Source: an uncultured Alphaproteobacteria bacterium
GTDB lineage: Bacteria > Pseudomonadota > Alphaproteobacteria > MPNO01 > DASWLB01
DNA: 64,000 bases
Reading direction: 5' to 3'
NCBI GenBank assembly: GCA_963775315.1
Contig: CAVZIN010000007.1
Location: 841,193-905,192 of the forward strand
Positions within the stretch are counted from its first letter, which is position 1; each line of letters opens with the position of its first letter. A program made the translations under genes and the position numbers. The notes beneath the pieces were generated by a model. The model was not told the origin of the DNA. It made no database searches and saw only the letters and a program-made list of their open reading frames with translations. Shown here one piece after another: positions 1 through 64,000 of the stretch.

Positions 1-583
1 GGGTGTCGAAATAGAACCCCATGATGAGGTCGAGACCCCATTCGGGCAGCGCGTCGCGGAACACCGGGAACATCGGGTGCTCGACCACCGGCATCTTCAG
101 CTCGTTGATCCGCGCCCAGAGCGGGTCGAACCGCGGATCGGACGGCGTGACCCCGCCGGCGTTAGAGCCCATGGCGACCCCGCACACCTCGGCCGCGTCG
201 TGCAGCCGGTCGAGTTCCTTCACCGACGCCTCGATGTCGGCGAGCGGCAGGGTCACCAGGGCGCGGGTGCGGTCGGGCCGCTTCTTCACCATCGCGATCA
301 GCTCGTCGTTCACCTTGCGGGCGAGATCGGGCTGCTGGCTCGCCGGGAACGGGTTGAGCGACGGCGCCGACAGCGAGATCAGGTGCATGTCGACACCCTT
401 CTTGTCCATGTCGTGCAGCCGGTGGTCGGGCTCCAACCAGCGCGTGTCGATGCGCTCCACCCGCTTCCCCTCGCGCTCGATGAAATGGAAGTTGCCCTCG
501 GTGCCCGCCTTGGCGCCGGGCAGCTTCTCGGCCGCCTCCAGGAACGCTCGCGAGATGATGTGGGTGTGCGAATCGATCTTCAT
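1..583 (-). CDS. Amidohydrolase-2 family protein (decarboxylase/hydratase-like), 5' part only; the 3' end runs off the window
   Basis: Reverse-strand translation from the ATG (revcomp of cat at 581-583) gives MKIDSHTHIISRAFLEAAEKL... with the HTH metal motif. It is a paralog of the gene at 616-1584, has a GGGGAAAC RBS, and is open to the window edge. Confidence 0.6.
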   Translation of the reverse strand, partial: MKIDSHTHIISRAFLEAAEKLPGAKAGTEGNFHFIEREGKRVERIDTRWLEPDHRLHDMDKKGVDMHLISLSAPSLNPFPASQQPDLARKVNDELIAMVKKRPDRTRALVTLPLADIEASVKELDRLHDAAEVCGVAMGSNAGGVTPSDPRFDPLWARINELKMPVVEHPMFPVFRDALPEWGLDLIMGFYFDT

Positions 584-615
584 GGACGTTTCCCCGATGG
601 TTGTTGGTGCCCGCG

Positions 616-1584
616 TCAGTTCAACCGGAACACCCGGGCCGCATTGTCGCCGACGATCTTGGCCTTTTCCTCGGCGTCGATCTCCAGCCCCTCGACATGG
701 CCGGGCCCGGCGTCGACGAATGGGTAGTCGGTGCCGAACATCAGATGGTCGGGTCCGACGATTGTGCGCGCCTCCATCAATGCCGGGGCGAAGAACGAGC
801 AGGTGTCGTAGTAGAGGTTCTTGGCGTAGGCGCTGAATGGCTTGGTGATGTACGCCGGCGTGATGTCGGGGCTGCGCGCCGACGACCGGTCGAGCCGGCT
901 GAGCGCGGTGAACAGGCCGGAGCCGGTATGCGCCACCAGGAACGGAAAGTCGGGGTAGCGCTCAAAGATGCCGTTCTGGATCAGCCGCGTGACCATGAGC
1001 TGGGTGTCGAACCAGAACCCGAGGATCAGCGACAGATCGTGGTCGTTCATCTGCGAGCCGAAAGGCGGATGCATCGGGTGCTCCACCACGGCGATCTTGC
1101 GTTCGTTGATCCGCTTCCACACCGGCTCGAAGCGCGGGTCGGAGAGCGGCACGCCGTCGACGTTCGAACCGATCGCGAGCCCGCAGACCTCCTTCTCGCC
1201 GGAGACACGGTCGAGCTCCTTGAGCGCGGCGTCGATATCGCCGAGCGGCAGCGACGGCAGGGCGCGCAGCCGGTCCGGCCGCTTCCGCACCGCGGCGAGC
1301 GTCTCGTCGTTCACGCGTTTGGCGATCTCGGCCTGCTCGGACGCAGGGAAGACGTAGAGGTTGGGCGTCGAAAGGGACAGGAGCCGCATGTCGATGCCGC
1401 GCTTGTCCATGTCACGGACGCAGTGGTCCGGGTCGAGCCACGCCTCGTTGCACGACACCACCCGCACTCCACCGCGCTCGTAGGCCGTGCCGAAATGGTC
1501 GGGCGTCAAGGTCATGCCGGGCACGGCCGCCATCCGGTCGTGATAGGCACGGGACATGTAGTGGGCGTGCGTGTCGATCTTCAC
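616..1584 (-). CDS. Amidohydrolase-2 family metal-dependent hydrolase/decarboxylase (ACMSD/PicC/LigW/IDCase-like)
   Basis: The 616..1851 ORF contains VKIDTHAHY preceded by a GGGGGAAG RBS, so a GTG start at 1584 is more likely. It has TIM-barrel amidohydrolase_2 motifs (HAH, FGTDYP) and is a tandem paralog of the upstream gene. Confidence 0.85.
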   Translation of the reverse strand: MKIDTHAHYMSRAYHDRMAAVPGMTLTPDHFGTAYERGGVRVVSCNEAWLDPDHCVRDMDKRGIDMRLLSLSTPNLYVFPASEQAEIAKRVNDETLAAVRKRPDRLRALPSLPLGDIDAALKELDRVSGEKEVCGLAIGSNVDGVPLSDPRFEPVWKRINERKIAVVEHPMHPPFGSQMNDHDLSLILGFWFDTQLMVTRLIQNGIFERYPDFPFLVAHTGSGLFTALSRLDRSSARSPDITPAYITKPFSAYAKNLYYDTCSFFAPALMEARTIVGPDHLMFGTDYPFVDAGPGHVEGLEIDAEEKAKIVGDNAARVFRLN

Positions 1585-1786
1585 GGCGCTTCCCCCGGTC
1601 TCGTTGGTTTTATGGCGTTCACTATAGGAGGGGCGCGAGCGCCGGTCCATGAAACGCGGCGAACGGGGCGCGGCAGCATATTGTTTATCAGTCAACAATT
1701 TGCTATCCAACGGTCCGGAGCGGTTGCCGGCCCGGTGGGCCGGCGCCAGCTCGACTCCAGGTCTGGATTTCCGCGGAAGGACCGGC

Positions 1787-2266
1787 ATGAAGACGCTGCT
1801 CACCCTCACCGTGAACGGCCGCGAGCGCACCGACGGCGTAGCGACCAGCATGCTGCTGGTGGACTACCTCCGCGAGCATCTGGGGCTGACCGGCACCAAG
1901 ATCGGTTGCGACGGCGGCGAGTGCGGCGCCTGCACCGTGCTTGTGGATGGTGAGCCGCGCCATTCCTGCCTGACCCTCGCCGCGACAATGCAGGGGCGGT
2001 CGGTCGAGACGGTGGAGCATCTGGCCCGCGACGGGCGGCTCGCCGCCATCCAGCGGGGCTTCCACGAGAAGCTCGGCGCCCAGTGCGGCTTCTGCACGCC
2101 GGGTTTCGTGATGGCGGCCGAGGGGCTCCTGCGCGAGAATCCGAACCCGAGCGAGGAAGATATTCGCGCGGGGCTCGCCTCGAACATCTGTCGCTGCACC
2201 GGCTACATCAAGATCATCGAGGCGGTGCAGGACGCCGCCCGCGAGCTGCGGGAGAGCGCGGCATGA
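1787..2266 (+). CDS. Molybdenum hydroxylase small subunit, (2Fe-2S)-binding (CoxS/XdhC-type)
   Basis: [13 protein letters not shown]..., two Cys clusters ([11 protein letters not shown] and CGFCTPG...CRCTGY), and position as first gene of an S-L-M operon. Confidence 0.9.
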
Positions 2267-2287
2267 GGTTCGCGACCCCCATCCCCG

Positions 2288-2354
2288 CCCTCCTCCTGCA
2301 AGGGGGAGGGGGCGAGCGCCGATACAACGCGTCCCTCCCCCTGCAAGGGGGAGG
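2288..2354 (+). repeat. Two tandem GC-rich stem-loops (CCCTCC(T/C)CC-TGCAA-GGGGGAGG) in the spacer between the small and large molybdenum hydroxylase subunit genes
   Basis: Copy 1 lies at 2288-2312 and copy 2 at 2332-2354. Both have the same TGCAA loop and sit in a 130-bp spacer, REP-like. Confidence 0.6.
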
Positions 2355-2396
2355 ACAGGAGGGGGTCGGCACTGGCGGGATTCGGGAGCAACTCGC

Positions 2397-4748
2397 ATGA
2401 GCACCATTCTCGAGCGCGGCGGGGCGGCCCCGGCGCCGGCCGAATCGATTGGCGTCCGGACGCCGCTGGTGGACGGGCCGGAGAAGGTCGCCGGCAAGGC
2501 GATGTACGCCGCCGACTTCGTGACCCCGGACACCCTGACCGGCCGCATCCTCCGCAGCCCGCATGCCCACGCGCGCATCCTGTCGGTCGACGTCTCGGCC
2601 GCGCGGGCGCTGTCCGGCGTGAAGGCAGTGGTGACGGGCGAGGATTGCGCCGCCAATTACGGCGTATTGCCGATCGCCATGAACGAATGGGCGCTGGCGC
2701 GCGGCAAGACCCGCTATCGCGGCGAGCCGATCGCAGCCGTCGCCGCCGTCGATGCCGAGACGGCGAACCGCGCCCTCGGCCTCATCGAGGTCGCGTACGA
2801 GGTGCTGCCCGCCTACTTCAAGGCGAAGGACGCCCGCGCCGAAGGGGCAATCCAGCTCCATGACGAGAAGCCGGGCAACATCGAGCGCGAGGTGCATTTC
2901 GAGCTCGGCGATCTCGCCAAGGGCTTCGCCGAGGCGGATTTGGTGCGCGAGGCGGAGTTCGACTGCGCCGAAGTGTGCCAGGTGCAGTCCGAACCGCACG
3001 CAGCCTTCGCCGAGTACGACGCGCTGCGCAACCGGCTGACGGTGCGCGCCTCGACCCAGGTGCCGTACTACGTGCATCTGATGCTTGCCCGCACGCTGGG
3101 CATGGACCGCTCGCGCATCCGGGTCATCAAGCCGCAGGTCGGCGGCGGGTTCGGCTGTCGCACCGAGACGCTGCAGATCGAGCTGATCGCGGCGCTGCTC
3201 GCCCGCGCGGCGAAGGGCACGGTACGCATCGTCGCCTCGCGCGAGGAGACCTTCATTACCCATCGCGGCCGGCCGGAGACGCAGAGCCGGATCAAGATCG
3301 GGCTCCGCAAGGACGGCAGGATCACCGCGGTCGAGTTCGAGACGGTGCAGCGCGGCGGGGCCTATTCGGGTTACGGCATCGTCACCATCATCTATGCCGG
3401 CTCGATGCTGTACGCGCTCTACGACATCCGGGCCGCGAAGTACGACGGCTACCGCGTGCTCACCAACACGCCGGTAAACGGTGCGTTCCGCGGCCACGGC
3501 ACGGTGAACACGCGCTTCGCCTTCGAGAATCTCTTGGACCAGATGGCGCACGAGATGGGGCTCGATCCCTTCGCCGTGCGGCGCGCGAACCTCCTGAAGG
3601 CGCCGACCGTCACCCAGAACGACATGATGGTAAACTCCTACGGATTGCCGGAGTGCCTGGACTGGGTGGAGCAGGCGTCGGGCTGGCGCGAGCGCAAGGG
3701 CAAGATGGACAAGTGGCGCGGGCTCGGCATGGCCTGCTCGCACTACATCTCCGGCGCGTCGAAGCCGAAGCACTGGACCAACGAGCCGCACGCGACCGTC
3801 AATCTCAAGCTCGATTTCGACGGGGCGGTGACGCTGCTGACCGGCGCATCTGACATCGGCCAGGGCTCGACCACCGTGCTGACCCAATGCGCCGCCGAGG
3901 TGCTCGGCATCCCGATCGACCGCATCCGCGCCGTGGTCAACGATTCCGCGCTGACGCCGAAAGACAACGGGTCCTATTCCTCGCGCGTCACCTTCATGGT
4001 GGGGAACGCCGCGATCGACGCGGCGAAGAACCTCAAGACCGTGCTGATCGAGGCCGCGGCCCGCAAGCTCGACGTGAAGCCCGAGGACGTCGAATGCCTG
4101 GGCGAGCTCTACCGCGCCGGCACGCAGGACGAGGGGCTCACCTTCGACGAGGTCGTGATGGCGGCGCTCGAGGAGACCGGAACGCTGACCGTGAAGGGCA
4201 AGTTCTCCACCATCCCCGGTAGCTGGGGCACCAAGAAATATCGTGGCGGCGCCATCGGCGGCACGATGGCCTATTCCTACGCCGCCCAGGTCGTCGAGTT
4301 GTCGGTCGACCCGGAAACCTGCGAGATCAAGGTCGAGAAGGTCTGGGTCGCGCACGATTGTGGCAAGGCGCTGAACCCCTTGTCCGTGGAAGGACAGGTG
4401 CAGGGCTCGGTGTGGATGGGGATGGGCCAGGCGCTGACCGAGGAGACGCGGTATCACCAGGGGCTCGGCATCACCAACTCGATGCTCGACTACCGCGTGC
4501 CGACCATCGTGGAATCGCCGCCGATCGAGGTGAAGATCGTCGAGGCGAACGATCCATATGGGCCATTCGGCGCCAAGGAGGCGGGCGAAGGCTCGCTCGC
4601 GGGCTTCATTCCGGCGCTGGCCGCCGCGATCGCCGACGCGACCGGCGTGCGGCCGAATGTGCTGCCGATTACGCCCGACCGGCTGATGGAAATGTTGGAG
4701 AAGCGCGAGCGGTTCGGCGGCGGCGCCGCCGACGAGGTCGAGGAGTAG
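2397..4748 (+). CDS. Molybdenum hydroxylase large subunit, molybdopterin-binding (xanthine dehydrogenase/aldehyde oxidase family; substrate unknown)
   Basis: 783 aa with typical family blocks ([10 protein letters not shown], dimerisation and MoCo domains). It lacks the CO-dehydrogenase VAYRCSFR loop, so it is a heterocycle or aldehyde hydroxylase rather than a CODH. Confidence 0.9.
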
Positions 4749-4775
4749 CGGTCGAGCGTTCGGCCCTCGTAGTTC

Positions 4776-4812
4776 GACAGGCTCACCATGATGGCCCCAC
4801 CCTGAGCCTGTC
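4776..4812 (+). repeat. Perfect 10-bp inverted repeat (GACAGGCTCA-N17-TGAGCCTGTC) in the spacer between the large and medium subunit genes
   Basis: Seen directly in the sequence; located in a 107-bp spacer. Confidence 0.55.
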
Positions 4813-4855
4813 GAAGGGCGAGGCCCGACGAAAAGAACCAGGGTTGCGGTAGAAC

Positions 4856-5830
4856 ATGGAATTCATGCCCGATTTTGCCCTTCACCGTCCCGCGACGGTG
4901 GACGAGGCGGTGAAGCTCCGCGCGGCCGAGGCGGGTTCGCGCTTCTGCGCCGGCGGCACCGACATGCTGGTGAACGTCCGGCGCGGGATCGAGAGCCCGA
5001 CGGCGCTGATCGACCTCACCGGCGTCCCCGGCCTCGGCGAGATTGCCGAGACGGACGACGGGCTCCTCATCGGCGCGGCGGTGACGCTCGACGCGCTCGC
5101 CCGCCACCCTGCGGTGCGGCGCGACTGTCCTGCCGTCGCCGAGGCGGCGGGCGAGGTCGCCGGGCCCACCCACCGGCGCTACGGCACGGTCGGCGGCAAC
5201 CTCTGCCTCGACACCCGTTGCCTGTTCTACAACCAGTCGGAATGGTGGCGGAAATCCAACGACTACTGCCTGAAGCGGAACGGCACGGTGTGCCACGTCG
5301 CGCCGGGTGGCAAGCGCTGCTTCGCGGCCTTCTCGGGCGACGTCGCGCCGGCGATGCTGGTCTCGGGCGCCGAGATCGAGATCGCGGGGCCGGCGGGCAC
5401 GCGGCGCGTCCCGCTCACGAGCCTCTACCGCAATGACGGGATGAACCACTTGACGCTTGCCCCGGGGGAGATGGTGAGCGTCGTGCATCTGCCGAAGCCG
5501 GTTACGGGCGCGCGGACAGGCTATGCCAAGGCGCGGGTGCGCGGCTCGATCGACTTTCCGCTGGCGGGCGCTGCCGTGCGGCTTCGCATGGACGGCGCCA
5601 ACGTCGCCGAGCTCGCGGTCGCGCTGACCGGCGTCAACCCATACCCGCATCTGGTCCGGGGGCTCGAGCCATTCGTCGGCAAGCCGCTCGACGACGCGGC
5701 ACTCGACCGGCTGCGCGAGACGGTGCGCCGCCAGGCGAAACCCATGCGCACCACGACGGTGAAGCCTTGGTACCGCCGCCGCGTGGTCGGCGCACTCGCC
5801 CGCAAGCTCGCGGTGCGTCTCGCGGGCTGA
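4856..5830 (+). CDS. Molybdenum hydroxylase medium subunit, FAD-binding (CoxM-type)
   Basis: 324 aa, GGTDM FAD-binding motif, CO dehydrogenase flavoprotein-like, third gene of the S-L-M operon. Confidence 0.9.
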   Translation: MEFMPDFALHRPATVDEAVKLRAAEAGSRFCAGGTDMLVNVRRGIESPTALIDLTGVPGLGEIAETDDGLLIGAAVTLDALARHPAVRRDCPAVAEAAGEVAGPTHRRYGTVGGNLCLDTRCLFYNQSEWWRKSNDYCLKRNGTVCHVAPGGKRCFAAFSGDVAPAMLVSGAEIEIAGPAGTRRVPLTSLYRNDGMNHLTLAPGEMVSVVHLPKPVTGARTGYAKARVRGSIDFPLAGAAVRLRMDGANVAELAVALTGVNPYPHLVRGLEPFVGKPLDDAALDRLRETVRRQAKPMRTTTVKPWYRRRVVGALARKLAVRLAG

Positions 5831-5858
5831 TAACATCCTCCCGACCGGGAGGGATTCC

Positions 5859-7124
5859 ATGGGCATGAACATCGCCGAGAAGATCCTGGCGCGCGCGGCC
5901 GGAACGGAGCGCGTCGTGCCGGGCGACATCGCCATCGTCGAGGTCGGTACCGCCGTCCTGATGGACATGAACTTCATGCCGGCGAGCTGGCGCGAGATCC
6001 TGAAGGTTCACGATCCGAAGCGCGTCGTCGTCGTGCTCGACCACATGGTCCCGGCGAACGAGCCGCAATCGGCCGGCGCCCACGCCAGGGCGCGCGAGTT
6101 CTGCGCCACGTTCGGCATCGAGCGGTTCCACGACGTCGGGCGCAACCAGGGCATCAGCCACGTCGTCGTCGCCGACAACGCCTACGCGCTGCCCGGCACG
6201 GTGATGGTGAACCCGGATTCGCACACCTGCGGCGGCGGCGCGTTCAACTGCGCCGCGCGCGGCGTCGGGCTGCCCGAGACGACCTTCGCCGTCACTACCG
6301 GCAAGAGCTGGTTCCGCGTCGGCGAGACGGTGCGCTACGAGCTGCACGGCAGGCTTTCGCCCGGCGTCTCGGCCAAGGACGTGTTCCTCCACATCGCGGG
6401 CAAGTACGGCGTGCACGTCAACCAGAACGTCGAGTTCGGCGGGCCGGGCATGTCATCGCTCAGCCTCAACGCGCGCCGCACCATCGCCATCATGGGCGCC
6501 GAGCTCTCGGCCGAGTTCGTGATCTTCGAGCCGGACGATGCGATGCTCGACTACGTCAAGGCGCGCAACCCGGCGCCGTTCGAGGCGACCTGGCCGGACG
6601 CGGACGCCACCTACGCCGACCGCCGGACGCTCGACCTCGCTTCGATCGAGCCGCTTGTCGCGCTGCCCGACGCGATGCTCAACAACGCGGTGCCGGTGGG
6701 CGAGGCGGCGGGCGAGCGGATCGACCAGGCCTTCATCGGCTCCTGCGCCAACGGCACGCTCGACGATTTCGCGATCGCGGCGAGGGTGCTGGCGGGTCAG
6801 CGCGTCGCGCCGGGCGTCCGGCTGATCGTCACGCCCGGATCGCAGGCGATCTATCGCGAGGCGTTAGCGAAGGGCTACGTCGCGACCATCGCCGAGGCCG
6901 GCGCGGTCGTGACGCCCGCCACCTGCGGCGCCTGCGTCGGCGGCCACATGGGCGTGCTCGGGCCGGGCGAGATATGCATCACCGCCTCGACCCGCAACTT
7001 CAAGGGCAGGATGGGCGACCCCACGGCGCGCATCTATATGGCCTCGCCGGCGACGGTCGCGGCCTCGGCTATCGCCGGGCACATCGCCAGTGCCGCCGAG
7101 TATTTCGCGGGAGATTTGTCGTGA
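5859..7124 (+). CDS. Aconitase-family hydro-lyase large subunit (LeuC/homoaconitase/maleate-hydratase-like)
   Basis: MNIAEKILARA..., aconitase catalytic-domain motifs and three conserved Cys (ICITASTRNF), short LeuC type of 421 aa. Confidence 0.85.
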   Translation: MGMNIAEKILARAAGTERVVPGDIAIVEVGTAVLMDMNFMPASWREILKVHDPKRVVVVLDHMVPANEPQSAGAHARAREFCATFGIERFHDVGRNQGISHVVVADNAYALPGTVMVNPDSHTCGGGAFNCAARGVGLPETTFAVTTGKSWFRVGETVRYELHGRLSPGVSAKDVFLHIAGKYGVHVNQNVEFGGPGMSSLSLNARRTIAIMGAELSAEFVIFEPDDAMLDYVKARNPAPFEATWPDADATYADRRTLDLASIEPLVALPDAMLNNAVPVGEAAGERIDQAFIGSCANGTLDDFAIAARVLAGQRVAPGVRLIVTPGSQAIYREALAKGYVATIAEAGAVVTPATCGACVGGHMGVLGPGEICITASTRNFKGRMGDPTARIYMASPATVAASAIAGHIASAAEYFAGDLS

Positions 7125-7618
7125 TCGGCGCTCGCCTCTGGAAGTTCGGCGACGACATCAACACCGACCTCCTGCTGCCCGGCTCGGCGATGATGAAGCC
7201 GGAGCCGGAGCAGGCGCGCGCCGTGTTCGCCGCCAACCGGCCGGGCTGGGTGGACGAGATGAAGCCGGGCGACGCGCTGGTCGCCGGGCGCAATTTTGGC
7301 ATGGGCTCGAATCGTCCGGCCTCGCGCTCGCTCCGTAATCTGGGGGTCGCCTTCCTGCTCGCGGAATCGATCAACGGGCTCTTCTTCCGCAACAGCGTGA
7401 ACTACGGCCTCGTCGCGCTCGAATGCCCGGGCTGCTATGCGGCGTTCGAGGAGGGCGACATGGCCGAGCTCGACCTCGCGGCCTGGACGGTGCGCAACGC
7501 GCGCACCGGCGCGGTGCTGACGCCCGACCCGATTCCGGAGCGGCTGCTGACCCTGATGCAGGGCGGCGGCATCTACCCGCTGATGGAGCGCGAGGGGCTG
7601 GTCGCCCCGCGCCGTTGA
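7120..7618 (+). CDS. Aconitase-family hydro-lyase small subunit (LeuD-like swivel domain)
   Basis: The GTG start overlaps the stop of the large subunit (GTGA). Sequence IGARLWKFGDDINTDLLLPG... is a classic LeuD N-terminus; 166 aa. Confidence 0.85.
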
Positions 7619-7637
7619 CGCCGAAATCGGCCTCGCG

Positions 7638-7859
7638 CTACGCCCGCGGGATCAGGTGGAGCATCATCAGCTCGTCGGGGGTGAGGGAACGGCGCGCGCC
7701 GTCCCCCGGATAGACCTCCCACGCGTCGCGCTCGACGGTCTGCCAATCGAACCCGACGATCAGGGCGAGAGCGATGCGCGCCAGCGTCCGCCTCAGCCCC
7801 GCCTCGCGCGCGGGCGCGACGTAGCCCGGCGGGTCGTAGCGCTTCAGCACCCCGCTCAT
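7638..7859 (-). CDS. Small hypothetical protein (73 aa) co-transcribed downstream of the Rieske oxygenase pair
   Basis: ATGA start/stop overlap with the upstream Rieske gene, strong GC3 codon bias, and it fills the convergent gap. No recognisable domain. Confidence 0.4.
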   Translation of the reverse strand: MSGVLKRYDPPGYVAPAREAGLRRTLARIALALIVGFDWQTVERDAWEVYPGDGARRSLTPDELMMLHLIPRA

Positions 7860-8881
7860 GACGCAAGCCTCGATTCGGGCTCGCCCTCGGCGGCGAGCAG
7901 GTCCTGGAGCATGCGGCGCATGCGCAGCCCCGGCGCGTCGCTCATCATGTGGAACTCCAGCGGATCCTTGTTGTCGAGCGGCACGTCGAATTCGGTCGAC
8001 TCCAGGATCTCCTTGTCTTCCAGCGTGACCTGCCGGTCGAAGGCGATGATGTCGGCGGCCTTCGCCTCTTCCTCGGTGTCGCTGCGGTAGCAGAACTGGA
8101 CCACCATCGCGCGGTCGTCGGCCATCGGCGTCGCCGCGGTGATGATGGTGTGCTGGAGCCCGTGCGGATAGGTGATGCCCAGCCGGCGCACGAACGGCAT
8201 GTACCACGTGGAGTGGTTCTTCCGCACCGTCTCCTCGGAATTCGCCCCGCCGAGATATTTCTGCGAGACGGCGCCGCGGTTCATGACCTTGTGCTCGGCG
8301 AAGATGTGGAAGCCATAGTCGAACGGCTCGATCTCCACTTTGGCGGGTACCGGCTGCCGGTCGTTGCCGAAACTTGCGCGGTGGGTGAAGGCGATGTGCG
8401 CGGCGTCGAACGAGTTCTCCATCAGCCGCAGCGGCGCGATCTTCCACTCCTCGTAGAACTGGTCGATGCGCCGCAGCCCGTCGGTCTCGTCCGGGAAGTC
8501 CGGAAGCGGGGCCAGCGGCTCGTCGAGCGCGACCCACACATGGCCGTAACGGACCGCCGTGCGGTAGGAGGGCACGCGGAGCTCCGCCGGCACCTTTTTC
8601 GGATCGGGCTGCTGCGGGATGGTGACGCAGCGTCCGGTGCCGTCGTACTGCCAGCCGTGATAACCGCAGGTGGCGAGCCCTTCGGCGAGATAGCCCTTGG
8701 AGATTTTCGCCGTGCGATGACAGCACCGGTCACGGATGCAGGCGACCGAGCCGTCGGCTTCGCGCCACAGCACGATGTTCTCGCCCAGCAGGGTGAACGG
8801 CACCAGCCCGGCGTCGAGATGGCCTTCGCGGAGCACCGGGTACCAGAAGCGCCGCAGGCTCTTTTGCATCGTGGTCAGCAT
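7856..8881 (-). CDS. Alpha-only Rieske non-heme iron oxygenase (NdmA/NdmB-like N-demethylase/hydroxylase family)
   Basis: Rieske ligands CCHRTAKIS...CGYHGWQY, mononuclear Fe motif ENSFDAAHIAFTH, an N-terminal RRFWYPV block resembling NdmA RHFWHPV, and an ATG at 8881 with an AAAGGA RBS. Confidence 0.85.
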   Translation of the reverse strand: MLTTMQKSLRRFWYPVLREGHLDAGLVPFTLLGENIVLWREADGSVACIRDRCCHRTAKISKGYLAEGLATCGYHGWQYDGTGRCVTIPQQPDPKKVPAELRVPSYRTAVRYGHVWVALDEPLAPLPDFPDETDGLRRIDQFYEEWKIAPLRLMENSFDAAHIAFTHRASFGNDRQPVPAKVEIEPFDYGFHIFAEHKVMNRGAVSQKYLGGANSEETVRKNHSTWYMPFVRRLGITYPHGLQHTIITAATPMADDRAMVVQFCYRSDTEEEAKAADIIAFDRQVTLEDKEILESTEFDVPLDNKDPLEFHMMSDAPGLRMRRMLQDLLAAEGEPESRLAS

Positions 8882-8897
8882 CACTCGGTCCTTTCGT

Positions 8898-9950
8898 TCA
8901 GGCCGCAGCCGTCGTGTCGCGTTCGTCGGGTGTGCCGGTCGTGCGCGCCTCGCGCTCGCCGTGCGCCGCAAGCAGCTTCATCAGCCGCTTGCGCATTTCG
9001 AGACCGGGCCGGTCGGACCACATGTGCAGCTCCTCGCGGCGGCGCAGATCGAGTGGCACGTCCCAGTCGCACGCCTCCAGGATGGCGCGGTCCTCGTGCG
9101 TCACCTGGCGGTCGAAGGCGATGACACCCTCGGCCGGCGCGTCCGCCTCGGTGTCGTTGCGCACCGCGAACTGGGTCAGGATCGAGCGGCGGTCGTCGAT
9201 CGGCGCGGTCAGGGTGATCAGGATGTGTACGAGCCCGTTCGGGTAGGTGATCTTCATCTTGCGGCTGAACGGCATCCACCACGTCTTTTCGTAGTTGCGG
9301 ACCGTCCGGTCGCCGGATTCGCGCAGGTTTCGCTTCTGGATGTCCGGGTTCTGCACCGGCACGATGGTCCGCATGACGAACCCGTCATCCGTGTCGGTGA
9401 TGCTCATCGGCTGCGGCTCGGGCTCCTCGATGATCCCGAACGACGCGCGGTGAACGAAGGAGAAGTGCGCGTTGTCGAATGAGTTCTCCATGATGCGGAG
9501 GCCTGGCGCATCCCACTCCTCCCAGAACTCGTGAAACTGCCGGAAGCCGGTCATGGCGGCCTCGGGCAGCGCCGGAATGTCGTACAGCGGTTCCTCCAGG
9601 GCGACCCAGACATAGCCGTAGCGCTCGGCGCAGTGGTAAGACTTGACCCGGGCGCCCGAGGGCACCGCGCCGTTCCGCGCCTGGGGCACCTTCACGCACA
9701 GCCCGTCCGGGCGGTAGGTCCAGCCGTGATAGCCGCAGACGATGTTCCCGTCTTCGCACCAGCCGTGGCTCAGCTTGGCGGTGCGGTGGCAGCAGCGGTC
9801 GGCCACGGCGGCGGGCGCGCCGTCCGGCCCATTCCACAGCACGATGTCCTCGCCCAGCAGGCGGAACGGCCGCGGCGCGTCGCCAAGCTCTGACATTGGC
9901 ATCAGCGCGTACCAGAACCGGCGAAAAACGGGCTGCTGCGTCACGAGCAT
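8898..9950 (-). CDS. Alpha-only Rieske non-heme iron oxygenase, paralog 2 (NdmA/NdmB-like)
   Basis: CCHRTAKLSHG...CGYHGWTY and ENSFDNAHFSFVH motifs, AGGAGG RBS before the ATG at 9950, and a sigma-54 promoter about 40 bp upstream. Confidence 0.85.
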   Translation of the reverse strand: MLVTQQPVFRRFWYALMPMSELGDAPRPFRLLGEDIVLWNGPDGAPAAVADRCCHRTAKLSHGWCEDGNIVCGYHGWTYRPDGLCVKVPQARNGAVPSGARVKSYHCAERYGYVWVALEEPLYDIPALPEAAMTGFRQFHEFWEEWDAPGLRIMENSFDNAHFSFVHRASFGIIEEPEPQPMSITDTDDGFVMRTIVPVQNPDIQKRNLRESGDRTVRNYEKTWWMPFSRKMKITYPNGLVHILITLTAPIDDRRSILTQFAVRNDTEADAPAEGVIAFDRQVTHEDRAILEACDWDVPLDLRRREELHMWSDRPGLEMRKRLMKLLAAHGEREARTTGTPDERDTTAAA

Positions 9951-9989
9951 GTGGCGATCCCTCCTGTGGCCGAGGCGTCGCCTCTTGCC

Positions 9990-10006
9990 TTGCAAGTTCC
10001 GTGCCA
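9990..10006 (-). promoter_or_regulatory. Sigma-54 (RpoN) promoter for the Rieske oxygenase operon
   Basis: Minus strand reads TGGCACGGAACTTGCAA, a GG-N10-GC match to TGGCACG-N4-TTGCW, about 40 nt upstream of the start at 9950. Confidence 0.7.
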
Positions 10007-10060
10007 CTCCGAAGCCGCCGTGTTTTCAGGCGTCCCGATCCACGGATCGGAGGCTGTTGC

Positions 10061-10984
10061 CTAGCCCGTGGGCAGCGCTGCCCGAAACGGATGCGTCCGC
10101 ATCCAATGTCGTGCGACGTCGACGCGGCGCGCGATCCATACGTCGCGATGGCCGAGTACGTGATCGAGGAAGCGCTCGACACCGGCGGCGCGCGCGGCAT
10201 GGCCGCTGACCCGGAGGTGGAGCGAGAGGGTCATCGCCCGCGGCCGCCGCGCCGACTCCCGGTACAGGACGTCGAACGCATCGGTCATGTAGGTGACGAA
10301 GTCGCTGGACGTGGCGAACCAGCCGCGGCCGTACTTGTTGTCGTTGTGACTGAAGGTGTGGGGCAGGACCAGGAACGGCTTGCCGCGATCGGTCGTCCAG
10401 AACGGCAGGTCGTCGGCGTAGGAGTTGCAGTCGTAGAGGAAGCCGCCCTCTTCGATCAGCAGCCGTCGGGTGTTGAGCGACGGCCCGTAGCGGCAATACC
10501 AGCCGAGGGGCCGTTCACCCATTGTGCGGGTGAGCGAGGCGACGGCGCCGACGATGTGGTCGCGCTCCGCCGCCTCGTCCATGTTGAACTGCTCGACCCA
10601 GCGCCAGCCGTGGCAGAGCACTTCCCACCCCGCCTCTCGGATCGCCTGGGCAGCGTCGGGATTGCGCTCGAGGGCGAGCGCCGCACCGCTTACCGTCACG
10701 GGCAAGTCGCGCTCACGGAACAGATCGTGCAGCCGCCAGAATCCGACCCGGCTTCCGTATTCGAACAGGGACTCGGCGGCGAGGTCGCGCCCCTTGACGC
10801 CGAGGTCCGGGGCGCCGGCGTCGGTCATCGTGGCCTCCGACCTGCCGTCGCCGTCGGGCACCGAGTACTCCGACCCCTCCTCGTAATTCAGCACCAGGTT
10901 GAACGCCATGCGGGCGCCGTTGGGCCAGCACGGGTCGGGCGGATTGCGCCCGTACCCGACCATGTCGCGCGGATAGTCGGTCAT
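10061..10984 (-). CDS. Divergent PuuE-type allantoinase / polysaccharide deacetylase-family cyclic-ureide hydrolase
   Basis: MTDYPRDMVGYGRNPPDP...NYEEG...FEYGSRVGFWRL resembles PuuE, but the active-site region differs from the canonical copy at 23390. ATGA overlap with the allA stop. Confidence 0.8.
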   Translation of the reverse strand: MTDYPRDMVGYGRNPPDPCWPNGARMAFNLVLNYEEGSEYSVPDGDGRSEATMTDAGAPDLGVKGRDLAAESLFEYGSRVGFWRLHDLFRERDLPVTVSGAALALERNPDAAQAIREAGWEVLCHGWRWVEQFNMDEAAERDHIVGAVASLTRTMGERPLGWYCRYGPSLNTRRLLIEEGGFLYDCNSYADDLPFWTTDRGKPFLVLPHTFSHNDNKYGRGWFATSSDFVTYMTDAFDVLYRESARRPRAMTLSLHLRVSGHAARAAGVERFLDHVLGHRDVWIARRVDVARHWMRTHPFRAALPTG

Positions 10985-11481
10985 GCGGCGATTTCCACGC
11001 GGAGCCCCAGCCGCCCTTTCAGGGCCGCCGACTGGTGGTCGGTCCGGTTGGTGTCGGCGAGCTCGAGATTGAGGAAGTCCATGCAGGGCGCACGGAAATA
11101 AGGGCCCGCATGCCAGGTGCCGCAGTGGAGCTTCACGATGGCGGGTCCGACGATGGTGAAGGCGCGGAGCGTGCCGGGTTCGGGCAGCGCCTGTGGGTCG
11201 TCGAACGCCGCGGGTGGCGCCACCGCGAGGAACCATTCGAGCCCGAGGGCCGATCCCAGGCACTGCGTCACCTTCCGGTGTCGCGCCAGTGCCTCGAAGG
11301 CCAACCCGTGGTCGGGCACGCGCATGATGTAGAGCCGCGGCGTGCCGCCGAATTCCAGCCGCGCGTCCTCCGGACCGAACGGCGTGCCGTAGCCGGAGGG
11401 CGCGATCAGCTCGCCGAATGGCGCAAACGCGGCGGCGGTGATCGGCTCGGGCCGGAGGCGGATCAGGCGAGGTTCGATCAT
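10981..11481 (-). CDS. allA: Ureidoglycolate lyase (AllA family)
   Basis: 166 aa with the AllA-family PFG motif (EPITAAAFAPFGELI), consistent size and ureide-pathway context. Confidence 0.8.
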   Translation of the reverse strand: MIEPRLIRLRPEPITAAAFAPFGELIAPSGYGTPFGPEDARLEFGGTPRLYIMRVPDHGLAFEALARHRKVTQCLGSALGLEWFLAVAPPAAFDDPQALPEPGTLRAFTIVGPAIVKLHCGTWHAGPYFRAPCMDFLNLELADTNRTDHQSAALKGRLGLRVEIAA

Positions 11482-12734
11482 GACACGCGGTCCTTTGCGC
11501 GTGCCATGGCGAGGGGTGTGTCGGTATAGAGGCGGCGCAGCTTCGCCCGGTGGTCAGGCCCGTCCCGTCCGGCCGTCGCGCGCACCGGATCGGCGCCTTG
11601 CAGCAACGGCGCGCTCGCATCCCACGAGAAGCGGCTGACGAAGGCGATACGCTCGGCGCGGGCGGCCTCGAACGCGGCGGTGAAGGCGGGGGCGTCGAAC
11701 CTGTGGGCCGCCGCCTCCGCGAAGGACGTGAGGAGCGCGCACCCGTCCTCGATCGCCTGGGTCGCGCCCTGGCCGAGCGTGGGCGCCATGGCATGGCTGG
11801 CGTCGCCGAGGAACAGCACATGGCCGCTTGTGTCGCGGTAGGCGGCGTCGATTTCCTGCGCGCGCGACCAGTGCAGCGGGCCCTCGCACCGGGCCAGCGC
11901 GTCGATCAGCCACGCGCAGCTCGGATCGGGAGCGCCGGCGTGGGGGCGGTAGGCGGCGCAGAGACGGTTCCGGTCGGCGCAGCCTTCCGGCACCTCGCCA
12001 TTCGCGTCGGTCGGCAGGTTGCCGGACAGGTAGACCACCCCGTCCGCCAGACGGAAGGCGAGCAGGCGGTTCGGCCCGGTGTAGAACTGCTCGAGATCGT
12101 CGATCCCGCTCGCGTCGGCGTCGGGCAGCAGCAGCCGGAAGTTGGCGACGCCGAGGAAGCGGGTCGCCGGAGTGCCGAGAAGCCGCTCGCGGAGGGGCGA
12201 GTAGCGCCCGTCGGCGGCGATCAGCAGGTCGATCCCTTCAATCCGCTTGCGCGCGCCGGTCACGTCGTCGATCAGGGTGAAGGAGATCGCCCCGCGTCGG
12301 CGCCCGGGCGTGATGGCGACGTCCTCGATGCGGGCGCGGAACCGCGCGAGCCGGCGCAGCGGCGCGCGGATGGCACGATAGAGCTCCGACCAGCGGATAC
12401 GGATGCCGTCCGTTTCCGCAACCTCTTCAAGCGGGATGAAATAGAGCAGGCGCCCGCCCGAGAGCGCGGCGCGCCATTGCCGCCATGGCAGGCTCGCCGC
12501 CTGCAGGTCCCGCGCGAGGGCGGGGAGGGTCGCCGCCAGAGCGCCCATCGCATTCGGTCCGACATTCAGCCCGTTGCCGGCATGGTCGTGGTCGTCCGGC
12601 CCGACCTTTTCGACCGCGATCAGCTCGACGTCCGGCCGTCCGGCGAGTCCTGCCGCGACCACGCCGCCGGCGACGCCGAGGCCGATCACGGCGACGCGCA
12701 GCGGCAGGCGCGCATTCACGCTGGCATTCGGCAT
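11478..12734 (-). CDS. FAD-dependent monooxygenase (HpxO/TmuM-like urate-type hydroxylase candidate)
   Basis: N-terminal GxGxxG (RVAVIGLGVAGG), DG and GD(A/S)xH flavin monooxygenase motifs, operon with allA and puuE-like, sigma-54 promoter upstream. Confidence 0.8.
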   Translation of the reverse strand: MPNASVNARLPLRVAVIGLGVAGGVVAAGLAGRPDVELIAVEKVGPDDHDHAGNGLNVGPNAMGALAATLPALARDLQAASLPWRQWRAALSGGRLLYFIPLEEVAETDGIRIRWSELYRAIRAPLRRLARFRARIEDVAITPGRRRGAISFTLIDDVTGARKRIEGIDLLIAADGRYSPLRERLLGTPATRFLGVANFRLLLPDADASGIDDLEQFYTGPNRLLAFRLADGVVYLSGNLPTDANGEVPEGCADRNRLCAAYRPHAGAPDPSCAWLIDALARCEGPLHWSRAQEIDAAYRDTSGHVLFLGDASHAMAPTLGQGATQAIEDGCALLTSFAEAAAHRFDAPAFTAAFEAARAERIAFVSRFSWDASAPLLQGADPVRATAGRDGPDHRAKLRRLYTDTPLAMARAKDRVS

Positions 12735-12768
12735 GCTGGCAAACCCTCGACCATCCCAGCGCGAGGGA

Positions 12769-12784
12769 TGCAAATTCCGTGCCA
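12769..12784 (-). promoter_or_regulatory. Sigma-54 promoter for the FAD monooxygenase-allA-puuE-like operon
   Basis: Minus strand reads TGGCACGGAATTTGCA, about 35 nt upstream of the start at 12734. Confidence 0.7.
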
Positions 12785-12912
12785 CGCGGGTTCGCCCGGA
12801 AACCGGGCGGCCGGCCGGCGCCCTGTGCCCAGTGTTCGGGCAGGCTGCATATTCGCGCGCCATCGCTGGCCGCGCGGAACGGCCTTCGGAACGGATTCCG
12901 CCCTGGAAACGG

Positions 12913-12930
12913 TTGGCACGATTCTTGCGA
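12913..12930 (+). promoter_or_regulatory. Sigma-54 promoter for the isochorismatase-cupin-CocE operon
   Basis: TGGCACGATTCTTGCGA. The 22-mer GGTTGGCACGATTCTTGCGAGG is identical to the promoter at 20156-20177 on the opposite strand. Confidence 0.75.
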
Positions 12931-12940
12931 GGTGTGCCGC

Positions 12941-13720
12941 ATGGATGCTCGCGAAGATACGAAGCGATCGTTGGGCACGGCGCCCGCGAACCGCTGGCGG
13001 GTGGACGCGGCGGAAGTCGATCTCGTCCGGGCCCAGCCGGTGCCTCGCCCGGTGCGGATCGCCGCGACGCCGCAGAACCTGACGCTCGACCTTGCGCGCA
13101 CGGCGATCCTGGTGATCGACATGCAGAACGATTTCTGCCACCCGGACGGGTGGCTTGCCTCGATCGGCGTCGACGTGTCGCCGCTGCGCGCCCCGATCGC
13201 CCCGCTCGCGGGGCTCCTGCCGGCACTGCGCCAGGCCGGGGTGCCGGTGGTGTGGGTCAATTGGGGCAACCGGCCGGACCGGCTCAACCTCAGCCCGTCC
13301 TTGCTGCACGTCTACAAGCCGACCGGCGAGGGCGTCGGGCTCGGCGATACTCTGGTCAGCGGTGCGCACGTTCTTCAGAAGGGAAGCTGGTCGGCCGCCA
13401 TCGTCGACGACCTCGCGCAAGAGCCCGTCGACATCCATGTCGACAAGTACCGGATGAGTGGATTTTGGGACACGCCGCTCGATTCCATCCTACGCAATCT
13501 AGGAGTGGCGACCTTGCTGTTCGCCGGCGTCAATGCCGACCAGTGCGTACTCTGCTCGCTTCAGGACGCGAACTTCCTGGGACACGATTGTGTCCTCCTC
13601 GAAGACTGCACCGGGACGAGCTCGCCGAAGTTCTGCTTGGAGGCGACGCTCTACAATGTGCGCCAGTGCTTCGGCTTCGTCGCGGGGTCCGGGGCCTTGG
13701 TCGCGGCGTTGGCAAGATGA
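12941..13720 (+). CDS. Isochorismatase-family cysteine hydrolase (RutB / N-carbamoylsarcosine amidase / maleamate amidase-like)
   Basis: LVIDMQNDFCHPDGW and a C-terminal block YRMSGFWDTPLDSILRNLGV...GVNADQCVL close to RutB. GAGGTG RBS and a sigma-54 promoter 10-30 bp upstream. Confidence 0.85.
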   Translation: MDAREDTKRSLGTAPANRWRVDAAEVDLVRAQPVPRPVRIAATPQNLTLDLARTAILVIDMQNDFCHPDGWLASIGVDVSPLRAPIAPLAGLLPALRQAGVPVVWVNWGNRPDRLNLSPSLLHVYKPTGEGVGLGDTLVSGAHVLQKGSWSAAIVDDLAQEPVDIHVDKYRMSGFWDTPLDSILRNLGVATLLFAGVNADQCVLCSLQDANFLGHDCVLLEDCTGTSSPKFCLEATLYNVRQCFGFVAGSGALVAALAR

Positions 13721-14160
13721 AGGCGATCCTCAAGCATCCCGGCGAGCTGCGCGCGTTTCGCATCAGCCCGGGCGACACCAACTACCTCGCCTGCGTGTTC
13801 GACCCGGTCGAGCACGGCGAGGTCGGCTTCACCGCGGTGATCGAAATCTTCGAGCAGGGCGGGAAGACGCCGCCCAATACCCACCGCGCGGCGCACGAGA
13901 TGTTCCTGGTGCTGGAGGGCGAGGGGATCGCGACCTGCGACGGCCGCGCCGAGAAGGTACGGACGGGCGATGTGCTGTTGGTCCGGCCCGGCGCCGAACA
14001 CGTGGTCGAGAACACCGGGCCGGGGCGGCTCTACTGCTTCACCGTCATGGTGCCGGACGAGGAATTCGCGGCGCTGATCCGGGGCGGCATCCCGGTCGCG
14101 CTAGACGCCGCCGACCTCGCCGTCATCACCCGCGCACCGGGCTTCGCGCCGCATGGCTGA
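13717..14160 (+). CDS. Cupin-domain protein
   Basis: 147 aa single cupin (G(X)5HxH-like THRAAHEMFLVLEGEG ... PGAEH) with ATGA coupling to the upstream gene. Confidence 0.7.
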   Translation: MKAILKHPGELRAFRISPGDTNYLACVFDPVEHGEVGFTAVIEIFEQGGKTPPNTHRAAHEMFLVLEGEGIATCDGRAEKVRTGDVLLVRPGAEHVVENTGPGRLYCFTVMVPDEEFAALIRGGIPVALDAADLAVITRAPGFAPHG

Positions 14161-15820
14161 CGGGAGTCCGGAAATTGTCTCCATGCGCACCCGCGACGGG
14201 GTGCGGCTTGACGCGGACGTCTATTTCCCGCCGGCGACACTGAAGGGCCCGCACCCGGTATTGATGATGCGCCAGCCCTATGGACGGCGCATTGCCTCGA
14301 CCGTGACCTTTGCCCACCCGTCCTGGTACGCGGCACACGGCTATATCGTGGTGATCCAGGACGTGCGCGGGCGCGGGACGTCGGAGGGCGTGTGGCGGGC
14401 CTTCGAGAACGAGGCGGCGGACGGGGCCGACGCGGTGCGCTGGGCTGCCACGCTGCCGGGGGTGAGCGGGGCCGTCGGCATGTACGGCTTTTCCTACCAG
14501 GGCGCGACGCAGCTCCTTGCTGCGGGCGGGCTCGCCGCGGAGGACGGAACGACCGGCGCGCTCAAGGCCATAGCCCCGGCGATGACCGGGTGGCGCATTC
14601 ACGACGACTGGGCCTATGAGGGTGGAGCGTTCGCGCTGGCCGCCAACGTGTCGTGGGGCCTCCAGACGGCCGCGGAGACCGCGCGGCTCGCCAGGGACGA
14701 GGAAGCGTTCGTGGCACTCGCCCGCGCCGCCGCCGCGCCGCCGCTGCGGGACGCCATTCCGGCGGTCCCGGACATATTGCGGCGCTACGCCAGCTACGCC
14801 CACTACATGGAGTGGGTGGGCAATCCCGGCAACGGCCCCTACTGGGACCGCATCGCGCCGGCCGCGCAGATGGGGCGCGCCGACCTTCCGGCGCTGCACG
14901 TCGGCGGCTGGTACGATTCGTTCCTCGCCGGCACGCTCGCCGCCTATCGCGAGCTCTCGGCGCGGGCTCGAAGCCCGCAGCATCTTGTCGTCGGCCCTTG
15001 GACCCATCTCGACTGGACGGGGCGGCATTCCGCCTACGACGCCGGCCCGGCGGGCGCAAACACGATCGACGCGCTGCAGCTCCGCTGGTTCGACCATTGG
15101 TTGAAGGGCGCGGCGAACTGGGACGCGGTCGAACGGCCGGTGCAGCTTTTCGACATGGGTGCCAACGTGTGGCGCGGGTTCGAGAGGTGGGACGCGGCGC
15201 CGTCGCACGCGCTGCACTTGGCGAGCGATGGGCGAGCGGCGCTGATGCCGTGCGCCGGCCGGCTCACGGACGTGGCGGGACCGCCCGGCGCGAACGTGGT
15301 GGTGCTCGACCCATGGCGACCGCCGCCGAGCCATGGCGGCCATGCGGCCCCGCCGGTCGGGCGGGTCGACCGCGCCGCCATCGACGACCGGCCCGACGTC
15401 TGCGCCTACACGACGGAGCCGCTCTCCGGGCCGCTGCGCCTCGCCGGGGCCGTCGCGGCGGAGCTCTGGGTGCAGGCCGACCAGTCGAGCTTCGATGTCT
15501 CCGCCGTGCTATCGGAGCTCCGCCCCGACGGCAAGGTGGTGAATTTGACCCAGGGCTATCGCCGCGTGGCGCCCGGCGAAGGGGCAGCGCCGCTCCGCGT
15601 CGAGATGCGCGGCACGGCGGCGACGATCCCGGCCGGAACCGCGCTCCGCCTCTCGCTCGCGCCGTCCTGCTTTCCGGCCTTCCCGGTGAACGGGGGCGAC
15701 GGCGCGCCGCCCGCGGTCGCACGGCGAATCGACCAGCGGATCGTGACGCTCACCATTCGCCACGGGTCCGGCACACCGTCGCGCCTGCTGCTCCCGATCG
15801 TCGCTGAGGGGTCCGCGTGA
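14153..15820 (+). CDS. CocE/NonD-family hydrolase (X-Pro dipeptidyl-peptidase S15-like alpha/beta hydrolase)
   Basis: 555 aa with the GxSYxG nucleophile elbow (MYGFSYQG) and a C-terminal beta-sandwich domain. Confidence 0.8.
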   Translation: MADGSPEIVSMRTRDGVRLDADVYFPPATLKGPHPVLMMRQPYGRRIASTVTFAHPSWYAAHGYIVVIQDVRGRGTSEGVWRAFENEAADGADAVRWAATLPGVSGAVGMYGFSYQGATQLLAAGGLAAEDGTTGALKAIAPAMTGWRIHDDWAYEGGAFALAANVSWGLQTAAETARLARDEEAFVALARAAAAPPLRDAIPAVPDILRRYASYAHYMEWVGNPGNGPYWDRIAPAAQMGRADLPALHVGGWYDSFLAGTLAAYRELSARARSPQHLVVGPWTHLDWTGRHSAYDAGPAGANTIDALQLRWFDHWLKGAANWDAVERPVQLFDMGANVWRGFERWDAAPSHALHLASDGRAALMPCAGRLTDVAGPPGANVVVLDPWRPPPSHGGHAAPPVGRVDRAAIDDRPDVCAYTTEPLSGPLRLAGAVAAELWVQADQSSFDVSAVLSELRPDGKVVNLTQGYRRVAPGEGAAPLRVEMRGTAATIPAGTALRLSLAPSCFPAFPVNGGDGAPPAVARRIDQRIVTLTIRHGSGTPSRLLLPIVAEGSA

Positions 15821-15823
15821 ACG

Positions 15824-17203
15824 TTATGCGAGCGGGGCGAAGGTGCGCATCTTGCCGGGGTTGAGAAGCCCGTAGGGGTCTGCGGTCAGCTTGAACCCAT
15901 GCTGGTCGCCGGCGATCTGCTTGTGCCGCGTACCGTCCTCCAGCGTGTAGACGTGCGGGTTGGCGATCATCGCGCCATGGGATTCGTGGTAGGCGATGAT
16001 CTCGTTCAGCCGCTTCTCGGTGGTGAAGCGCACCAGGGGCAGACCGGAGCAGGTGAGCTCGCCGGCATACTTGATGATCTCGAGGTGCATCGGGAGTTCG
16101 TCGCCGAACTTGGCGCGCATGTGCTGCACGGTCTCGAGCGCCCGGCCGGCCGGGTAGAGGATCTGCAAATAGGTCACCGACTTGTCCACCTTGAGCGCGT
16201 GCAGGGTGGTGTGGTTCCAGGTGTATTCGTAGAGCGGCGGGTAGGCGGCGCGGTCCTCGGTCGCGATGGAATCCTCGTCGTAGGTGAGCGTTCCGCGGTG
16301 CTCCTCGATCAGGTCGGCAAGAGCGACCATCGATCCCTCGGCAATCATGCAGATCACAATGTGCTTGCCCTCGGGCAGGATCGTGTTGAGGCGCGGAAAG
16401 TATTTCGGGATCGGCCAGGCGACAGGAGTCACCAGCTTCTTCACGATGCCGTCGGCCGCGCCGAGCGCGAAGGCGAAGAGACCGGCGTCGAGGAAATCGT
16501 CGAACGCCACCACCACGTCTCGCCACGGCCAGAGCGGCGTCAGCGGCATCTCGATCTCGGTGATGATCCCGGTCGTCCCGTACGCGTGGTTGACTACGTT
16601 GGCGGCCTTGCCCTTGAGGTCGAGGACGCGTGGTTCCGCCTCCGCCGTCACGACGCGGGCCCCGATCACGTTGCCCGGCTCGCGCAGCCCGCCGAACGTG
16701 ACCGAGCCGATGCCGCCGGAGCCGCCGGCCACGAACCCGCCGATGGTCGCGGTTCTCTTGGTCGAGGGATACATGCGCTGCTCCCAGCCGAACCGGCGGG
16801 TCTGGTGGTCGAGCTCGAGCATGTACTTGCCCGGACCGACGCGGACGCGGCCCGGTGAAATCTCGCGCACCTCGTTCATCTCGATCATGTCGAGCAGCAC
16901 GCCGCCGGAGAGCGGCACGGCTTGGCCGTAATTCCCGGTGCCGCCACCGCGTGCGGTGACCGGCACGCGGTGGCGCACGGCGGCGCGCATCACCGTCACC
17001 ACGTCAGCTTCCGAGCGGGGCGTGACGACGATCTCCGCGAGGCGGGTTTCGAGCTGAGGCTTCAGGATCGGACTGTACCAGAAGAAGTCGTGCGACTTCT
17101 TGCGGATATGGCGGGCGTCGCGCGTGTGCGGCACCGACCCGAGATCATCGAGGAAGGCGTCGAGGGCCCGCGAGGGCGGCGCGGCGGCGGCGAGGCGGCT
17201 CAT
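15824..17203 (-). CDS. FAD-linked oxidase (PCMH-type FAD-binding oxidoreductase)
   Basis: 459 aa, FAD-binding_4 motifs (ARGGGTGNYG...), and last gene of the creatininase operon. Confidence 0.85.
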   Translation of the reverse strand: MSRLAAAAPPSRALDAFLDDLGSVPHTRDARHIRKKSHDFFWYSPILKPQLETRLAEIVVTPRSEADVVTVMRAAVRHRVPVTARGGGTGNYGQAVPLSGGVLLDMIEMNEVREISPGRVRVGPGKYMLELDHQTRRFGWEQRMYPSTKRTATIGGFVAGGSGGIGSVTFGGLREPGNVIGARVVTAEAEPRVLDLKGKAANVVNHAYGTTGIITEIEMPLTPLWPWRDVVVAFDDFLDAGLFAFALGAADGIVKKLVTPVAWPIPKYFPRLNTILPEGKHIVICMIAEGSMVALADLIEEHRGTLTYDEDSIATEDRAAYPPLYEYTWNHTTLHALKVDKSVTYLQILYPAGRALETVQHMRAKFGDELPMHLEIIKYAGELTCSGLPLVRFTTEKRLNEIIAYHESHGAMIANPHVYTLEDGTRHKQIAGDQHGFKLTADPYGLLNPGKMRTFAPLA

Positions 17204-18516
17204 ACGGCGGGCGCCCCCAGCACGGCGTCCAGCATTCGATAATCGGGAGGGGCGGTATCGATCGGCTTGCCCGACCGCAGCACGATGCGATCGTTCTGTG
17301 GGCGGCTCAGCATCTCGGAATAGCTGCGCCCGCGCAGGACCACCAGATCGGCCGTTGCGCCGCGCGCGATCTTGCCGGCATCGCTCGCCCCCATGACCGA
17401 GGCCGGAGTCGACGTGATCGCTGCCGGCCAGCCGTCATAGTCGGAGTCGAGGTGGGCGATGCGGGTCGCCTGGGTGAACACTTCCACCATGTCGAGGTCG
17501 CCGAACCCGCAGAACGGGTCGCGCGTGTTGTCGGACGAGATCGAAACCGGGATGTCGTGGCTCTTGAACTCCTGAAGCAGCGTGACGCCGCGATATCGCG
17601 GCGTGCGGCCGGGCGTGCGGTCCTGAAGGTACATGTTGCACATCGGGAGGCTGACGATGGAGAGCCCGCAGTCGGCCGCGAGCCCGAGCACCGTCTCGAC
17701 ATACTCGTCAGACTGAACCGAAAAGGCGCAGCAATGGCCGCAATTCACCTTGCCGCGGAAGTTGCGGCGCAGCGCGGCTTCGGCGACGGCCTTGAGCGAG
17801 CGGGCCTCGGGATCGAGCCCTTCGTCAATGTGGAAGTCGAGGTTGAGCCCGCGCTCGGCCGCGAGCAGGAACACGCGGTCGAGCAGCGCCGGCGCTTCCT
17901 TCTCGATATAGCTCACCGCGCCCAGAACGCCGCCGCTTTCGGCCACCAGGTCGGCCATCGCCTTGCCGGCGTCCCGATCGGCGAAGAACGAGATCGGCAC
18001 CAGGTTGACCGGTTGCAGCTCGATGCGCCCGGCCCAGCGCTCGCGCACCTCGCGCACCACCGGCCAGCTTCGCACGTTCTGGGGCGGTAGGCTGTCGACA
18101 TGGGTGCGGATCGCCTTGGTGCCGTGGGCGTAGGCGCAGGCTAGGCTGAATTCCATCCGCGCGCGCACGTCGTCCGGCGACCAGTTCGCCTCGCGGTCGG
18201 CCGCGACGTTGGTGTAGGCGCCCATGAACGTGCCGTCCGGGTTGCGCCGGCGCGGCCAGATATGGCCCTTGTCGAGGTGGGTGTGGAGCTCGACGAAGGA
18301 GGGCCAGACGAGCCCGTCGTCGGCGTCGTGGACCGGGCCATCCACCGGCGCCGAGCCGGGCTTCGCAATTGCCGCGATCTTGCCATCCGCGACGTGGATG
18401 TCGACGCGAACGAGACCGTCGGAAAGCGTGGGGGCGCCGGCCGGGATCAGGTCGAGGCAGATTGCCGGGACCGTGGCGTTCGTCAGCCAATGGTCCTTGA
18501 GTTCGAGCGCGCTCAT
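17200..18516 (-). CDS. Cytosine/creatinine deaminase-like amidohydrolase (CodA/AtzC family)
   Basis: MSALELKDHWL... start with ATGA overlap to the ATPase stop, and the HTHLDKG metal motif; 439 aa. Confidence 0.8.
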   Translation of the reverse strand: MSALELKDHWLTNATVPAICLDLIPAGAPTLSDGLVRVDIHVADGKIAAIAKPGSAPVDGPVHDADDGLVWPSFVELHTHLDKGHIWPRRRNPDGTFMGAYTNVAADREANWSPDDVRARMEFSLACAYAHGTKAIRTHVDSLPPQNVRSWPVVREVRERWAGRIELQPVNLVPISFFADRDAGKAMADLVAESGGVLGAVSYIEKEAPALLDRVFLLAAERGLNLDFHIDEGLDPEARSLKAVAEAALRRNFRGKVNCGHCCAFSVQSDEYVETVLGLAADCGLSIVSLPMCNMYLQDRTPGRTPRYRGVTLLQEFKSHDIPVSISSDNTRDPFCGFGDLDMVEVFTQATRIAHLDSDYDGWPAAITSTPASVMGASDAGKIARGATADLVVLRGRSYSEMLSRPQNDRIVLRSGKPIDTAPPDYRMLDAVLGAPAV

Positions 18517-19304
18517 GATTGGCGCCCCATCGCATCGGTCAGCATCGCGGATACCTCGCGGCAGTAGTCGGCGTAGACGTTCGAGGTGCGGAATGCCTCG
18601 GTCCGGGGGTAGGGGGCGTCGATCTCGATCTCGCCCACGACGCGGCCCGGCCGCGCGGCCATCACGATGATGCGGCGCGAGAGGTAGACCGACTCGAAAA
18701 CGCTGTGGGTAACGAAGATCACCGTCCAGTCGTTGTCGCCCCAAAGCTCCAGCAGGTCGTTGTTGAGCTTGAAACGCGTGATTTCGTCGAGGGCGGCGAA
18801 GGGCTCGTCCATCAACAGGAGGCGCGGCTTCACGATCATGCCGCGCGCGATGGAGACGCGCATCTTCATGCCGCCCGAAAGCTCGCGCGGGTAGGAATTC
18901 TCGAAGGCGGAGAGCCCGACGCGCGCGATGGCCGCCTTCACATCCGGCGCGGCCTTCGTCCGCGAGACGCCCTCGAGGCGGAGGGGGAGGTAGACGTTCT
19001 CGAACACCGTGGCCCAGGGCATCAGGGTCGGCTCCTGGAACACGAAGCCCACTTCGCGCTCCGGGTTGCCGCCTGCGTCGTAGGACGAGGTGGGCCAGTC
19101 GACCGTGCCGGCGCTCACCCCGGACAGGCCCGAGATGAGCTTGAGTGCCGTCGACTTGCCGCAGCCAGACGGGCCCAGCAGGCTGACGAAATCGTGCTCG
19201 TGGATGTCGATGTCGAGCCCGCGCAGCGCAATCGTTCCATTTTCGAACGTCTTGGAGACGCCCTTGATGCTGACCAGCGGGCGATCGGCCGTGATTACCG
19301 CCAT
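18513..19304 (-). CDS. ABC transporter ATP-binding protein (NitT/TauT family)
   Basis: Walker A GPSGCGKST, signature LSGGMKMR, Walker B LLLMDEP, GGAGAAGG RBS. Confidence 0.9.
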   Translation of the reverse strand: MAVITADRPLVSIKGVSKTFENGTIALRGLDIDIHEHDFVSLLGPSGCGKSTALKLISGLSGVSAGTVDWPTSSYDAGGNPEREVGFVFQEPTLMPWATVFENVYLPLRLEGVSRTKAAPDVKAAIARVGLSAFENSYPRELSGGMKMRVSIARGMIVKPRLLLMDEPFAALDEITRFKLNNDLLELWGDNDWTVIFVTHSVFESVYLSRRIIVMAARPGRVVGEIEIDAPYPRTEAFRTSNVYADYCREVSAMLTDAMGRQS

Positions 19305-20128
19305 GACGACGCCTTCTCCATGCTGTGGCGCGAGATGATGCGGTCGAGCGGGTAGCGCGCGACCTCGTCCAGAAGCGCGACCAGTGCATTGGCCGCGTGG
19401 TCGATCAGCAGCTTTCCGCGCTCCGGATCGGCGTCGAGCGCATTGCCGCAGGCGCCATCGGGGTGCAGGTCCTGGGTTTGCCAGCCGAACCCGATCTTCC
19501 CTTCGGCGCGGAGGTAGGTGTAGCTCCGCGCCACGTCCTCGGCGGCGGATTGGAAGTTCGCGAGGCGCGCGTGGTTCACGAGCTCGGGTCGCGCCGCCAT
19601 CATGATCGAGGTCTCGACCGCGCCGCCGTGGATGCCGAACTCGAGCTCGTCGTCGCTGAACAGGCCCTTCGGCCGCCCGAGTCCGCCCGGTCCCACCGTG
19701 ACGACGAACATGCCGAGCCGGACGCGCAGATCGCGGGCGACGATGTCGGCGATCTGCGGCTGTCCGCCATGGGTGTTGAGGATCAGCATGCGGCGCACGC
19801 CGGTCCGATGGACCAACTCGCCGATCTCGGTCCAGAGGCGCGTCAAAGTCTCGGCCGACAGGGTAAGCGTTCCGGGAAATTCCTGGTGCTCGTTCGATTT
19901 GCCGACGTTCATCGCCGGTAGGACGAGGACGGGCAGTGCCTCGGGCGCGCGCGCCACGGCCTCGCCGACGATCGCCCGGTTGATCGCGGCGTCGACGCAA
20001 ACCGGGAGATGCGGCCCGTGCTGTTCAATGGCGGCGACCGGCAGCAGGGCGACGATGCGCGCGGCATCCAGTGCCGCGAACTCCGTGGTCGTCAGCTCTT
20101 CCCAATAGCGGCTCGGCAATCGGCTCAT
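19295..20128 (-). CDS. Creatininase-family amidohydrolase (creatinine amidohydrolase-like)
   Basis: 277 aa with creatininase-fold motifs (HGPHLP, NTHGG), GGGAAGGG RBS, and a sigma-54 promoter about 30 bp upstream. Confidence 0.85.
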   Translation of the reverse strand: MSRLPSRYWEELTTTEFAALDAARIVALLPVAAIEQHGPHLPVCVDAAINRAIVGEAVARAPEALPVLVLPAMNVGKSNEHQEFPGTLTLSAETLTRLWTEIGELVHRTGVRRMLILNTHGGQPQIADIVARDLRVRLGMFVVTVGPGGLGRPKGLFSDDELEFGIHGGAVETSIMMAARPELVNHARLANFQSAAEDVARSYTYLRAEGKIGFGWQTQDLHPDGACGNALDADPERGKLLIDHAANALVALLDEVARYPLDRIISRHSMEKASSWR

Positions 20129-20157
20129 CGCATCCCTTCCCGGTCCCGCCCCATCCC

Positions 20158-20177
20158 TCGCAAGAATCGTGCCAACC
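20158..20177 (-). promoter_or_regulatory. Sigma-54 promoter for the creatininase-ABC ATPase-deaminase-FAD oxidase operon
   Basis: Minus strand reads GGTTGGCACGATTCTTGCGA, about 30 nt upstream of the start at 20128. Confidence 0.75.
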
Positions 20178-20314
20178 GGCGGCGCTGCGGATTTGACGCG
20201 ATTTGCGCCGCAAGGCGCCGCGCGGCTGCACAGCGAATGCGCAGGCTGGTCACGCGATGGGCAACGCGGCCCCGTGAAACGTGCGAAGGGGCCCGCACGC
20301 GGCCGTTTTCGTCG

Positions 20315-20331
20315 TGGCACGGTTCTTGCGA
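20315..20331 (+). promoter_or_regulatory. Sigma-54 promoter for the Rieske-less oxygenase paralog
   Basis: TGGCACGGTTCTTGCGA, 30 nt upstream of the ATG at 20361. Confidence 0.7.
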
Positions 20332-20360
20332 CGCAAAGGCGGTCTACCAAGGGAGGAGCC

Positions 20361-21239
20361 ATGCTTGCGACCCGACAGAACTTGCTGCGCCACTTCTGGT
20401 ACCCGCTGATGCCCGTCGACGGCATCGGGCTGCTGCCGCGCCCGTTCACGCTGCTGGGCCGCGAACTTCTCTTGTGGCGCGATGCGGGAGGAGCGGTCCG
20501 GGCCTCTCCGGAGCCGGCCGGCATCGACGAGCGCTACGGCTATGTCTGGCTCGTCCTCGCCGAGCCGCTGTTCCCGATCCCACCGCTGCCGCCGGCATCG
20601 GACCCGGCGTTTCGCATGATCTCCGAATTTTACGAGGTGTGGCGCTGCGCCGGGCTCCGGCTTATGGAGAACGAGTTCGACAATGCCCACGTTGCCTTCG
20701 TCCACCGCGCGACGTTCGGGGTGATCGCGGAGCCCGAGCCGCCGCGCTCGACCATCTCGCCGACCGCGGATGGGTTCGAGATGCGGACCGTGTTCAACGT
20801 CCGCAACAACGATTTGCAACTGCGCAACCTGCGGACCGCCGAGGACCGCATCGACCGCAATATCGTGATGACCTGGTTCATGCCGTTCTCGCGGACGCTC
20901 GACATCCGCTATCCGAGCGGGCTGCGCCACGTGATCTTCACCGCCGCTACCCCGATCGACGACGCCCATTCGCAGTTCGTGCAGTTCGCCATGCGGAACG
21001 ACAGCGAGGCCGAGGCGTCGGCCGCGGGAGTCGTCGCGTTCGACCGGCAGGTGACCTCGGAGGACCGCGCTGTCCTGGAGACGACCGACCCCGACGTGCC
21101 GCTCGACCTCCGTGCCCGGAACGAGGTGCACATGGCATCGGACCGACCGGGGCTGGTGATGCGCCGCATGCTGGGGGCGGTTCTCGCCCGGCGCGGAGAG
21201 GCGGAGGCGACGGGTGCGCGCGCGCCTGCCTGTTCCTGA
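20361..21239 (+). CDS. Rieske-less paralog of the Rieske oxygenase catalytic subunit (NdmC-like; retains the mononuclear Fe site)
   Basis: 292 aa that align with the paralogs at 7856 and 8898, but the roughly 55 aa carrying CxH...CxxH are absent. Keeps ENEFDNAHVAFVH. GGGAGGAG RBS and a sigma-54 promoter. Confidence 0.75.
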   Translation: MLATRQNLLRHFWYPLMPVDGIGLLPRPFTLLGRELLLWRDAGGAVRASPEPAGIDERYGYVWLVLAEPLFPIPPLPPASDPAFRMISEFYEVWRCAGLRLMENEFDNAHVAFVHRATFGVIAEPEPPRSTISPTADGFEMRTVFNVRNNDLQLRNLRTAEDRIDRNIVMTWFMPFSRTLDIRYPSGLRHVIFTAATPIDDAHSQFVQFAMRNDSEAEASAAGVVAFDRQVTSEDRAVLETTDPDVPLDLRARNEVHMASDRPGLVMRRMLGAVLARRGEAEATGARAPACS

Positions 21240-21325
21240 GGCTGTTGACCAACGATTGATCGAACTTTGTCGGGAAGCGACGGACGCGAAGGCCGTTCGC
21301 GCCCGCCCGGTGGCATTCCCCGCCG

Positions 21326-21341
21326 TGGCACGAATCTTGCA
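21326..21341 (+). promoter_or_regulatory. Sigma-54 promoter for the SBP-permease-puuE-allC-uraD-puuD operon
   Basis: TGGCACGAATCTTGCA, about 47 nt upstream of the ATG at 21388. Confidence 0.7.
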
Positions 21342-21387
21342 TCGCCCCTTTCGGCCGTCCGCAACGTCGAACGATTGGAGATCAACG

Positions 21388-22449
21388 ATGCCGACCAGAT
21401 TATCGAAGCCGCGCGGTCTCGCGGCGAGGCGCGCTGCGCCCCTGTTTGCCGCGGCAGCCGCCTTCGTCGCCGCGGCGCTTTCGGCCCATGGCGCCCTCGC
21501 GAACGAGAAGATCAACTTCCTGACCTCGTGGAAGGCGGAGGCCGAGCACGGCGGCTTCTACCAGGCGCAGGCGACGGGCATCTACAAGAAGTACGGGCTC
21601 GACGTCACGATCCGCCAGGGCGGACCGCAGATCAACGCAACCCAGATGCTGGTCGCGGGCGCGGTCGACATGGCCATGCTGTCTTCGAACGACGACCTGC
21701 TGGTCGCGCTCAAGAATGGCGGGCACATCACGGCTGTGATGGCCGGCATGCAGAAATCGCCGCGTGTCCTGCTTGCCCATCCCGACTCGGGGATCAAGTC
21801 GCTTGCCGACATGAAGGGGCGGCCGATCTTGATCTCCTCGGAATCGATCAACACCATGTTCGCCTGGCTCAAGGCCAAGTATGGGTTCAAGGATTCCCAG
21901 ATCCGCAAGTACACGTTCAACATGGCGCCCTTCATCGCCGAGAAGTCCGCCATTCAGCAGGGCTATGTGTCGAGCGAGCCCTACGTCATCAAGAAGGAGG
22001 GCGGGTTCGACCCGGAGGTCTTCCTCCTCGCCGACTACGGCTACGACACCTACGCCACGATCGTCGCCGTGCCGAACTCGTGGATAAAGACGAAGCCTAA
22101 GGTGGTGCAGGACTTCGTCAACGCCTCGATCGACGGCTGGTACAGCTACATGTACGGCGACCCGTGGCCCGCGAACGCCCTGATCAAGAAGGACAATCCG
22201 GAGATGACCGATGACACGATCGCGTACTCGATCGAGACGATGAAGAAGTACGGCATCGTCGATTCCGGCGACTCCCTGAAGGAAGGGATCGGCGCGATGT
22301 CGGACGCGCGCTGGAAGAGCCAGTTCGACGCGGCCGCGTCAGTTGGGGTCTATCCGAAGGACCTTCCCTACAAGGAGGCCTACACGCTCCAGTTCGTGAA
22401 CAAGGGTCACGGGCTCGAGATGAAGTCCGCCATGAAGCCGAAGATGTGA
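21388..22449 (+). CDS. ABC transporter substrate-binding protein (NMT1/TauA/SsuA family), paralog 1
   Basis: Signal peptide, NMT1-like fold, GGAGA RBS and a sigma-54 promoter. Confidence 0.9.
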   Translation: MPTRLSKPRGLAARRAAPLFAAAAAFVAAALSAHGALANEKINFLTSWKAEAEHGGFYQAQATGIYKKYGLDVTIRQGGPQINATQMLVAGAVDMAMLSSNDDLLVALKNGGHITAVMAGMQKSPRVLLAHPDSGIKSLADMKGRPILISSESINTMFAWLKAKYGFKDSQIRKYTFNMAPFIAEKSAIQQGYVSSEPYVIKKEGGFDPEVFLLADYGYDTYATIVAVPNSWIKTKPKVVQDFVNASIDGWYSYMYGDPWPANALIKKDNPEMTDDTIAYSIETMKKYGIVDSGDSLKEGIGAMSDARWKSQFDAAASVGVYPKDLPYKEAYTLQFVNKGHGLEMKSAMKPKM

Positions 22450-22456
22450 GAGAGTG

Positions 22457-23377
22457 ATGGTCGGTATTCAGCGTGCCATGTCGCGCGGCAAGCTTCACCC
22501 CGGGTCGGTCGCTCCGGCCCGGGCCGGCCGCGCCGCCCCGCCCGCCGCGGACGTCGAGTCCGAGGCGCCGGTCGTCGAGACCTCCAGCCATCGCCAGGCG
22601 CTGGTCAAGTTCCTGATCCCCGCCTTGGTCGGTGTCGCGTTCATCGGCTTCTGGCAGTGGTCCGTCGGCTATTTCGGCGTGCCAAAATTCGTGCTGCCGG
22701 CGCCGAGCCTGATTGCCGCCTCGTTCGTGAAGGACTTCCACTCGCTGCTCGCGTCATTCTGGATCACGTTCCAGGTAACGCTGTCGGCCTTTCTCCTGGC
22801 GGTGGTGACCGGCATCGCGATCGCGGTGATCTTCGTGCAGAACCGCGCCATCGAGTATGCGCTGTTCCCATACGCGGTGATCCTGCAGGTGACGCCGGTC
22901 GTCGCTATCGCGCCGCTGATCATCATCTGGGTCGGGTTCGATCATATCGAGGTGGCGGTGCTGATCCTCGCCTGGATCGTCGCCTTCTTCCCGATCCTGT
23001 CGAACACGACCATTGGGCTCAGCTCGGCGGACCACAATCTTCGAGACCTGTTCTCGCTCTATGGCGCGTCGCGCTGGCAGGTGTTTCGCTACCTCCAGCT
23101 TCCGACCGCTCTGCCCTACATCCTTGGCGGGGCGCGGATCTCGGGCGGGCTTGCCCTGATCGGGGCCGTGGTAGCGGAGTTCGTGGCCGGCTCCGGCGCC
23201 GCCACGGGCCTCGCCTGGCGAATCGTGGAAGCGGGCAACCGGCTCAACATCCCGGCGATGTTCGCGGCACTGATCCTCCTGTCCGCGCTCGGCATCGCCA
23301 TCTTTTTCTGTCTCACCTGGCTGCAGAGCCTGCTGCTCGGGCGTTGGCACGAGAGCGCCGTCGCGCGCGGCGGCTGA
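22457..23377 (+). CDS. ABC transporter permease (BPD_transp_1)
   Basis: Six predicted TM segments; no ATPase gene in this operon. Confidence 0.9.
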   Translation: MVGIQRAMSRGKLHPGSVAPARAGRAAPPAADVESEAPVVETSSHRQALVKFLIPALVGVAFIGFWQWSVGYFGVPKFVLPAPSLIAASFVKDFHSLLASFWITFQVTLSAFLLAVVTGIAIAVIFVQNRAIEYALFPYAVILQVTPVVAIAPLIIIWVGFDHIEVAVLILAWIVAFFPILSNTTIGLSSADHNLRDLFSLYGASRWQVFRYLQLPTALPYILGGARISGGLALIGAVVAEFVAGSGAATGLAWRIVEAGNRLNIPAMFAALILLSALGIAIFFCLTWLQSLLLGRWHESAVARGG

Positions 23378-23389
23378 CGGCCGCCGCCG

Positions 23390-24313
23390 ATGCGTGACGG
23401 AGACGCCACCGGCTATCCGCGCGACATGCGCGGCTACGGGGCGACGCCGCCGGACCCTTACTGGCCCGGTGGCGCCCGTCTCGCCCTCCAGTTCGTGATC
23501 AATTACGAGGAGGGGGCGGAGAATTGCGTGCTGCACGGCGACGCGGCGTCGGAGGCGTTCCTGTCCGAGATCGTCGGGGCCGTGCCGATCCAAGGCGCGC
23601 GCCACATGAACATGGAGAGCCTCTACGAATACGGCAGCCGGGCTGGGTTCTGGCGGCTGCACCGGCTGTTCGCCTCGCGCGACCTGCCGGTCACCGTGTT
23701 CGGTGTCGCCATGGCGCTGGCGCGCAATCCGGAGGCGGTCGCCGCGATGATCGAGGCCGGATGGGAGATCGCAACCCATGGCTGGCGCTGGATCGACTAT
23801 CAGCATGTGTCCGAGGCGGAGGAGCGCGCCGACCTGCTCCGTGCCATCGAAGTTCACACAGGCGCGACCGGGCAGCGCCCGCTCGGCTGGTATCTCGGCC
23901 GGTGTAGCCCGAACACGCGCCGGCTGGTGGCGGAGGAGGGCGGGTTCCTCTACGACGCCGACAGCTATGCCGACGACCTGCCCTATTGGGACACGAGCCA
24001 CGGCCGAGCGCAGCTCATCGTCCCCTATACGCTCGACGCCAACGACATGCGGTTCGCGACGGCGCAAGGCTTCAACGCCGGCGACCAGTTCTTCGCCTAT
24101 CTGAAGGACAGCTTCGATGTGCTGTACGCCGAGGGCGGCGAACAGCCGAAGATGATGTCCGTCGGGCTGCATTGCCGCCTGATCGGTCGGCCCGGCCGCA
24201 TCGCGGCGCTCGCGCGCTTTCTCGACTATATCGCGAGCCATGACCAGGTGTGGGTGTGCCGGCGCATCGACATCGCACGCCACTGGCACGCCCGCCACCC
24301 GCCGCCGTCGTGA
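23390..24313 (+). CDS. puuE: Allantoinase PuuE (polysaccharide deacetylase type)
   Basis: YPRDMRGYG...NYEEGAENCVLHGD...ESLYEYGSRAGFWRL is nearly collinear with characterised PuuE. Confidence 0.9.
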   Translation: MRDGDATGYPRDMRGYGATPPDPYWPGGARLALQFVINYEEGAENCVLHGDAASEAFLSEIVGAVPIQGARHMNMESLYEYGSRAGFWRLHRLFASRDLPVTVFGVAMALARNPEAVAAMIEAGWEIATHGWRWIDYQHVSEAEERADLLRAIEVHTGATGQRPLGWYLGRCSPNTRRLVAEEGGFLYDADSYADDLPYWDTSHGRAQLIVPYTLDANDMRFATAQGFNAGDQFFAYLKDSFDVLYAEGGEQPKMMSVGLHCRLIGRPGRIAALARFLDYIASHDQVWVCRRIDIARHWHARHPPPS

Positions 24314-25599
24314 CGGCTCGGGCCAAGCTTGCGCCCGCCGCCGGCTATCGTCGCGACGCCGAAACGGTGATGGCGCGGCTTGATGCGCTGGCCGCGTGTT
24401 CGGAGACCGAGACCGGTCTCACCCGCCGTTTCCTCACCCCCGCGCACCGCGCCGCCATCGATCTGGTCGCGGGCTGGATGGGCGCGGCCGGGATGACGAC
24501 GCGGCTCGATCCGATGGGGACGCTCATTGGGCGTCGCGAAGGGAAGCGGCCAAGCGCGCCCTGCCTGATGCTCGGCTCGCACATCGACACGGTCGTGGAC
24601 GCCGGGAAATACGACGGCGCGCTGGGGGTGATCGCCGCCATCGCTTGTGTCGCACGCTTCGCCGAAACCGGGTTCGCCCCCGACTTTGCGATCGAGGTGG
24701 TCGCGTTCGGCGACGAAGAGGGCTCGCGCTTCCCGATCACGCTGACATCGAGCCGCGCGCTCGCCGGCACGCTCGACCCCGGGGTCTTCGCCATCCGCGA
24801 TGCCGCCGGGACGAGCCTCGGCGAAGCCATGCGGTCCTTCCGGCTCGATCCGGAAGCGCACCGGGCGGCGGCGCGGCGGCGCGAGGACGTGCTGGCATAT
24901 ATCGAGCTGCATATCGAGCAGGGGCCTGTGCTGGAGGCGGAAAGCCTCCCGGTCGGGGTGGTGACTGCCATCGCGGGCCAATCGCGCTTCGAGGTCGCGA
25001 TCGAAGGTGTGGCCGGCCACGCCGGGACCGTGCCGATGGCACTCCGCCGGGACGCGCTGGCTGCGGCGGCCGAGTGCATCCTGGCGGCCGAGGATGAATG
25101 CCGCGCCCGCGCCGGGTCGGGCGCGGTCGGGACGGTCGGGCGCATCGCGGCGGCGCCCGGGGCCGTCAATGTGATTCCGGGCCGCGCGCAATTTGTCCTG
25201 GATGTGCGAGCGCCCGCCGATGCCGACCGGTCCGCGGCGGTCGACGCGCTGCGCGCCCGGTTCGAGGCGGTCGCCAAGCGCCGCGGCGTATGGCTGGAGA
25301 TGCGTGAGACTCATTCGGCGGCGTCGGTTGCCTGTGCGTCCGATTTGGCGGATTGCCTCGCCCAGGCCGTCGCGGCGGAGGGCGTGAAGGTGCGCCGCCT
25401 GCCCAGCGGGGCAGGGCACGACGCCATGGCCGTCGCGGCGCTTTGCGACGTGGCGATGCTGTTCGTCCGATGCCGCGGCGGGGTGAGTCATCATCCGGAC
25501 GAGCATGTCGAGATTACCGACGTCGCCGTCGCCCTCGCCGTGCTCGATCGCTTCGTGCGCGCCTTCGGAGCGGCAACCTGCCCAAGGTTCGGGCAGTGA
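24310..25599 (+). CDS. allC: Allantoate amidohydrolase-like M20/carbamoylase-family hydrolase
   Basis: Zn-binding blocks GSHIDTV, DEEGSRF and HAGTVPM. A GTG at 24310 is coupled to the puuE stop; an alternative ATG lies at 24370. Confidence 0.8.
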   Translation: MTARAKLAPAAGYRRDAETVMARLDALAACSETETGLTRRFLTPAHRAAIDLVAGWMGAAGMTTRLDPMGTLIGRREGKRPSAPCLMLGSHIDTVVDAGKYDGALGVIAAIACVARFAETGFAPDFAIEVVAFGDEEGSRFPITLTSSRALAGTLDPGVFAIRDAAGTSLGEAMRSFRLDPEAHRAAARRREDVLAYIELHIEQGPVLEAESLPVGVVTAIAGQSRFEVAIEGVAGHAGTVPMALRRDALAAAAECILAAEDECRARAGSGAVGTVGRIAAAPGAVNVIPGRAQFVLDVRAPADADRSAAVDALRARFEAVAKRRGVWLEMRETHSAASVACASDLADCLAQAVAAEGVKVRRLPSGAGHDAMAVAALCDVAMLFVRCRGGVSHHPDEHVEITDVAVALAVLDRFVRAFGAATCPRFGQ

Positions 25600-25701
25600 G
25601 GCCGGTTCTCCGCGCGCCAGGGCAGCGATTTCCACGCATTTCCGGTCGCCCATGCTTGGCACGCCGCTTGCAAGGCGAGGGACGGGACAAGGCGTGAGGC
25701 G

Positions 25702-26244
25702 ATGACGGTCCAGTTCCTGCTCGCTGAGCTCAACGCGATGCCGCGCGGCGATTTCGTTGCCGCGCTGGGCGAGGTGTTCGAGCATTCGCCCTGGGTCGCC
25801 GGCTGCGCCTGGGATGCGCGCCCATTTGAGAGTCGGACGGCACTGCACCGGGCGATGGTGGGCGCGGTGCGCGCGGCGGGACGCGAGCTGCAGGTCACGC
25901 TGGTCTGCGCCCATCCCGATCTTGCCGGGCGGCTCGCCCGCAAGCGCAAGCTGGGCGCGCATTCGGCGCAAGAGCAGGCCGCGGCAGGACTCGACAGCCT
26001 GACGGACGACGAGTTCGCGCGGTTCGAGAGGTTGAACGCGCTCTATCGCCGCTGCTTCGATTTCCCTTTCGTCATCTGCGTTCGCGATCACCACAAGTCC
26101 GCCATCCTCGAAGCGTTCGAGCGCCGCCTGTTCCACACGCCGGAGCACGAACTGGACGAGGCGCTGACCAACATCGCCCGCATTGCCGAGCTCCGCCTCG
26201 TCGGGCTGGTCGCTGATCCCCAACCCGAGAGAGCCGAGCCGTGA
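25702..26244 (+). CDS. uraD: OHCU decarboxylase (2-oxo-4-hydroxy-4-carboxy-5-ureidoimidazoline decarboxylase)
   Basis: 180 aa, AHPDLAG motif, in an operon between allC and puuD. Confidence 0.85.
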   Translation: MTVQFLLAELNAMPRGDFVAALGEVFEHSPWVAGCAWDARPFESRTALHRAMVGAVRAAGRELQVTLVCAHPDLAGRLARKRKLGAHSAQEQAAAGLDSLTDDEFARFERLNALYRRCFDFPFVICVRDHHKSAILEAFERRLFHTPEHELDEALTNIARIAELRLVGLVADPQPERAEP

Positions 26245-27449
26245 TGAATCCCGAAATCCACGAATGGCTGAGCCTCGCGCTGCGCTGGGCGCATATCGTG
26301 ACCGCGATGGCGTGGATCGGCGCGTCGTTCTATTTCATGTGGCTCGATTCCCACCTCGAGCCGCCGCGCCATCCGAAACCCGGCGTCGAGGGTGACCTGT
26401 GGATGGTTCACTCCGGCGGGTTCTACGAGGTGAACAAGATCCTGGTCGCGCCGCGGGATCTGCCGCCCCACCTGCACTGGTTCAAGTGGGAGGCCGCGTT
26501 CACCTGGATTAGCGGCATCTGCCTTTTGGCGGTGGTCTATTACCTAGGCTCGTCGGCCTTCCTGATCGACCCCGCCGTCGCCAATATCGAGCGGCACGAT
26601 GCGCTCGGAATCGCGTTGATCCTCTTCATCGTCGGCTGGTTCGTCTATGACGGGCTCTACATCTCGCCGTTGGCGAAGATGGGCCATCTCGCCGCCGCGA
26701 TCGGGTTCCTCCTGCTTTGCGGCGTCGCATACGGGTTGTTCCATATTTTCGCCGCGCGCGCGGCCTACATCCACGTCGGCGCGCTGATGGGCACCATCAT
26801 GGTGGCGAACGTGTGGGTGCGCATCATACCGGCCCAGCGCGCCCTGGTCGCCGCGACCAAGGCGGGCACGCGGCCCGACCCGACGCTCGGGCTCCGGGCC
26901 AAGCAGCGGTCGGTGCACAACAACTACATGACGCTGCCCGTCATCTTCGTGATGATGAGCTCCCACTACCCCGAGACGTACGGCAACAAGTACGGCTGGG
27001 CGATCCTGATCGGAATGTTCGTTGTGGGCGCGGTGGTCCGCCACTGGTTCAACCTGCGGAACGCGGGCCGCACCCATTGGTGGCCGGTACCGGTCTCGGT
27101 GGCCGGGGTGCTGCTGATCATGTACCTGACCATGCCGGCGCGCCCGACGATGGAAGCGATGGCGGCGACCGCGGGTCCGGCGGGGCACGTGCCGTTCGGC
27201 GAGGTGCGCGCAGTGTTCGAGCGGCGCTGCGTCGCCTGCCATTCGCGCCACCCGACCGACAGCGACTTCGTCGTGCCGCCCAAGAACATTGTCTTCGATT
27301 CCGCTGCGCATATCCGTGGCCACGCCGAGGACATCATGCGGACGGTCGTCGTCGCGAAGATCATGCCGCTCGGCAACGTCACCGGCATGACGCCGGCGGA
27401 GCGCGCGCTGCTCGGCCGATGGCTGGCCCAGGGCGCGCCGGTCAACTGA
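26241..27449 (+). CDS. puuD: Urate hydroxylase PuuD (membrane protein with a C-terminal cytochrome c)
   Basis: Multi-TM N-terminal region, C-terminal CVACHS heme-binding motif, and a start that overlaps the uraD stop. Confidence 0.85.
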   Translation: MMNPEIHEWLSLALRWAHIVTAMAWIGASFYFMWLDSHLEPPRHPKPGVEGDLWMVHSGGFYEVNKILVAPRDLPPHLHWFKWEAAFTWISGICLLAVVYYLGSSAFLIDPAVANIERHDALGIALILFIVGWFVYDGLYISPLAKMGHLAAAIGFLLLCGVAYGLFHIFAARAAYIHVGALMGTIMVANVWVRIIPAQRALVAATKAGTRPDPTLGLRAKQRSVHNNYMTLPVIFVMMSSHYPETYGNKYGWAILIGMFVVGAVVRHWFNLRNAGRTHWWPVPVSVAGVLLIMYLTMPARPTMEAMAATAGPAGHVPFGEVRAVFERRCVACHSRHPTDSDFVVPPKNIVFDSAAHIRGHAEDIMRTVVVAKIMPLGNVTGMTPAERALLGRWLAQGAPVN

Positions 27450-27456
27450 GATGCGG

Positions 27457-28701
27457 TCAGGAGCCCCCGAGCAGGTCGACGAGGGCGCGGGCCACGATCT
27501 CGGTCGCGGCCGCGAGGTCGGCGAGGCGCAAATTCTCGTCGGCGTTGTGTCCGTTGGCCTCGGCCAGGGTGCGGGGTCCGGCGCCATACAAAACCACGGG
27601 GATGCCGGCGGCGGCATAGTGGCGCGCGTCAGTGTAGAGCGGCGAGCCGACGACCGGAACCGGATGGCCCAGGAGCGGTGCGGCGTGGCGGGCGAGCGCC
27701 TCGGCCAGCCGCTCCCACCCCGGTCCCGGGGCGAGCGGCGCGGCGGCGAGTACGATTGCCGTCTCGACGGTGATGTCGGGATATTCGCTCGCAGCCTCGG
27801 CAACCAGCGCGCGCAGCTCGGCCTCGGCGTCGGATGGCGTCTCCTCGGGCACGATGCGCCGGTCGAGCCGGAAGCGCACCCGGTCGGGCACGACGTTGGC
27901 GGCGATGCCGCCGGAGATCGTCCCCACGTTCAATGTCGGCGCGGCGATCCCTGGGATGGCGGAGCATCGCTCCGCCAGCTTTGCGCGATGGGCGTAGAGG
28001 GCGGCGAGTACGCCGGTCGTGGCCTCCAGCGCATCGCGCCCGGCGGCGGGTTCCGCCGCGTGGGCCTGGCAGCCGGTGACCGTGACCTCGAGATGCAGGC
28101 AGCCATTGTGGGCGTTGACGATGGCGTGGCTGAACCCGGCGCAGATCGCGTAGTCGGGCCGTGCGAGTCCCTCGTCGAGCAGGAATTTCGGGCCGATCTG
28201 GCCCCCCGTCTCCTCGTCCCAGGTGAAGTGCAGCTCCACCGTGCCGCCGAGACGCGCGCCCCCTGCCGCGGCCTCGCGAAGCGCGAGCAGGGCGAAGGCG
28301 TAGGTCGCGAAGTCGGACTTGGAAACCGCGACGCCGCGCCCGTACATGCGCGCATCGCCGCCCACGCCGGCGATCTCCGCGCCGTAGGGGTCGTGGGTCC
28401 AGCCGAGCCCGGGCGGCACCACGTCGCCATGTGCGTTGAGGGCGAGGGTCGAGCCGTCGCCGAACCGGTGGCGAACGATCAGGTTGGTCGCGCTGATCAT
28501 GCCGGCCCGGCGCGCGCGCGCCTCCGGCACGGGGTACGCCGCGACCGGGAGGCCCAGCCCTTCCAGAAGGGTGCGCGCGACGTGGGCATGCGGTGCGCAG
28601 TCGCCCGGTGGGTTGTCGGAAGGCGCCCTGACCAGCGCCGCCAGAAAGGCGAGCTGCCGGTCGCGCTGACGTTCGAGGTAACGGGAAATCGCGTCGGTCA
28701 T
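27457..28701 (-). CDS. M20-family metallohydrolase (ArgE/DapE/carboxypeptidase G2-like)
   Basis: 414 aa with M20 metal-binding motifs (HGDVV, DEE), on the opposite strand. Confidence 0.85.
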   Translation of the reverse strand: MTDAISRYLERQRDRQLAFLAALVRAPSDNPPGDCAPHAHVARTLLEGLGLPVAAYPVPEARARRAGMISATNLIVRHRFGDGSTLALNAHGDVVPPGLGWTHDPYGAEIAGVGGDARMYGRGVAVSKSDFATYAFALLALREAAAGGARLGGTVELHFTWDEETGGQIGPKFLLDEGLARPDYAICAGFSHAIVNAHNGCLHLEVTVTGCQAHAAEPAAGRDALEATTGVLAALYAHRAKLAERCSAIPGIAAPTLNVGTISGGIAANVVPDRVRFRLDRRIVPEETPSDAEAELRALVAEAASEYPDITVETAIVLAAAPLAPGPGWERLAEALARHAAPLLGHPVPVVGSPLYTDARHYAAAGIPVVLYGAGPRTLAEANGHNADENLRLADLAAATEIVARALVDLLGGS

Positions 28702-28742
28702 CGGCGCGGCAGTCTATCCGAAGGAACGAGGTGAAACGAGCC

Positions 28743-29729
28743 ATGGCCACGCAAATCCGAACCACACAGACCGCGCACTTGCCGCTGATCGACATCGAGG
28801 GCCTCGTAAGCCCCGATCCCGCCCGCCGCCAGGCGGTCGGTGCCGCCATGCGCGCCGCCTGCATCGACAAGGGTTTCATGTACGTCACCGGCCATGGGGT
28901 GCCGGAGCGTCTGATGGACGAAACGTTCGCCCTGTCGCGGGACTTTTTCGCTCTGCCGCTTGGGACGAAGCAATCCTACGATGTGCGGAACGCCATCGCG
29001 CGCCGCGGCTATGCCGGCATCCGCACCCAGGCGTTCCAGCTGGGCCCCGCCGACCTCAAGGAAAGCTTCTTCTTCGGCGAGGAGCTGCCGCTCGACGAGC
29101 CGCGCGTGGTGCGCGGACTCTACGACCACGGCCCGAACCAGTGGCCGGCGGAGCTGCCGGCGTTCCAGCCGGTCATGTACGAATACTGGCGCCAGATGAT
29201 GGCGCTGAGCGAGCGGCTGCTGGTCAGGCTTGCGCTGTCGCTCGGCCTCCCTGAGCCGTTCTTCGACGGATTCAAGCGCGCCGCGATGTGCCCGGTGCGC
29301 CTGCTGCACTATCCGCCGCCTCAGGACGACAGCCCGCTTGGCGAGGTGAGCTTCGGTGCCCACACCGATTTCGGCGGCATGACCGTGCTTGCCCAGGACG
29401 CGGCCGGCGGGCTCCAGATCCAGGGCGAGGAGGGGGATTGGATCGACGCGACACCGGTGCCCGGCGCGTTCATCGTCAATCTCGGCGATTTCGTACAGCG
29501 TTGGACCAATGACCTCTATCGCTCAACTCTGCACCGAGTGGTGTCGAACGGCGGCGCACGCTACTCCATCGCGGCGTTCTACGACGGCAATCCGGAATAT
29601 CGCGTGGAGACGTTGCCGGGCTGCATCTCGCCGGGCGAGGCGGCGAAGTACCCGCCGACCACGATGATCGAGTATCTCGAGATGCGCGCAAGGAGGTCCC
29701 AGGTCGATTACGGCGAGCAGGCGTTTTGA
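28743..29729 (+). CDS. 2-oxoglutarate/Fe(II)-dependent dioxygenase (IPNS/ACC-oxidase-like family)
   Basis: 328 aa, HxD...H facial triad (HTDFG...H) and the RxS 2OG-binding motif. Confidence 0.8.
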   Translation: MATQIRTTQTAHLPLIDIEGLVSPDPARRQAVGAAMRAACIDKGFMYVTGHGVPERLMDETFALSRDFFALPLGTKQSYDVRNAIARRGYAGIRTQAFQLGPADLKESFFFGEELPLDEPRVVRGLYDHGPNQWPAELPAFQPVMYEYWRQMMALSERLLVRLALSLGLPEPFFDGFKRAAMCPVRLLHYPPPQDDSPLGEVSFGAHTDFGGMTVLAQDAAGGLQIQGEEGDWIDATPVPGAFIVNLGDFVQRWTNDLYRSTLHRVVSNGGARYSIAAFYDGNPEYRVETLPGCISPGEAAKYPPTTMIEYLEMRARRSQVDYGEQAF

Positions 29730-30244
29730 GCGCAGCACCGCCGGACATCAATGCGGAACTGCACGCCCAGCTGCATGCCTGCGGAGTGACGGTCGCCGCG
29801 TCGCTGCCGGACGACTGGATCGCGCCGCTGATCGGGCGGATCGCCTCTGATCCCGGGATGCGGCACGTTCCGGTGGCGCGCGAGGCCGAGGCGGTGGCGA
29901 TCTGCAGCGGCGCGTTCTTCGGCGGTGTGCGTTCCGCCGCGCTGATGGGCGCGACCGGCCTGCTCACCTGCACGGGCGAACTCGCGACGCTCAACCTGCG
30001 GCACGCGATTCCGGTGTTTCTGATCGTGAGCGCACGCGGTTCGATCGACGACCACCGGATCTACCAGGAGGTGCAGGGTCGCCGTACGCGGCCGCTGCTC
30101 GACATGTACGACTTCCCCTATCACGTGATCGAAAGTGCGGACCGGATCGGCGACATACCCGACTGCTACGAGACCTGCCGCCTCCAGAAGCGGCCCTTCG
30201 TGCTGTTCCTCGCGCGCCACCTGATGAAGGGGGACGTACGATGA
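29726..30244 (+). CDS. TPP-dependent decarboxylase alpha subunit (sulfopyruvate/phosphonopyruvate decarboxylase ComD-like)
   Basis: About 172 aa TPP-enzyme N-terminal (PYR) domain. The putative TTG start overlaps the dioxygenase stop; the exact start is uncertain. Confidence 0.7.
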   Translation: MSAAPPDINAELHAQLHACGVTVAASLPDDWIAPLIGRIASDPGMRHVPVAREAEAVAICSGAFFGGVRSAALMGATGLLTCTGELATLNLRHAIPVFLIVSARGSIDDHRIYQEVQGRRTRPLLDMYDFPYHVIESADRIGDIPDCYETCRLQKRPFVLFLARHLMKGDVR

Positions 30245-30843
30245 ATGCGCGCGAGGCTATCGAGGTTCTGGCGGCCCACCGCGGCGACGCCGTTGCCGTC
30301 TGCGCGCTCGGCATGGCGGCGAACGAATGGTGGGCGGTGACCGAGGGCGAGGATTCGTTCTACATGCATGGCGCCATGGGCTTCGCGGCGAGCTTCGCGC
30401 TCGGCCTCGCCCTTTCCCTGCCGCAGGCGACCGTCTGGCTGTTGAACGCGGACGGGTCTCTCTGCATGAATCTCGGCTGCCTTCTCACCGAAGCAGGACA
30501 GGCCGCGCCCAACCTCAAGCATTTCGTCATCGACAACGGCGTCTACCAGACGGTCGGCGCCGTTCCGATGGTCAATCGAGGTCGCACGGACTATGCCGCC
30601 ATCGCCCGCGGCGCCGGCTTTCCGCGCGCCCGCACCATCGAGGATATCGACACGCTTACTCGCGCGATGCCGGAGATCGCAACCGAGCGAGGCCCGACCT
30701 TCACCGCCGTCCGAGTCCCGCCCGAGACCGGCTTCCTGCGCACGCCGCCGATGACCTACGAAGGTCCGGAGATGAAGTACCGCTTCGGCCGTGCTCTTGA
30801 ACGCAAATTCGGCATCGACGTATTCGGGCCGCAGGGCTACTGA
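30241..30843 (+). CDS. TPP-dependent decarboxylase beta subunit (ComE-like, TPP-binding PP domain)
   Basis: 200 aa, GDG-x25-N TPP/Mg motif (NADGSLCMNLGCLLT...DNGVY), ATGA coupling. Confidence 0.75.
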   Translation: MNAREAIEVLAAHRGDAVAVCALGMAANEWWAVTEGEDSFYMHGAMGFAASFALGLALSLPQATVWLLNADGSLCMNLGCLLTEAGQAAPNLKHFVIDNGVYQTVGAVPMVNRGRTDYAAIARGAGFPRARTIEDIDTLTRAMPEIATERGPTFTAVRVPPETGFLRTPPMTYEGPEMKYRFGRALERKFGIDVFGPQGY

Positions 30844-30936
30844 TCGCTGCCGTTTTCGTGAGCGTTTGACCATCGATTGACCGGCACGCGCACCGCACCG
30901 GTCGCCGTCCCGCCCGTTCTCGCGCCAATCCTGCGC

Positions 30937-30953
30937 TGGCATGAATCTTGCAT
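30937..30953 (+). promoter_or_regulatory. Sigma-54 promoter for SBP paralog 2
   Basis: TGGCATGAATCTTGCAT, about 45 nt upstream of the ATG at 30996. Confidence 0.65.
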
Positions 30954-30995
30954 TGCAAGCTGCAAGACCCAACGGGTGGGAATTGGAGACAGACC

Positions 30996-32027
30996 ATGCT
31001 CGAGATGCTCAGGATCGGACGCCGCAGGTCGGCGCTCATGGCAGCGGCCGCCTTTGCCGCCGGAGTCCTCGTCGCGCACGAGGCGTCCGCCGACACGAAG
31101 GTGAGCTTCCTTACCTCGTGGAAGGCGCAGGCCGAGCATGGCGGCTACTATCAGGCGCTGGCGCTCGGATATTTCAAAAAGCATGGGCTCGACGTCAAGA
31201 TCCGCGAAGGCGGGCCGCAGCTCAACGGCACCCAGATGCTGGCCGGCGGCGCGGTCGATTTCGCCATGCTGTCGAACAACGATGACATCCTCCAGGCGGT
31301 CATCCATGGCGCGCATATGAAGGCGGTCATGGCCGGGTTCCAGAAGTCGCCGCAGATCCTGATGACCCACGAGGGCAACGGCATCGAAAAGCTGGAGGAC
31401 ATGAAGGGCAAGCCGATCCTTCTGGCGGCCGGCTCGGTCAACACCATGTTCGCCTGGCTCAAGGCCAAGTACGGCTTCATGGATTCGCAGATCCGCAAGT
31501 ACACCTTCAACATGGCGCCGTTCCTCGCCGACAAGAATTCGATCCAGCAAGGGTACCTGTCGAGCGAGCCGTTTATCGTGAAGAAGGAGGGCGGAATTAC
31601 TCCCAAGGTCTTCCTGCTCGCCGACCATGGCTACAACACCTACGCCTCGATCACCGCGACCTCTGACAAGATGATCGAGGAGCATCCCGAGGTGGTGCAG
31701 GCCTTCGTCGACGCCTCGATCGAGGGGCTCTACAGCTATCTCTATGGCGATCCGTCTCCGGCGAACGCGCTGATCAAGAAGGACAACCCGGAGATGACCG
31801 ACGATACGATCGCGTTCGGCATGGCAAAGCTCAAGGAGGCCGGTATCATCGACTCGGGCGACGCGCTGACGATGGGCATCGGCGCGATGACCGACGCGCG
31901 CTGGAAGAGCCAGTTCGCGTCTGCCGCTTCGGTCGGCGTCTATCCGAAGGATTTCGACTACAAGAAAGCCTACACGCTGCAGTTCGTCGACAAGGGCCAC
32001 GGTCTCGCGATGAAGCCGAAGATGTAG
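30996..32027 (+). CDS. ABC transporter substrate-binding protein (NMT1/TauA family), paralog 2
   Basis: Close paralog of the 21388 gene (shared blocks KVSFLTSWKAQAEHGGYYQA, NTMFAWLKAKYGF), with its own sigma-54 promoter. Confidence 0.9.
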   Translation: MLEMLRIGRRRSALMAAAAFAAGVLVAHEASADTKVSFLTSWKAQAEHGGYYQALALGYFKKHGLDVKIREGGPQLNGTQMLAGGAVDFAMLSNNDDILQAVIHGAHMKAVMAGFQKSPQILMTHEGNGIEKLEDMKGKPILLAAGSVNTMFAWLKAKYGFMDSQIRKYTFNMAPFLADKNSIQQGYLSSEPFIVKKEGGITPKVFLLADHGYNTYASITATSDKMIEEHPEVVQAFVDASIEGLYSYLYGDPSPANALIKKDNPEMTDDTIAFGMAKLKEAGIIDSGDALTMGIGAMTDARWKSQFASAASVGVYPKDFDYKKAYTLQFVDKGHGLAMKPKM

Positions 32028-32049
32028 TCTTCCGAGGGCACGTCGGCGC

Positions 32050-33438
32050 TCAGTTCGGGGCGCGCTCGGTGAAGGTCGCCGCCGGGCGCGCCTCGCTTGA
32101 GTCAGGCCACGGAATCGCGGCGCGACCCGGCCGCCCGTCGCGGACGAACGAAATCCATGCGCCCTGCATGTCGCGGGCGAGCCGCTCCATCGCGCCCGCG
32201 TCGGCGCCCGCGAGCATCGTCGCGTCCTGCCAGGCCGACAGGGCGCCGAACACGAAGGGCTGCTCGATGCAGTGGCAGGCGCCGAGCGGCGATCCTGGCG
32301 GTGCCCAGTCGAACTCGAAGGTGAAGGCGCGCCCGCTGGCCGCCGCGACCGCGTTCGCGAAATCGACAGAGGGCGCGCGGAACACCTGCTCGGTCACGAG
32401 CGCACTCAGCCGCAGGACGGGATCGGCGCCGGGCCCCTGCACGCTGCCGGGCGCGATGCGATCGATCGCGGTCCGCGCGGCCGCGGAGTCGAGCCTCGGC
32501 AGGCCGGGGGCGCAGAAGAAAGCGTGCGCCTCGTCCTTTGTCGTACCGATCAGGATATCGATCCCGCCTTCGACGGCGCCGGCGACAGCGGCCGCGACGA
32601 AGCGCGCCTCCTCGGACAAGGCGTCGATCGTGGGCATGTAGAGGGGCGTGATCATGCCGGGAACGTGACCGGCACGCGCGACGGCGTCCGACGCCGCGAG
32701 CAGCGATTCCGGCGGGCCGTCGAGCTTTCCGCCGGCTGCCACGACCCGCGCCAAAACCTCCGCGGCGTGCCGGTCGGAAGAGGGGGCGAGCCCGGCCGGC
32801 GGGCTTTCCAGGATCGCGCGGCGGAACAGCCCGCGACCTTCGGGAAGCGCCAGCATGCAAAGAATGGCGTGGGCGCCGGCCGATTGGCCGGCGACGGAGA
32901 TGTGGTCGGGATCGCCGCCGAACGCGGCGATCTCGCGCGCTACCCAGCGGAGCGCCGCCATCATGTCGTCGAGCCCCTGGCGTCCGCCGCCAGAGCCGGC
33001 CGCGAGAAAGCCCAGCGCGCCGAGCCGGTAGTTGACCGTGACCACGACCATCTTGCCGCGCACGGCGAGGCTTGTTCCGTCGAACCAGTCGAGCGAGCCG
33101 GCGCAGGCCTGGTAGGCCCCGCCGTGCAGGAACACGAGCACGGGGAGGGCGCCGCCCGAGACTTCCGGGACGGTCAGGGTCAGGGTCAGGCAGTCCTCGC
33201 CCTGCGGGCGCGAGAAGTCCCCAATCGCCGCCGCCAGGCGCGACGGGCGCTGCGGCGGGATCGGCCCGTGAACCGTGGCGTCGCGCACCCCCACCCAAGG
33301 CAACGGAGCGCGAGGCGGCGCGAAGCGCAGCGCGCCGGTCGGTGGCGCCGCGTAGGGCACGTTGCGGTACTGCACAGCCCCGCCCGCGCGGAGGCCCCGC
33401 AACACGCCGCACGAGGTCCGGATCTCGATCTCTGCCAT
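32050..33438 (-). CDS. Carboxylesterase type B (para-nitrobenzyl esterase-like)
   Basis: GQSAG nucleophile motif, strong GAGGAGG RBS. The upstream 230 aa of the 693-aa ORF is an artefactual extension. Confidence 0.85.
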   Translation of the reverse strand: MAEIEIRTSCGVLRGLRAGGAVQYRNVPYAAPPTGALRFAPPRAPLPWVGVRDATVHGPIPPQRPSRLAAAIGDFSRPQGEDCLTLTLTVPEVSGGALPVLVFLHGGAYQACAGSLDWFDGTSLAVRGKMVVVTVNYRLGALGFLAAGSGGGRQGLDDMMAALRWVAREIAAFGGDPDHISVAGQSAGAHAILCMLALPEGRGLFRRAILESPPAGLAPSSDRHAAEVLARVVAAGGKLDGPPESLLAASDAVARAGHVPGMITPLYMPTIDALSEEARFVAAAVAGAVEGGIDILIGTTKDEAHAFFCAPGLPRLDSAAARTAIDRIAPGSVQGPGADPVLRLSALVTEQVFRAPSVDFANAVAAASGRAFTFEFDWAPPGSPLGACHCIEQPFVFGALSAWQDATMLAGADAGAMERLARDMQGAWISFVRDGRPGRAAIPWPDSSEARPAATFTERAPN

Positions 33439-33439
33439 C

Positions 33440-34849
33440 TCAGTCCTCCTCGCTCCAGCCTGGTGCGACCAGCCGGCGCTTGCCGTCCGGCGTGGTGGCA
33501 ATGCCGGGGCGGTCGAGCCCCTCCTTGTCCCAGAGCTGGCAGGTGACCGGCTTGTGCTTCTGGTCCAGCCCTTCGCAGTAGTTCGTATATTCGCAGAGCC
33601 GTACCTGGTCGCCCTTGCCGAGCGCGATCTTGCGGAACCAGTCGGGATCGGCGAGCGACTGGCGGGCCGCGCCGACGATGTCGCACGCGCCCTCGGCGAG
33701 AAGCTTCTCCGCCATTTCGAAATTGTGGATGCCGCCGGTGCAGACGACGGGCGTGGCGTGGCCGGCGTCGCGGACGGCGCGGCGGACGGCGGCAGTGGCG
33801 GCGACATTGCGCCCGAACGGGCCGCGCGCATCGGAGATGAATTGCGGCATGCACTCGTAGCCGCTGGGGCCGGTATAGGGGTAGGCGGCCCAGCCGACCG
33901 CCGGCTGCTTCGCGTCGTCGAACTTGCCGCCGCGGGATGTGGAGAGGAAGTCCATCCCGGCCGCGGCGAAGGCGACGCCGAACCACGTGGCGTCCGCGAC
34001 GTCGCTGCCGTCCGGGATGCACTCGTCGGCGAGGAAGCGGCAGCCGACCGCGAAGCCCGCCCCGACCGCCGCACGCACCGCGGCATAGGCCTCGAGCGGC
34101 AGTCGGACGCGGTTCTCGCGCGCTCCGCCATAGCCGTCCGTCCGCGTGTTGGTGCGCGAGAGGAACGACGCCATCGTATAGGCGTGGGCGTAGTGCAACT
34201 CCGCCCCGTCGAAGCCGGCGGCTTCAGCCCGGCGCGCCGCCGCAGCGAAGAGCGGCGGCAGGGTCCGCGGCAGGTCGAGCACGTGGAGAAGCTCGGTGTC
34301 GGTCACCCGCTCGCGCGCGCCATATTCGAGTGCCTCTCGCTCGGCGGGGGAGAGGATTGCGGCGCGCGCGTCTGGTGCAAGCGAGAGGAGTTTCGCCCGC
34401 ACCTCGTCCTCCTGCGCGCCGGGAAGGGCGAGGGCCAGCCGGTGGGCGTCGGTGATGGCGAGGAAACGCTCGAAGAATTTCTGCGGATCGGGACGGCGGC
34501 GGATCGCCAGGAAGTCGATGAGCTGGATGAACAGGCGCGTGTGCCCGCCGCTTGCCCGGCGCACCGTCTCGACCAACTTCGCAAGGCCGGGGATGTAGCG
34601 GTCGTGCCCGATGCGGAGCAGCGGCCCGCTCGGCACGTCGCGGATGCCGGTTGCCTCGACGACGATCGCGCCGGGCCGGCCCGCCGCGAAGCGTTCGTAC
34701 CAGCCGATCACCTCGTCGGTGACGAACCCGTCCTCCGTGGCCCGCCAGGGCACCATCGCCGGAACCCAGCTACGGGATTCCAGCGTGACGGGCCCGAGCG
34801 TGACGGGGGAGAAGAGCAGGGCGCGCGCTGCCTCCTCGCGCGTGGGCAC
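33440..34849 (-). CDS. NADH:flavin oxidoreductase (Old Yellow Enzyme / 2,4-dienoyl-CoA reductase N-terminal-like)
   Basis: 469 aa, OYE TIM-barrel FMN motifs. Confidence 0.85.
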   Translation of the reverse strand: MPTREEAARALLFSPVTLGPVTLESRSWVPAMVPWRATEDGFVTDEVIGWYERFAAGRPGAIVVEATGIRDVPSGPLLRIGHDRYIPGLAKLVETVRRASGGHTRLFIQLIDFLAIRRRPDPQKFFERFLAITDAHRLALALPGAQEDEVRAKLLSLAPDARAAILSPAEREALEYGARERVTDTELLHVLDLPRTLPPLFAAAARRAEAAGFDGAELHYAHAYTMASFLSRTNTRTDGYGGARENRVRLPLEAYAAVRAAVGAGFAVGCRFLADECIPDGSDVADATWFGVAFAAAGMDFLSTSRGGKFDDAKQPAVGWAAYPYTGPSGYECMPQFISDARGPFGRNVAATAAVRRAVRDAGHATPVVCTGGIHNFEMAEKLLAEGACDIVGAARQSLADPDWFRKIALGKGDQVRLCEYTNYCEGLDQKHKPVTCQLWDKEGLDRPGIATTPDGKRRLVAPGWSEED

Positions 34850-34969
34850 GTGTCCCAGCGCCGCCCGGTACCGAGTTCCGTTCCTGCGGCCGCCACATGG
34901 ATCGATTTTTCGCTAGCGCGACGATTACTTCAAGCTTAAAGTATAGCCCTCTGTGCGAAAGGTCGAGCC

Positions 34970-35473
34970 ATGGAGGGAGCGCCTCTTCCGCTGGATGCGG
35001 AGACCAAGGCCGCCGAGCGGCCGGGCGACCACAAGGACGAGCTGCGGCTTTGGCTGCGGCTGTTTTCCTGCACAACAATGGTCGAGCGCGAAATCCGGCG
35101 CCGCCTGCGCGAGCGCTTCCGTACGACCCTGCCGCGCTTTGACCTGATGGCGCAGCTCGACAAGGTTCCCGACGGGATGAAGCTCGGCGAGCTGTCGCAA
35201 CGGCTGATGGTGTCGAACGGCAACATCACTGGGCTTGTCGACCGGCTGGTGGCGCAGGGGCTGCTCGACTGCCGCCCGGCGCCGAACGACCGACGCACCC
35301 AGATCGTCCGGCTGACCGCCGACGGGCGCCGCCGCTTCCGCGCCATGGCGGACGCGCACGAGGGATGGATCGCGGAGATCTTCGCGGGGCTTGCGCCCTC
35401 CGACATCGAGGGTCTGATGCACCTCACTGCGCGGGTGAAGCAGTCGGCCTACCTGGCGGTCCAGCCGCGATGA
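34970..35473 (+). CDS. MarR-family transcriptional regulator
   Basis: 167 aa with a winged-HTH region (LSQRLMVSNGNITGLVDRLV). Confidence 0.85.
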   Translation: MEGAPLPLDAETKAAERPGDHKDELRLWLRLFSCTTMVEREIRRRLRERFRTTLPRFDLMAQLDKVPDGMKLGELSQRLMVSNGNITGLVDRLVAQGLLDCRPAPNDRRTQIVRLTADGRRRFRAMADAHEGWIAEIFAGLAPSDIEGLMHLTARVKQSAYLAVQPR

Positions 35474-37119
35474 GCGCTCGGTCGGTCCATGTCGACAGCT
35501 TCGCGCGCGACAACCTGCCGCCGCGTGAGCTTTGGCCCGACCTGATCTTCGATCTTCCCGAGCTTCGGTATCCCGAGCGTCTGAACGCCGCGACCGAATT
35601 CGTGGATTCGCATGTGGCGGCGGGCAGGGGGGATCGGCCTTGCCTGATCGCGCCCGGCGTCGCGTGGAGCTATACCGACCTCGCCGAACGTGTGAACCGA
35701 ATCGCCAATGTGCTGACGCGCGATCTTGGGATGGTGCCCGGTAACCGCGTACTGCTGCGCGCGCCCAACAGCCCAATGCTGGTCGCGGCGTATTTCGCCG
35801 TGCTGAAGGCTGGCGGTATCGTCGTGCCCACCATGCCGCTCCTGCGCGCCCGCGAGCTGGCTTACCCCATCGCCAAGGCCGCGATCCGCTTCGCGCTGTG
35901 CGATGCCCGGCTGACCGCGGAGCTTGAGGCGGCGTCGGCGGGGCTCGAGCGCATGGTCACCTGGGGCGACGGCCGGCCGGACGGTCTGGAGGCGCTGATG
36001 GCGCGTCCGGGCTATGACGCGTTCATGGCATGCGACACGGCATCCGACGATGTCTGCCTGATCGCCTTCACCTCGGGCACCACCGGCGTCCCCAAGGGCA
36101 CGATGCATTTCCATCGCGATTTCCTCGCGATCTGCGACACCTATGCCCGGCACATCCTGCGCGCATCGCCCGACGACCGGTTCATCGGCTCGCCGCCGCT
36201 TGCCTTCACGTATGGGCTCGGCGGGCTGGTGCTGTTCCCGCTGCGGATCGGCGCGAGCACGGTGCTGATCGAGAGCGCACCGCCCGAGGCCCTGATGGCG
36301 GCGATCGAATCATACCGTGCCACCGTCTGCTTCACGGCGCCGATCGCCTACCGCGCCATGCTGGGGCTATGGGGCAGGTACGACGTCTCGTCGCTGCGCA
36401 AGTGCGTGTCGGCGGGCGAGACATTGCCCAAGGCGACGTTCGATGCCTGGAAGGAAGCGACCGGCATCGCCATCCAGGACGGGCTCGGCTCGACGGAGAT
36501 GCTGCACATGTTCGTCTGCTGCCGCGAGGACGAGATGCGCGGCGGCGCGACCGGCAAGGCCATTCCCGGCTTCGAGGCGCGGGTGATCGACGAGAATGGG
36601 ACCGAGGTGCCGCCCGGTACGATCGGGCGGCTCGCCGTGCGCGGCCCGACCGGCTGCCGCTACCTCGCGGACGAGCGCCAGCACGACTACGTGGTCGATG
36701 GCTGGAACGTGACCGGCGATACCTACGTGATGGAACCGGACGGGTACTTCGTCTACCAGGCGCGCTCCGACGACATGATCATCTCGGCCGGCTACAACAT
36801 CGCGGGTCCGGAAGTCGAGGCGGCACTGCTCGAGCATCCGGCGGTTGCCGAGTGCGGCGTGGTGGGCGCGCCCGACCCGGGGCGGGGCCAGGTCGTCAAG
36901 GCGTATATCGTGCTGCGCGAGGGGCATGCGGGCGGCGAGGACCTCGTGCGGATTCTGCAGGACCACGTGAAGGCGGCGATCGCGCCCTTCAAGTATCCCC
37001 GGGCAATCGAATTCGTGCCTCGCCTGCCGCGTACCGAAAGCGGTAAGTTGCAGCGGTTCGAGCTGCGCCGCCGGGCGGCGGAGGGTTCGGACCCGAACGC
37101 TGCGACGCAGAGGCCGTGA
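35470..37119 (+). CDS. Aryl-CoA ligase (benzoate/2-aminobenzoate-CoA ligase family, AMP-binding)
   Basis: AMP-binding motifs TSGTTGVPKG and YGxTE; the ATGA start overlaps the MarR stop. Confidence 0.85.
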   Translation: MSARSVHVDSFARDNLPPRELWPDLIFDLPELRYPERLNAATEFVDSHVAAGRGDRPCLIAPGVAWSYTDLAERVNRIANVLTRDLGMVPGNRVLLRAPNSPMLVAAYFAVLKAGGIVVPTMPLLRARELAYPIAKAAIRFALCDARLTAELEAASAGLERMVTWGDGRPDGLEALMARPGYDAFMACDTASDDVCLIAFTSGTTGVPKGTMHFHRDFLAICDTYARHILRASPDDRFIGSPPLAFTYGLGGLVLFPLRIGASTVLIESAPPEALMAAIESYRATVCFTAPIAYRAMLGLWGRYDVSSLRKCVSAGETLPKATFDAWKEATGIAIQDGLGSTEMLHMFVCCREDEMRGGATGKAIPGFEARVIDENGTEVPPGTIGRLAVRGPTGCRYLADERQHDYVVDGWNVTGDTYVMEPDGYFVYQARSDDMIISAGYNIAGPEVEAALLEHPAVAECGVVGAPDPGRGQVVKAYIVLREGHAGGEDLVRILQDHVKAAIAPFKYPRAIEFVPRLPRTESGKLQRFELRRRAAEGSDPNAATQRP

Positions 37120-37581
37120 GTGTCATCCCGCACCCCTGTTGAGGACCGTCCCGAAGACCGCGCATCCGCCGGGCACCAGGTGCTGCTGCCGGACGGATGG
37201 CCGCGGCCGCGTGGCTATGCCAACGGCATCCGCGCCCGCGGAGAGATGGTGTTCGTCGGCGGCATGGTCGGCTGGGACGCCTCGGGAACGTTCGCGGACG
37301 GGTTCGTCGCCCAGGCGCGCCAAGCGCTCGCCAATATCCGGGCGGTGCTGGCCGAGGGCGGCGCGGGCCCGGAGGACGTGGTGCGCCTCACCTGGTACGT
37401 CGTGGATATGGCGGCCTATCGCGCGAACCTCGGCCCGCTCGGCGCCGCCTATCGCGAGCTGATGGGGACTCATTTTCCGGCGATGGCGCTGGTCGAGGTC
37501 AAGGGGCTCGTGGAGCCGCGCGCGCTGCTCGAGATCGAGGCGACGGCGGTGGTTCCGGACGAGGCCGGGAGGAGGCGATGA
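37120..37581 (+). CDS. RidA/YjgF-family enamine/imine deaminase
   Basis: 153 aa with a RidA-fold signature (VFVGGMVGWD...). The GTG start is tentative. Confidence 0.75.
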   Translation: MSSRTPVEDRPEDRASAGHQVLLPDGWPRPRGYANGIRARGEMVFVGGMVGWDASGTFADGFVAQARQALANIRAVLAEGGAGPEDVVRLTWYVVDMAAYRANLGPLGAAYRELMGTHFPAMALVEVKGLVEPRALLEIEATAVVPDEAGRRR

Positions 37582-38417
37582 CTGCCGATCCCGCAACCGT
37601 CACCCGTCCCGCGACGACGACAGCGGCGGTCGGCGCCGCCGCGCCGATCATCTCGCTCGAAGGGGTCTCGGTCGAGCTGTCTGGCGAGCGCATCTACAAT
37701 TCGATGAACTTCGCCGTCCGGCCGGGCGAGTTCCTGTGCATCCTCGGCCCGTCCGGCTGCGGCAAGTCCACGTGCCTTCGCCTGATGGGCGATCTCCTGC
37801 AGGCGAGCGGCGGCACGGTGCGGGTCGACGGCAGGACGCCGGCAGAGGCGTGGGACCAGCTTGCCTACGTGTTCCAGGCGCCGCGCCTGGTGCCGTGGCG
37901 CACCGCGCTCGGCAACGTGATGCTGGCGATGGAGCTCCGCTTCGGCCGCGGCGTGAAGCGCGAGATGGAGGCGCGGAGTCGCGCGCTGCTCGATCTCGTC
38001 GGGCTGAGCAATGATGTCCGCAAGTATCCCCGCATGCTGTCGGGCGGCGAGCGCCAGCGCGTCGCCATCGCCCGCGCTCTGGCGGTCGAACCCAAGATCG
38101 TGCTGATGGACGAGCCGTTCTCGGCGCTCGACCTCAACACGCGGCGGCGGCTGCGCGCCCAGATGATCTCGATCTGGGAGGAGACGCGGAAGACCATCGT
38201 GTTCGTCACGCACGATATCGATGAGGCGCTTGTGCTGGCGGACCGCATAATCCTGATGTCCAACAAGCCGACTCGGGTGATCGAGACGATCGAGATCGAC
38301 CGTCCACGCCCCCGTGATCTGGACGGCACGCCCGAGCTGCGGGCACATCGCGACCATTTGCACCGGCTGTTCCGCCAACTCGAGCCGGGATACGTGGAGG
38401 AAAGTGAACCGGGGTGA
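37578..38417 (+). CDS. ABC transporter ATP-binding protein (NitT/TauT family)
   Basis: GPSGCGKST, LSGGERQR, GGAGGAGG RBS and ATGA coupling. Confidence 0.9.
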   Translation: MTADPATVTRPATTTAAVGAAAPIISLEGVSVELSGERIYNSMNFAVRPGEFLCILGPSGCGKSTCLRLMGDLLQASGGTVRVDGRTPAEAWDQLAYVFQAPRLVPWRTALGNVMLAMELRFGRGVKREMEARSRALLDLVGLSNDVRKYPRMLSGGERQRVAIARALAVEPKIVLMDEPFSALDLNTRRRLRAQMISIWEETRKTIVFVTHDIDEALVLADRIILMSNKPTRVIETIEIDRPRPRDLDGTPELRAHRDHLHRLFRQLEPGYVEESEPG

Positions 38418-38448
38418 GTGGGCCCCGATAAAAGGAGGCAGACGGCAG

Positions 38449-39435
38449 ATGAAACGGACGATTGTCGGCGCGCTCGGTGCGCTCGCGGTGGCGCTTGCCG
38501 CCGCCGGCCCAGCCCAGGCGAAGGAGAAGGTGAGCTACGCGTATCTGGTCGACCCGGCGCTGGAAGGCGTGCTCTACGGCATCAAGTCGGGCAAGGTGCA
38601 TTCGGACACGGTCGAGATCGCGGCGACGCCCCTCTCGATTCCGGCTCTGATCCAGTCGACCACCACCAAGCAGTACGACGTGGTGATGAACGCCGTCCTC
38701 TCGATCCCGCGCGCGCTCGAGAAGGGGCTGCGTATGGAGGTGCTGTCGACCGCGCTTCGCTCCGTACCGAGCGCGGTGAGCGGCGGCGCCTGGGTCAAGA
38801 AGGACAGCCCCTACAAGAAGCTCACCGACCTCAAGGGCAAGACGATCGGCGACACGGCGCTGCAATCGACCGGCACCATGTGGAACCGCATCGCCATGTG
38901 GAAGACCTACGACGTCAACGTCTCCTACGACGATGGCGACTTCAAGTGGGTGCAGCTTCCGGCCTCGGGGCTGCTCGGCGCGCTGCAGACCGGCCGGGTG
39001 GACGCCGCCAACCTGATCCACCTGCAGGCGTTCGAGGCGCTGAAGTCGGGCAACTACGTGTCGCTCCTGCATACCGCGAAGGACATCCACGATCGTTATG
39101 GCGTGGACCAGGTCTCGGCGGTCAATGTCGGCTATCCCGAGAAGCTGAACGCCCGGCCGGACGCGTTCAAGGAGTTCGACCGGATGATCAAGGCTTCGGT
39201 CGATTATGCCAACACCCACACGGCGGAGGTCGGCGCGGCGATCGGCAAGGAGTTCAAGATTTCCCCCGACTTCTTCGGCTGGTGGCTGAAGAGCTACTCG
39301 ATCTTCCCGGGCGTGGTCAGCAAGGGCGACCTGAAGGCCATGGAGGTCGTCTGGAAGGAAGCCCAGGCGCTCCACGCGATGGGCAAGTATCCGTCGGCCG
39401 AATCGGTCGTTTGGAAGTACGCGATCCGCGAGTAG
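38449..39435 (+). CDS. ABC transporter substrate-binding protein (NMT1-like), paralog 3
   Basis: Signal peptide and an AGGAGG RBS. Confidence 0.9.
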   Translation: MKRTIVGALGALAVALAAAGPAQAKEKVSYAYLVDPALEGVLYGIKSGKVHSDTVEIAATPLSIPALIQSTTTKQYDVVMNAVLSIPRALEKGLRMEVLSTALRSVPSAVSGGAWVKKDSPYKKLTDLKGKTIGDTALQSTGTMWNRIAMWKTYDVNVSYDDGDFKWVQLPASGLLGALQTGRVDAANLIHLQAFEALKSGNYVSLLHTAKDIHDRYGVDQVSAVNVGYPEKLNARPDAFKEFDRMIKASVDYANTHTAEVGAAIGKEFKISPDFFGWWLKSYSIFPGVVSKGDLKAMEVVWKEAQALHAMGKYPSAESVVWKYAIRE

Positions 39436-39439
39436 ACGT

Positions 39440-40237
39440 GTGACGGCTTCGCTCGACCGCGCGCGGGAACGCTGGACCGCGAGCCGGCGCTCCCGGCTCG
39501 CGGCCCATCTGTTCACGCTCGCTGCCCTCGCGGCGTGGCAGGGCTATTCGATGACGGTGGAGCCGTTCGTGATGCCCGGGCCGTGGCCGGTGGCAATACG
39601 GCTCTACCAGTTCCTCACCACCTGGAGCCTCGCCCGACAGGCGTTCTACTCGTTCGGTCACATCTTCGCGGCCATGGCGCTTTCGTTCGTCGTCGGCAGC
39701 GGGCTCGCGTTCCTCGCCCATTACGTGCCGGCGCTGCGGCTTGCCGTCCATGGCCGGCTGAGCCCATTCCTCAACTCGTTTTCGGGGATCGGCTGGACGC
39801 TGCTCGCCATCGTCTGGTTCGGCGTCAACGATTTCACCGTTATATTCGCGATTACGGTGGTTCTTACCCCCTTCGCGATCATCAACATGCGCGAGGGGCT
39901 GGAGACGCTCGACGCCGAGCTACTCGAGATGTCGGCGAGCTTCACCCGCCGGCGCGGGCGGGAGTTCACGAAGATCGTGCTGCCCGCGCTGATGCCTTTC
40001 ATCTTCGCGACGGCGCGTATCAGCTTCGGCGTGTCCTGGAAGGTGACGCTGGCGGCCGAGCTGTTCGGCGGGCGCACCGGCCTCGGCTATCTCTTCAACT
40101 TGGCGCGCCAGGATTTCGACATGGCGCTGATCCTGGTCGTGATCGTCGTCATCATCGCCTTCGTCTACGGCACCGACCGGCTGGTGTTCGCGCCGCTACA
40201 GGCCCGGCTCGGCCGCCATCATGGGGCGGCGCCGTGA
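39440..40237 (+). CDS. ABC transporter permease
   Basis: Multi-TM BPD_transp_1 protein with a GTG start. Confidence 0.85.
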   Translation: MTASLDRARERWTASRRSRLAAHLFTLAALAAWQGYSMTVEPFVMPGPWPVAIRLYQFLTTWSLARQAFYSFGHIFAAMALSFVVGSGLAFLAHYVPALRLAVHGRLSPFLNSFSGIGWTLLAIVWFGVNDFTVIFAITVVLTPFAIINMREGLETLDAELLEMSASFTRRRGREFTKIVLPALMPFIFATARISFGVSWKVTLAAELFGGRTGLGYLFNLARQDFDMALILVVIVVIIAFVYGTDRLVFAPLQARLGRHHGAAP

Positions 40238-41019
40238 CGGCGATCGTTCGCCCCACCCCGCGTCCGCCCCGGCGCCGGGCCTTCACCGAGCGTGCCATCG
40301 CCGACGGGCTGGTGATCGTGGCCGTTGTCGGTTGGTGGCTTGGCGCCCGCCACATGCCGGAGTTCATCCTACCCGGTCCGGTCGACGTGGCGCGGACGCT
40401 GGCGGCGCTGTTCGTCACCGCGTCGCTCCTCGCCGACACGGCGACCAGCGCGTTCCGCGTGGTCGTGGCGGTGGTCGTCGCGGTCGTGCTCGGCAGCGCG
40501 CTCGCGATCCTGCCCTACCGCTTCCCGGTGACGGACCGGATTGTGCACGACCGGATCAAGCCGTTCCTCAATTCGTTCCCGTCGGTCGGATGGGCGATCC
40601 TGGCGATGGTGTGGTTCGGCACGTCGTCGCTTTCGGTCATCATCGTCGAGGTGATGATTCTGACGCCGTTCTGCCTGGTGAACGTCTCCGAGGGCATTCG
40701 CGAGCTCGACCACGAGCTGCTGGAAATGGGGGCGAGCTTCACGCGCAGCCGGCGCCGGGTGATGTTCAAGATCGTCGTGCCGCTGCTCTTGCCCTACACC
40801 CTGTCGGCGGTGCGCATCGCCTATGGCGTGGCATGGAAGATCGCGCTGGTCGCCGAGCTGTTCGGCGCGACCAGCGGGCTAGGCTACGTCATGCTCAAGG
40901 CCGAAATCGTATCCGATGCTTCCACGGTCTATGCCACCTGCTTTGCGATCGTCATCCTGTTCCTCGTCGGCGAGAAGCTGGTGATCGATCCCCTGTCGCG
41001 CTTGGTGAGCTACAAGTGA
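40234..41019 (+). CDS. ABC transporter permease (second subunit)
   Basis: Paralog of the preceding permease; a GTGA-coupled start. Confidence 0.85.
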   Translation: MTAIVRPTPRPPRRRAFTERAIADGLVIVAVVGWWLGARHMPEFILPGPVDVARTLAALFVTASLLADTATSAFRVVVAVVVAVVLGSALAILPYRFPVTDRIVHDRIKPFLNSFPSVGWAILAMVWFGTSSLSVIIVEVMILTPFCLVNVSEGIRELDHELLEMGASFTRSRRRVMFKIVVPLLLPYTLSAVRIAYGVAWKIALVAELFGATSGLGYVMLKAEIVSDASTVYATCFAIVILFLVGEKLVIDPLSRLVSYK

Positions 41020-41038
41020 ATATTATTGGAGAGGCGAG

Positions 41039-42664
41039 ATGGTCGCGGCGGACCTGCTGCTGAAGAACGGCGCGGTGATGACGCTCGACGCGAGGTCGAC
41101 GCGCACCGACGCCGTCGCGATCGCGAACGGGCGGATCGTGGCGCTGGGCGCGGACGCGCTCGAATTGGCCGGCCCGCGAACCGAGACGGTAGACCTTGGC
41201 GGACGGACCGCCATACCCGGGCTGTTCGACAGCCACATCCACACCGTGATGGGCGGGCAGAACGAGCTCGCCGTCTCGCTCGAGGACGCACGCTCGGTCG
41301 CGGACGTGCAGAAGGCCTTCGCCGCGCGGGCGAAGACGGTCGCGCCCGGCACGTGGATCCTCGGCGGCAGCGGTTGGCATGAAAGCCAGCTCGTCGAAGG
41401 GCGCATGCCGCACCGGGCCGAGCTCGACGCGGTGACGCCGAACAATCCGGTGTTCCTCCGCCGCGGCGGGCATGTGGCGGTCGCGAACAGCGCTGCGTTC
41501 AAGATCGCCGGCATCACCAAGGAGACGCCCGACCCGCACGACGGGGTGATCGCGCGCGATCCGGGCACCGGCGAGCCCAACGGCATGCTGGTCGAGCGCG
41601 CCGCCTTCACCATGGTGCTGAAGCACGTTCCGAAGCCGACCCGCGCCGACTACGTCGAAGGCCTCAAGAAGTACACCGCCCGGCTCAACGGCCGCGGCAT
41701 CACCGCGACGCTGGAGCCGGGCATCAGCCTCGACGAAATCGCCGCCTACATGGAGCTCTGGCGCCAGAAGGCCATGACAACCCGGGCGCGCATCTTGCAG
41801 CGCGTCGCCTGCGCCGACGACGTGTCCGGCCTGACCCAGGTGCTGGCGCCCGAGTTCGGCGACGATTGGCTGCGGATCGGCGGGTTCAAGTACATGGCCG
41901 ACGGCGGCATCGAGGCGGCCTATCTGCGCGAGCCTTACCAGATCGTGGAGGGCGAGCAGAACGACCCCGAATTCCACGGGAAGATGGTGCTCCCGCCGGG
42001 CGGGCTCGACGAATTGCGCGAGATGATGATGGAAGCCGCCGCGCAGGGCTGGCAGATGCAGATCCACATGGTCGGCGACGCGACCATCGACACCATCGTC
42101 GGGCTTGTGGAGGAGGTCGCGCGCAAATACCCGGTCGGCGACATGCGCTGGACCATGATGCATGTCTTCCTGCCGACCGACGAGGCGCTCGCCAAGATGA
42201 GGCGGCTGGGGCTGCGCGCCACGGTGCAGGACCATCCAGTCAAGCTCGGCCACAACATGCTGCGGTACTGGGGCGAGGCGCGGGCGGCAAAGTCGATACC
42301 GGTGCGCTCGATCCTCGCCGCAAAGATCCCGACCGGCGGTGGCACCGACGCGCCGGTGGTCGACTGGAACCCGTTCGAATCGATCTGGTGGATGACCACG
42401 CGCAAGGTGTTCGCCCAGGGCGGCGTGCGCGTGCTGGGGCCCGAGGAGGCCATCGGCCGGGAGGAGGCTCTGCGCCTCTACACGCTGGGCAGTGCCGAAA
42501 CCTGCTTCATGGAGAACATTGTCGGTTCGATCGAGCCCGGCAAGCTCGCCGACATCGCGGTGCTCGACGCCGACCCGATGTCGGTCGAGGACGACGCGCT
42601 CCGCGACATCAAGGCGGCCCTCACCGTCGTCGGCGGCAGGATCGTCCACCGTCATGGTATGTGA
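41039..42664 (+). CDS. Amidohydrolase-3 family metal-dependent hydrolase (YtcJ-like)
   Basis: 541 aa, HxH (DSHIHTV) and later metal ligands. Confidence 0.85.
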   Translation: MVAADLLLKNGAVMTLDARSTRTDAVAIANGRIVALGADALELAGPRTETVDLGGRTAIPGLFDSHIHTVMGGQNELAVSLEDARSVADVQKAFAARAKTVAPGTWILGGSGWHESQLVEGRMPHRAELDAVTPNNPVFLRRGGHVAVANSAAFKIAGITKETPDPHDGVIARDPGTGEPNGMLVERAAFTMVLKHVPKPTRADYVEGLKKYTARLNGRGITATLEPGISLDEIAAYMELWRQKAMTTRARILQRVACADDVSGLTQVLAPEFGDDWLRIGGFKYMADGGIEAAYLREPYQIVEGEQNDPEFHGKMVLPPGGLDELREMMMEAAAQGWQMQIHMVGDATIDTIVGLVEEVARKYPVGDMRWTMMHVFLPTDEALAKMRRLGLRATVQDHPVKLGHNMLRYWGEARAAKSIPVRSILAAKIPTGGGTDAPVVDWNPFESIWWMTTRKVFAQGGVRVLGPEEAIGREEALRLYTLGSAETCFMENIVGSIEPGKLADIAVLDADPMSVEDDALRDIKAALTVVGGRIVHRHGM

Positions 42665-43160
42665 CGGGGTGACGGCAGAGCCGACCATCCTGTCGCCGCA
42701 CGGACGCAACCACGGGCGGCTGGTGGCCGCGCGCGACATTCCGCGCCTGCCGGCGGCGACCGACAACTACCCGCTGCTCGCCTTTCGCGAAATCTACGCC
42801 ACCATCGGCGTGATCGGGCTCCGAATCGGCGAAGAGGCGCGGGCGCTCGCCGGCCGGCCGGTGCGGGTGCGCGGCTACATGGCGCCGCCGGTCGCGGACC
42901 GCGACAGCACTTTCGTGCTCACGCGGAGCCCGTTCATCACCTGCCCTTTCTGCGATCCGGCGGCGAGCTGGCCCGACGACGTGGTGCTCGCCTGCCTCGA
43001 AAAGTACAGCGCCTTCGTCGATCCGACGCTCGCGATCGAGCTGGTGGGCGAACTCGAGATCGGGCCCAAACCGGATCCCCGCACGGGCACGACGCGCTAT
43101 GTGCGTCTGCTCGACGCGCGCTGGCAGCCGGTCGCGCCACAGGCTCGCCCATCATGGTAG
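42654..43160 (+). CDS. Hypothetical protein
   Basis: Coding-like GC3 bias; the start is either the ATG at 42654 or the GTG at 42668. No recognisable domain. Confidence 0.5.
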   Translation: MVCDGVTAEPTILSPHGRNHGRLVAARDIPRLPAATDNYPLLAFREIYATIGVIGLRIGEEARALAGRPVRVRGYMAPPVADRDSTFVLTRSPFITCPFCDPAASWPDDVVLACLEKYSAFVDPTLAIELVGELEIGPKPDPRTGTTRYVRLLDARWQPVAPQARPSW

Positions 43161-43210
43161 CCCGAAAAGCACAAGGGGTTGAGCTTTGCGGCCCAACCCC
43201 TTGATCTAAC

Positions 43211-43286
43211 TGGCTCCGCGGGAGGGACTCGAACCCCCGACCCGGCGGTTAACAGCCGCCTGCTCTACCAGCTGAGCTACCGCGGA
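43211..43286 (-). tRNA. tRNA-Asn (anticodon GTT)
   Basis: The reverse complement folds as a 76-nt cloverleaf with a 7-bp acceptor stem, anticodon loop CTGTTAA and 3' CCA. Confidence 0.85.
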
Positions 43287-43347
43287 ATGGGCCGCTTATA
43301 CCAGCCCGGAATTCCGGTCGCCACCGCTTCGGCGTGATTGGCGGGGC

Positions 43348-43421
43348 TGGAGGCACGGGCCGGAATCGAACCGGCGTACGCGGCTTTGCAGGCCGCTGCA
43401 TAGCCACTCTGCCACCGCGCC
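43348..43421 (-). tRNA. tRNA-Cys (anticodon GCA)
   Basis: The reverse complement GGCGCGGTGGCAGAGTGG...CTGCAAA...TTCGATTCC...CCTCCA is 74 nt. Confidence 0.8.
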
Positions 43422-43586
43422 CCGGCCCGCGCCGGCGGGAAGCCCGCCTGCGGCACAGCGCCGCTATATAGGCGTCGGTATAGGTCGGGTCAAGGAATGA
43501 CGAGGAACGACGGCGGGCGCGTTGTGTTCGACCGGACAGCTTAGTATAACCACCGCGCGTGCCGCGTCGCGAATTCGAAGGGGGCC

Positions 43587-44243
43587 ATGCCGGACTACGC
43601 CGTCGCCCGCCGCAACATGGTGGACAGCCAGCTACGCACCAATCGGGTGACGGAGCCGTCGGTCATCGCTGCGATGGAGGAGCTTCCGCGCGAGCAATTC
43701 GTGCCCCTCGATCTTGCCGGCGTCGCCTATCTGGACGAAGACCTGCCGATCGGCCACGGCCGCTATCTGGTCGAGCCGATGGTGCTGGCCCGCATGCTGC
43801 AGGAAGCGCAAATCCGTCCGACCGACGTCGTACTCGATATCGGCTGCGCCACCGGCTACTCGACCGCCGTCGCCGCGCGCCTTGCCGACACGGTTTTCGG
43901 GCTCGAATCGGACGCGGGGCTCGCTCGTCGCGCGTCCGAGACGCTTGCCCAGCTCGAGATCGACAATGCCGTGGTGGTCGAGGCGCCGCTCGCCCAGGGC
44001 TACCCGCCGCACGCCCCCTACGACGTCATCCTGATCGAGGGGGCGGTCCCCGAGGTGCCCGCAGCCATCGCCGGCCAACTCGCCGAGGGCGGGCGGCTGG
44101 TCGCTGTCGTCGCCGGCACGGGACGGGTCGGGCGCTGCGTGCTGGCCGCCCGCTGCGGCGGGGTGGTGTCCTATCGCGAGCTGTTCGACGCGGCGACGCG
44201 GTCCCTCCCGGGCATCGCCGGCCGGACGGGTTTCCGCTTTTGA
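43587..44243 (+). CDS. pcm: Protein-L-isoaspartate O-methyltransferase
   Basis: SAM motif VLDIGCATGY and PIMT family blocks. Confidence 0.9.
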   Translation: MPDYAVARRNMVDSQLRTNRVTEPSVIAAMEELPREQFVPLDLAGVAYLDEDLPIGHGRYLVEPMVLARMLQEAQIRPTDVVLDIGCATGYSTAVAARLADTVFGLESDAGLARRASETLAQLEIDNAVVVEAPLAQGYPPHAPYDVILIEGAVPEVPAAIAGQLAEGGRLVAVVAGTGRVGRCVLAARCGGVVSYRELFDAATRSLPGIAGRTGFRF

Positions 44244-44329
44244 CTTGGCGGTCCGCGGCGAGGATGATCGGGACAGGCGCGACGGAACGCGCGCGCGCCG
44301 CTCGTGTTAACGGCTTAACTGGAACGAGA

Positions 44330-45760
44330 ATGCTGGGCGGGGCCATGATCCGGGGGCGAAGCAGGATAACCCGCGTGCCGGCGGCCGCGCTCGCATGCGC
44401 GGGCATCGTGTTGGCCCTTGGCCTTGCGACGGCGGCGCCGGCGCCGGCCGAGACGCTTCAGGACGCCCTGGTTCAGGCCTACAATACGAGCCCGCGCCTC
44501 GCCGCCATCCGTGCCCAGCTCCGCGCGACAGATGAAACCGTGGCCCAGGCGATGTCCGGCTGGCGTCCGACCCTCACCCTTTCGGGCAGCGCCGGCGAGG
44601 ATTACAGCAATTCCGGCGGCGGGTTCGGCTCGGGACGTCGCCACACGACCCCCCGCAGCGGCTCGCTGTCGCTCAACGAGAACATCTATCGCGGCGGCCG
44701 CACCGAGGCCGCAATCAGTGTCGCCGACTACAACGTCAAATCCAATCAGGCGCTGCTGTTCGACACCGAGCAGCAGGTGCTGCTGGCCGCCGCCACGGCC
44801 TACATGGACGTGCTGCGCGACCAGGCGGTGGTCGAGCTCAACATCAACAACGAGAAGGTGCTGCAACGTCAGCTCGACGCGACGCGCGACCGCTTCCAGG
44901 TGGGCGAGGTGACGCGCACCGACGTGTCGCAGGCTGAAGCCAGCCTTGCCGGCGCGCACGCCGACCGAACGGCCGCCGAGGGCGCGCTCGCCAACTCACG
45001 GACCAACTACCGCGCCGTGGTCGGCACGTTGCCGGGGACGTTGCAGCCAACACAGGCGCTGGGCGGGCTGCCCGCCAATCTCAAGGAGGCGACGGCGCTC
45101 GCCGGCGACAAGGCGTTTCCGGTGCTGGAGGCGGCTTACACCGAGCAGGCGGCGCGGTCCAACGTCGACCTGATCTTCGGCGAGCTCCTGCCGCTCGTGA
45201 CGGTCGGAGGCAATCTGGCCGACGGGCGCGACACCAGCCTTCCGGGCTCGTTCAGCAAGACCGCCTCGCTTTCTCTCAACGTGACCGTGCCGCTCTACGA
45301 ATCGGGCAGCGTCTATGCCCGGGTGCGCCAGGCAAAGGAAACGGCGGCGCAACGGCGGAACGAGCTCGACCAGCAGGTTCGCACCTCGATCCAGAACGCG
45401 ACCACGGCATGGAACCAGCTTGAGACCGCACGGGCCCAGATCAACTCGTTCGCGGCGCAGGTGAACTCCAGCCAGATCGCCCTCAACGGCATTCAGCAGG
45501 AGGCCCAGGTGGGCCAGCGCACCGTTCTCGACGTCTTGACCACGCAGCAGACCTTGCTGACCGCCCAGGTCAACCTGGTGCGGGCGCGCCACGACTTCGT
45601 GATCGCGAGCTATGCGGTGCGCTCGGCGGTGGGAGAGCTTACCGCCCGGGATCTTAAGCTGCCGGTCGACTTCTACGACTACGTGCGGCATTACGAAGAG
45701 ACCCGCGACCGCTGGTTCGGCACCGGAATCAAGGCCGAGGACCAGACGACGGGGAAGTAG
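44330..45760 (+). CDS. tolC: TolC-family outer membrane efflux protein
   Basis: Signal peptide followed by a duplicated TolC repeat architecture. The N-terminal 257 codons of the 733-aa ORF are an artefact. Confidence 0.85.
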   Translation: MLGGAMIRGRSRITRVPAAALACAGIVLALGLATAAPAPAETLQDALVQAYNTSPRLAAIRAQLRATDETVAQAMSGWRPTLTLSGSAGEDYSNSGGGFGSGRRHTTPRSGSLSLNENIYRGGRTEAAISVADYNVKSNQALLFDTEQQVLLAAATAYMDVLRDQAVVELNINNEKVLQRQLDATRDRFQVGEVTRTDVSQAEASLAGAHADRTAAEGALANSRTNYRAVVGTLPGTLQPTQALGGLPANLKEATALAGDKAFPVLEAAYTEQAARSNVDLIFGELLPLVTVGGNLADGRDTSLPGSFSKTASLSLNVTVPLYESGSVYARVRQAKETAAQRRNELDQQVRTSIQNATTAWNQLETARAQINSFAAQVNSSQIALNGIQQEAQVGQRTVLDVLTTQQTLLTAQVNLVRARHDFVIASYAVRSAVGELTARDLKLPVDFYDYVRHYEETRDRWFGTGIKAEDQTTGK

Positions 45761-45824
45761 TTCGCGGCGTTTAGATTATGTAAACGCTGTTTGGCCACCT
45801 TGGTCGGAAACCCGGATTCAGGAC

Positions 45825-46625
45825 ATGGCCGATCCAAAGCCACAGCAGCAAGAGCCGTCGATGGAGGAGATTCTTGCCTCCATCCGGCGAATCATTTCCG
45901 AGGACGACGCCGAAGCGCCGATTCCCGCGGCCGCCGAGGCCGCCCCGAGCGCGGCCCCTCCCGTCGCGGAGCCGCCGCCCGAGGCGCCCCGGGAGGCGCC
46001 GACCCGTGCTGCGCCACCGGCCAAGTCCACCCCCGTGCGGCCCGTGCCGGTGGAGCCGGATGAGCCCGAGGACGTGCTCGAGCTGACCGACACCGTTTCG
46101 GAGAGCGGCACGGTGGTGCCGCTCGGCCCGCCTGCGCCGCCCCCGGCGGCAGCACCGCCGCCGCCCGCACCCGCTGCGAAGGCACCGCCACCCGTGCCTG
46201 CCGCAAAGGCGCCGCAGACCGCGTCTACGGCAAAGGCGCCCACACCCAACGCCAAGGCGCCGCCGGAGGAGGAAATCGAGCTCCGTGACGTCACCGAGGA
46301 GCCGCCTTCCATGCCTGACGCCCCGTCACGCTCGTCACCGCCCGAGCCGGAACCGGCCGCAGCCACCCGTGCCGCCCGCGAAACCGACCTGGTGTCGCAG
46401 GCGACGGCGCAGGCCGCGACGGCGAGCCTTGCCGCGCTGGCCCAGGCGGTTGACCGCCAAGTGTCCGGCGCGCCGCTCAGCGTGGGTGGCCACTCGCTCG
46501 AGGACCTGGTGAAGGAGATCATGCGGCCGATGATCCGCGACTGGCTCGACGCCCACCTCCCGGGCCTGGTCGAGCGGCTGGTCCGGCGCGAGATCGAGCG
46601 CATGGCGCACCACGCGCAGGAATAG
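45825..46625 (+). CDS. popZ: Pole-organizing protein PopZ (DUF2497)
   Basis: N-terminal MEEILASIRRIISEDD, a Pro/Ala-rich linker, and a conserved C-terminal helical region. Confidence 0.75.
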   Translation: MADPKPQQQEPSMEEILASIRRIISEDDAEAPIPAAAEAAPSAAPPVAEPPPEAPREAPTRAAPPAKSTPVRPVPVEPDEPEDVLELTDTVSESGTVVPLGPPAPPPAAAPPPPAPAAKAPPPVPAAKAPQTASTAKAPTPNAKAPPEEEIELRDVTEEPPSMPDAPSRSSPPEPEPAAATRAARETDLVSQATAQAATASLAALAQAVDRQVSGAPLSVGGHSLEDLVKEIMRPMIRDWLDAHLPGLVERLVRREIERMAHHAQE

Positions 46626-46692
46626 CGGGACCGCCTCGCGGTCCGGTCGAAGCGCGGTGACAAGCCGGGCCGGAACGCGCTAAACGTCCGCT

Positions 46693-49360
46693 ATGCTCGA
46701 AAAGACCTATAATCCGGCCGAGGCCGAGGCCCGCCAGTACGCCCGCTGGGAGGAGGCCGGCGCCTTCGCCTGCGCCGACACGCGGGGCGAGACACCGGGC
46801 GCGCGGGCCTACACCATCGTGATCCCGCCGCCCAACGTGACGGGCAGCCTGCACATGGGGCATGCCCTCAACAACACGCTGCAGGACATCCTGGCCAAAT
46901 TCGAGCGGATGCGCGGGCGCGACGTGCTGTGGCAGCCAGGCACCGACCATGCCGGCATTGCGACCCAGATGGTGGTCGAGCGTCAGCTTGTGGCCGAGGG
47001 CAAGACGCGCCAGGAGATGGGGCGCGAGGCCTTCATCGAGCGGGTGTGGAGCTGGAAGGCCGAGTCGGGTGGGACGATCATCGGCCAGCTCCGCCGGCTC
47101 GGCGCCTCGTGCGACTGGTCGCGCGAGCGTTTCACGATGGACGAGGGTCTGTCGCAAGCGGTCCGGCGCGTGTTCGTCACGCTCTACCGCGAGGGGCTGA
47201 TTTACAAGGACAAGCGGCTGGTCAACTGGGACCCGAAGCTGCACACCGCGATCTCCGACCTCGAGGTGGAGAACCGCGAGACGGTGGGGAAGCTTTGGTA
47301 CTTCCGTTACCCGCTGGAGGACGGGTCGGGGCACATCACCGTCGCGACCACCCGGCCCGAGACCATGTTGGGCGACACGGCGGTCGCGGTGCATCCCGAC
47401 GACGAACGGTACAAGGCCCTCGTCGGCAAGCACGTCATCCTGCCGCTCGTGGGACGGCGCATCCCCATCGTGGCCGACGAATATGCCGACCCGGAGAAGG
47501 GCGCGGGCGCGGTCAAGATCACCCCGGCGCACGATTTCAACGATTTCGAGGTCGGGCGGCGGCATGGGCTCCCGATGATCTCGGTGCTCGATTCCGACGC
47601 GCGCATCTCAGAGGAGGCGCCCGAGCAATTCCGCGGCCTCGACCGGTTCGAGGCGCGCGAGCGGGTGGTCGCGGAGATGGACTCGCTCGGCCTCCTCGAC
47701 AAGATCGAGGACAACGCCATGACCGTGCCCTACGGCGACCGGTCGGGCGTCGTGATCGAGCCGCGCCTCACCGATCAGTGGTACGTGAACGCGGCCGAGC
47801 TCGCCAAGCCGGCGGTGCAGGCGGTCGAGCGCGGCGCCACGGTCTTCGTGCCGCGCCATTGGGAGAACACGTTCTTCGAGTGGATGCGCAACATTCAGCC
47901 CTGGTGCATCTCGCGCCAGCTCTGGTGGGGTCACCAGAATTCCCGCATGGTACGGGCCGGACGGGCGCATCTTCGTCGCCGAGACCGAAGACGAGGCGAA
48001 GCGCGACGCCGCGAAGCACTATGGAAAGGCCACCGAGATCGCGCGCGATCCGGACGTGCTCGACACCTGGTTCTCGTCGGCGCTGTGGCCGTTCTCGACG
48101 CTCGGGTGGCCCGACGACACGCCGGCGCTCAGGCACCACTACCCGACCGACGTGCTGGTCACCGGCTTCGACATCATCTTCTTCTGGGTCGCACGCATGA
48201 TGATGATGGGGCTGCATTTCCGCGAGGAGGTGCCGTTCCACACGGTCTACATCCACGCGCTGGTGCGCGACGAGCGCGGCCAGAAGATGTCGAAATCCAA
48301 GGGCAACGTGCTTGACCCGCTGGAGCTGATCGACGCTTACGGCGCCGACGCGCTGCGCTTCACCTTGGCCGCGCTGGCGGCGCAGGGGCGCGACATCAAG
48401 CTCGCCCCCGCGCGCGTCGAGGGCTACCGCAACTTCGTCACAAAGCTGTGGAACGCGGCGCGCTATGCCGAAATGAACGGTTGCGCCGCGGTCGCCGGGT
48501 TCGATCCGGCCGCGGCCAAGCTCACCGTCAACCGCTGGATCGTCGGTGAGGCGGCGGCCTGCGAGCGCGCGGTCAGCGAGGCGCTCGGCGAGTACCGGTT
48601 CAACGACGCGGCGGGCGCGATCTACCACTTCACCTGGCACAGCTTCTGCGATTGGTATCTCGAGTTCACCAAGCCGATCCTCAACGGCGGGGACGAGCTC
48701 GCCGCGATCGAGACGCGTGCCACGACCGCCTGGGTGCTGGAGCAAATTCTCCACGTTGCCCACCCGTTCATGCCCTTCGTGACCGAGGAGTTGTGGACGA
48801 CGTTGGCGCCGGAAGGCGGCGCGCGCGCCTCGATGCTGGTGACCGCGCCTTGGCCGCAGCTCGGGCCCGCGCTGGAGGATGCGGCGGCCCGGGACGAGAT
48901 GGGCTGGGTGGTGCGGCTGATCTCCGCCGTGCGCGGCGTCCGGACCGAGATGAACGTGCCCGCCGGGGCCAAGATCCCGCTCGCCTTCGCCGGCGCGTCC
49001 GATATGACGGCTTCGCGCGTCGCCACTCATCGCGAGCTGATCGAACGTCTCGCCCGCGTGACCGACCTCGCGCCGGTCGCCACCCCGCCGAAGGGGGCGC
49101 TGCAGATCGTTGTTGACGAAGCGACGTTCCTGCTCCCGCTCGCCGGGGTGATCGACGTCGCGGCGGAGAAGACGCGGCTTGCGCGCGAGCGCGACAAGGT
49201 GGCGGCGGAGATCGCAAAGATCGACAAGAAGCTGGGCAACGAAAGCTTCGTGTCCCGCGCGCCGGTCGAGGTGGTCGAGGAGCAGCGCGAGCGCCGAGCC
49301 GAGTACGAGGCGACCCGGGCCCGCCTGGCCGAAGCGCTGGAGCGGCTGGCGTCGGTCTAA
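46693..49360 (+). CDS. valS: Valine--tRNA ligase, interrupted by an apparent +1 frameshift near 47937
   Basis: HMGH and KMSKS motifs. The N-terminal ORF (46693-48315) and C-terminal ORF (48056-49360) are collinear ValS halves in different frames. Confidence 0.9.
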
Positions 49361-49383
49361 ACGTCGCCTTTCTTGGGGAGCGC

Positions 49384-49406
49384 GGAGCCGGTAGGATCGC
49401 GGCTCC
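49384..49406 (+). terminator. Possible hairpin terminator downstream of valS
   Basis: GGAGCCG-N9-CGGCTCC inverted repeat about 25 nt after the valS stop. No U-tract. Confidence 0.3.
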
Positions 49407-49425
49407 CGCTGCAAGGGAGGCTGTT

Positions 49426-49890
49426 ATGGTCGGTTTCCTGCGTGTGCTGGCTTATGCGTGTGCGCTGCTCTCGATCGCGGCCGCCTCGGCGGACGCGGCT
49501 GGCGCGCGTCGGCCCGAGGCGCAATTCGTCGGCGCGGTCGAGATCAGCGGCTTTCATTTCGGCTATAGCTCGCCGGTGACCCTCGTCGTCGAGTCGCAAT
49601 CGCCGTTTCGTGCCCGCGTTCTCACGCCGCCCGTCGACCAGGTCGGAGATGCCGGCAAGGTCTACCTCGAAATCGCTCCTGTCGGGGTCGCGGAATGGTT
49701 CGTGATCACCCAAGGTCAAGCCAATGACCACGAGCTGTCGTTTTCGATGCCGACCGAGTACTGGCCCGAGGGTGCGGCCGTGAAGCTCGAACGGACCGAC
49801 GACGGCTATCGGAGCACCTTGATCTTCGAGCCACAAACCTTGGCTGGGCGCTCCGTTGTTGGACAAATTCTGCTGAAGCCGAGTCCCTGA
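49426..49890 (+). CDS. Hypothetical secreted protein
   Basis: Signal peptide and a GGGAGG RBS. Confidence 0.6.
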
Positions 49891-49978
49891 CCGTCCGGCG
49901 CTAGTCGTCCCCCTAGGCATGGCGCGGGGGCGCGTCTATGCTCGCGCCCTTCTAGTCAAAAGACGCCGAGGGGAGCAC

Positions 49979-51739
49979 ATGCCCGAAGGAACAACCGCCC
50001 GCACCCGCGCCCGTCCGGCGGCGAAGCGCATCGACAAGTCGCGCCTGCCGTCGCGCCACGTGACCGAAGGTCCGGAGCGTGCGCCGCACCGCTCCTACCT
50101 CTACGCCATGGGGCTGACGGAGGAAGAGATCCACCAGCCGCTGGTCGGCGTCGCGACCTGCTGGAACGAGGCGGCACCCTGCAACATCACGCTGTCGCGC
50201 CAGGCGCAGGCGGCGAAGAAGGGCGCGCGCGCTGCGGGCGGGACGCCGCGCGAGTTCACGACCATCACGGTGACCGACGGCATCGCCATGGGCCATGCTG
50301 GTATGAAGTCGTCCCTGGTTTCGCGCGACCTGATCGCGGATTCGGTCGAGCTCACCATGCGCGGGCATTGTTACGACGCGCTGGTCGGTCTCGCCGGCTG
50401 CGACAAGTCGCTGCCCGGGCTGATGATGGCGATGGTCCGGCTCAACGTGCCATCGGTGTTCATGTACGGCGGCACGATCCTGCCCGGGAAGTTCCGCGGC
50501 AAGGACGTGACGGTGGTCGACGTGTTCGAGGGCGTCGGCAAGTATGCCGCCGGCAATTTTTCGGCGAGCGACCTCGCCGAGCTCGAGGCGGTGGCCTGCC
50601 CGTGCGGCGGGTCGTGCGGCGGGCAGTACACCGCGAACACGATGGCCTGCGTTTCCGAGGCGATGGGGCTCGCGCTGCCCAACTCCGCCGGCACGCCGGC
50701 GTCCTATGAGTCGCGCGACGCCTTCGCCGAGCAGTCGGGTGCGGCGGTGATGAACCTGCTGCGCCTCAACCTCCGGCCGCGCGACATCGTTACCCGCGAG
50801 GCGCTGGAGAACGCCGCGATGGTGGTTGGCGCGACCGGCGGTTCGACCAACGCGGCGCTGCATCTGCCGGCGATCGCCAACGAGGCGGGCATCAAGTTCG
50901 ACCTGTTCGACGTCGCGCGCATCTTCAAGAAGACGCCCTACATCGCCGATCTGATGCCGGGCGGGCGGTTTACAGCGGCCGACATGTGGCAGGCGGGCGG
51001 CGTGCCGGTGGTGATCCGCGAGCTTCTGGACGCGAAGCTGCTGCACGGCGACTGCATGACCGTGACCGGCAAGACCATCGCCGAGAATCATCGCGGCGTC
51101 CGCTTCCCGGAAGGGCAGGACGTGTTCCACCGCATCTCCAAGCCGCTGTCCAAGACCGGCGGCGTGGTCGGGCTCCGCGGCAACCTCGCGCCCGACGGCG
51201 CCATCGTGAAGGTCGCCGGCATGAAGGAGCTGACCTTCCGCGGCAAGGCGCGCTGCTTCGACTGCGAGGAGGATGCGTTCGACGCGGTGGTGAAGAAGAA
51301 GATCAAGCCGGGAGAGGTCATCGTCATCCGCTATGAGGGGCCGAAGGGCGGCCCCGGCATGCGCGAGATGCTGTCCACCACCGCCGCGCTCTACGGCGAA
51401 GGAATGGGCGAGAAGGTGGCGCTGATCACCGATGGGCGCTTCTCGGGCGGCACGCGCGGGTTCTGCATCGGCCATGTCGGGCCGGAGGCGGCAGTCGGCG
51501 GGCCGATCGGGCTGTTGAAGAACGGCGACGTGATCGTTATCGACGCGAAGAAAGGCCGGCTCGACGTCGAGCTTTCCGATGCCGAGCTTACCCGCCGCCG
51601 GCGCAAGTGGAAGCCGCGCATGCACGACTATCAGGCGGGCGCGCTGTGGCGCTATGCCCAGACGGTCGGCTCCGCGCGCTGGGGCGCAGTGACCCATCCC
51701 GGCGCGAGCGCCGAGACGCACGTCTACGCGGACATCTAG
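49979..51739 (+). CDS. ilvD: Dihydroxy-acid dehydratase
   Basis: ILVD/EDD motifs (CDKSLPG, Cys ligands), 586 aa, GAGGGGAG RBS. Confidence 0.9.
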
Positions 51740-51749
51740 GGAGGTCGCT

Positions 51750-52298
51750 ATGACCGCCATTCCGTATTCCGAGCTCGGCCATGTCGGGATCTATGTCGAG
51801 GACCTCGACCGGATGATCGCGTTCTACGGCCGGGTGCTGGGCTATGTGGTGAACGACCGGGGTACGCCGCCCTTGGGCGGCAACGAGATGTGTTTCCTGT
51901 CCCGCAACCCGGACGAGCATCACCAGCTCGTGTTCATGGCGGGCCGGCCACAGGGCGTGCCGTCGCAGATCGTGCAGCTCTCGCACCGCATGCGCGGCCT
52001 GGGCGATCTCCGTGCGATGCACGAGATCGTCGCGGCCGAGCCAGAGGCGTCCGATATCCAGCTCCGCGCCCACGGCATCGCCTGGTCGATGTACTTCAAG
52101 GACCCGGAGGGCAACATCATCGAATGCTACGTGCCGTCGCCTTGGTACGTGCATGCGCCGTCGGCCGTGCCGTTCGATTTCGTCACCATGTCGGACGAGG
52201 AGATTTTCGCCCACACCCAGAAGGTGCTGGAGGGCAGGGCGGACTTCCGGACATTCGCGGACTGGCGCGCCGACGCCGCTGCACGGTTGGGCGCCTAG
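51750..52298 (+). CDS. VOC-family protein (glyoxalase/extradiol dioxygenase fold)
   Basis: 182 aa with a VOC domain. Confidence 0.8.
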   Translation: MTAIPYSELGHVGIYVEDLDRMIAFYGRVLGYVVNDRGTPPLGGNEMCFLSRNPDEHHQLVFMAGRPQGVPSQIVQLSHRMRGLGDLRAMHEIVAAEPEASDIQLRAHGIAWSMYFKDPEGNIIECYVPSPWYVHAPSAVPFDFVTMSDEEIFAHTQKVLEGRADFRTFADWRADAAARLGA

Positions 52299-52330
52299 GG
52301 CGGTCGGGTAACAAGAAGGGGAGGGAAATC

Positions 52331-53362
52331 ATGCGTCATCGTCTGATCCGGGCGGCGCTCGTCGCTGCCGTGGCGTCGTCCATGCCGCTCTGCGCCCAGG
52401 CGGCGCCGGCGGTCCTACGCCTCGCCGTGACGACATCGCCGCAATCGAAGATCAATACCTGGGGCCTGACGCCCTGGGCGAACGACGTGAACAAGGCTGG
52501 CGGCGGCGCGGTCGAGGTAAAGGTCTTCGCCGGCACGAGCATCGCGAGCAACGTCAACGTCTACGAGCGCATCCTGAGCGGCGTCGCGGATGCCGGCTTC
52601 GGCATATTCGGGCCGTTTGCCGGAATTTTCAAAAAGGTGAATGTCGCGGGCCTGCCGTTCCTCGCGCACGATTGCCTCGAATCGACCATGGCGTTGTGGC
52701 AGCTCTACCATTCGGGGCTGATCGCCGACGAGTTTTCGAAGGTCAAGGTGCTCGCCCTGTTCACCTTCCCCGCCGCTGCAATCAACACCAACAAGCCGAT
52801 CCGGACGGCCGAGGACCTCGCCGGCATGAAGATCGCGAGCTCGGACCGCATCATGAGCGAGCTTGTGTCGGCGCTCGGCGCGACCCCGGTGACCATGGCC
52901 CCGCCGGAGTTCTACCAGGCGCTCAACCGCGGTACCGTCTCGGGCGCCGCGGTCGGCTGGACCGCGATCATGACCTTTCGGCTCGACGACGTGACGCACT
53001 ATCACCTCGAGACCGATTCGGGCCAGTCGCCGGCCTTCGTGCTGATGAACAAGCGCTCCTACGCGCGCCTGCCCGCAGCCGGGAAAAAAGCGATCGACCA
53101 ATATTCGGGCGAGGTCTTCTTCCGGCGCATGGGCGAGCTCACCGTCCGCCAGACCGCGCTCGGCCGGAAGCTGACCGAGGCGAAGCCCAACCAGCACATT
53201 TCCGCGCTGAGCCCGGCCGAGGCGGCGCGCTGGACAAAGCTTGGCGAGCCGGTGGTGCGGCGATGGTTGGAGGCGACACCCGATGGCGCTCGCGTGCTCG
53301 CGGCCTATCGCAAGGCGATCGCGGCCTATCGTGCGGCGCATATGAAGGGCCACGCAGGGTAG
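52331..53362 (+). CDS. TRAP transporter solute receptor (DctP family), no DctQM partner nearby
   Basis: Signal peptide and the DctP fold. Confidence 0.8.
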   Translation: MRHRLIRAALVAAVASSMPLCAQAAPAVLRLAVTTSPQSKINTWGLTPWANDVNKAGGGAVEVKVFAGTSIASNVNVYERILSGVADAGFGIFGPFAGIFKKVNVAGLPFLAHDCLESTMALWQLYHSGLIADEFSKVKVLALFTFPAAAINTNKPIRTAEDLAGMKIASSDRIMSELVSALGATPVTMAPPEFYQALNRGTVSGAAVGWTAIMTFRLDDVTHYHLETDSGQSPAFVLMNKRSYARLPAAGKKAIDQYSGEVFFRRMGELTVRQTALGRKLTEAKPNQHISALSPAEAARWTKLGEPVVRRWLEATPDGARVLAAYRKAIAAYRAAHMKGHAG

Positions 53363-53381
53363 CGGGCAGGGGGCTTGACTC

Positions 53382-53413
53382 TTAACCGATATGTTAATTA
53401 ACATGACGGTTAA
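53382..53413 (+). promoter_or_regulatory. Palindromic operator (TTAACCG-N2-ATGTTAATTAACAT-N1-CGGTTAA) overlapping the ArsR start codon
   Basis: A perfect 14-bp palindrome nested within a 7-bp inverted repeat, in an AT-rich patch of a GC-rich genome. Confidence 0.6.
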
Positions 53414-53766
53414 TGACTGAGCCCGCCGCCCTCGACCGTACTTTCGCCGCGCTCGCCGACCCAACGCGCCGGGCCATCCTCGCCCAACTCGCCGACGGGG
53501 AGGCGACGGTGAACGAGCTGGCGGCGCCCTTCGATATCTCGCTGCCGGCGATTTCCCGCCATCTCAAGGTGCTGGAGACGGCGCGGCTGATCGTGCGCGT
53601 GCGCGATCGCCAGTTCCAGCGCTGCCGGCTTGCGCCCGCCGCGCTCGCCAATGCGGCCGATTGGCTCGAATTCTACCGCGAATTCTGGACCCGGAGCCTC
53701 GACCGGCTCGAGGCGCACCTTGCCAAGGAGAAATCCGATGCCAAGCCCCGCCGCTCACCTCGCTGA
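53413..53766 (+). CDS. ArsR/SmtB-family transcriptional regulator
   Basis: HTH_20 region (ELAAPFDISLPAISRHLKVL). Confidence 0.85.
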   Translation: MTEPAALDRTFAALADPTRRAILAQLADGEATVNELAAPFDISLPAISRHLKVLETARLIVRVRDRQFQRCRLAPAALANAADWLEFYREFWTRSLDRLEAHLAKEKSDAKPRRSPR

Positions 53767-54202
53767 CACGGCGCTCGTTATCACGCGTCTGCTCGATTCC
53801 CCGCCCGAACGCGTGTGGAAGGCGTGGACCGACCCGGAGGAGGCGGGGCGCTGGCTGGGGCCAGGCGGCTGGACCGGCCGTTTCTCGGCCGCCGGCCTCC
53901 ATCCGGGCGCAGATTATCGCATCGACATGCGCCACGAGGATGGCGACCTGGCGACGGCGGTGGGCTCGCTGCGCGAGGTCGTGCCGCCCGCGCGGCTGGT
54001 GTACAGTTGGGCCTGGCTCGGCGAGGACGGCAAGCCGGGGCGCGAGACGCTGGTGACGCTCAGCCTGCGCGCGGTCGGCGCGAAATGCGAGCTCACGCTG
54101 CGCCACGAAGGGTTCGAGAACGGCGAGGCGCGCGACAACCACACCGAGGGTTGGAACGGCACGCTCGACAAGCTGGTGGAAGTCCTGGCGGGGAGACGCT
54201 GA
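53738..54202 (+). CDS. SRPBCC (AHSA1-like) domain protein
   Basis: Typical ArsR partner with an AAGGAG RBS. Confidence 0.8.
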   Translation: MPSPAAHLADTALVITRLLDSPPERVWKAWTDPEEAGRWLGPGGWTGRFSAAGLHPGADYRIDMRHEDGDLATAVGSLREVVPPARLVYSWAWLGEDGKPGRETLVTLSLRAVGAKCELTLRHEGFENGEARDNHTEGWNGTLDKLVEVLAGRR

Positions 54203-54612
54203 TGGCGAGATATGCGGGCGGGTGTCGCTGCTCGGCGGTGCGCTACGAGACCGACGCCGAGCCGGTCATGGCGCTGCAATGCCAGTGCCGCGAATGCCAG
54301 CACGCGACCGGATCGGGTCACGGCAACTGGCTGGCCTTCCCGCTGTCGTCGATGACCATCCTCGGCAAGCCGGCGCGGTTCAACCGGCCGACCGACTCGG
54401 GCAACGCCTTCGTGCAGGAGTTCTGCAAGGATTGCGGCTCGCCTTTGTTCGGCCGGCCGAACGCGGTGAAGGATATGATCGGCGTTCTGGCGGGCAGCCT
54501 GGACGATCCGTCGCTGTTCAAGCCGCAAATGGCGGTCTACACGGCGAGCGGCCACGACTGGGACAAGCTCGACCCGGCCCTCGCGTCGTTCCCGAAAATG
54601 CCGGATCGGTAA
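54202..54612 (+). CDS. GFA-family protein (glutathione-dependent formaldehyde-activating enzyme / CENP-V fold)
   Basis: Cys-rich Zn-binding motifs (CRCSAV, CQCRECQ, CKDCGSP). Confidence 0.8.
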   Translation: MARYAGGCRCSAVRYETDAEPVMALQCQCRECQHATGSGHGNWLAFPLSSMTILGKPARFNRPTDSGNAFVQEFCKDCGSPLFGRPNAVKDMIGVLAGSLDDPSLFKPQMAVYTASGHDWDKLDPALASFPKMPDR

Positions 54613-54624
54613 GGGCGGCGCGGG

Positions 54625-55251
54625 TCAGCCGTGCTTGCGCACCACGATGTTGAACAGGTGCCAGCGCTTCATCCTGCCCTTGCCGGTCTCCGCGACGCGC
54701 TCGATCTCCTCGAGCATCTCGATGTCGAACGGTCGCAGCAAATTGTCGAGGTCGACGCGGGAGAGGATCGTGATCCCCGGGTTCGCCCATTCGTCGTTCG
54801 GCCCGTAGAGATGGCCGGCGAAGCGGCCGCCGTCGCGCAAGCTGTCGACGATCCGGCGCCATAGCGCGGGAAATTCGGCGGGCGGGACGAGGGGGAGGGC
54901 GAAGCTCGAATTCACGATGTCGCACTCCGGCCACTCGGCCGCCTCCATCCGGGCGCAGACCGGCTCCAAAAGCTCTCGATGGGGCAGGTCGGTCCGCGCG
55001 GCGAGGGCAGCGATCGCTTCGGGCTCCGGATCGATGGCGCGGACGCGGAAGCCGCGGCGCAACATCTCCACCGTGTCGCGCCCCGCGCCGCAGCCGAGGT
55101 CGACCGCGAACCCATCCCGGCGGTGGATGTGCTCGGCCTGCCAGCGGTCGAGGGCGTGGACCAGCGTGTGGCGCGGCGGGCGGTTCTCGACGCCGCGATA
55201 ATATGGGCCGAAGCGGCTGGGTCCCTCGCTCACCCGTCCGACAGCTCGCAC
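54625..55251 (-). CDS. Class I SAM-dependent methyltransferase
   Basis: DLGCGAGRD motif. The start is uncertain because the ORF overlaps xthA by 22 bp. Confidence 0.7.
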   Translation of the reverse strand: MRAVGRVSEGPSRFGPYYRGVENRPPRHTLVHALDRWQAEHIHRRDGFAVDLGCGAGRDTVEMLRRGFRVRAIDPEPEAIAALAARTDLPHRELLEPVCARMEAAEWPECDIVNSSFALPLVPPAEFPALWRRIVDSLRDGGRFAGHLYGPNDEWANPGITILSRVDLDNLLRPFDIEMLEEIERVAETGKGRMKRWHLFNIVVRKHG

Positions 55252-56006
55252 CAGACGGGCGTGTGGTCGGAGGCCTTGTCGCGCCCGCGCGGCTTCCGGT
55301 CGATGCCCGACGCGACCAGACGATCCGCGGCCTGGGGCGACAGCAACAGGTGATCGATGCGAAGTCCGTGGTCCTTCTGCCAGGCGCCCGCCTGGTAGTC
55401 CCAGAAGCTGTAGGCCCCCGGCTCGCCGTGCAGGGCGCGAAACGCATCCGTGAAGCCGAGATTGAGCAGGCGGCGGAACCGATTGCGCGATTCCGGGCGG
55501 CAGAGCGCGTCGTTCGCCCAGCCGATCGGGTCGTAAACGTCGTCGTCGGTCGGGCAGACGTTGTAGTCGCCTCCCAGCACCAGCACCTCCTCGTCGGCGA
55601 GTAGCGCCTGGGCGCGATCTGCGAGCCGCTCCATCCAGGCGAGCTTGTAGGAGAACTTGTCCGTCTCGACGGGATTGCCGTTCGGCAGATAGATCGAGGC
55701 AACGCGGATGCCGCCGGTGAAGGCCTCGACGTAGCGCGCCTGAACGTCCGCCTCGTCGCCGCCGAGGACGCAGACGATGTCTTCCAGCGGGCGCTTCGAC
55801 AGGATGGCGACGCCGTTGTAGGTCTTCTGGCCGCAGAGGGCGACGTTATAGCCCATATCCTCGATCTCCATGCGCGGGAAGGCGTCGTCGACGCACTTGG
55901 TTTCCTGCAGCAGCACCACGTCGGGCATCGCTTCGGCGAGCCATTCCGTGACGCGCGGCAAGCGCGCCTTGATCGAGTTCACGTTCCAGGTGGCGATCTT
56001 CATCAT
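55230..56006 (-). CDS. xthA: Exodeoxyribonuclease III
   Basis: MKIATWNVNSIKARL and EEP nuclease motifs. Confidence 0.9.
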   Translation of the reverse strand: MMKIATWNVNSIKARLPRVTEWLAEAMPDVVLLQETKCVDDAFPRMEIEDMGYNVALCGQKTYNGVAILSKRPLEDIVCVLGGDEADVQARYVEAFTGGIRVASIYLPNGNPVETDKFSYKLAWMERLADRAQALLADEEVLVLGGDYNVCPTDDDVYDPIGWANDALCRPESRNRFRRLLNLGFTDAFRALHGEPGAYSFWDYQAGAWQKDHGLRIDHLLLSPQAADRLVASGIDRKPRGRDKASDHTPVWCELSDG

Positions 56007-56123
56007 CAGCCGAATGTAGCAAACGGTGAGAGTCGCGCGAATGGCGATGCGGGCGGGTCAGGGCCCCACCTCCACGGAGCGACGTCGAGACGGGTGTAGC
56101 GGCCGGTCCCCGACCGACCGGTG

Positions 56124-56474
56124 TCAGATCGAGAACGAGGTGCCGCAGCCGCAGGTGGAGGCGGCGTTCGGGTTGGCGATCTCGAAGCGCGAGCCGATCA
56201 GTTCCTCGACATAGTCGACCTGCGAGCCACGCAGGTATTCCCACGACATGTCGTCGATCAGCACCCTGGCGCCATCGCGCTCGATGGTGCGGTCGTCGGG
56301 GGTGGGGGCGTCGTCGAAGGTGAAGGAATACTGGAAGCCGGAGCAGCCGCCACCGGCCACGGCGATTCGGAAGGCCGTGCCCTGGTGCTCGTCCTTGGCG
56401 AGCAGCGCCGCGATCCGCCGCACCGCCCGGTCGGTCAGCGTCACCTCGTCCGGCTTCTCCAGTGTTTCCGCCAT
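56124..56474 (-). CDS. erpA: Iron-sulfur cluster insertion protein (IscA/ErpA/HesB family)
   Basis: CSGFQY...CGCGTSF motifs. Confidence 0.85.
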   Translation of the reverse strand: MAETLEKPDEVTLTDRAVRRIAALLAKDEHQGTAFRIAVAGGGCSGFQYSFTFDDAPTPDDRTIERDGARVLIDDMSWEYLRGSQVDYVEELIGSRFEIANPNAASTCGCGTSFSI

Positions 56475-56599
56475 CTTTCCGTCCCCTGCGACAATTCGGC
56501 CGCGGGTGCGTATTTAAGATGCCATCGGGTCGAAATCAATGTGCGCGGCCGCGCAGCGGTCCGTTGCGCGCCCGCCGTTCGGGTTGTATCTCTCACCCC

Positions 56600-57808
56600 A
56601 TGACCGCGCTGGAAGCCGCCTGGACGCCGGCCGCCGCCCCGCGCGCGGCCTATGCCTCGGACCCGGCCAGGACCCGCGGCCGGCGCCATCCTGAGCCCGA
56701 GAGCCCGACCCGCACGGTCTACCAGCGCGACCGCGACCGGGTGATCCATTCCACCGCCTTCCGGCGCCTCAAATACAAGACGCAGGTGTTCGTTTATCAC
56801 GAGGGCGACAACTACCGGACCCGCCTGACCCATAGCCTGGAGGTCGCCCAGATCGCGCGGTCGATCTCGCGCTGCCTCGGGCTCGACGAGGACCTCGCCG
56901 AGGCGCTGGCGCTCGCGCACGACCTCGGCCACACCCCGTTCGGCCACGCCGGCGAGGATGCCCTGAACGCCGCGATGAAGGGCCATGGCGGCTTCGACCA
57001 CAATGGCCAGGCGCTTCGCATCCTCACCCGGCTCGAGGCGCATTACGCCGAGTTCGACGGGCTGAACCTCACCTGGGAGACGCTGGAGGGCATCGCCAAG
57101 CACAACGGTCCGCTGGTACAGCGGCCGGGCGACACCGAAGGCCTGCCTTGGGCGGTGCAGGAGGTTCTGGCGCAGACCGACCTCGAGCTCCACACCTGGC
57201 CGGGGGCGGAGGCCCAGGTCGCGGCGCTCGCCGATGACATCGCCTATCACAGCCACGACGTGGACGACGGGCTGCATGCCGGGCTGTTCTCGGTGGCGGA
57301 CCTCGCGCCCGTGCCGCTCGCGGGACCGCTTTTCGGCGAGGTCGCGGCGCGCTATCCCGGGCTGGAAGAAACCCGGCTGATCCATGAGTCGGTGCGCCGC
57401 ATGATCGACCTCCTGGTCAACGACCTCCTGGCCGAGACGCGTCGCCGCCTCGCCGCCGCGAGCCCTGGGAGCGCGGCCGATGTGCGCGCCCTCGACGCGC
57501 CCGTGGTCGCGTTCTCACCGGCGATGGACGCCGACAATTGTGCCCTGAAATCGTTCCTCTACCAGCGCATGTATCGCCATGAGCGGGTCAACCGGATGAC
57601 CGCCCGTGCCCGCCGGGTGGTGAGGGAGCTTTTCCTCGCCCTGCATGCCGAACCGAGCCATCTGCCCGAGGCGTGGCGGCGCGCCGCCGACGGGCCGGGC
57701 GGCACCGCCACGGCGCGGCTCGTCGCCGACTACGTCGCCGGGATGACCGACCGCTTCGCCCTCGACCTGCATCGCCGGTTGGTTCCCGGCGCCGAGAAAG
57801 AACAATGA
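56600..57808 (+). CDS. dgt: dGTP triphosphohydrolase-like HD-domain protein
   Basis: HD motif ([22 protein letters not shown]). Confidence 0.85.
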
Positions 57809-59559
57809 ACATATTCAATAAGTTCCGAGCCGATGTTCTGTCGGTAATCGAGGCGCTGGCAAAGGAGGGCGCGCTGCCTGCCGGGCTCGACACCCCGCGC
57901 GTCTCGGTCGAGCCGCCGCGCGAGGCCGCGCATGGCGAGCTGTCCTCGAATGCGGCCATGGTTCTCGCCAAGCCGGCAGGGATGAAGTCGCGCGACCTCG
58001 CTCAGCTCCTGGCCGACCGGCTCGCCGCCCATCCGGAGGTGACCGAGGTGAGCGTCGCCGGGCCGGGCTTCGTCAATTTCCGCCTCGATCCTGCGTTCTG
58101 GCAGGCGCAGGTGAAGGACGTGCTGGAGGCCGGCACCGATTACGGCACGTCGGAGCTGGGTGCGGGGCGCAAGATCAACGTCGAATATGTCTCGGCCAAC
58201 CCGACTGGGCCGATGCACGTCGGCCACGGGCGCGGTGCCGTCGTGGGCGACGCGCTTGCCGCGGTGCTCGCGAAGGCCGGATTCGACGTGACGCGCGAGT
58301 ACTACATCAACGATGCCGGCGGCCAGGTCGACGTGCTCGCCCGGTCCGCGCACCTGCGGTACCGCGAGGCGCGCGGGGAACAGATCGGCGCGATCCCCGA
58401 GGGGCTCTACCCGGGCGATTATCTGGTCGATCTCGGCGTCGCGCTTGCCCGCACCTATGGCGAAAAGCTCGCCGGCGTGCCGGAGACCGAATGGTTGCCC
58501 GTGGTGCGCGAACGCGCGGTCGCCGCCATGCTGGCGCTCATCAAGGACGACCTCGCCGCGCTCGGAATCGCGTTCGACGTGTTCACCTCGGAGCGCGCAT
58601 TGAGCGAGGCGGGGGCAATCGACCGCGTGGTCGCCGAGCTCGAAGCCCGCGGCCTCGTCTACACCGGCATGCTGGATCCGCCCAAGGGCAAGCCGGTCGA
58701 GGACTGGGAGCCGCGCCCGCAGCTCTTGTTCCGCGCCACAAGGTTCGGCGACGACGTCGATCGGCCGCTTCGGAAATCGGACGGCAGCTGGACCTACTTT
58801 GCCGCCGACATCGCCTACCACCTCGACAAGGTGCGACGCGGCTTCGACAGCATGATCGACGTCTGGGGCGCCGACCACGGCGGCTATGTCAAGCGCATGC
58901 AGGCGGCCGTGGCGGCGGTCAGCGAGGGGCGCGCCACGCTCGACGTGAAGCTCTGCCAGCTCGTCCATCTGATGGAGCGGGGCGAGCCGGTGAAGATGTC
59001 CAAGCGGGCCGGCCAGTTCGTCACGCTGCGCGACGTGGTCGACCGGGTCGGGCGCGACGTCGTCCGCTTCATCATGCTCACGCGGAAGAACGACGCGCCG
59101 CTGGAGTTCGACTTCGCCAAGGTGCAGGAGCAGTCGAAGGACAACCCAGTCTTCTACGTGCAGTACGCCCACGCGCGCGCCTGCTCCGCGCTGCGCAACG
59201 GGTCGCAGCAGTTGCCGGCATTGAAGCTTGACGATTCGAGCCTCGAAAAGGCTCCCTTGTCGCGGCTGGTGGATGCGGGCGAGCTTGCCCTGATCCGGCT
59301 GATGGCCGGCTGGCCGCGGGTCGTGGAGAGCGCGGCGGAGGCGCATGAGCCTCACCGCGTCGCCTTCTACCTCTATGATCTCGCGTCCGAGTTCCATGCC
59401 CAGTGGAACCGCGGCAACGACGACGAGGCGCTGCGGTTCATCGTGGCGCGGGACGAGGAGCTGACAGCGGCCCGGCTCGCCCTGGTGCGGGCGGTCGCCA
59501 TCGTGATTGCATCGGGTCTTGGCGTCATGGGCGTCGCCCCGGTTGAGGAGATGCGGTGA
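57805..59559 (+). CDS. argS: Arginine--tRNA ligase
   Basis: [11 protein letters not shown] and KMSKR motifs. Confidence 0.9.
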
Positions 59560-60413
59560 TGGCGTACGAACCCCCGGACCGCGAGCGTCCGGCGACCCCG
59601 GCGGCAGCGGGACGGGCCCCCGCCGGCCGCCGGCTGACCACCATGCTGGTCGGGGTCGCCGCGGTCGCAGCTGTCGCCGCGGTCGGCGTGTTCGCCTACA
59701 AGCAGGGGATGCGCCACGGGGCGGAAAGCGTCGCCCCCGTCATCACCGCCGGCCCCGCGCCCGACAAGGTGAAGCCCACCGATCCCGGCGGGATGGAGGT
59801 GCCGAACCAGGACAAGCAGATCTACGACCGGCTGTCGCCCGAGGCGGCACCCAAGCCGGTCGAGCGCCTGCTGCCGCCGCCCGAGACGCCCATGGCGCCG
59901 CCGGCCGCCAACACGGCCGCCGCGCAGCCGGCGCCGCCGAACCCGGCCGCGTCCGAGGGATCTCCGACGGCGGGCGCCGCCCCGCCGCCGCCCATGCCGC
60001 CAGCCCATCCCGGGGGGCGGGCCGAGATGCAGCCGCCGCCGATGGAGGCGCCGGGCGCGCCACCGGCCCCTCCCGCGTCGGCCACTCGGAAATCCGTACC
60101 GCCGCCACCCCCGCCGCCCGCCGCCATGCCCGCGGGCGTGGCGCAAATCGCGCCCGCCGCCGGCGGCCGCTATCGCGTACAGCTCGCCGCGCTCCGAACG
60201 GAGGATCAGGCGAACCAGGTGATTGCGCGCAACAAGCGGGCCAACGCCGACATTCTCGCCGGTCTGACTCTCTCGGTCGCGCGCGCCGACCTCGGTGCCA
60301 AGGGCATCTATTACCGCGTGCAGGCCGGACCCCTCGGCGACGCCGCGATGGCCAAGGCGCTCTGCGGGCGGCTCAAGGCACGCAAGCAGGGGTGCCTGAT
60401 TGTCGCGCCCTGA
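59559..60413 (+). CDS. SPOR-domain protein with a Pro-rich linker
   Basis: One TM segment, a low-complexity Pro/Ala region, and a C-terminal SPOR domain (RVQLAAL...YYRVQAGP). Confidence 0.8.
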   Translation: MAYEPPDRERPATPAAAGRAPAGRRLTTMLVGVAAVAAVAAVGVFAYKQGMRHGAESVAPVITAGPAPDKVKPTDPGGMEVPNQDKQIYDRLSPEAAPKPVERLLPPPETPMAPPAANTAAAQPAPPNPAASEGSPTAGAAPPPPMPPAHPGGRAEMQPPPMEAPGAPPAPPASATRKSVPPPPPPPAAMPAGVAQIAPAAGGRYRVQLAALRTEDQANQVIARNKRANADILAGLTLSVARADLGAKGIYYRVQAGPLGDAAMAKALCGRLKARKQGCLIVAP

Positions 60414-61431
60414 GCGCCCGCGCGCGGTCGTCTTCGGCTGTGCCGGACCGGCGCTCGCGCCCGAGGAGCGCCGGTTCTTCGCCGAGAGCGACCCGCTCGG
60501 CTTCATCCTGTTTGCGCGCAACTGCGTCGATCCCGACCAGCTCGCCCGGCTGGTCGCCGCGCTGCGCGAGGCGGTCGGCCGCGCCGACGCGCCCGTGCTG
60601 ATCGACCAGGAGGGCGGGCGCGTCGCCCGTCTCGGCCCGCCCCACTGGCGCAAATCGCCCGCGGCGGCCCGGTTCGCTGCCCTCTGGCGTGCGGATCGCG
60701 AGGCGGCGCGCGAGGCCACGCGGGCGAACGCGCGGCTGATGGCGGCTGAGTTGGCCGCCGCCGGCATCACCGTCGATTGCGCGCCGGTGCTCGACATTCC
60801 CGTCGCCGGTGCTGACCCGATCATCGGCGACCGCGCGTTCGGCGATGCGCCCGAGCCGGTCGCCGTGCTCGGCCGCGCCGTCTGCGAGGGCTTGCGTGAC
60901 GGCGGAGTTCTTCCGGTCATCAAGCACATCCCGGGCCATGGCCGCGCCCGCGCCGACAGCCACAAATCTCTGCCGGTCGTCGAAACGCCGCGCGCGGAAA
61001 TGGCGTCGACCGACTTCGCGCCGTTCCGCGCGCTCGCCGACCAGCCGTTCGGCATGACCGCGCATGTGGTCTACCGCGACATCGACCCCGATAGGCCAGC
61101 CACCCTGTCCGCCCGCGCGATCGGCGAGACGATCCGGGGCGAGATCGGGTTCGACGGGTTCCTGCTCTCCGACGACGTCAGCATGGGCGCGCTCTCCGGC
61201 CCGCTCGGCGACCGGACGCGCGGCGCGCTTGCGGCCGGTTGCGACGCGGTGCTGCACTGCACCGGCGTCATGGCCGAGATGGTGCAGGTGTCCGCCGCCG
61301 CCGCGCCGCTCGGCGATGCCGCCGGGGCGCGGTGGTTGCGGGCCAAAGCCTGCCTCGCCCCGCCGATGCCCTGTGATCCGGCGGCGCTGGCGGCCCGGTG
61401 CGACGCGCTGTTGGCGGGGGCGGGTGCATGA
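60400..61431 (+). CDS. nagZ: Beta-N-acetylhexosaminidase (GH3)
   Basis: GH3 motifs; a TTG start is implied by the ORF. Confidence 0.85.
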   Translation: MSRPERPRAVVFGCAGPALAPEERRFFAESDPLGFILFARNCVDPDQLARLVAALREAVGRADAPVLIDQEGGRVARLGPPHWRKSPAAARFAALWRADREAAREATRANARLMAAELAAAGITVDCAPVLDIPVAGADPIIGDRAFGDAPEPVAVLGRAVCEGLRDGGVLPVIKHIPGHGRARADSHKSLPVVETPRAEMASTDFAPFRALADQPFGMTAHVVYRDIDPDRPATLSARAIGETIRGEIGFDGFLLSDDVSMGALSGPLGDRTRGALAAGCDAVLHCTGVMAEMVQVSAAAAPLGDAAGARWLRAKACLAPPMPCDPAALAARCDALLAGAGA

Positions 61432-62120
61432 CTCCAGGCGTCGCCAATGCCATCCACGCCCTCTCGGTCTGGGCGCTGCCCGTGCTGATCGCGGTCACGC
61501 TGCACGAGGCGGCGCACGGCTGGGTCGCCTGGCAGCGCGGGGACGACACGGCGAAAGTTCTGGGGCGGGTCACCTTCAACCCGTTCCGCCATGTCGATCC
61601 GATCGGCACCGTGCTCGTGCCCGGGCTGCTGTTGCTGTCGGGGACCGGCTTCCTGTTCGGCTGGGCGAAGCCGGTGCCGGTGAATTTCCGCCGCCTTTAC
61701 AAGCCGCGCACGGACATGGTGTGGGTGGCCGCAGCCGGCCCCTCGATCAACATCGCGATCGCATTCATCTCGGCGCTGCTCTTGCATGTCGCGGTGCTGC
61801 TGTCCCCGGCCGCGGCGGCCTGGTCGTTCGAGAATCTGCGGAACTCGATCCTCATTAACCTCGTGTTGGCCGTGTTCAATATGATCCCGCTGCCGCCGCT
61901 CGATGGCGGCCGGGTGGCGGTCGGGCTGCTGCCCCGGCGAATCGCCATGCCCCTGGCACGGGTGGAGCCGTACGGCCTGTTCATTATAATCGGGCTGCTG
62001 TTCGTGCTACCGTGGCTTGGGGGCAAGATCGGCGTAGACCTCAATATCTTCGGTTGGCTTGTAGGTGTGCCGGTGACGTACCTGTTCCATCTGATCTCGA
62101 CGCTCGCCGGGTTCGGTTGA
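61428..62120 (+). CDS. Site-2 protease family membrane metalloprotease (M50)
   Basis: HEAAHG motif, multi-TM, ATGA coupling. Confidence 0.85.
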   Translation: MTPGVANAIHALSVWALPVLIAVTLHEAAHGWVAWQRGDDTAKVLGRVTFNPFRHVDPIGTVLVPGLLLLSGTGFLFGWAKPVPVNFRRLYKPRTDMVWVAAAGPSINIAIAFISALLLHVAVLLSPAAAAWSFENLRNSILINLVLAVFNMIPLPPLDGGRVAVGLLPRRIAMPLARVEPYGLFIIIGLLFVLPWLGGKIGVDLNIFGWLVGVPVTYLFHLISTLAGFG

Positions 62121-62128
62121 GAGGGGCG

Positions 62129-62911
62129 ATGGAGTTCGTCGAGGACAACAAGGTCGAGATCGAGCCCCGCGACGGCGAGGCGCTGGTCGTCGACCTCGAC
62201 GTGTTCGAGGGCCCGCTCGACGTCCTGCTCGCGCTGGCGCGCGACCAGAAGGTCGACCTCACCCGCATTTCGATCCTGAAGCTCGCCGACCAGTACATCG
62301 CCTTCATCGAGTCCGCCCACGACCTGCGGCTCGAACTCGCGGCCGACTATCTGGTCATGGCCGCCTGGCTCGCCTACCTGAAATCGCGCCTTCTGCTGCC
62401 CGAACCGGAAGTCGAGGAGGATGGGCTGTCGGGCGAGGAGATGGCCGAGGCGCTGACCTATCGACTGCGCCGGCTGGAAGCGATGCGCGACGCCGGGGCG
62501 CGGCTGATGGCGCTGCCCCGCCTCGGGCTCGACGTCTTCCCGCGCGGCGCGCCGGAGCCGGTACCGGTGGTGCGCAACTCGGTCTACGAGCTTAGCCTGT
62601 TCGAGCTGCTGCGCGCCTATGGCGAGCAGCGCCGCAAGGCCGGCGCCCACAAGGCCTATTCGCCAATGCCGACCGAGCTCTACGCCCTTGAGGACGCGGT
62701 GGCGCGCATCGAGGCGATGCTGGGCAAGGGCCCCGATTGGCGGACGCTCCTGTCCTTCCTGCCACAAGCCCTGCAGGGCGGGGTGGTACGGCGCTCCGCC
62801 ATGGCGGCGATGCTGTCGGTCGGGCTGGAGATGACCAAGAACGGCCGCGCCGAGCTGCGCCAGAACTACGCTTTCGGTCCCATTTACCTTCGTCGCCGGA
62901 CAACACCATGA
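62129..62911 (+). CDS. scpA: Segregation and condensation protein A
   Basis: ScpA family blocks. Confidence 0.85.
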   Translation: MEFVEDNKVEIEPRDGEALVVDLDVFEGPLDVLLALARDQKVDLTRISILKLADQYIAFIESAHDLRLELAADYLVMAAWLAYLKSRLLLPEPEVEEDGLSGEEMAEALTYRLRRLEAMRDAGARLMALPRLGLDVFPRGAPEPVPVVRNSVYELSLFELLRAYGEQRRKAGAHKAYSPMPTELYALEDAVARIEAMLGKGPDWRTLLSFLPQALQGGVVRRSAMAAMLSVGLEMTKNGRAELRQNYAFGPIYLRRRTTP

Positions 62912-63765
62912 CCCCAGACGATTCGATGAACGCGATGACCGCCATGATCGCCGAAGCGCCCGAGGATGACCGGCTGGTGCCGCCGCAAGTCCTGCCCGTG
63001 CCGGAGGCCGAAATGGCGCCCGAAGCCGCCGCCGAAGCCGAGGCGGGCGAGGCGGGCGACGCCGCCGAGCAGCCGGAGGAGGCGCTTGCCGCGCCCGCGG
63101 TGGACCCCGCCCAATGCCTGCGCCTTCTGGAGGCGATCCTGTTCGCGAGCGCCGACGCGCTCGGCGACGAGACGCTGGCCGCCCGCCTGCCGGAAGGGGC
63201 CGACGTCGCCGGGCTGATCGCCACGTTGCAGGACGCCTATGCCGAGCGGGGCGTGAACCTCGTACGGGTCGCCGGTGGCTGGGCCTTCCGCACGGCGCCG
63301 GATCTCGCCAGCCTGATGCGGATCGAGCGCAACGTGGTGCGCAAGCTGTCGCGTGCGGCGGTCGAGACGCTGGCGATCTGCGCCTACCACCAGCCGGTGA
63401 CCCGGGCCGAGATCGAAGAGATCCGCGGCGTCGCGATCTCCAAGGGCACGCTCGACACGCTGTTCGAGGCGGGGTGGATCCGCCCGGTCGGGCGGCGGCG
63501 CACGCCCGGCAAGCCCGTCACCTGGGGCACCACCGATGCGTTCCTGTCGCATTTCGGCCTGCAATCGATCGCCGATCTGCCGGGGCTCGACGAGCTGAAG
63601 GCGACGGGGCTGCTCGACACCCGCCCGGCCGCCGCCATCGTCGGCGAATCCCTGCCAGAGGCGCCAGCCGCGGCCGAGGAAGAGGGCGAGGAGCCGGACG
63701 GCGATGCCGAGACCGGTGCCGCCGACGCGGCCGAGGAGCTTCTCGACGACCCCGACCGCGAGTGA
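62908..63765 (+). CDS. scpB: Segregation and condensation protein B
   Basis: ScpB winged-helix blocks and ATGA coupling to scpA. Confidence 0.85.
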   Translation: MTPDDSMNAMTAMIAEAPEDDRLVPPQVLPVPEAEMAPEAAAEAEAGEAGDAAEQPEEALAAPAVDPAQCLRLLEAILFASADALGDETLAARLPEGADVAGLIATLQDAYAERGVNLVRVAGGWAFRTAPDLASLMRIERNVVRKLSRAAVETLAICAYHQPVTRAEIEEIRGVAISKGTLDTLFEAGWIRPVGRRRTPGKPVTWGTTDAFLSHFGLQSIADLPGLDELKATGLLDTRPAAAIVGESLPEAPAAAEEEGEEPDGDAETGAADAAEELLDDPDRE

Positions 63766-64000
63766 CCAGCGGCGTTGAGGCGGCGGCTGGGCGCCGTGGC
63801 CGCTGCGGGTGGTAAATTGACGCGGGGCAATCTCACCTACGCTTGCAACGTGGCTTCATAAGCCTTAGTTACGCCGTCATGTTGCGCTGACATGGCGGGG
63901 CTCGCGTTGCGGCGGTGGCCGGTTTCTGCCATCATCGCGCGGGGCGCGTTGCTGCCGCGGCGCGGCACCGGAACACGGGAGAGAGCCTGACATGGGTTCA

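Follow-up and report, generated by a model that had tools for sequence, protein, structure and literature searches.

[quoted passage not shown] In the characterized Thauera enzyme, electrons from a low-potential donor run "backwards", entering through a [4Fe-4S] cluster and passing via FAD and the [2Fe-2S] clusters to molybdenum, where 4-hydroxybenzoyl-CoA loses its para-hydroxyl and becomes benzoyl-CoA. A second three-subunit reductive aryl dehydroxylase of the xanthine oxidase family is Ucdh/UcdCFO, the urolithin C 9-dehydroxylase of Enterocloster. It shares only about 33% identity with 4-HBCR and has no [4Fe-4S] loop; it uses NADH, and its substrate is a non-CoA phenol para to an ester. Two further groups have relatives at the locus: the decarboxylases LigW, ACMSD, and gamma-resorcylate decarboxylase, which share the PF04909 TIM-barrel, and the two-subunit aconitase-family Fe-S hydro-lyases Methanocaldococcus jannaschii LeuCD (isopropylmalate/citramalate isomerase of archaeal type) and HacAB (homoaconitase), with DmdAB dimethylmaleate hydratase and LeuCD-type maleate hydratase as functional analogues. 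We analyzed a locus at the left end of the window, the whole stretch of 64,000 nucleotides from an uncultured alphaproteobacterium, in which all three kinds of genes lie side by side.

The S-L-M molybdenum enzyme

Every gene named in a preliminary description of this DNA was found and its domains agreed with Pfam, which bears out the described gene content and divergent arrangement; the frames were backed by codon-position GC and a codon log-odds gene call. Three plus-strand genes encode the S subunit (1787-2266; HcrC-like gamma, Fer2 and Fer2_2 domains, two [2Fe-2S] clusters), the molybdopterin-binding catalytic L subunit (2397-4748; HcrA-like alpha, Ald_Xan_dh_C, MoCoBD_1, and MoCoBD_2), and the FAD-binding M subunit (4856-5830; HcrB-like beta, FAD_binding_5 and CO_deh_flav_C). 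Against the NCBIfam 4-HBCR models, L scored 1184.9 bits (TIGR03194, alpha; cut-off 994.55) and M scored 432.5 bits (TIGR03195, beta; cut-off 404.55), while S reached 247 bits, about 10 under the equivalog cut-off of 257.8 (TIGR03193, gamma). L matched Thauera HcrA (1RM6_A) at 1022 bits over residues 17 to 771, that is, over its full length at about 62% identity, and its second-best PDB match, quinoline oxidoreductase, reached 292 bits. M and S aligned end to end with their Thauera counterparts: 1RM6_B was by far the top PDB match of M (321.5 bits), and 1RM6_C that of S, at 218.7 bits over residues 1 to 152 with all cluster cysteine motifs, including both for [2Fe-2S], aligned. The GGGFG motif, the RGHG arginine, and the catalytic Glu motif of HcrA are kept in L. 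M carries a cysteine-bearing insert of about 40 residues for a [4Fe-4S] cluster (about nucleotides 5204-5320), a feature diagnostic of 4-HBCR; its FAD_binding_5 match covers 210 residues for a 170-position profile, and five of five cysteines of GGNLCxDTRCxFYNQSEWWRxxNxYCLKxxGxxCHVxxxxxRC align between M and 1RM6_B. The non-HcrB medium subunits among the PDB matches, including those of quinoline oxidoreductase, nicotinate dehydrogenase, 6-hydroxypseudooxynicotine dehydrogenase, and CO dehydrogenase, leave this insert out: each alignment to M falls into two stretches on either side of residues about 118-162. [quoted passage not shown]

The preliminary description had taken the enzyme for a PicA-, NicB-, or XDH-like hydroxylase of a heterocycle or aldehyde, a view contradicted by the L and M scores above the 4-HBCR cut-offs and by the [4Fe-4S] loop of M, which the hydroxylases of the family lack. 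It had argued from the missing CODH loop of L; the loop is indeed absent, but the NGAFRGHG found in L resembles GAMRGHG of HcrA, and a heterocyclic substrate is not implied. The pathway built on this view, in which a pyridine or pyrimidine carboxylate is hydroxylated by the molybdenum enzyme, decarboxylated by the amidohydrolases, and finally hydrated as maleate by the LeuCD-like enzyme, is disfavored and we consider it very improbable. This pathway would accommodate several observations: PicC and IDCase are Amidohydro_2 decarboxylases, IDCase matches of the amidohydrolase reach 77 bits, the LeuCD-like pair differs from the leucine-biosynthesis type, and N-heterocycle and ureide genes abound in the wider window. 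It does not accommodate the scores of L, which were 292 bits for quinoline oxidoreductase, 242 for 6-hydroxypseudooxynicotine dehydrogenase, and 197 for nicotinate dehydrogenase, compared with 1022 to 1185 for HcrA, nor the insert that non-Hcr medium subunits skip. With the XdhA model, L scored 531 bits (cut-off 780). Neither a ring-cleavage dioxygenase nor a maleate isomerase was found in the module. The isochorismatase gene proposed as the maleamate amidase of the pathway (12971-13720) is RutB/BiuH-like, scores under cut-off, and does not stand out as a maleamate amidase. It lies 5 kb away in another gene block, on the far side of a convergent Rieske operon, and is therefore excluded from the S-L-M unit.

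We then compared L with 30 alphaproteobacterial homologues with adjacent genes of the benzoate-CoA ligase family, of the BoxB/BoxC type, or of both kinds. Cluster representatives scored 734.8, 881.8, and 913.9 bits, all over cut-off, and 13 of these loci also have a BzdR/BoxR-type regulator. Identity to Thauera HcrA was 62% for the window L versus 58 to 59% for the 30. At 325 columns invariant in these homologues and Thauera, the window L differs at 17, mostly conservatively, and other relatives at a median of 21; its invariant-site profile is typical of its clade. Two of its changes, P353V and C354N (Thauera numbering), lie beside the active-site Arg motif. The box-embedded hcrCAB-like operons of Hyphomicrobiales and Xanthobacteraceae MAGs (L022-L071) have the same trio, the same M length, and an L 68 to 70% identical to that of the window, but they belong to a different sub-clade, and their aerobic benzoyl-CoA (box) clusters carry a 4HBT-like thioesterase, a benzoate-CoA ligase family gene, BoxB, BoxC, and BzdR/BoxR, none of which adjoins the window operon. 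The module neither contains nor adjoins a CoA ligase, thioesterase, Box, or Bcr gene, and, unlike hcr, it has no adjacent ferredoxin or benzoyl-CoA pathway gene. Farther along, at 34970-37119, a gene of the benzoate-CoA ligase family (353 bits; cut-off 375) lies with a MarR gene. No recurrent CoA-ligase linkage was found in the window's clade of L proteins, so the substrate identity is read from sequence similarity alone; among the genes near the L genes of this clade are enoyl-CoA hydratases, acyl-CoA dehydrogenases, 4HBT thioesterases, MarR regulators, and 2-oxoacid:ferredoxin-oxidoreductase-like genes.

The lack of a ligase in the module would fit an enzyme whose substrate for reductive dehydroxylation, by analogy with urolithin C dehydroxylase, is a free phenolic acid instead of a CoA thioester, and which works directly with the decarboxylases on poly-substituted aromatic acids such as hydroxy-isophthalate- or hydroxy-terephthalate-type acids. 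The precedent of Ucdh/UcdCFO, the P353V and C354N changes, and the TRAP carboxylate transporters and UbiD decarboxylases near the module in four related contigs (L085, L086, L174, and L175) all point the same way. The 62% identity of L to HcrA, far above the 33% of Ucdh, and the clade-typical invariant sites argue against it, as does the absence of positive evidence for any particular alternative substrate, and we regard a free-acid substrate as unlikely.

Amidohydrolase and hydro-lyase genes flanking the operon

On the minus strand, the Amidohydro_2 gene "alpha" (616-1584) matches PF04909 over its full length at 126.8 bits. Its start is most likely GTG 1584 rather than ATG 1650, as alignment gives 322 residues in all relatives. 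The left window edge cuts the "beta" gene (2-583), leaving the N-terminal 194 residues with the DxHxH motif and the N-terminal half of the domain (PF04909 positions 1-144 of 289). The amidohydrolase nearest to S in L085 and L086 is 87 to 90% identical to "alpha", and the middle one of L085, L086, and L087 is 84 to 88% identical to "beta". Close relatives of the locus have a third tandem amidohydrolase, the copy of which is probably cut off here by the window edge; the three paralogues share 50 to 57% mutual identity. The best PDB matches of "alpha" were LigW (114 bits), ACMSD (108), and gamma-resorcylate decarboxylase (103), with LigJ at just 22, and its HxH, H, H, and D ligand motifs were found. 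The assignment of the amidohydrolases to the decarboxylase branch stands, and "alpha" is a candidate metal-dependent decarboxylase of the LigW/ACMSD class, although scores of about 100 to 115 bits mark these enzymes as distant kin, and the lineage differs from them in its three tandem paralogues.

Downstream of M lie a LeuC-like large subunit (5859-7124, plus strand; Aconitase, PF00330, 280 bits; 421 residues) and a LeuD-like small subunit (7121-7618, plus strand; Aconitase_C, PF00694; 165 residues). LeuC-like scored 429.5 bits with NF001614 (cut-off 385) and 408 with TIGR01343 (cut-off 385.7) but only 200 with TIGR00170 leuC (cut-off 560); it matched PDB 4NQY/4KP1 at 309 bits, and the GSCANG and TCGACVG cysteine motifs are present. 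LeuD-like scored 108 bits with TIGR02087 (cut-off 108.95) and 117 with PDB 3VBA, and its substrate loop reads PGSAMMK in place of the PARYLVY of M. jannaschii isopropylmalate isomerase (IPMI). The pair falls far under the leuC and leuD equivalog cut-offs and also under that for HacA, and its distance from the leuC/leuD models and its altered loop agree with the earlier view that it does not serve housekeeping leucine biosynthesis. LeuC-like and LeuD-like genes are paired in 76 of 80 loci with LeuC relatives, where the commonest neighbor is a PrpB-like lyase and not leuA or leuB. The pair is best read as a catabolic aconitase-family [4Fe-4S] hydro-lyase of the HacA/archaeal-type IPMI family.

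Spacing, control region, and distribution of the block

The preliminary description had the operon running without a break. This holds from M to LeuC (28 nt) and for the 4-nt LeuC/LeuD overlap, but not for the S-L spacer (2267-2396, 130 nt) or the L-M spacer (4749-4855, 107 nt). The former carries a CCCTCC..TGCAA..GGGGGAGG hairpin twice (2284-2310 and 2333-2359), and the latter an inverted repeat with 26-nt arms (4760-4785 and 4803-4828); in L085, by contrast, S and L overlap by 4 nt and the L-M gap is 2 nt. In the divergent control region (1585-1786), nucleotides 1678-1708 form an AT-rich core (ATATTGTTTATCAGTCAACAATTTGCTATCC) with ATTGTT-N8-AACAAT inside it, and a promoter scan gave a promoter-like site, TGGACC-17-TATAGT, on the minus strand (1649-1621). 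Amid variable flanking bases, the core and a CACTATAGG box are unchanged or almost unchanged across the window, L085, L086, and L087.

The S-L-M trio is kept across 84 loci with L relatives of 66 to 83% identity, in very varied contexts, and none of the 84 has homologues of the window's LeuCD-like or Amidohydro_2 genes, about 30 having benzoate-CoA ligase, BoxB, and BoxC in their place; likewise, none of the 80 loci with LeuC relatives has an Hcr-type hydroxylase. More distant amidohydrolase homologues adjoin VanA-type Rieske, extradiol dioxygenase, UbiD, and TRAP genes, and the molybdenum enzymes near them are just 26 to 30% identical to the window L. Amidohydrolases and S-L-M recur together only in six contigs, with L at least 93% identical, and LeuCD is present in five of these (not in L087); the L gene of L175 is split. 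The host's relatives are Rhodospirillales and Stellaceae MAGs. The pairing of molybdenum enzyme, decarboxylase, and LeuCD-like genes is restricted to one narrow, genus-level lineage, outside which the pieces do not form a conserved module.

These distributions are what would be expected if three independent catabolic units, sharing no pathway, were merely juxtaposed in a large hydrolase/oxidoreductase gene island of this lineage, and shared ancestry alone could explain the synteny since the combination is found solely there. The absence of LeuCD from L087 and the 150 to 160 nt between M and LeuC in L085 and L086 also suit this explanation. Yet block order and the divergent intergenic core are held in the six contigs despite differing outer flanks, and the M-LeuC gap of 27 to 28 nt without a terminator-like site in the window, L174, and L175 implies co-transcription. 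We consider juxtaposition possible but doubtful, though better placed than a free-acid substrate.

A proposed role for the combined genes

The reading we find the most probable, with moderate confidence, is an hcrCAB-type reductive dehydroxylase acting with LigW/ACMSD-class decarboxylases and a catabolic hydro-lyase, a combination that, as described earlier, matches no known pathway; decarboxylase and LeuCD-like genes are not known companions of hcr. It is supported by the NCBIfam and 1RM6 matches, the [4Fe-4S] cysteines, the clade neighbors, the decarboxylase-like amidohydrolases, the higher HcrA identity than in the ligase/Box-linked homologues, the conserved six-contig block, and the ligase-family gene farther along the window. 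It is weakened by the missing adjacent ligase, Box, and Bcr genes, the two changes beside the active-site Arg, and the exceptions L087 and L175. 4-HBCR is oxygen-sensitive, which also counts against it, since the surrounding Rieske oxygenases, flavin monooxygenase, and urate oxidase indicate an aerobe and the host, an alphaproteobacterium, seems to live aerobically.

[quoted passage not shown] The narrow lineage has added two gene sets to this hcrCAB-type operon, and the three parts may be metabolically coupled. Two to three LigW/ACMSD-class decarboxylases, divergent from a shared conserved control region, may act on carboxy-substituted hydroxybenzoates and remove a carboxyl ortho to the ring hydroxyl, in the way LigW decarboxylates 5-carboxyvanillate, which would yield a 4-hydroxybenzoate-type acid. 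Downstream, the HacAB/LeuCD-type Fe-S hydro-lyase may hydrate a 2-substituted maleate or malate-type acid, as we infer from the PrpB-like lyase that usually partners its relatives.

The molybdenum enzyme and its family

The G+C content of the window is about 67-72% and mechanical lists of open reading frames are crowded; frames were fixed by codon-position GC and by a gene call from codon log-odds, with long open reading frames as the training set. Two tandem amidohydrolase genes lie on the minus strand, Amidohydro_2 beta (2-583), which leaves the window at its edge, and Amidohydro_2 alpha (616-1584), whose start alignment with relatives places at the GTG at 1584 and not at the ATG at 1650. 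A divergent intergenic region of 202 nt separates alpha from the plus-strand genes for the small, large and medium subunits of a molybdenum enzyme, S (1787-2266), L (2397-4748) and M (4856-5830), which are followed on the same strand by an aconitase-family pair, LeuC-like (5859-7124) and LeuD-like (7121-7618). The M-LeuC gap is 28 nt, the LeuC and LeuD genes share 4 nt, and a terminator scan found none between M and LeuC and none 3' of LeuD (one site inside coding sequence was disregarded); the LeuCD-like pair is probably co-transcribed with S-L-M. All domains named for 1-7618 in the preliminary description were confirmed by Pfam, and the gene content stands with corrections. [quoted passage not shown]

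The family assignment was made with the NCBIfam models TIGR03193-03195, which cover HcrCAB/HbaBCD. L scored 1184.9 bits against the alpha equivalog TIGR03194 (cut-off 994.55) and M 432.5 bits against the beta equivalog (cut-off 404.55), and S reached 247 bits, just below the gamma cut-off of 257.8. The Thauera aromatica enzyme 1RM6 was the top PDB match for L, M and S (1022, 321.5 and 218.7 bits), with S matching 1RM6_C over its full length. The second-best PDB match for L was quinoline 2-oxidoreductase (Qor) at 292 bits, followed by the 6-hydroxypseudooxynicotine dehydrogenase Kdh (242), PaoC (223), the nicotinate dehydrogenase Ndh (197) and bovine XDH (173); CO dehydrogenase, like the xanthine dehydrogenases, scored under Qor. 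XdhA models gave 531 and 506 bits on L against cut-offs of 780 and 916. Thus no N-heterocycle or aldehyde hydroxylase of the PicA, NicAB, NdhSLM, Qor, Kdh, XDH or PaoABC type was the closest match or passed a curated cut-off. The three separate subunit genes are arranged in the order gamma-alpha-beta, as in HcrCAB/HbaBCD.

A hydroxylase-type medium subunit is expected to have no Fe-S insert and about 280-300 residues. M does not fit this expectation: it has 324 residues because it carries an insert of approximately 40 residues, GGNLCLDTRCLFYNQSEWWRKSNDYCLKRNGTVCHVAPGGKRC, in which each cysteine aligns with HcrB (1RM6_B), and, among the PDB matches, the remaining medium subunits align to M only in two stretches flanking this insert. 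A [4Fe-4S] loop in the FAD subunit is, within the family, unique to 4-HBCR (PMC11760930). [quoted passage not shown] The window thus encodes a Mo / 2x[2Fe-2S] / FAD / [4Fe-4S] enzyme of the (alpha-beta-gamma) type. [quoted passage not shown]

Absence of the CO dehydrogenase loop from L had been taken to indicate a hydroxylase of heterocycles or aldehydes. This deduction fails because of the 4-HBCR equivalogs, the 1RM6 matches and the [4Fe-4S] insert, which place the enzyme in the reductive branch. The call was a plausible one, as a CoxSLM-like trio together with Amidohydro_2 and LeuCD-like genes mimics N-heterocycle hydroxylation; it is corrected by the insert and the 62% identity of L to HcrA, which mark the trio as a reductive dehydroxylase. 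The original heterocycle pathway is now hardly credible.

The amidohydrolases, the LeuCD-like pair and other genes of the window

The assignment of the Amidohydro_2 proteins to the decarboxylase branch was borne out. Alpha matched PF04909 with 126.8 bits over profile positions 1-289 and contains the metal-ligand motifs HxH, EHP-H, AHTG and TDYP (HxH, H, H, D pattern). PDB scores were 114 bits for LigW, 108 for ACMSD and 103 for gamma-resorcylate decarboxylase, as opposed to 22 for LigJ. The amidohydrolases matched no NCBIfam equivalog. Three paralogues, 50-57% identical to one another, each have their own orthologue across the lineage. On these matches, the amidohydrolases probably decarboxylate ortho-hydroxy or amino-carboxy substrates non-oxidatively. 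A LigI/LigJ-type role as lactonase or hydratase, in which the LeuCD-like enzyme would act on oxalomesaconate-like tricarboxylates, was rejected, since the decarboxylase branch matches far better.

For the LeuCD-like pair, the leuC/leuD equivalogs of NCBIfam were missed (TIGR00170, 200 bits against 560; TIGR00171, 22 against 116; TIGR02083, 370 against 611; TIGR02084, 91 against 246), while family-level models of the HacA/archaeal 3-isopropylmalate isomerase (IPMI) family were passed (NF001614, 429.5 against 385; TIGR01343, 408 against 385.7). The three cluster cysteines are present, in motifs that include GSCANG and TCGACVG. A loop of the small subunit governs substrate specificity in these enzymes. 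In the LeuD-like protein this loop, PGSAMMK, aligns with PARYLVY of Methanocaldococcus jannaschii and PGRYNLT of Pyrococcus horikoshii and is not of the IPMI or homoaconitase type. A 3-isopropylmalate isomerase of leucine biosynthesis is disfavoured, since the equivalogs are far from reached and the substrate loop is altered.

We then considered 80 metagenome loci centred on LeuC-like relatives of 61-84% identity. The LeuC/LeuD pair is retained in 76 of them, and the commonest neighbour (29 loci) is a PEP-mutase/isocitrate-lyase-family protein encoded immediately upstream, which is PrpB-like (229 bits, under the NCBIfam cut-off); Bug/TctC binding proteins come second. Given the PrpB-like partner at these other loci, it is most reasonable to regard the LeuCD-like pair as a putative catabolic hydratase of a substituted maleate or malate, and the maleate-hydratase-like idea put forward earlier is defensible.

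The isochorismatase gene (12971-13720) had been proposed to encode the maleamate amidase (NicF) of the pathway. This proposal found no specific match, the best NCBIfam scores being RutB (139.7 against 378) and BiuH (118 against 370), both below cut-off, and the gene belongs to another block: it groups with a cupin and a CocE/NonD hydrolase gene, 5 kb from LeuD and beyond a convergent Rieske operon. In that block (10061-15820), the RutB/BiuH-like isochorismatase, cupin and CocE/NonD hydrolase genes face a minus-strand group of a second PuuE-like gene (355.7 against 424.6), a weak ureidoglycolate-lyase-like gene and an FAD monooxygenase gene, and together they look like an uncharacterised block degrading N-heterocycles or amides.

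Other catabolic genes were observed along the window. A purine and ureide catabolism cluster (23390-27449) encodes a PuuE-like allantoinase, an M20 amidohydrolase (allantoate amidohydrolase-like), an OHCU decarboxylase and a PuuD-type membrane urate oxidase (Urate_ox_N), with an NMT1-type ABC transporter upstream (21388-23377). One minus-strand run (17200-20119) holds genes for a cytosine-deaminase-family amidohydrolase (NF005759, 602.6 against 403), an ABC ATPase and a creatininase-family protein, which suggests catabolism of the creatinine/N-methylhydantoin or pyrimidine type. The Rieske operon (7638-9950, minus strand) contains tandem VanA-type oxygenase genes (pair at 7856-9950) of 342 and 350 residues, the NdmA/B or VanA size class, followed by a 73-residue open reading frame with no family match, and no reductase gene adjoins them. 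The NdmA/B-like genes and the Cdh-like appearance of the trio prompted consideration of a methylxanthine or caffeine role for the trio, which was rejected on the HcrCAB evidence. A third VanA_C gene (20109-21239, plus strand) lacks a Rieske domain over its N-terminal 177 residues. The valS gene seems to be split across two frames, 46684-48315 covering tRNA-synt_1 positions 3-244 and 48056-49360 covering positions 298-414 together with the anticodon and C-terminal domains. Either a frameshift or an indel from assembly could account for the split; in the second case, further irregularities of this assembly, for example the VanA_C gene without a Rieske domain, may also be artefacts.

Conservation of the gene combination and its control region

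We compared 84 loci whose L relatives are 66-83% identical to the window L, clustering their neighbours without prior assumptions. All are from Alphaproteobacteria MAGs (Rhodospirillales, Stellaceae, Xanthobacteraceae, Hyphomicrobiaceae and Pseudolabrys), and the S-L-M trio is retained in essentially all of them. Within 10 kb, these loci contain no homologue of the window LeuC, LeuD or alpha amidohydrolase and a single weak match (32%) to beta. The 80 LeuC-centred loci likewise contain no Hcr-type trio and none of the amidohydrolases of the window. More distant amidohydrolase homologues (51-59% identity) occur among VanA-type Rieske, extradiol dioxygenase, UbiD, TRAP and Meth_synt_2 genes, and L shares only 26-30% identity with the molybdenum enzymes encoded nearby. 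Because the combination is lacking at the loci centred on each of the three parts, the amidohydrolases, S-L-M and LeuCD are not a widely conserved unit.

The combination recurs in every contig found with an L at least 93% identical. Three of these close relatives (L085, L086 and L174) have three amidohydrolase genes followed by S-L-M-LeuC-LeuD, and the contig L087 has two amidohydrolase genes and S-L-M, no LeuCD, and a PrpB-like gene 0.9 kb downstream. A fifth contig, L175, shares the layout of the first three with its L gene split (3999-6357) into a 263-residue N-terminal and a 161-residue C-terminal piece about 1 kb apart, the amidohydrolases, S, M and LeuCD being intact; pseudogenisation or a fault in the assembly would explain the split. 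The gene combination is therefore lineage-specific.

The decarboxylase genes and the hcr operon lie under one divergent control region. Between the window and its close relatives, the AT-rich core ATATTGTTTAyyAGTCAACAwTTTGCTATC is invariant and a CACTATAGG box is kept. The outer flanks vary, with TRAP genes in L085, OmpA and Meth_synt_2 genes in L086 and L174, and Rieske genes in the window. Varying flanks around a kept divergent region support a common regulation of the amidohydrolases and the hcr operon and are weaker evidence for LeuCD, and the same pattern is compatible with simple inheritance within one genus. A pure juxtaposition of the three parts, which such inheritance and the loci lacking the combination would suit and which the kept control region argues against, is unlikely. 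As separate observations, genes for a UbiD-family decarboxylase (519-541 residues) and a Meth_synt_2-family protein recur within 5-9 kb of the module in the flanks of L086, L174 and L175, and also near more distant amidohydrolase homologues (L172), which may point to a broader neighbourhood in which aromatic acids are decarboxylated or demethylated.

The operon spacers of the window hold palindromes. The S-L spacer has hairpin palindromes at 2284-2359, two copies of CCCTCC..TGCAA..GGGGGAGG, and the L-M spacer a hairpin-forming 26-nt inverted repeat at 4760-4828; in L085, by contrast, the L-M gap is 2 nt and the S and L genes share 4 nt. The palindromes are small insertions within the operon. 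They have no further copies elsewhere in the window, so a genome-wide REP family could not be assigned. An Rfam search of 1-10500 at a permissive E-value gave only a chance-level miRNA match on the S-L hairpins and no Moco or other riboswitch.

Candidate substrate and the distribution of Hcr-type operons

Among the 84 loci, one sub-clade is linked to the aerobic benzoyl-CoA (box) pathway. Flanking its hcr operons are genes for a 4HBT-like thioesterase (in 32 loci), a benzoate-CoA ligase-family protein (in 28 loci; a representative scored 734.8 bits against the NCBIfam cut-off of 375), BoxB and BoxC (representatives at 881.8 against 499 and 913.9 against 712 bits, NCBIfam) and a BzdR/BoxR-type regulator, with FNR-like and CysJ/CysI-like genes also recurring. 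This is what the context of a genuine 4-HBCR supplying the aerobic benzoyl-CoA pathway would look like. An hcrCAB-type operon adjoins a benzoate-CoA-ligase-family and/or BoxB/BoxC gene in about 30 Hyphomicrobiales/Xanthobacteraceae MAGs (loci including L022, L028, L031, L032, L034, L039, L042, L045, L046, L049, L052, L058, L067 and L071). The gene content of these MAGs implies a putative hybrid route from 4-hydroxybenzoate via benzoyl-CoA into the aerobic box pathway. Our literature search found no description of such a hybrid hcr-box route, and nothing relevant linking 4-HBCR with amidohydrolase, isopropylmalate, boxB or aerobic hcrCAB.

The window L is 68-70% identical to the box-linked L proteins and slightly closer to Thauera HcrA than they are (62% compared with 58-59%). 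At 325 columns invariant in 30 ligase- or box-linked proteins and Thauera, it differs at 17, mostly conservatively, compared with a median of 21 for other relatives; its only notable changes are P353V and C354N, immediately N-terminal to the RGHG arginine motif, M191S, G456N and G637C. In a neighbour-joining tree it falls in a second sub-clade, where the neighbours vary and no ligase recurs. Among 140 of these neighbours, a Pfam census still shows CoA-thioester and low-potential-electron themes (enoyl-CoA hydratase, acyl-CoA dehydrogenase, 4HBT, MarR and POR/TPP/DUF6537). No 4-hydroxybenzoate-CoA ligase or benzoyl-CoA pathway gene adjoins the operon, and box genes are absent across the 64-kb window. 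From its similarity to HcrA, 4-hydroxybenzoyl-CoA or a close analogue is most likely the substrate, uncorroborated by context in the sub-clade of the window. A non-CoA phenolic substrate for the Hcr-type enzyme, which the missing ligase would suit and the 62% identity to HcrA argues against, is very improbable.

With 4-hydroxybenzoyl-CoA or an analogue as substrate, we envisage that the decarboxylases would strip ring carboxyl groups and ready the acid, low-potential electrons would enter at the [4Fe-4S] cluster and pass to Mo, and Mo would remove the para-hydroxyl. The CoA ligase and the benzoyl-CoA pathway would be encoded elsewhere. A candidate ligase gene lies with a MarR gene at 34970-37119, 28 kb from the module; this benzoate-CoA-ligase-family gene scores just under cut-off (TIGR02262, 353 against 375). 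MarR, the ligase-family gene, an NMT1-type ABC transporter and a gene of the RidA family occur together at 34970-41019, which could be an aromatic-acid activation unit supplying the Hcr-type enzyme.

A bolder reading takes the block of three LigW/ACMSD-class decarboxylases, an HcrCAB-type dehydroxylase with the [4Fe-4S] loop and a HacAB-like hydro-lyase as a route not described before, by which aerobic Rhodospirillales would process aromatic acids with several carboxyl and hydroxyl substituents; the substrate of the Hcr-type enzyme would then not be 4-hydroxybenzoyl-CoA and might be a free acid. We consider this quite improbable; if true, reductive dehydroxylation in the xanthine oxidase family would gain a third substrate class, and this in an oxygen-respiring organism. 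The module would matter only if the decarboxylases and the hydro-lyase prove to be metabolically coupled to the Hcr-type enzyme.

Beyond the module, Hcr-type operons are common in aerobic Alphaproteobacteria, some within box clusters and many without CoA-pathway neighbours; a scan of the species genomes gave 585 relatives of L. An enzyme reported to be oxygen-sensitive and to depend on low-potential electrons would have to function in these aerobes, and some of the Hcr-type enzymes may use a substrate other than 4-hydroxybenzoyl-CoA.

Follow-up and report, generated by a model that had tools for sequence, protein, structure and literature searches.

Yu and Breaker (2020; PMC7373994) showed that the RNA of Rfam family RF03054, the NMT1 motif, is an OFF switch with xanthine and urate as its ligands; it occurs in association with Rieske dioxygenases, NMT1 genes, PDR and amidohydrolases. 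It is selective for xanthine and urate, most related compounds being rejected (PMC7373994). Klebsiella HpxDE is referred to in the same paper, after de la Riva et al. (2008), as a Moco-independent hypoxanthine/xanthine hydroxylase. In the literature that was searched, no biochemical test of the riboswitch-linked Rieske family was found. In the caffeine demethylases, the substrate is contacted by residues F168, F174, F223, L248, N282 (Q in NdmB), V285 and F286 (L in NdmB) of NdmA (bioRxiv 10.1101/2021.12.17.472166).

The window analysed here, the whole stretch of 64,000 nucleotides from an uncultured alphaproteobacterium, carries a tandem pair of Rieske oxygenase genes, which an earlier note on this DNA had read as NdmA/NdmB-like N-demethylases. 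The results presented below indicate that this pair probably oxidises purine-like nitrogen sources rather than demethylating caffeine.

Results

The Rieske pair and its promoter

Rieske2, the first gene of the pair (8898-9950, minus strand), encodes an alpha-only Rieske/VanA_C monooxygenase of 350 aa. The paralogous Rieske/VanA_C monooxygenase gene Rieske1 (7856-8881, minus strand; 341 aa) starts 16 nt past Rieske2. The Pfam Rieske and VanA_C domains are present in both proteins (for Rieske2 with E-values of 4e-20 and 5e-22, respectively), which share 49% identity. Rieske2 matches 75 of the 76 columns conserved in the family; Rieske1 is more divergent and matches 70 of 76, with strong purifying selection acting on the C-terminus (dN/dS 0.04-0.08). 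The AlphaFold model of Rieske2 reaches a pLDDT of 89.8, and among known structures GxtA/SxtT and NdmA match it best, with TM of about 0.8. The CxH...CxxH ligands of the Rieske cluster and the 2-His-1-Asp site of the mononuclear iron align in both proteins, and the four NdmA-like motifs quoted in the earlier note were all recovered, aligning to NdmA as it had claimed. However, this ligand set and the VanA_C fold are common to the whole superfamily and therefore do not discriminate for membership in the Ndm group. Both proteins are presumably trimeric, alpha-only Rieske monooxygenases of the VanA type.

The sigma-54 promoter that had been proposed for the pair is real: a -24/-12 element of exact consensus, TGGCACGGAACTTGC, is located at 9992-10006 on the minus strand, 41 nt upstream of the Rieske2 ATG (9950), and an AGGAGG ribosome-binding site comes after it. 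Exact matches to TGGCAC-N5-TTGC occur seven times in the 64-kb window, against 0.11 expected, and all seven lie upstream of operons of one gene island; one near match was found besides. Apart from the promoters themselves, no repeats shared among the sigma-54 promoter regions of the window were detected, and the upstream motif conserved in the related loci L083-L085 is absent from the window. The Rieske pair has its own promoter inside this sigma-54 island, which comprises an importer, deaminase-type and cyclic-amide hydrolases, and urate-to-ureidoglycolate enzymes.

Relationship to solved Rieske oxygenases

NdmA is the best PDB sequence match of Rieske2 (full-length alignment, 4.5e-34), and SxtT/GxtA is the top sequence match of Rieske1. 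The identity to NdmA amounts to about 27-28% and is tied with that to the saxitoxin C-H hydroxylases SxtT/GxtA, which rank first in the structural comparison (Foldseek E 1e-26, TM 0.80-0.83). SxtT/GxtA and NdmA/B, the closest proteins of solved structure, are without exception monooxygenases whose substrates have purine-like scaffolds, which supports the oxidation of a purine-type compound by the window pair. When 105 family sequences were combined with NdmA, NdmB and SxtDIOX in a neighbour-joining tree, NdmA and NdmB formed a long branch of their own outside the family clade, and all three window proteins, including a Rieske-less paralog described below, are placed inside one clade that excludes both. 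At the positions corresponding to F168, F174, F223 and L248, the family has Ser/Glu/Ala, Phe (70 of 105 sequences), variable residues and Ile/Leu, respectively; at N282, V285 and F286 it has an invariant Asp, Val/Ile and Thr. Three of the seven caffeine-contact positions are conserved in kind, the pi-stacking F168 being replaced by Ser, the selectivity residue N282 by the invariant Asp and F286 by Thr. Affinity to GbcA, CntA and Stc2 was considered and rejected, with PDB E-values of 1e-4 to 1e-6 vs 1e-34 for NdmA; the placement among glycine betaine or carnitine oxygenases that the earlier note had raised was not found.

These comparisons bear on the possibility, which seems to us rather improbable, that the two Rieske proteins and the Rieske-less copy work in the manner of NdmA/B/C, as N-demethylases of methylxanthines or other N-methylpurines (e.g. 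7-methylguanine after deamination), the resulting xanthine being passed on to urate degradation. Although the full-length match of Rieske2 to NdmA agrees with it, the tie with the SxtT/GxtA hydroxylases at such low identity does not. The cofactor motifs are closer to NdmA than to SxtT, but NdmA and NdmB stand outside the family clade, and more than half of the caffeine contacts are altered. Two or three paralogs recall position-specific demethylases; the Rieske-less copy, however, is a singleton deletion variant, with no NdmC-like lineage behind it. The Ndm pathway ends in xanthine, which is the ligand of the riboswitch, and a paralogous, sub-threshold set of FAD monooxygenase, PuuE-like and AllA-like proteins could process substituted ureides, whereas an NdmD-type Rieske reductase, an NdmE-type GST and a formaldehyde-detoxification gene are missing from the window in Pfam scans, and the family is spread far beyond the known caffeine degraders. 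The designation "NdmA-like" is appropriate in so far as the pair sits close to NdmA and SxtT among the VanA-type Rieske oxygenases, but the level of identity and the separate clade do not extend it to Ndm membership or methylxanthine specificity.

Family distribution and the xanthine/urate riboswitch

More than 3000 homologs were found, the best 120 of them at 55-78% identity, and 539 genomic matches are distributed over Alpha-, Beta- and Gammaproteobacteria and Cyanobacteria. In all seven family loci tested, a same-strand RF03054 lies 1.3-2.4 kb upstream. Its core motif was recognized in 25 of the 82 related loci, and these 25 apparently all come from beta- or gammaproteobacteria; Herbaspirillum seropedicae, Cupriavidus and Pseudomonas hunanensis are among the carriers of the riboswitch operon. 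In some loci (L049, L067 and L068) the motif immediately precedes the Rieske gene, and in at least 19 loci a sigma-54 element precedes the riboswitch by about 28 nt. Identity between the window proteins and the products of genes downstream of RF03054 is 51-64%, and the two sets fall into one clade. Rieske1 and Rieske2 belong to the large riboswitch-associated family already noted in 2020.

Within 10 kb of the Rieske gene, the 82 related loci contain an NMT1 binding protein in 47 cases, a permease in 50, an ATPase in 55, a PDR reductase in 10 and urate genes in 5-7, so that importer genes are the most frequent companions. Family-linked PDR reductases are encoded, for example, at 14290-15234 of L073 and at 7974-8843 of L026. 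The association of the family with the riboswitch and with an importer is observed directly, as are the domains, ligands, paralogy, promoters and family membership of the window pair. Tandem Rieske pairs are present in 18 loci, the two copies belonging to separate clades within lineages, an arrangement which fits two successive oxidations. Riboswitch and gene context together strongly support a link between the Rieske family and purine/urate metabolism. Of the earlier proposal, that N-demethylation feeds xanthine or urate degradation, the connection with purine/urate metabolism is retained.

In the window, no RF03054 was detected at the gathering threshold, none at E<=5 over 7-40 kb, and a regular-expression search for the core motif was negative. 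That the window copy lacks a riboswitch counts against the purine-oxidation reading.

Neighbouring genes and redox partners

The upstream operon (10061-12734, minus strand), with its own sigma-54 element at 12770-12784, encodes a group-A FAD monooxygenase (11478-12734), a ureidoglycolate-lyase-like (AllA-like) protein (10981-11481) and a PuuE-family deacetylase (10061-10984). The NCBIfam matches in this operon are all under the curated cut-offs (PuuE 356 vs 425 bits, HpxO 58 vs 500), and these low scores hint at a urate analogue, not urate itself, which is a point against the purine-oxidation reading. The same trio occurs near a Rieske gene in L033. On the plus strand, a sigma-54 element at 12914-12928 precedes an operon (12941-15820) for a RutB/BiuH-like isochorismatase hydrolase, a cupin and a CocE/NonD hydrolase, a set found together with the family in 10-14 loci. 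The operon at 15824-20128 (minus strand; sigma-54 element 20160-20174) begins with a creatininase-family protein (19295-20128), which is followed by an ABC ATPase (18513-19304), a PRK07583-type "cytosine deaminase" amidohydrolase (17200-18516; 589 bits vs a cut-off of 403) and an FAD_binding_4 dehydrogenase (15824-17203); this set recurs with the family in 14-21 loci.

The importer genes include an NMT1/THI5-like substrate-binding protein (21388-22449, plus strand; Pfam NMT1), preceded by a sigma-54 element at 21326-21340, and an ABC permease (22454-23377, plus strand; Pfam BPD_transp_1), and the Pfam scan revealed a second NMT1/THI5-like binding protein at about 30996-32027. At 23390-27449 on the plus strand, Pfam identified a second PuuE-family deacetylase, an M20 hydrolase, an OHCU decarboxylase, to which the sigma-54 element at 25657-25671 belongs, and a PuuD-type urate oxidase. 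The purine-ureide catabolic context described earlier is borne out by PuuD, the OHCU decarboxylase, the two PuuE-family proteins and the M20 hydrolases, and in 5-7 further loci, too, the Rieske family has homologs of urate genes in its neighbourhood. A Mo-hydroxylase trimer (1649-5830) is also encoded in the window and, given its presence together with that of PuuD, there is no obvious need here for a Moco-independent xanthine hydroxylase. Pfam scans of essentially all substantial ORFs of the window detected no FNR/PDR-type reductase, free ferredoxin or GST, in agreement with the earlier statement that no NdmD-like reductase or NdmE-like GST is present, and a tblastn search with a PDR-type reductase query gave no match within the window.

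The companion genes suggest another explanation, in which the substrate is a non-purine N-heterocycle (pyrimidine, hydantoin, creatinine-like or pterin-like) degraded by the co-conserved hydrolases and dehydrogenases, the purine link being regulatory or coincidental. This explanation draws on a companion set that accompanies the Rieske genes in 10-21 loci from different classes, but minimal beta- and gammaproteobacterial operons do without it and consist of a binding protein, the Rieske protein(s), ABC components, a PRK12393 amidohydrolase (8-oxoguanine deaminase-related) and a PDR reductase. Among solved structures, RutB matches the isochorismatase hydrolase best (2.6e-37), and the amidohydrolase scores above the PRK07583 "cytosine deaminase" cut-off; on the other hand, the riboswitch of the family is selective for xanthine and urate, and urate genes accompany the family in the window as in several other loci. 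The companion enzymes all stand outside the canonical purine pathway, and to our knowledge the isochorismatase, cupin, CocE/NonD, creatininase and FAD_binding_4 proteins belong to no known purine route, which counts against a purine substrate. Taking both sides together, we consider a non-purine substrate unlikely. Literature searches on Rieske genes with creatininase and isochorismatase, on those with 8-oxoguanine deaminase, and on PDB 6V42 returned nothing useful.

The Rieske-less paralog and orf73

The Rieske-less paralog (20361-21239, plus strand; 292 aa, VanA_C 3.8e-22) is preceded by a sigma-54 element (20315-20329), has a strong ribosome-binding site and directly precedes the NMT1 binding-protein gene. 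As reported earlier, the cluster ligands of this protein are missing: it is 48% identical to Rieske2, and a clean in-frame deletion of 52 aa in the CxH...CxxH region removes all four of them. The His/His/Asp iron ligands remain, and outside the deletion the protein matches 56 of the 61 conserved columns. Among the 105 family sequences analysed, the window copy is the single one without cluster ligands, no conserved lineage of cluster-less subunits being found, and it is the sole member of its own 90%-identity cluster. The Rieske-less paralog is a lineage-specific derivative. The resemblance of the three proteins to an NdmA/B/C triad, as suggested earlier, proved superficial in view of this isolated occurrence and of the lack of NdmD and NdmE in the window. 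If the Rieske-less protein is active, it would need electrons from a neighbouring cluster-bearing subunit.

The small ORF orf73 (7638-7859, minus strand; 73 aa) is lineage-specific and overlaps the Rieske1 stop by 4 nt (ATGA). Its G+C content at the first, second and third codon positions is 0.73, 0.50 and 0.95, so that both the GC3 bias and the ATGA coupling to Rieske1 noted earlier were confirmed. Three homologs (67-73% identity) each have the identical ATGA overlap, dN/dS ranges from 0.26 to 0.56, and in L083-L085 an NMT1-type binding-protein gene comes after orf73. A profile search of 1.84 billion representatives yielded no further homolog, its own cluster aside, and gave two weak multi-stretch matches to much longer proteins; Pfam and NCBIfam were both without a match, and the AlphaFold model is helical and of low confidence (pLDDT 67). 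A ferredoxin is ruled out, as cysteine is absent. The idea that orf73 is a conserved partner of the Rieske family is not supported: it is present in 4 closely related sequences and absent from the 80 other related loci searched.

Nevertheless, orf73 is probably a real small protein, a fast-evolving and lineage-restricted orphan. A less probable alternative is that it is non-functional and merely the end of an alternative-frame ORF (7638-8726) that arose by chance, as is common at 70% G+C. It does continue a 362-aa out-of-frame ORF overlapping Rieske1, but its start, ATGA overlap, length and stop are kept across lineages at dS 0.4-0.8. The nucleotide identity of 80-83% is little above that of the adjoining intergenic DNA (69-77%), yet differences are commonest at the third codon position, dN/dS has the values given above, and invariant peptide blocks are found at the N- and C-terminus. 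The restriction of homologs to four close relatives and the poor structure model fit a chance ORF, whereas a GC3 of 0.95 vs a GC2 of 0.50 points to a coding sequence.

Discussion

On balance, we lean towards the view that the Rieske pair oxidises an imported purine-type heterocycle, with ring C-H hydroxylation as the favoured reaction and a reductase encoded elsewhere. We infer from the data the substrate class, the preference for hydroxylation over demethylation and the supply of the reductase in trans. Nitrogen limitation would trigger the import of the heterocycle, on which each paralog may perform one monooxygenation. The most likely chemistry, by comparison with Klebsiella HpxDE, would be ring C-H hydroxylation to xanthine, urate or a hydroxylated intermediate, and the products could then enter the adjoining ureide pathway to release ammonia. 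Electrons would come from a PDR/VanB-type flavin-[2Fe-2S] reductase, encoded outside the window, just as it lies beyond 10 kb in most family loci.

The presented results indicate that the riboswitch-linked "dioxygenases" form one large clade near NdmA/B and SxtT/GxtA, that their genes are often arranged in tandem pairs, and that their operons are usually sigma-54 driven. If these enzymes are purine hydroxylases, they would represent a common oxygen-dependent alternative to xanthine dehydrogenase in nitrogen scavenging and would account for the need of the cells for feedback by a xanthine/urate RNA. A so far undescribed route of ring degradation could lie behind the companion hydrolase set. For annotation, labels such as "NdmA" or "vanillate demethylase" are unsafe for genes of this family. 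A bolder version, which we regard as speculative and hardly likely in its entirety, is that the family comprises Mo-independent purine C-H hydroxylases widespread in Proteobacteria and Cyanobacteria, whose tandem paralogs act at different positions (e.g. C2 and C8) and are switched on by sigma-54 and off by the xanthine/urate riboswitch; in the window, mixed trimers would form in which the cluster-less paralog borrows a Rieske cluster, and the 73-aa protein would modulate the complex.

Among the known systems, NdmA and NdmB of Pseudomonas putida CBB5 (PDB 6ICK, 6ICL) share with the window pair the alpha-only Rieske and VanA_C fold, identical cofactor ligands, similar motifs and the occurrence as paralogs; they are its best or near-best solved relatives, and the Ndm substrate has a purine scaffold. 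They differ in belonging to a separate clade, in the caffeine contacts, largely replaced here, in the NdmD/NdmE partners, which the window lacks, and in a distribution far narrower than that of the window family. NdmC of the NdmCDE complex is, like the Rieske-less paralog, a catalytic-domain protein without a Rieske cluster, but the window copy arose from an internal 52-aa deletion in one lineage, with neither an extra-Rieske reductase of the NdmD type nor NdmE in the window. SxtT and GxtA (PDB 6WN3, 6WNC) are likewise monooxygenases and hydroxylate a perhydropurine scaffold, whereas they are cyanobacterial biosynthetic enzymes with about 27% identity and an unrelated gene context.

HpxDE would be the functional analogy that we prefer, taken solely from the published statement. 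It combines a Rieske oxygenase with a reductase in purine nitrogen assimilation, beside HpxO- and PuuE-type genes, and the window pair is embedded in purine/urate genes of the same sigma-54 island, including HpxO-like, AllA-like and PuuE-family ones; an HpxE-like flavin-[2Fe-2S] reductase, however, was not found in the window. HpxDE is not known as a tandem oxygenase pair. A protein labelled hpxD by DFAST on a Paraburkholderia replicon is 31% identical to Rieske2, but this label looks like an automatic transfer; used as a query, the protein retrieved a different Paraburkholderia/cyanobacterial/Bacillus family with no Klebsiella entry.

Compared with the riboswitch-linked (NMT1 motif, RF03054) loci of Yu and Breaker, the window has sigma-54 promoters but no riboswitch, and adds the Rieske-less paralog and the lineage-specific 73-aa ORF. 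With the Rieske dioxygenases of those loci it shares the adjoining NMT1-type binding proteins and ABC importers, along with companion amidohydrolases and pcbC-like 2OG oxygenases.

Gene organization around the Rieske pair

The two neighbouring oxygenase genes, Rieske2 (8898–9950, minus strand, 350 aa) and Rieske1 (7856–8881, minus strand, 341 aa), both encode a Rieske domain (Pfam) together with a VanA_C catalytic domain, and their products are 49% identical. They are separated by 16 nt, and an AAAGGA ribosome-binding site precedes Rieske1. The sigma-54 promoter previously proposed for the pair was found as an exact element (TGGCACGGAACTTGC) 41 nt 5' of the Rieske2 ATG, followed by AGGAGG. The window contains seven exact copies of TGGCAC-N5-TTGC versus 0.11 expected from shuffles, all of them in intergenic DNA just 5' of operons at 9.9–26 kb. 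Four of these operons begin with the genes for Rieske2, a FAD monooxygenase, an isochorismatase and a creatininase, and the other three with those for the Rieske-less paralog, an NMT1 binding protein and OHCU decarboxylase. A copy with one mismatch lies 5' of the second NMT1 binding-protein gene. The seven operon-leading elements mark the Rieske pair as one unit of a predicted sigma-54 regulon; no gene for an enhancer-binding activator was found in the window. The sigma-54 island spans about 21 kb (9992–30951), each of its seven exact matches and one near match standing before an operon.

The location of the pair amid purine-ureide catabolic genes, including PuuD, OHCU decarboxylase and PuuE-family proteins, was confirmed. 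The genes upstream of it (10061–12734, minus strand) encode a group-A FAD monooxygenase, a ureidoglycolate-lyase-like protein and a PuuE-family deacetylase, none of which reaches its NCBIfam equivalog cut-off. This trio recurs in one related locus (L033) and may handle an analogue of urate. Beyond it are a RutB/BiuH-like isochorismatase hydrolase, a cupin and a CocE/NonD hydrolase, and on the strand opposite to this set a creatininase-family protein, an ABC ATPase, a PRK07583-type 'cytosine deaminase' and a FAD_binding_4 dehydrogenase. The dehydrogenase (15824–17203, minus strand) very closely matches PDB 6v42/6v43, a 'FAD/FMN-containing dehydrogenase' (E 8.6e-136), for which no describing paper was found in the literature searched. 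The Rieske-less paralog is followed by an NMT1/THI5-like binding protein and a permease; a second PuuE-family protein, an M20 hydrolase, OHCU decarboxylase and PuuD urate oxidase occupy 23390–27449 (plus strand), and after PuuD come another M20 hydrolase, a pcbC-like 2OG oxygenase and the second NMT1 binding protein. Between the last two stands a thiamine-diphosphate enzyme (29726–30843, plus strand) whose N-terminal and C-terminal parts are separate subunit genes. Ureide-type enzymes are duplicated in the window, with two PuuE-family deacetylases and an HpxO-like FAD monooxygenase in addition to PuuD urate oxidase.

At 616–7618 a separate unit, without sigma-54 motifs, encodes an Amidohydro_2 protein, an XDH-like Mo-hydroxylase of three subunits (small, large, medium) and two aconitase-like subunits, one large and one small; this gene set suggests another N-heterocycle pathway. 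The catabolic region ends at two tRNA genes (43214–43286 and 43351–43421, minus strand). The valyl-tRNA synthetase gene (46693–49360, plus strand) is broken into two ORFs that overlap and lie in different frames (46693–48315 and 48056–49360), reflecting either a frameshift or an assembly error.

A riboswitch-associated oxygenase family

More than 3000 homologs were found, the best 120 at 55–78% identity and bearing generic names only, and a scan of representative genomes gave 539 relatives. These include Reyranella and Enhydrobacter (63–64% identity), Herbaspirillum, Ramlibacter, Cupriavidus, Alcanivorax, Pseudomonas hunanensis, Stutzerimonas and many filamentous cyanobacteria. Adjacent Rieske pairs are present in 18 of the related loci. 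Within 10 kb of the Rieske gene, these loci encode an ATPase (55 loci), permease (50), NMT1 binding protein (47), FAD_binding_4 protein (21), creatininase (18), 2OG oxygenase (17), CD-type amidohydrolase (14), isochorismatase (14), cupin (12), CocE/NonD hydrolase (10), and PuuE, OHCU decarboxylase and PuuD (5–8).

The Rfam Xanthine riboswitch RF03054 was detected in 7/7 beta- and gammaproteobacterial loci tested (43–59 bits; gathering score 36), 1.3–2.4 kb 5' of the homolog on the same strand. Its invariant core was recovered by regular expression in 25/82 loci, and in L049, L067 and L068 it stands directly before the Rieske gene. Typically the riboswitch comes first, then the NMT1 binding-protein gene and one or two Rieske genes, with an ABC ATPase, a permease, a PRK12393 amidohydrolase and a PDR-type reductase further 3'. 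According to Yu and Breaker (RNA 2020, PMC7373994), this RNA binds xanthine and urate, turns expression off, and is linked to Rieske and 2OG dioxygenases, NMT1/tauA genes, PDR and amidohydrolases; the dioxygenases are likened there to Klebsiella HpxDE, with functions stated as not established. The literature searched yielded neither a later characterization of these dioxygenases nor an assay of any family member. The riboswitch-linked family has thus been noticed before, with no proven reaction, and the Rieske pair is a further member.

In at least 19 riboswitch loci, TGGCA[CT]-N5-TTGC starts 28–30 nt before the riboswitch core (L026 7605–7683, L034 6518–6604, L062 8604–8700, L067 8782–8855 and at least 15 further loci); the hosts are beta- and gammaproteobacterial relatives. 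With this element just before the core, the family operons appear to be under dual control, switched on through sigma-54 and repressed in feedback by xanthine or urate. The element is not mentioned in the available part of Yu and Breaker (2020). No xanthine riboswitch was found in the window, where sigma-54 control is kept but riboswitch control is absent.

Among the window ORFs scanned, none encodes an FNR/PDR-type reductase, a free ferredoxin, an oxygenase beta subunit or a GST, in agreement with the earlier note, which had reported neither an NdmD-like reductase nor an NdmE-like GST; tblastn with a family-linked reductase as query also gave no match in the window. Since a PDR reductase lies within 10 kb in 10 of the related loci, its absence is the rule for the family at that distance and no peculiarity of this window.

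We somewhat favour the reading that the pair, as part of the riboswitch-associated family, monooxygenates a purine-type heterocycle imported during nitrogen scavenging, with a reductase that would be encoded elsewhere; ring hydroxylation toward xanthine or urate would be the most likely chemistry. The co-conserved hydrolase set would also suit oxidation of a non-purine heterocycle that these hydrolases then handle, which we consider improbable. The family itself is large, and its link to purines is clear.

The 73-aa ORF and the Rieske-less paralog

The 73-aa orf73 (7638–7859, minus strand) was confirmed as coupled, its ATG overlapping the Rieske1 stop as ATGA, and as GC3-biased (GC1/2/3 = 0.73/0.50/0.95). 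Its conservation, a check named in the earlier note, is narrow: it is encoded in 0/80 other related loci and has only three homologs among 5.8 billion proteins (67–73% identity), and a profile search of 1.84 billion representatives gave no further credible one. In the three metagenomic contigs, a Rieske1 ortholog is joined through ATGA to orf73, after which come a sigma-54 promoter and the gene for an NMT1 binding protein. The dN/dS of orf73 is 0.26–0.56 versus 0.04–0.08 for the adjoining Rieske1 C-terminus (dS 0.4–0.8), and its nucleotide identity is 80–83% versus 69–77% for intergenic DNA. We take it for a real small protein, under weak constraint and restricted to its lineage; that it has no function is rather unlikely. 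Its predicted model is a long helix of low confidence. A role as iron-sulfur carrier is ruled out because it contains no cysteine. A conserved intergenic motif, GCGGGCGATTGACTTCCGA, lies about 75–85 nt 5' of the sigma-54 promoter that serves the NMT1 binding-protein gene in L083 (~640–660), L084 (~637–657) and L085 (~445–465); it could be an activator binding site and is absent from the window.

The Rieske-less paralog (20361–21239) shares 48% identity with Rieske2. It lacks exactly the CxH...CxxH region through a clean in-frame gap of 52 aa, and the His, His, Asp iron ligands are kept. Outside the deletion 56/61 highly conserved columns are retained, comparable with 70/76 in Rieske1, and the gene is preceded by a sigma-54 promoter of its own and a strong ribosome-binding site. 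Either it is a variant that lost the cluster recently and still functions in mixed trimers, or it is a young pseudogene. Of the A/B/C-like triad suggested previously, the third gene is indeed present; however, it does not represent an NdmC-like lineage, as the cluster ligands are missing in this sequence only (1/105 family members).

Relation to characterized oxygenases

All four NdmA motif matches reported for the pair proved correct on alignment to NdmA. In sequence searches of the PDB, Rieske2 matched NdmA (4.5e-34) and SxtDIOX (7e-33), then SxtT and NdmB, and Rieske1 matched SxtDIOX first (7e-29), then SxtT and NdmA. Because GbcA-, CntA- and Stc2-type enzymes are remote (1e-4 to 1e-6), an affinity to them, named in the earlier note as the contrary outcome, is ruled out. 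In a neighbour-joining tree of 105 family sequences with NdmA, NdmB and SxtDIOX, NdmA and NdmB split off together on a long branch of their own, so membership of an Ndm clade is not upheld. The three window proteins fall inside the family: Rieske2 groups with the first copies of Reyranella pairs, the long-branched Rieske-less paralog with the second copies, and Rieske1 in another subclade.

Caffeine is contacted in NdmA by F168, F174, F223, L248, N282, V285 and F286 (bioRxiv 10.1101/2021.12.17.472166). After correction of the PDB chain numbering for an 18-residue tag offset, the respective family residues are Ser (86/105), Phe (70/105), variable, Ile/Leu, Asp (105/105), Val/Ile and Thr (82/105). 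These positions are largely changed; therefore, the likeness to NdmA lies in the cofactor motifs and not in the substrate pocket, which is more polar, with an invariant Asp. N-demethylation of N-methylpurines by the pair would fit the xanthine feedback and the paralog pairs, but the pocket is not conserved and Ndm-type reductase, GST and formaldehyde-handling genes are lacking in the window, and we regard it as quite unlikely. The observations behind the Ndm proposal hold, and its interpretation is only partly supported.

Monooxygenation of a purine-type heterocycle, the reading preferred here, can be set beside known structures. The Rieske2 model is confident (pLDDT 89.8) and matches GxtA/SxtT (E ~1e-26, TM 0.80–0.83) and NdmA (E ~2e-24, TM 0.79) with similar scores, all at ~27% identity. 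Therefore, the pair is equally distant from the C-H hydroxylases SxtT/GxtA and the N-demethylases NdmA/B, both of which act on purine-like scaffolds.

Follow-up and report, generated by a model that had tools for sequence, protein, structure and literature searches.

In the enterobacterial Ntr regulon, which includes glnAp2, glnK-amtB, astCADBE and the rutA-G pyrimidine catabolism operon, NtrC activates sigma-54 promoters whose -24/-12 elements are close to TGGCAC-N5-TTGC and whose 17-bp palindromic enhancers, with TGC...GCA ends, are often paired; the activator gene lies far from most of its targets, whose products draw on alternative nitrogen sources, nucleobase rings among them (PMC8743547, PMC4987338). 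The gene island described here resembles that regulon in its promoter and enhancer motifs and in the kind of target, and its activator too would be encoded at a distance, but its dominant half-site is TGCCC rather than TGCAC, it packs eight predicted promoters into 21 kb, and two of its putative enhancers are probably common to divergent promoters. Its enhancers also lie nearer the start, at about -86 and -106, whereas the glnAp2 enhancer sites are at -108 and -140.

A second precedent comes from the betaproteobacterium Burkholderia cenocepacia H111, whose NtrC/sigma-54 regulon takes in xanthine dehydrogenase, allantoicases and a urate oxidase cluster, and in which mutation of ntrC leaves the bacterium impaired on allantoin (PMC5491218). 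The evidence there is RNA-seq and phenotype, while the island is known by its promoter anatomy, and the island joins PuuD, PuuE and allantoate amidohydrolase with Rieske, creatininase-family and isochorismatase-like genes. The XylR/Pu, DmpR/Po and PrpR/prpBCDE systems likewise combine catabolic operons, sigma-54 promoters and upstream activator sites; in these the activator gene adjoins the operon, unlike in the island and 80 related loci. Finally, the Klebsiella hpx and E. coli all clusters have an HpxO-like urate hydroxylase, allantoinase and allantoate amidohydrolase in common with the island. They are controlled by local regulators (HpxR, AllR/AllS), with indirect nitrogen control through NAC, and to our knowledge they differ from the island in having no sigma-54 promoter before every unit.

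Putative sigma-54 promoters head eight predicted transcription units

Within the 64-kb stretch of DNA analyzed (the window), the 7.6-32 kb segment is, as judged from its gene content, a nitrogen-scavenging catabolic island, a 24-kb gene cluster for the breakdown of uric acid and related nitrogen-rich ring compounds. It encodes purine enzymes (the urate oxidase PuuD, OHCU decarboxylase, two PuuE-type allantoinases, allantoate amidohydrolase and a ureidoglycolate lyase-like protein), oxygenases (an HpxO-like flavin monooxygenase and three VanA-type Rieske oxygenase paralogs), hydrolases (creatininase-family, RutB/BiuH-like and cytosine-deaminase-like) and ABC uptake components. Eight putative sigma-54 sites define eight predicted transcription units, covering 7638-27449 plus 30996-32027. 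The motif is absent at two further units, 27457-28701(-) and 28743-30843(+). Each putative promoter is listed with its distance to the start codon and the unit that it would head.

9992-10006 (-): TGGCACGGAACTTGC, exact consensus, 41 nt to an ATG preceded by AGGAGGG; Rieske2 9950-8898, Rieske1 8881-7856 and a 73-aa ORF 7859-7638 (families from Pfam)
12770-12784 (-): TGGCACGGAATTTGC, exact consensus, 35 nt; FAD monooxygenase (HpxO-like) 12734-11478, ureidoglycolate lyase-like 11481-10981 and PuuE-like deacetylase 10984-10061 (Pfam, NCBIfam)
12914-12928 (+): TGGCACGATTCTTGC, exact consensus, 12 nt; isochorismatase-like hydrolase 12941-13720, cupin 13717-14160 and CocE/NonD hydrolase 14183-15820
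20160-20174 (-): TGGCACGATTCTTGC, exact consensus, 31 nt; creatininase-family gene 20128-19295, ABC ATPase 19304-18513, cytosine-deaminase-like amidohydrolase 18516-17200 and FAD-linked oxidase 17203-15824
20315-20329 (+): TGGCACGGTTCTTGC, exact consensus, 31 nt; Rieske3 20361-21239, a paralog that lacks the 2Fe-2S ligand segment
21326-21340 (+): TGGCACGAATCTTGC, exact consensus, 47 nt; NMT1-type binding protein 21388-22449, permease 22478-23377, PuuE allantoinase 23390-24313 and allantoate amidohydrolase 24310-25599
25657-25671 (+): TGGCACGCCGCTTGC, exact consensus, 30 nt; OHCU decarboxylase 25702-26244 and PuuD-type urate oxidase 26241-27449
30937-30951 (+): TGGCATGAATCTTGC, one mismatch, 44 nt; second NMT1-type binding protein 30996-32027

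The exact motif TGGCAC-N5-TTGC occurs seven times in the window, against 0.11 +/- 0.31 (maximum 1) in dinucleotide-preserving shuffles, and the TGGCAT variant at 30937-30951(+) brings the total to eight. When all matches that keep both GG and GC and have no more than two mismatches were considered, the best intergenic ones (0-1 mismatch) were exactly these eight, and the remaining 0-1 mismatch matches in the window were all intragenic. Intergenic DNA (gaps of at least 40 bp) makes up only 2,779 bp of the window. All eight are oriented toward the adjacent gene, with 12-47 nt between TTGC and the start codon, and every intergenic gap of at least 100 bp between 9951 and 30995 holds one or two of them. 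These promoters, all within 21 kb, fit the extended consensus TGGCACG-N4-TTGC(A/G), with TGGCACG in 7 of 8 and TTGC(A/G) in all 8; the spacers between the consensus positions vary from site to site while the consensus positions are fixed. Their extended form matches the published sigma-54 consensus TGGCACnnTTnTTGC (PMC8743547).

A sequence-only reading of this DNA had reported seven sites 25-50 nt upstream of operon starts, all matching TGGCAC-N5-TTGC. All seven are real, with coordinates right to within 1-3 nt and distances roughly as described, but six rather than seven are exact, and the additional exact site at 25657-25671(+), which precedes the genes for OHCU decarboxylase and the PuuD urate oxidase, had been overlooked. 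The same reading noted an identical 22-mer at two sites and proposed promoter duplication. The repeat is in fact a 23-mer, CGGTTGGCACGATTCTTGCGAGG, common to the isochorismatase (12914) and creatininase (20160) promoters, which can be aligned almost without gaps through both enhancer sites. The binding-protein promoters at 21326 and 30937, which head 69%-identical paralogs, also have alignable upstream regions, so that duplication is partly supported, with two alignable promoter pairs of which one shares the 23-mer.

Distant relatives, most of them Alphaproteobacteria (80 loci, 50-66% identity), also have sigma-54 motifs 25-170 nt upstream of homologs of island genes, namely the creatininase, isochorismatase, cupin, Rieske, binding-protein, 2OG-oxygenase, FAD-oxidase, S15-hydrolase and XDH Fe-S genes. 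For the creatininase homologs, a site with at most one mismatch lies within 250 nt upstream in 14 of 75 related loci, where 1.5 would be expected, and isochorismatase-unit homologs in three loci (L002, L021 and L006) likewise have sigma-54 motifs. Together with the intergenic placement, correct orientation and extended consensus of the island sites, these motifs at distant homologs uphold the earlier view that the sites behave as sigma-54 promoters.

NtrC-type dyads precede most of the promoters

A 17-bp TGC-N11-GCA dyad is found upstream of six of the eight window promoters. Across 61 promoter-upstream regions there are 29 such dyads, compared with 4.6 +/- 2.2 in random segments, and the canonical NtrC core TGCAC-N7-GTGCA (at most one mismatch) occurs 9 times, where about 0.5 would be expected; the published NtrC consensus is TGCACCAnnnTGGTGCA (PMC8743547, PMC4987338). 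Three intergenic regions each hold a pair of dyads spaced at 20-21 bp, close to -86 and -106 relative to the predicted start. The candidate enhancers are as follows.

10058-10095 (strand.): tandem dyads TGCCTAGCCCGTGGGCA (10058-10074) and TGCCCGAAACGGATGCG (10079-10095), centered at about -86 and -107 relative to the start predicted for the 9992-10006 promoter
12826-12862: between the divergent 12770(-) and 12914(+) promoters, perfect dyad TGCCCAGTGTTCGGGCA (12826-12842) and degenerate TGCATATTCGCGCGCCA (12846-12862)
20227-20263: between the divergent 20160(-) and 20315(+) promoters, TGCACAGCGAATGCGCA (20227-20243), 9/10 to the NtrC core TGCAC-N7-GTGCA, and TGGTCACGCGATGGGCA (20247-20263); the two sites sit halfway between both predicted starts, at about -86 and -106 from each
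25579-25595 (strand.): dyad TGCCCAAGGTTCGGGCA, separated by 61 nt from the downstream 25657 promoter and contained in the 3' end of the gene that precedes this promoter

Both site pairs between divergent promoters probably serve both promoters. Within the tandem pairs, the second site is degenerate, agreeing at 7-8 of 10 positions. The commonest window dyad, TGCCC-N7-GGGCA, is one position per half-site (the fourth) off the enteric NtrC consensus, and since it is not significantly enriched window-wide (7 vs 4.2 at up to one mismatch), its significance comes from placement alone. In relatives, TGCCC-type and canonical TGCAC-type dyads precede the same gene families.

A metagenome query with TGCCC-N7-GGGCA-N30-60-TGGCACG-N4-TTGC returned 120 loci, 6 of which contain an enhancer-binding protein gene. 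Their 101 first downstream ORFs included 24 P-II, 9 Amt, 4 UrtA-like Peripla_BP_5 and 1 GlnA, besides nitrate/amino-acid-type binding proteins, although part of the P-II enrichment could reflect sigma-54 promoters generally and not the dyad. The genes glnK (PII), amtB, urtA-like and glnA are classic NtrC targets. Dyad-to-promoter spacing in the metagenome clusters at 37-43, 48-54 and 60 nt, a roughly 10-bp phasing with which the window spacings of 41, 51, 61 and 71 nt are consistent. The NtrC-type dyads and the occurrence of the cassette at glnK, amtB, urtA-like and glnA genes support the earlier suggestion of a nitrogen-responsive regulon.

The binding-protein promoters have a different upstream element

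The two remaining promoters, at 21326 and 30937, have no convincing TGC-N11-GCA dyad. Upstream of each lies a TTGACC-N5-TTGAYC element.

21245-21260 (+): TTGACCAACGATTGAT, whose first nucleotide is 81 nt before that of the 21326 promoter motif
30866-30881 (+): TTGACCATCGATTGAC, whose first nucleotide is 71 nt before that of the 30937 promoter motif

These are the only two occurrences in the window and 80 loci (1.35 Mb). Their distances to the promoter motif differ by one helical turn, and together with the promoters they form the best-conserved blocks in an alignment of the two paralogous upstream regions, which also have a degenerate CTGCC half-site just upstream in common. Binding-protein homologs of relatives are not preceded by the element; at several of them NtrC-like dyads take its place. 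Given the lack of a good dyad and the common element, these two promoters therefore probably involve an additional or different factor.

A proposed activator acting in trans

As had been claimed from the sequence, no activator is evident in the window: GAFTGA, ESELFGH or similar motifs were not found in its six frames, a tblastn search with the NtrC AAA+ central domain gave nothing better than E = 0.5, and Pfam identified no Sigma54_activat domain among the called genes (about 1-57.8 kb, including the whole island), genes at 57.8-64 kb being covered by the six-frame motif and tblastn searches. Nor is an enhancer-binding protein encoded in the 80 related loci (1.29 Mb). This absence fits a global regulator such as NtrC, and for NtrC-controlled scavenging genes it would be the expected state and no puzzle.

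The best explanation, and in our judgment a likely one, is that under nitrogen limitation NtrC activates sigma-54 transcription in trans; this model itself predicts a missing local activator. Transcription of each unit would begin at a -24/-12 promoter of near-consensus sequence, recognized by sigma-54 (RpoN). To open the closed complex that it forms, sigma-54 holoenzyme needs an ATP-hydrolyzing enhancer-binding protein. This activator would most likely be NtrC, encoded elsewhere in the genome, phosphorylated under nitrogen limitation and bound at 17-bp dyads of the form TGC(C/A)C-N7-G(G/T)GCA. The sequence comparisons show where the motifs lie, that they recur in relatives and that the dyad accompanies Ntr-regulon genes; from this evidence, all of it computational, we infer RpoN dependence, activator identity and inducing signal. 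Counting against the NtrC reading is the situation in certain Alphaproteobacteria (Caulobacter, Rhodobacterales), whose NtrC has no GAFTGA and does not function with sigma-54 (PMC10274813).

It is highly improbable that the sigma-54 motifs are chance matches or repeat-element relics devoid of promoter function. While two site pairs do resemble duplicates, the excess of exact matches over expectation, the variable spacers around fixed consensus positions, the strictly intergenic and correctly oriented placement, the motifs upstream of homologs in distant genomes and the phased enhancer dyads all argue otherwise, and placement and conservation effectively refute this reading. Sigma-54 dependence could instead be combined with a dedicated substrate-sensing activator, encoded elsewhere and responding to, for example, urate, allantoin or creatinine, which would recognize TGCCC-N7-GGGCA without direct involvement of NtrC. 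Many sigma-54 catabolic operons use such specialized activators (XylR, DmpR, PrpR), and both the fourth-position departure from the enteric consensus and the few metagenome loci with an enhancer-binding protein gene are in its favor. We nevertheless consider it unlikely, as genes for such activators normally adjoin their targets and none is present in the 64 kb or the 80 related loci, the dyad-plus-promoter cassette chiefly precedes the NtrC targets glnK, amtB, urtA-like and glnA, and the presence of TGCCC and TGCAC dyads at the same gene families argues for one regulator with a degenerate site.

A more credible possibility, though one that we rate below the preferred explanation, is mixed control, in which NtrC would act at the six dyad promoters and a different factor (another enhancer-binding protein, or else a protein with an architectural or co-regulatory role) at TTGACC-N5-TTGAYC upstream of 21326 and 30937. 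The uniqueness of the element to these dyad-less promoters, its helical phasing and its conservation together with the promoter favor such a division; however, the conservation could simply reflect recent duplication (the proteins being 69% identical), the element is missing at the relatives' homologs, several of which have NtrC-like dyads, and the two regions also share the CTGCC half-site.

Control of purine catabolism by NtrC and sigma-54 is already documented in Burkholderia (PMC5491218). Under the preferred reading of activation by NtrC in trans, the island would be a clean but ordinary case of nitrogen-starvation control, and its significance is modest.

Candidate sigma-54 promoters of the catabolic island

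In a window of 68.6% G+C, the exact motif TGGCAC-N5-TTGC occurs seven times, against an expectation of 0.11 ± 0.31 (maximum 1) from dinucleotide-preserving shuffles. A further site on the plus strand at 30937-30951 (TGGCATGAATCTTGC) carries TGGCAT, a common C-to-T change, and brings the number of candidate promoters to eight, in which GG and GC lie 10 nt apart within the motif. The sequence-only reading had counted seven promoters; its six exact sites and the variant at 30937 stand, while its total does not, as the plus-strand site at 25657-25671 had been missed. When all sites with GG and GC intact and up to two mismatches were listed across the whole window, these eight best sites were the sole intergenic ones, with the remaining matches of zero or one mismatch all intragenic, in a window whose intergenic DNA totals 2,779 bp (gaps of at least 40 bp). 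From 9951 to 30995, all gaps of 100 bp or longer hold one site or a divergent pair, and the only site-free gap there is the 41-bp one at 28702-28742. All eight sites point towards the adjacent gene, with 41, 35, 12, 31, 31, 47, 30 and 44 nt between TTGC and the start codon (range 12-47). The extended -24 element TGGCACG is found in seven of the eight, and TTGC(A/G) in all, in agreement with the published sigma-54 consensus TGGCACnnTTnTTGC (PMC8743547). The spacers vary among the sites, which are therefore not copies of one repeat. Throughout the island, we infer sigma-54 function of these putative promoters from sequence.

Genes were called from codon usage and third-position G+C, and families were assigned by Pfam and NCBIfam.

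Candidate sigma-54 promoters and the transcription units that they face
9992-10006, minus strand: two VanA-type Rieske oxygenases and a 73-aa ORF
12770-12784, minus strand: HpxO-like FAD monooxygenase, ureidoglycolate lyase-like protein, PuuE-like protein
12914-12928, plus strand: RutB/BiuH-like isochorismatase hydrolase, cupin, CocE/NonD hydrolase
20160-20174, minus strand: creatininase-family protein, ABC ATPase, cytosine-deaminase-like amidohydrolase (above the NCBIfam cut-off), FAD-linked oxidase
20315-20329, plus strand: third Rieske paralogue
21326-21340, plus strand: NMT1-type binding protein, permease, PuuE allantoinase, allantoate amidohydrolase (both enzymes above cut-off)
25657-25671, plus strand: OHCU decarboxylase, PuuD urate oxidase
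30937-30951, plus strand: second NMT1-type binding protein

Given these families, the earlier description of the region as a heterocycle/ureide catabolic island is a fair one, and its genes are of the kind that draw nitrogen from alternative sources: enzymes for the conversion of urate in the direction of ureidoglycolate, together with amidohydrolases and uptake systems. In the window listing, sigma-54 motifs are absent at the flanking genes on both sides of the island. On the right these are esterase, OYE and MarR genes followed by pcm-tolC-DUF2497-valS, an order typical of alphaproteobacterial chromosomes.

Paired dyads upstream of the promoters

Upstream of the promoters we found a 17-bp palindrome, TGC-N11-GCA, which is a candidate enhancer site. 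It occurs 29 times in 61 promoter upstream regions, compared with 4.6 ± 2.2 times in random segments (about 6-fold), and is present at six of the eight window promoters. The commonest upstream form, TGCC-N9-GGCA, is found at four of the eight window promoters and at 10 of the 61 overall, with a background of about 0.2, and the NtrC core TGCAC-N7-GTGCA, allowing at most one mismatch, occurs nine times in promoter upstream regions versus about 0.5. NtrC-type palindromes (TGCACC-N5-GGTGCA) usually come in at least two copies, and the window dyads are paired in three regions, the members of each pair lying 20-21 bp apart.

Dyad pairs
10058-10074 and 10079-10095
12826-12842 and 12846-12862
20227-20243 and 20247-20263

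Transcription from promoters of the sigma-54 class starts about 12 nt downstream of the GC, and dyad positions were reckoned from a start so placed. Relative to these predicted starts, dyad centres lie at about -86 and -106/-107 for 9992(-), 12914(+), 20160(-) and 20315(+), and at -76 and -96 for 12770(-), with the single dyad of 25657(+) at -96. These positions are within the distance of about 70-150 bp from the start at which activator sites are found, and the two promoters without a dyad carry another element in common. The 20227-20263 pair is exactly midway between its two divergent promoters and the 12826-12862 pair also lies between two, so that each is probably a shared, bidirectional enhancer. 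Across the whole window TGCCC-N7-GGGCA, the commonest form there, occurs seven times versus 4.2 expected, an enrichment that is not significant; the argument therefore rests on position, tandem arrangement and enrichment across loci. NtrC sites have been published as a 17-bp palindrome, TGCACCAnnnTGGTGCA (PMC8743547, PMC4987338). One window dyad, TGCACAGCGAATGCGCA, agrees with 9 of the 10 NtrC core positions and the TGCCC-N7-GGGCA variants agree with 8 of 10, so the fit to the enteric consensus is imperfect.

Conservation in related loci

With the creatininase-family protein as query, a scan of a single genome for each species yielded 80 related loci (1.29 Mb; 50-66% identity). Most belong to uncultured Alphaproteobacteria, Stellaceae, Tagaea, Rhodospirillales and Beijerinckiaceae among them, and the scan gave no closer relative. 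These loci contain 53 TGGCA(C/T)-N5-TTGC sites, and most of the assignable ones lie 25-170 nt upstream of homologues of window genes, namely creatininase, isochorismatase, cupin, Rieske, binding-protein, 2OG-oxygenase, FAD-oxidase, S15-hydrolase and XDH Fe-S genes. Of 75 creatininase homologues, 14 have a site with no more than one mismatch in the 250 nt upstream, compared with 1.5 (maximum 7) in random windows; in other loci (L017, for example) the creatininase homologue is internal to an operon, and it is the first gene of that operon that has the motif. Together with the lack of enhancer-binding protein genes in all 80 loci, the motifs upstream of homologues argue that in a broad group the gene set is under predicted sigma-54 control with no activator encoded nearby.

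In several related loci (L001, 9922-9959; L021, 6393-6444; L036, L037 and L038) the creatininase homologue and a divergent isochorismatase, cupin, Rieske or binding-protein gene have back-to-back sigma-54 motifs 8-40 bp apart, so that the enhancer of each promoter would need to be within the other unit or on its far side. In another, from a Pseudacidovorax metagenome-assembled genome (L046), sigma-54 motifs at 16710 and 10834 precede NirB-like nitrite reductase and aldehyde dehydrogenase genes, which is consistent with nitrogen-related sigma-54 control in related loci.

NtrC as the candidate activator

The sequence-only reading held that the 64 kb encode no activator for these promoters, and our searches bear this out. 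Six-frame searches of the window found no GAFTGA, ESELFGH or GTLFLDE-type motif, and the NtrC AAA+ central domain gave a best tblastn match of E = 0.5 in the window; the probe does work, as it detects six genuine activators in other DNA at E ≤ 1e-61. A local activator can thus be rejected on the lack of GAFTGA-type motifs and of tblastn matches to the NtrC central domain in the window and the 80 loci. The two GSFTGA strings detected both belong to amidohydrolases. The only regulators recognised by Pfam in the called genes (about 1-57.8 kb) are of the MarR and ArsR families, both outside the island, and ntrBC is absent from the window. Dependence on NifA was likewise rejected, since its upstream activator sequence, TGT-N10-ACA, is in none of six promoter regions, and no IHF consensus was found in these six regions either.

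Evidence on the identity of the activator comes from metagenome contigs, which we scanned for the complete cassette TGCCC-N7-GGGCA-N30-60-TGGCACG-N4-TTGC. At least 120 loci were retrieved, and among the matches listed the first downstream ORF could be assigned by Pfam in 101: 24 P-II proteins, 9 ammonium transporters, 1 glutamine synthetase, 4 Peripla_BP_5 (UrtA-like, best E = 2.5e-161), 4 Peripla_BP_6, 4 SBP_bac_5 and 4 MFS proteins, as well as NMT1 and NMT1_2 binding proteins and a circularly permuted ATP-grasp protein. Independently, by tblastn, P-II genes were found in about 30 of the 120 matches listed, usually directly downstream of the cassette. The genes behind the cassette in metagenomes (glnK, amtB, urtA-like, glnA) are canonical NtrC targets. 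Among the matches listed, dyad-to-promoter spacings peak at 37-43, 48-54 and 60 nt with troughs between, as would follow from a need for the site to be on a fixed face of the helix, and the window spacings of 41, 51, 61 and 71 nt agree with this periodic pattern; the matches listed have no nucleotide similarity to the window. In the relatives, TGCCC-type and TGCAC-type dyads precede the same gene families and look like variants of one regulator's site. Taken together, these patterns indicate that the activator is most likely NtrC acting in trans, and the lack of a local activator would therefore be expected and not puzzling. GAFTGA is missing from some alphaproteobacterial NtrC proteins, which do not act together with sigma-54 (PMC10274813). 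The text of the Caulobacter ChIP-seq paper gives no sequence for an alphaproteobacterial NtrC motif.

On metagenome contigs L086, L116 and L164 (also L114 and L173), the exact window dyad TGCCCAGTGTTCGGGCA lies 48-49 nt upstream of a sigma-54 promoter and is followed, where room allows, by a conserved 96-aa ORF of no assigned family, which may be an unannotated small Ntr-regulon protein.

Origin of similar promoters

The isochorismatase and creatininase promoters have an identical 23-mer, CGGTTGGCACGATTCTTGCGAGG, and their alignment continues upstream across both enhancer sites, broken by one 1-nt gap. The best reading is that a single enhancer-promoter cassette was copied, or that its versions were homogenised. 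In related loci L001, L002 and L021 the corresponding genes, or other members of their operons, adjoin each other in divergent orientation, with their sigma-54 motifs back to back; in the window the two units are convergent, with their promoters at the outer ends of the block at 12941-20128, and an ancestral divergent pair may plausibly have been rearranged. The duplication proposed earlier is supported in part.

The two promoters without a good dyad, 21326(+) and 30937(+), precede paralogous binding-protein genes (69% identical) and have in common TTGACC-N5-TTGAYC (21245-21260 and 30866-30881), 81 and 71 nt upstream, respectively, which is found nowhere in the rest of the window or in the 80 related loci. 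Aligning their upstream regions requires a 10-nt gap between this element and the promoter, these two being the best-conserved blocks. The element may bind a second factor, or may persist from a duplication.

Other features of the locus

On the left, an XDH-type three-subunit molybdoenzyme (1787-5830) and large and small subunits resembling aconitase/isopropylmalate isomerase (5859-7618) adjoin the island. The region 1585-7618 has no sigma-54 motif, and the 202-bp gap upstream of these genes contains an AT-rich stretch at about 1678-1712. The site-free gap at 28702-28742 separates a divergent ArgE/DapE-type M20 hydrolase gene (27457-28701, minus strand) from an operon for a 2OG-oxygenase and a split TPP-decarboxylase (28743-30843, plus strand), and both units therefore need another type of promoter. 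The third Rieske paralogue (20361-21239) is 56% identical to that at 8898-9950 and retains its own sigma-54 promoter; having lost about 55 residues, the CxH...CxxH 2Fe-2S ligands among them, it is a Rieske-less oxygenase-domain protein. For the isochorismatase-like gene the best start is ATG 12941, 12 nt after the -12 TTGC, and homologues agree in aligning from residue 8-11. With this start the sigma-54 transcript would be essentially leaderless, with the apparent Shine-Dalgarno GAGG (12929-12932) upstream of the start; the other candidate start is TTG 12971.

The valyl-tRNA synthetase gene (46693-49360) is in two overlapping frames that shift near 47938, breaking the conserved ISRQLWWGH|RIPAWY, apparently through a 1-nt indel; as the gene is essential, this is probably an error of sequencing or assembly. 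Two minus-strand tRNA genes (43214-43286 and 43351-43421) occupy the 426-bp gap before pcm-tolC-DUF2497-valS; they are the only Rfam matches (43.2-43.4 kb), with no riboswitch or structured RNA in the island.

Relation to known systems

The island would work like the enterobacterial Ntr regulon, including its NtrC/sigma-54-dependent rut operon for pyrimidine catabolism, and resembles the Burkholderia cenocepacia NtrC/sigma-54 regulon, in which both factors are required for xanthine dehydrogenase, a urate oxidase cluster and allantoicases (PMC5491218). XylR/DmpR/PrpR-type systems, in contrast, have an adjacent or divergent activator gene, which neither the 64 kb nor the 80 loci provide. Particular to the island are the density of promoters (eight within 21 kb), the sharing of two enhancers, the TGCCC half-site and a conserved block of unassigned substrate; none of these departs from a known principle, and the current understanding of sigma-54 regulation is unchanged.

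A literature search found no paper on a known pathway for the creatininase/isochorismatase/Rieske block. Its genes (creatininase-family, RutB/BiuH-like, cupin, CocE/NonD, FAD-oxidase, cytosine-deaminase-like and Rieske) recur with sigma-54 promoters in many uncultured Alphaproteobacteria. We consider it a long shot that they encode an uncharacterised pathway acting on creatinine, N-methylhydantoin, methylated ureides or another methylated or ring nitrogen compound, that NtrC controls this pathway directly through shared enhancers working in both directions, and that TTGACC-N5-TTGAYC marks a second sigma-54 co-activator.

For a lineage that is probably alphaproteobacterial and has been little studied, the analysis provides a precise regulatory map of a purine/N-heterocycle island, with eight promoters and the enhancer sites and transcription units (also eight) that go with them, and it flags the conserved gene block of unassigned substrate as predicted to be nitrogen-regulated. 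For environmental bacteria, TGCCC-N7-GGGCA at a phased distance upstream of a sigma-54 promoter would be a useful signature of the Ntr regulon. For this organism, the prediction is that nitrogen starvation, acting by way of RpoN and NtrC, elicits a response of the entire island.
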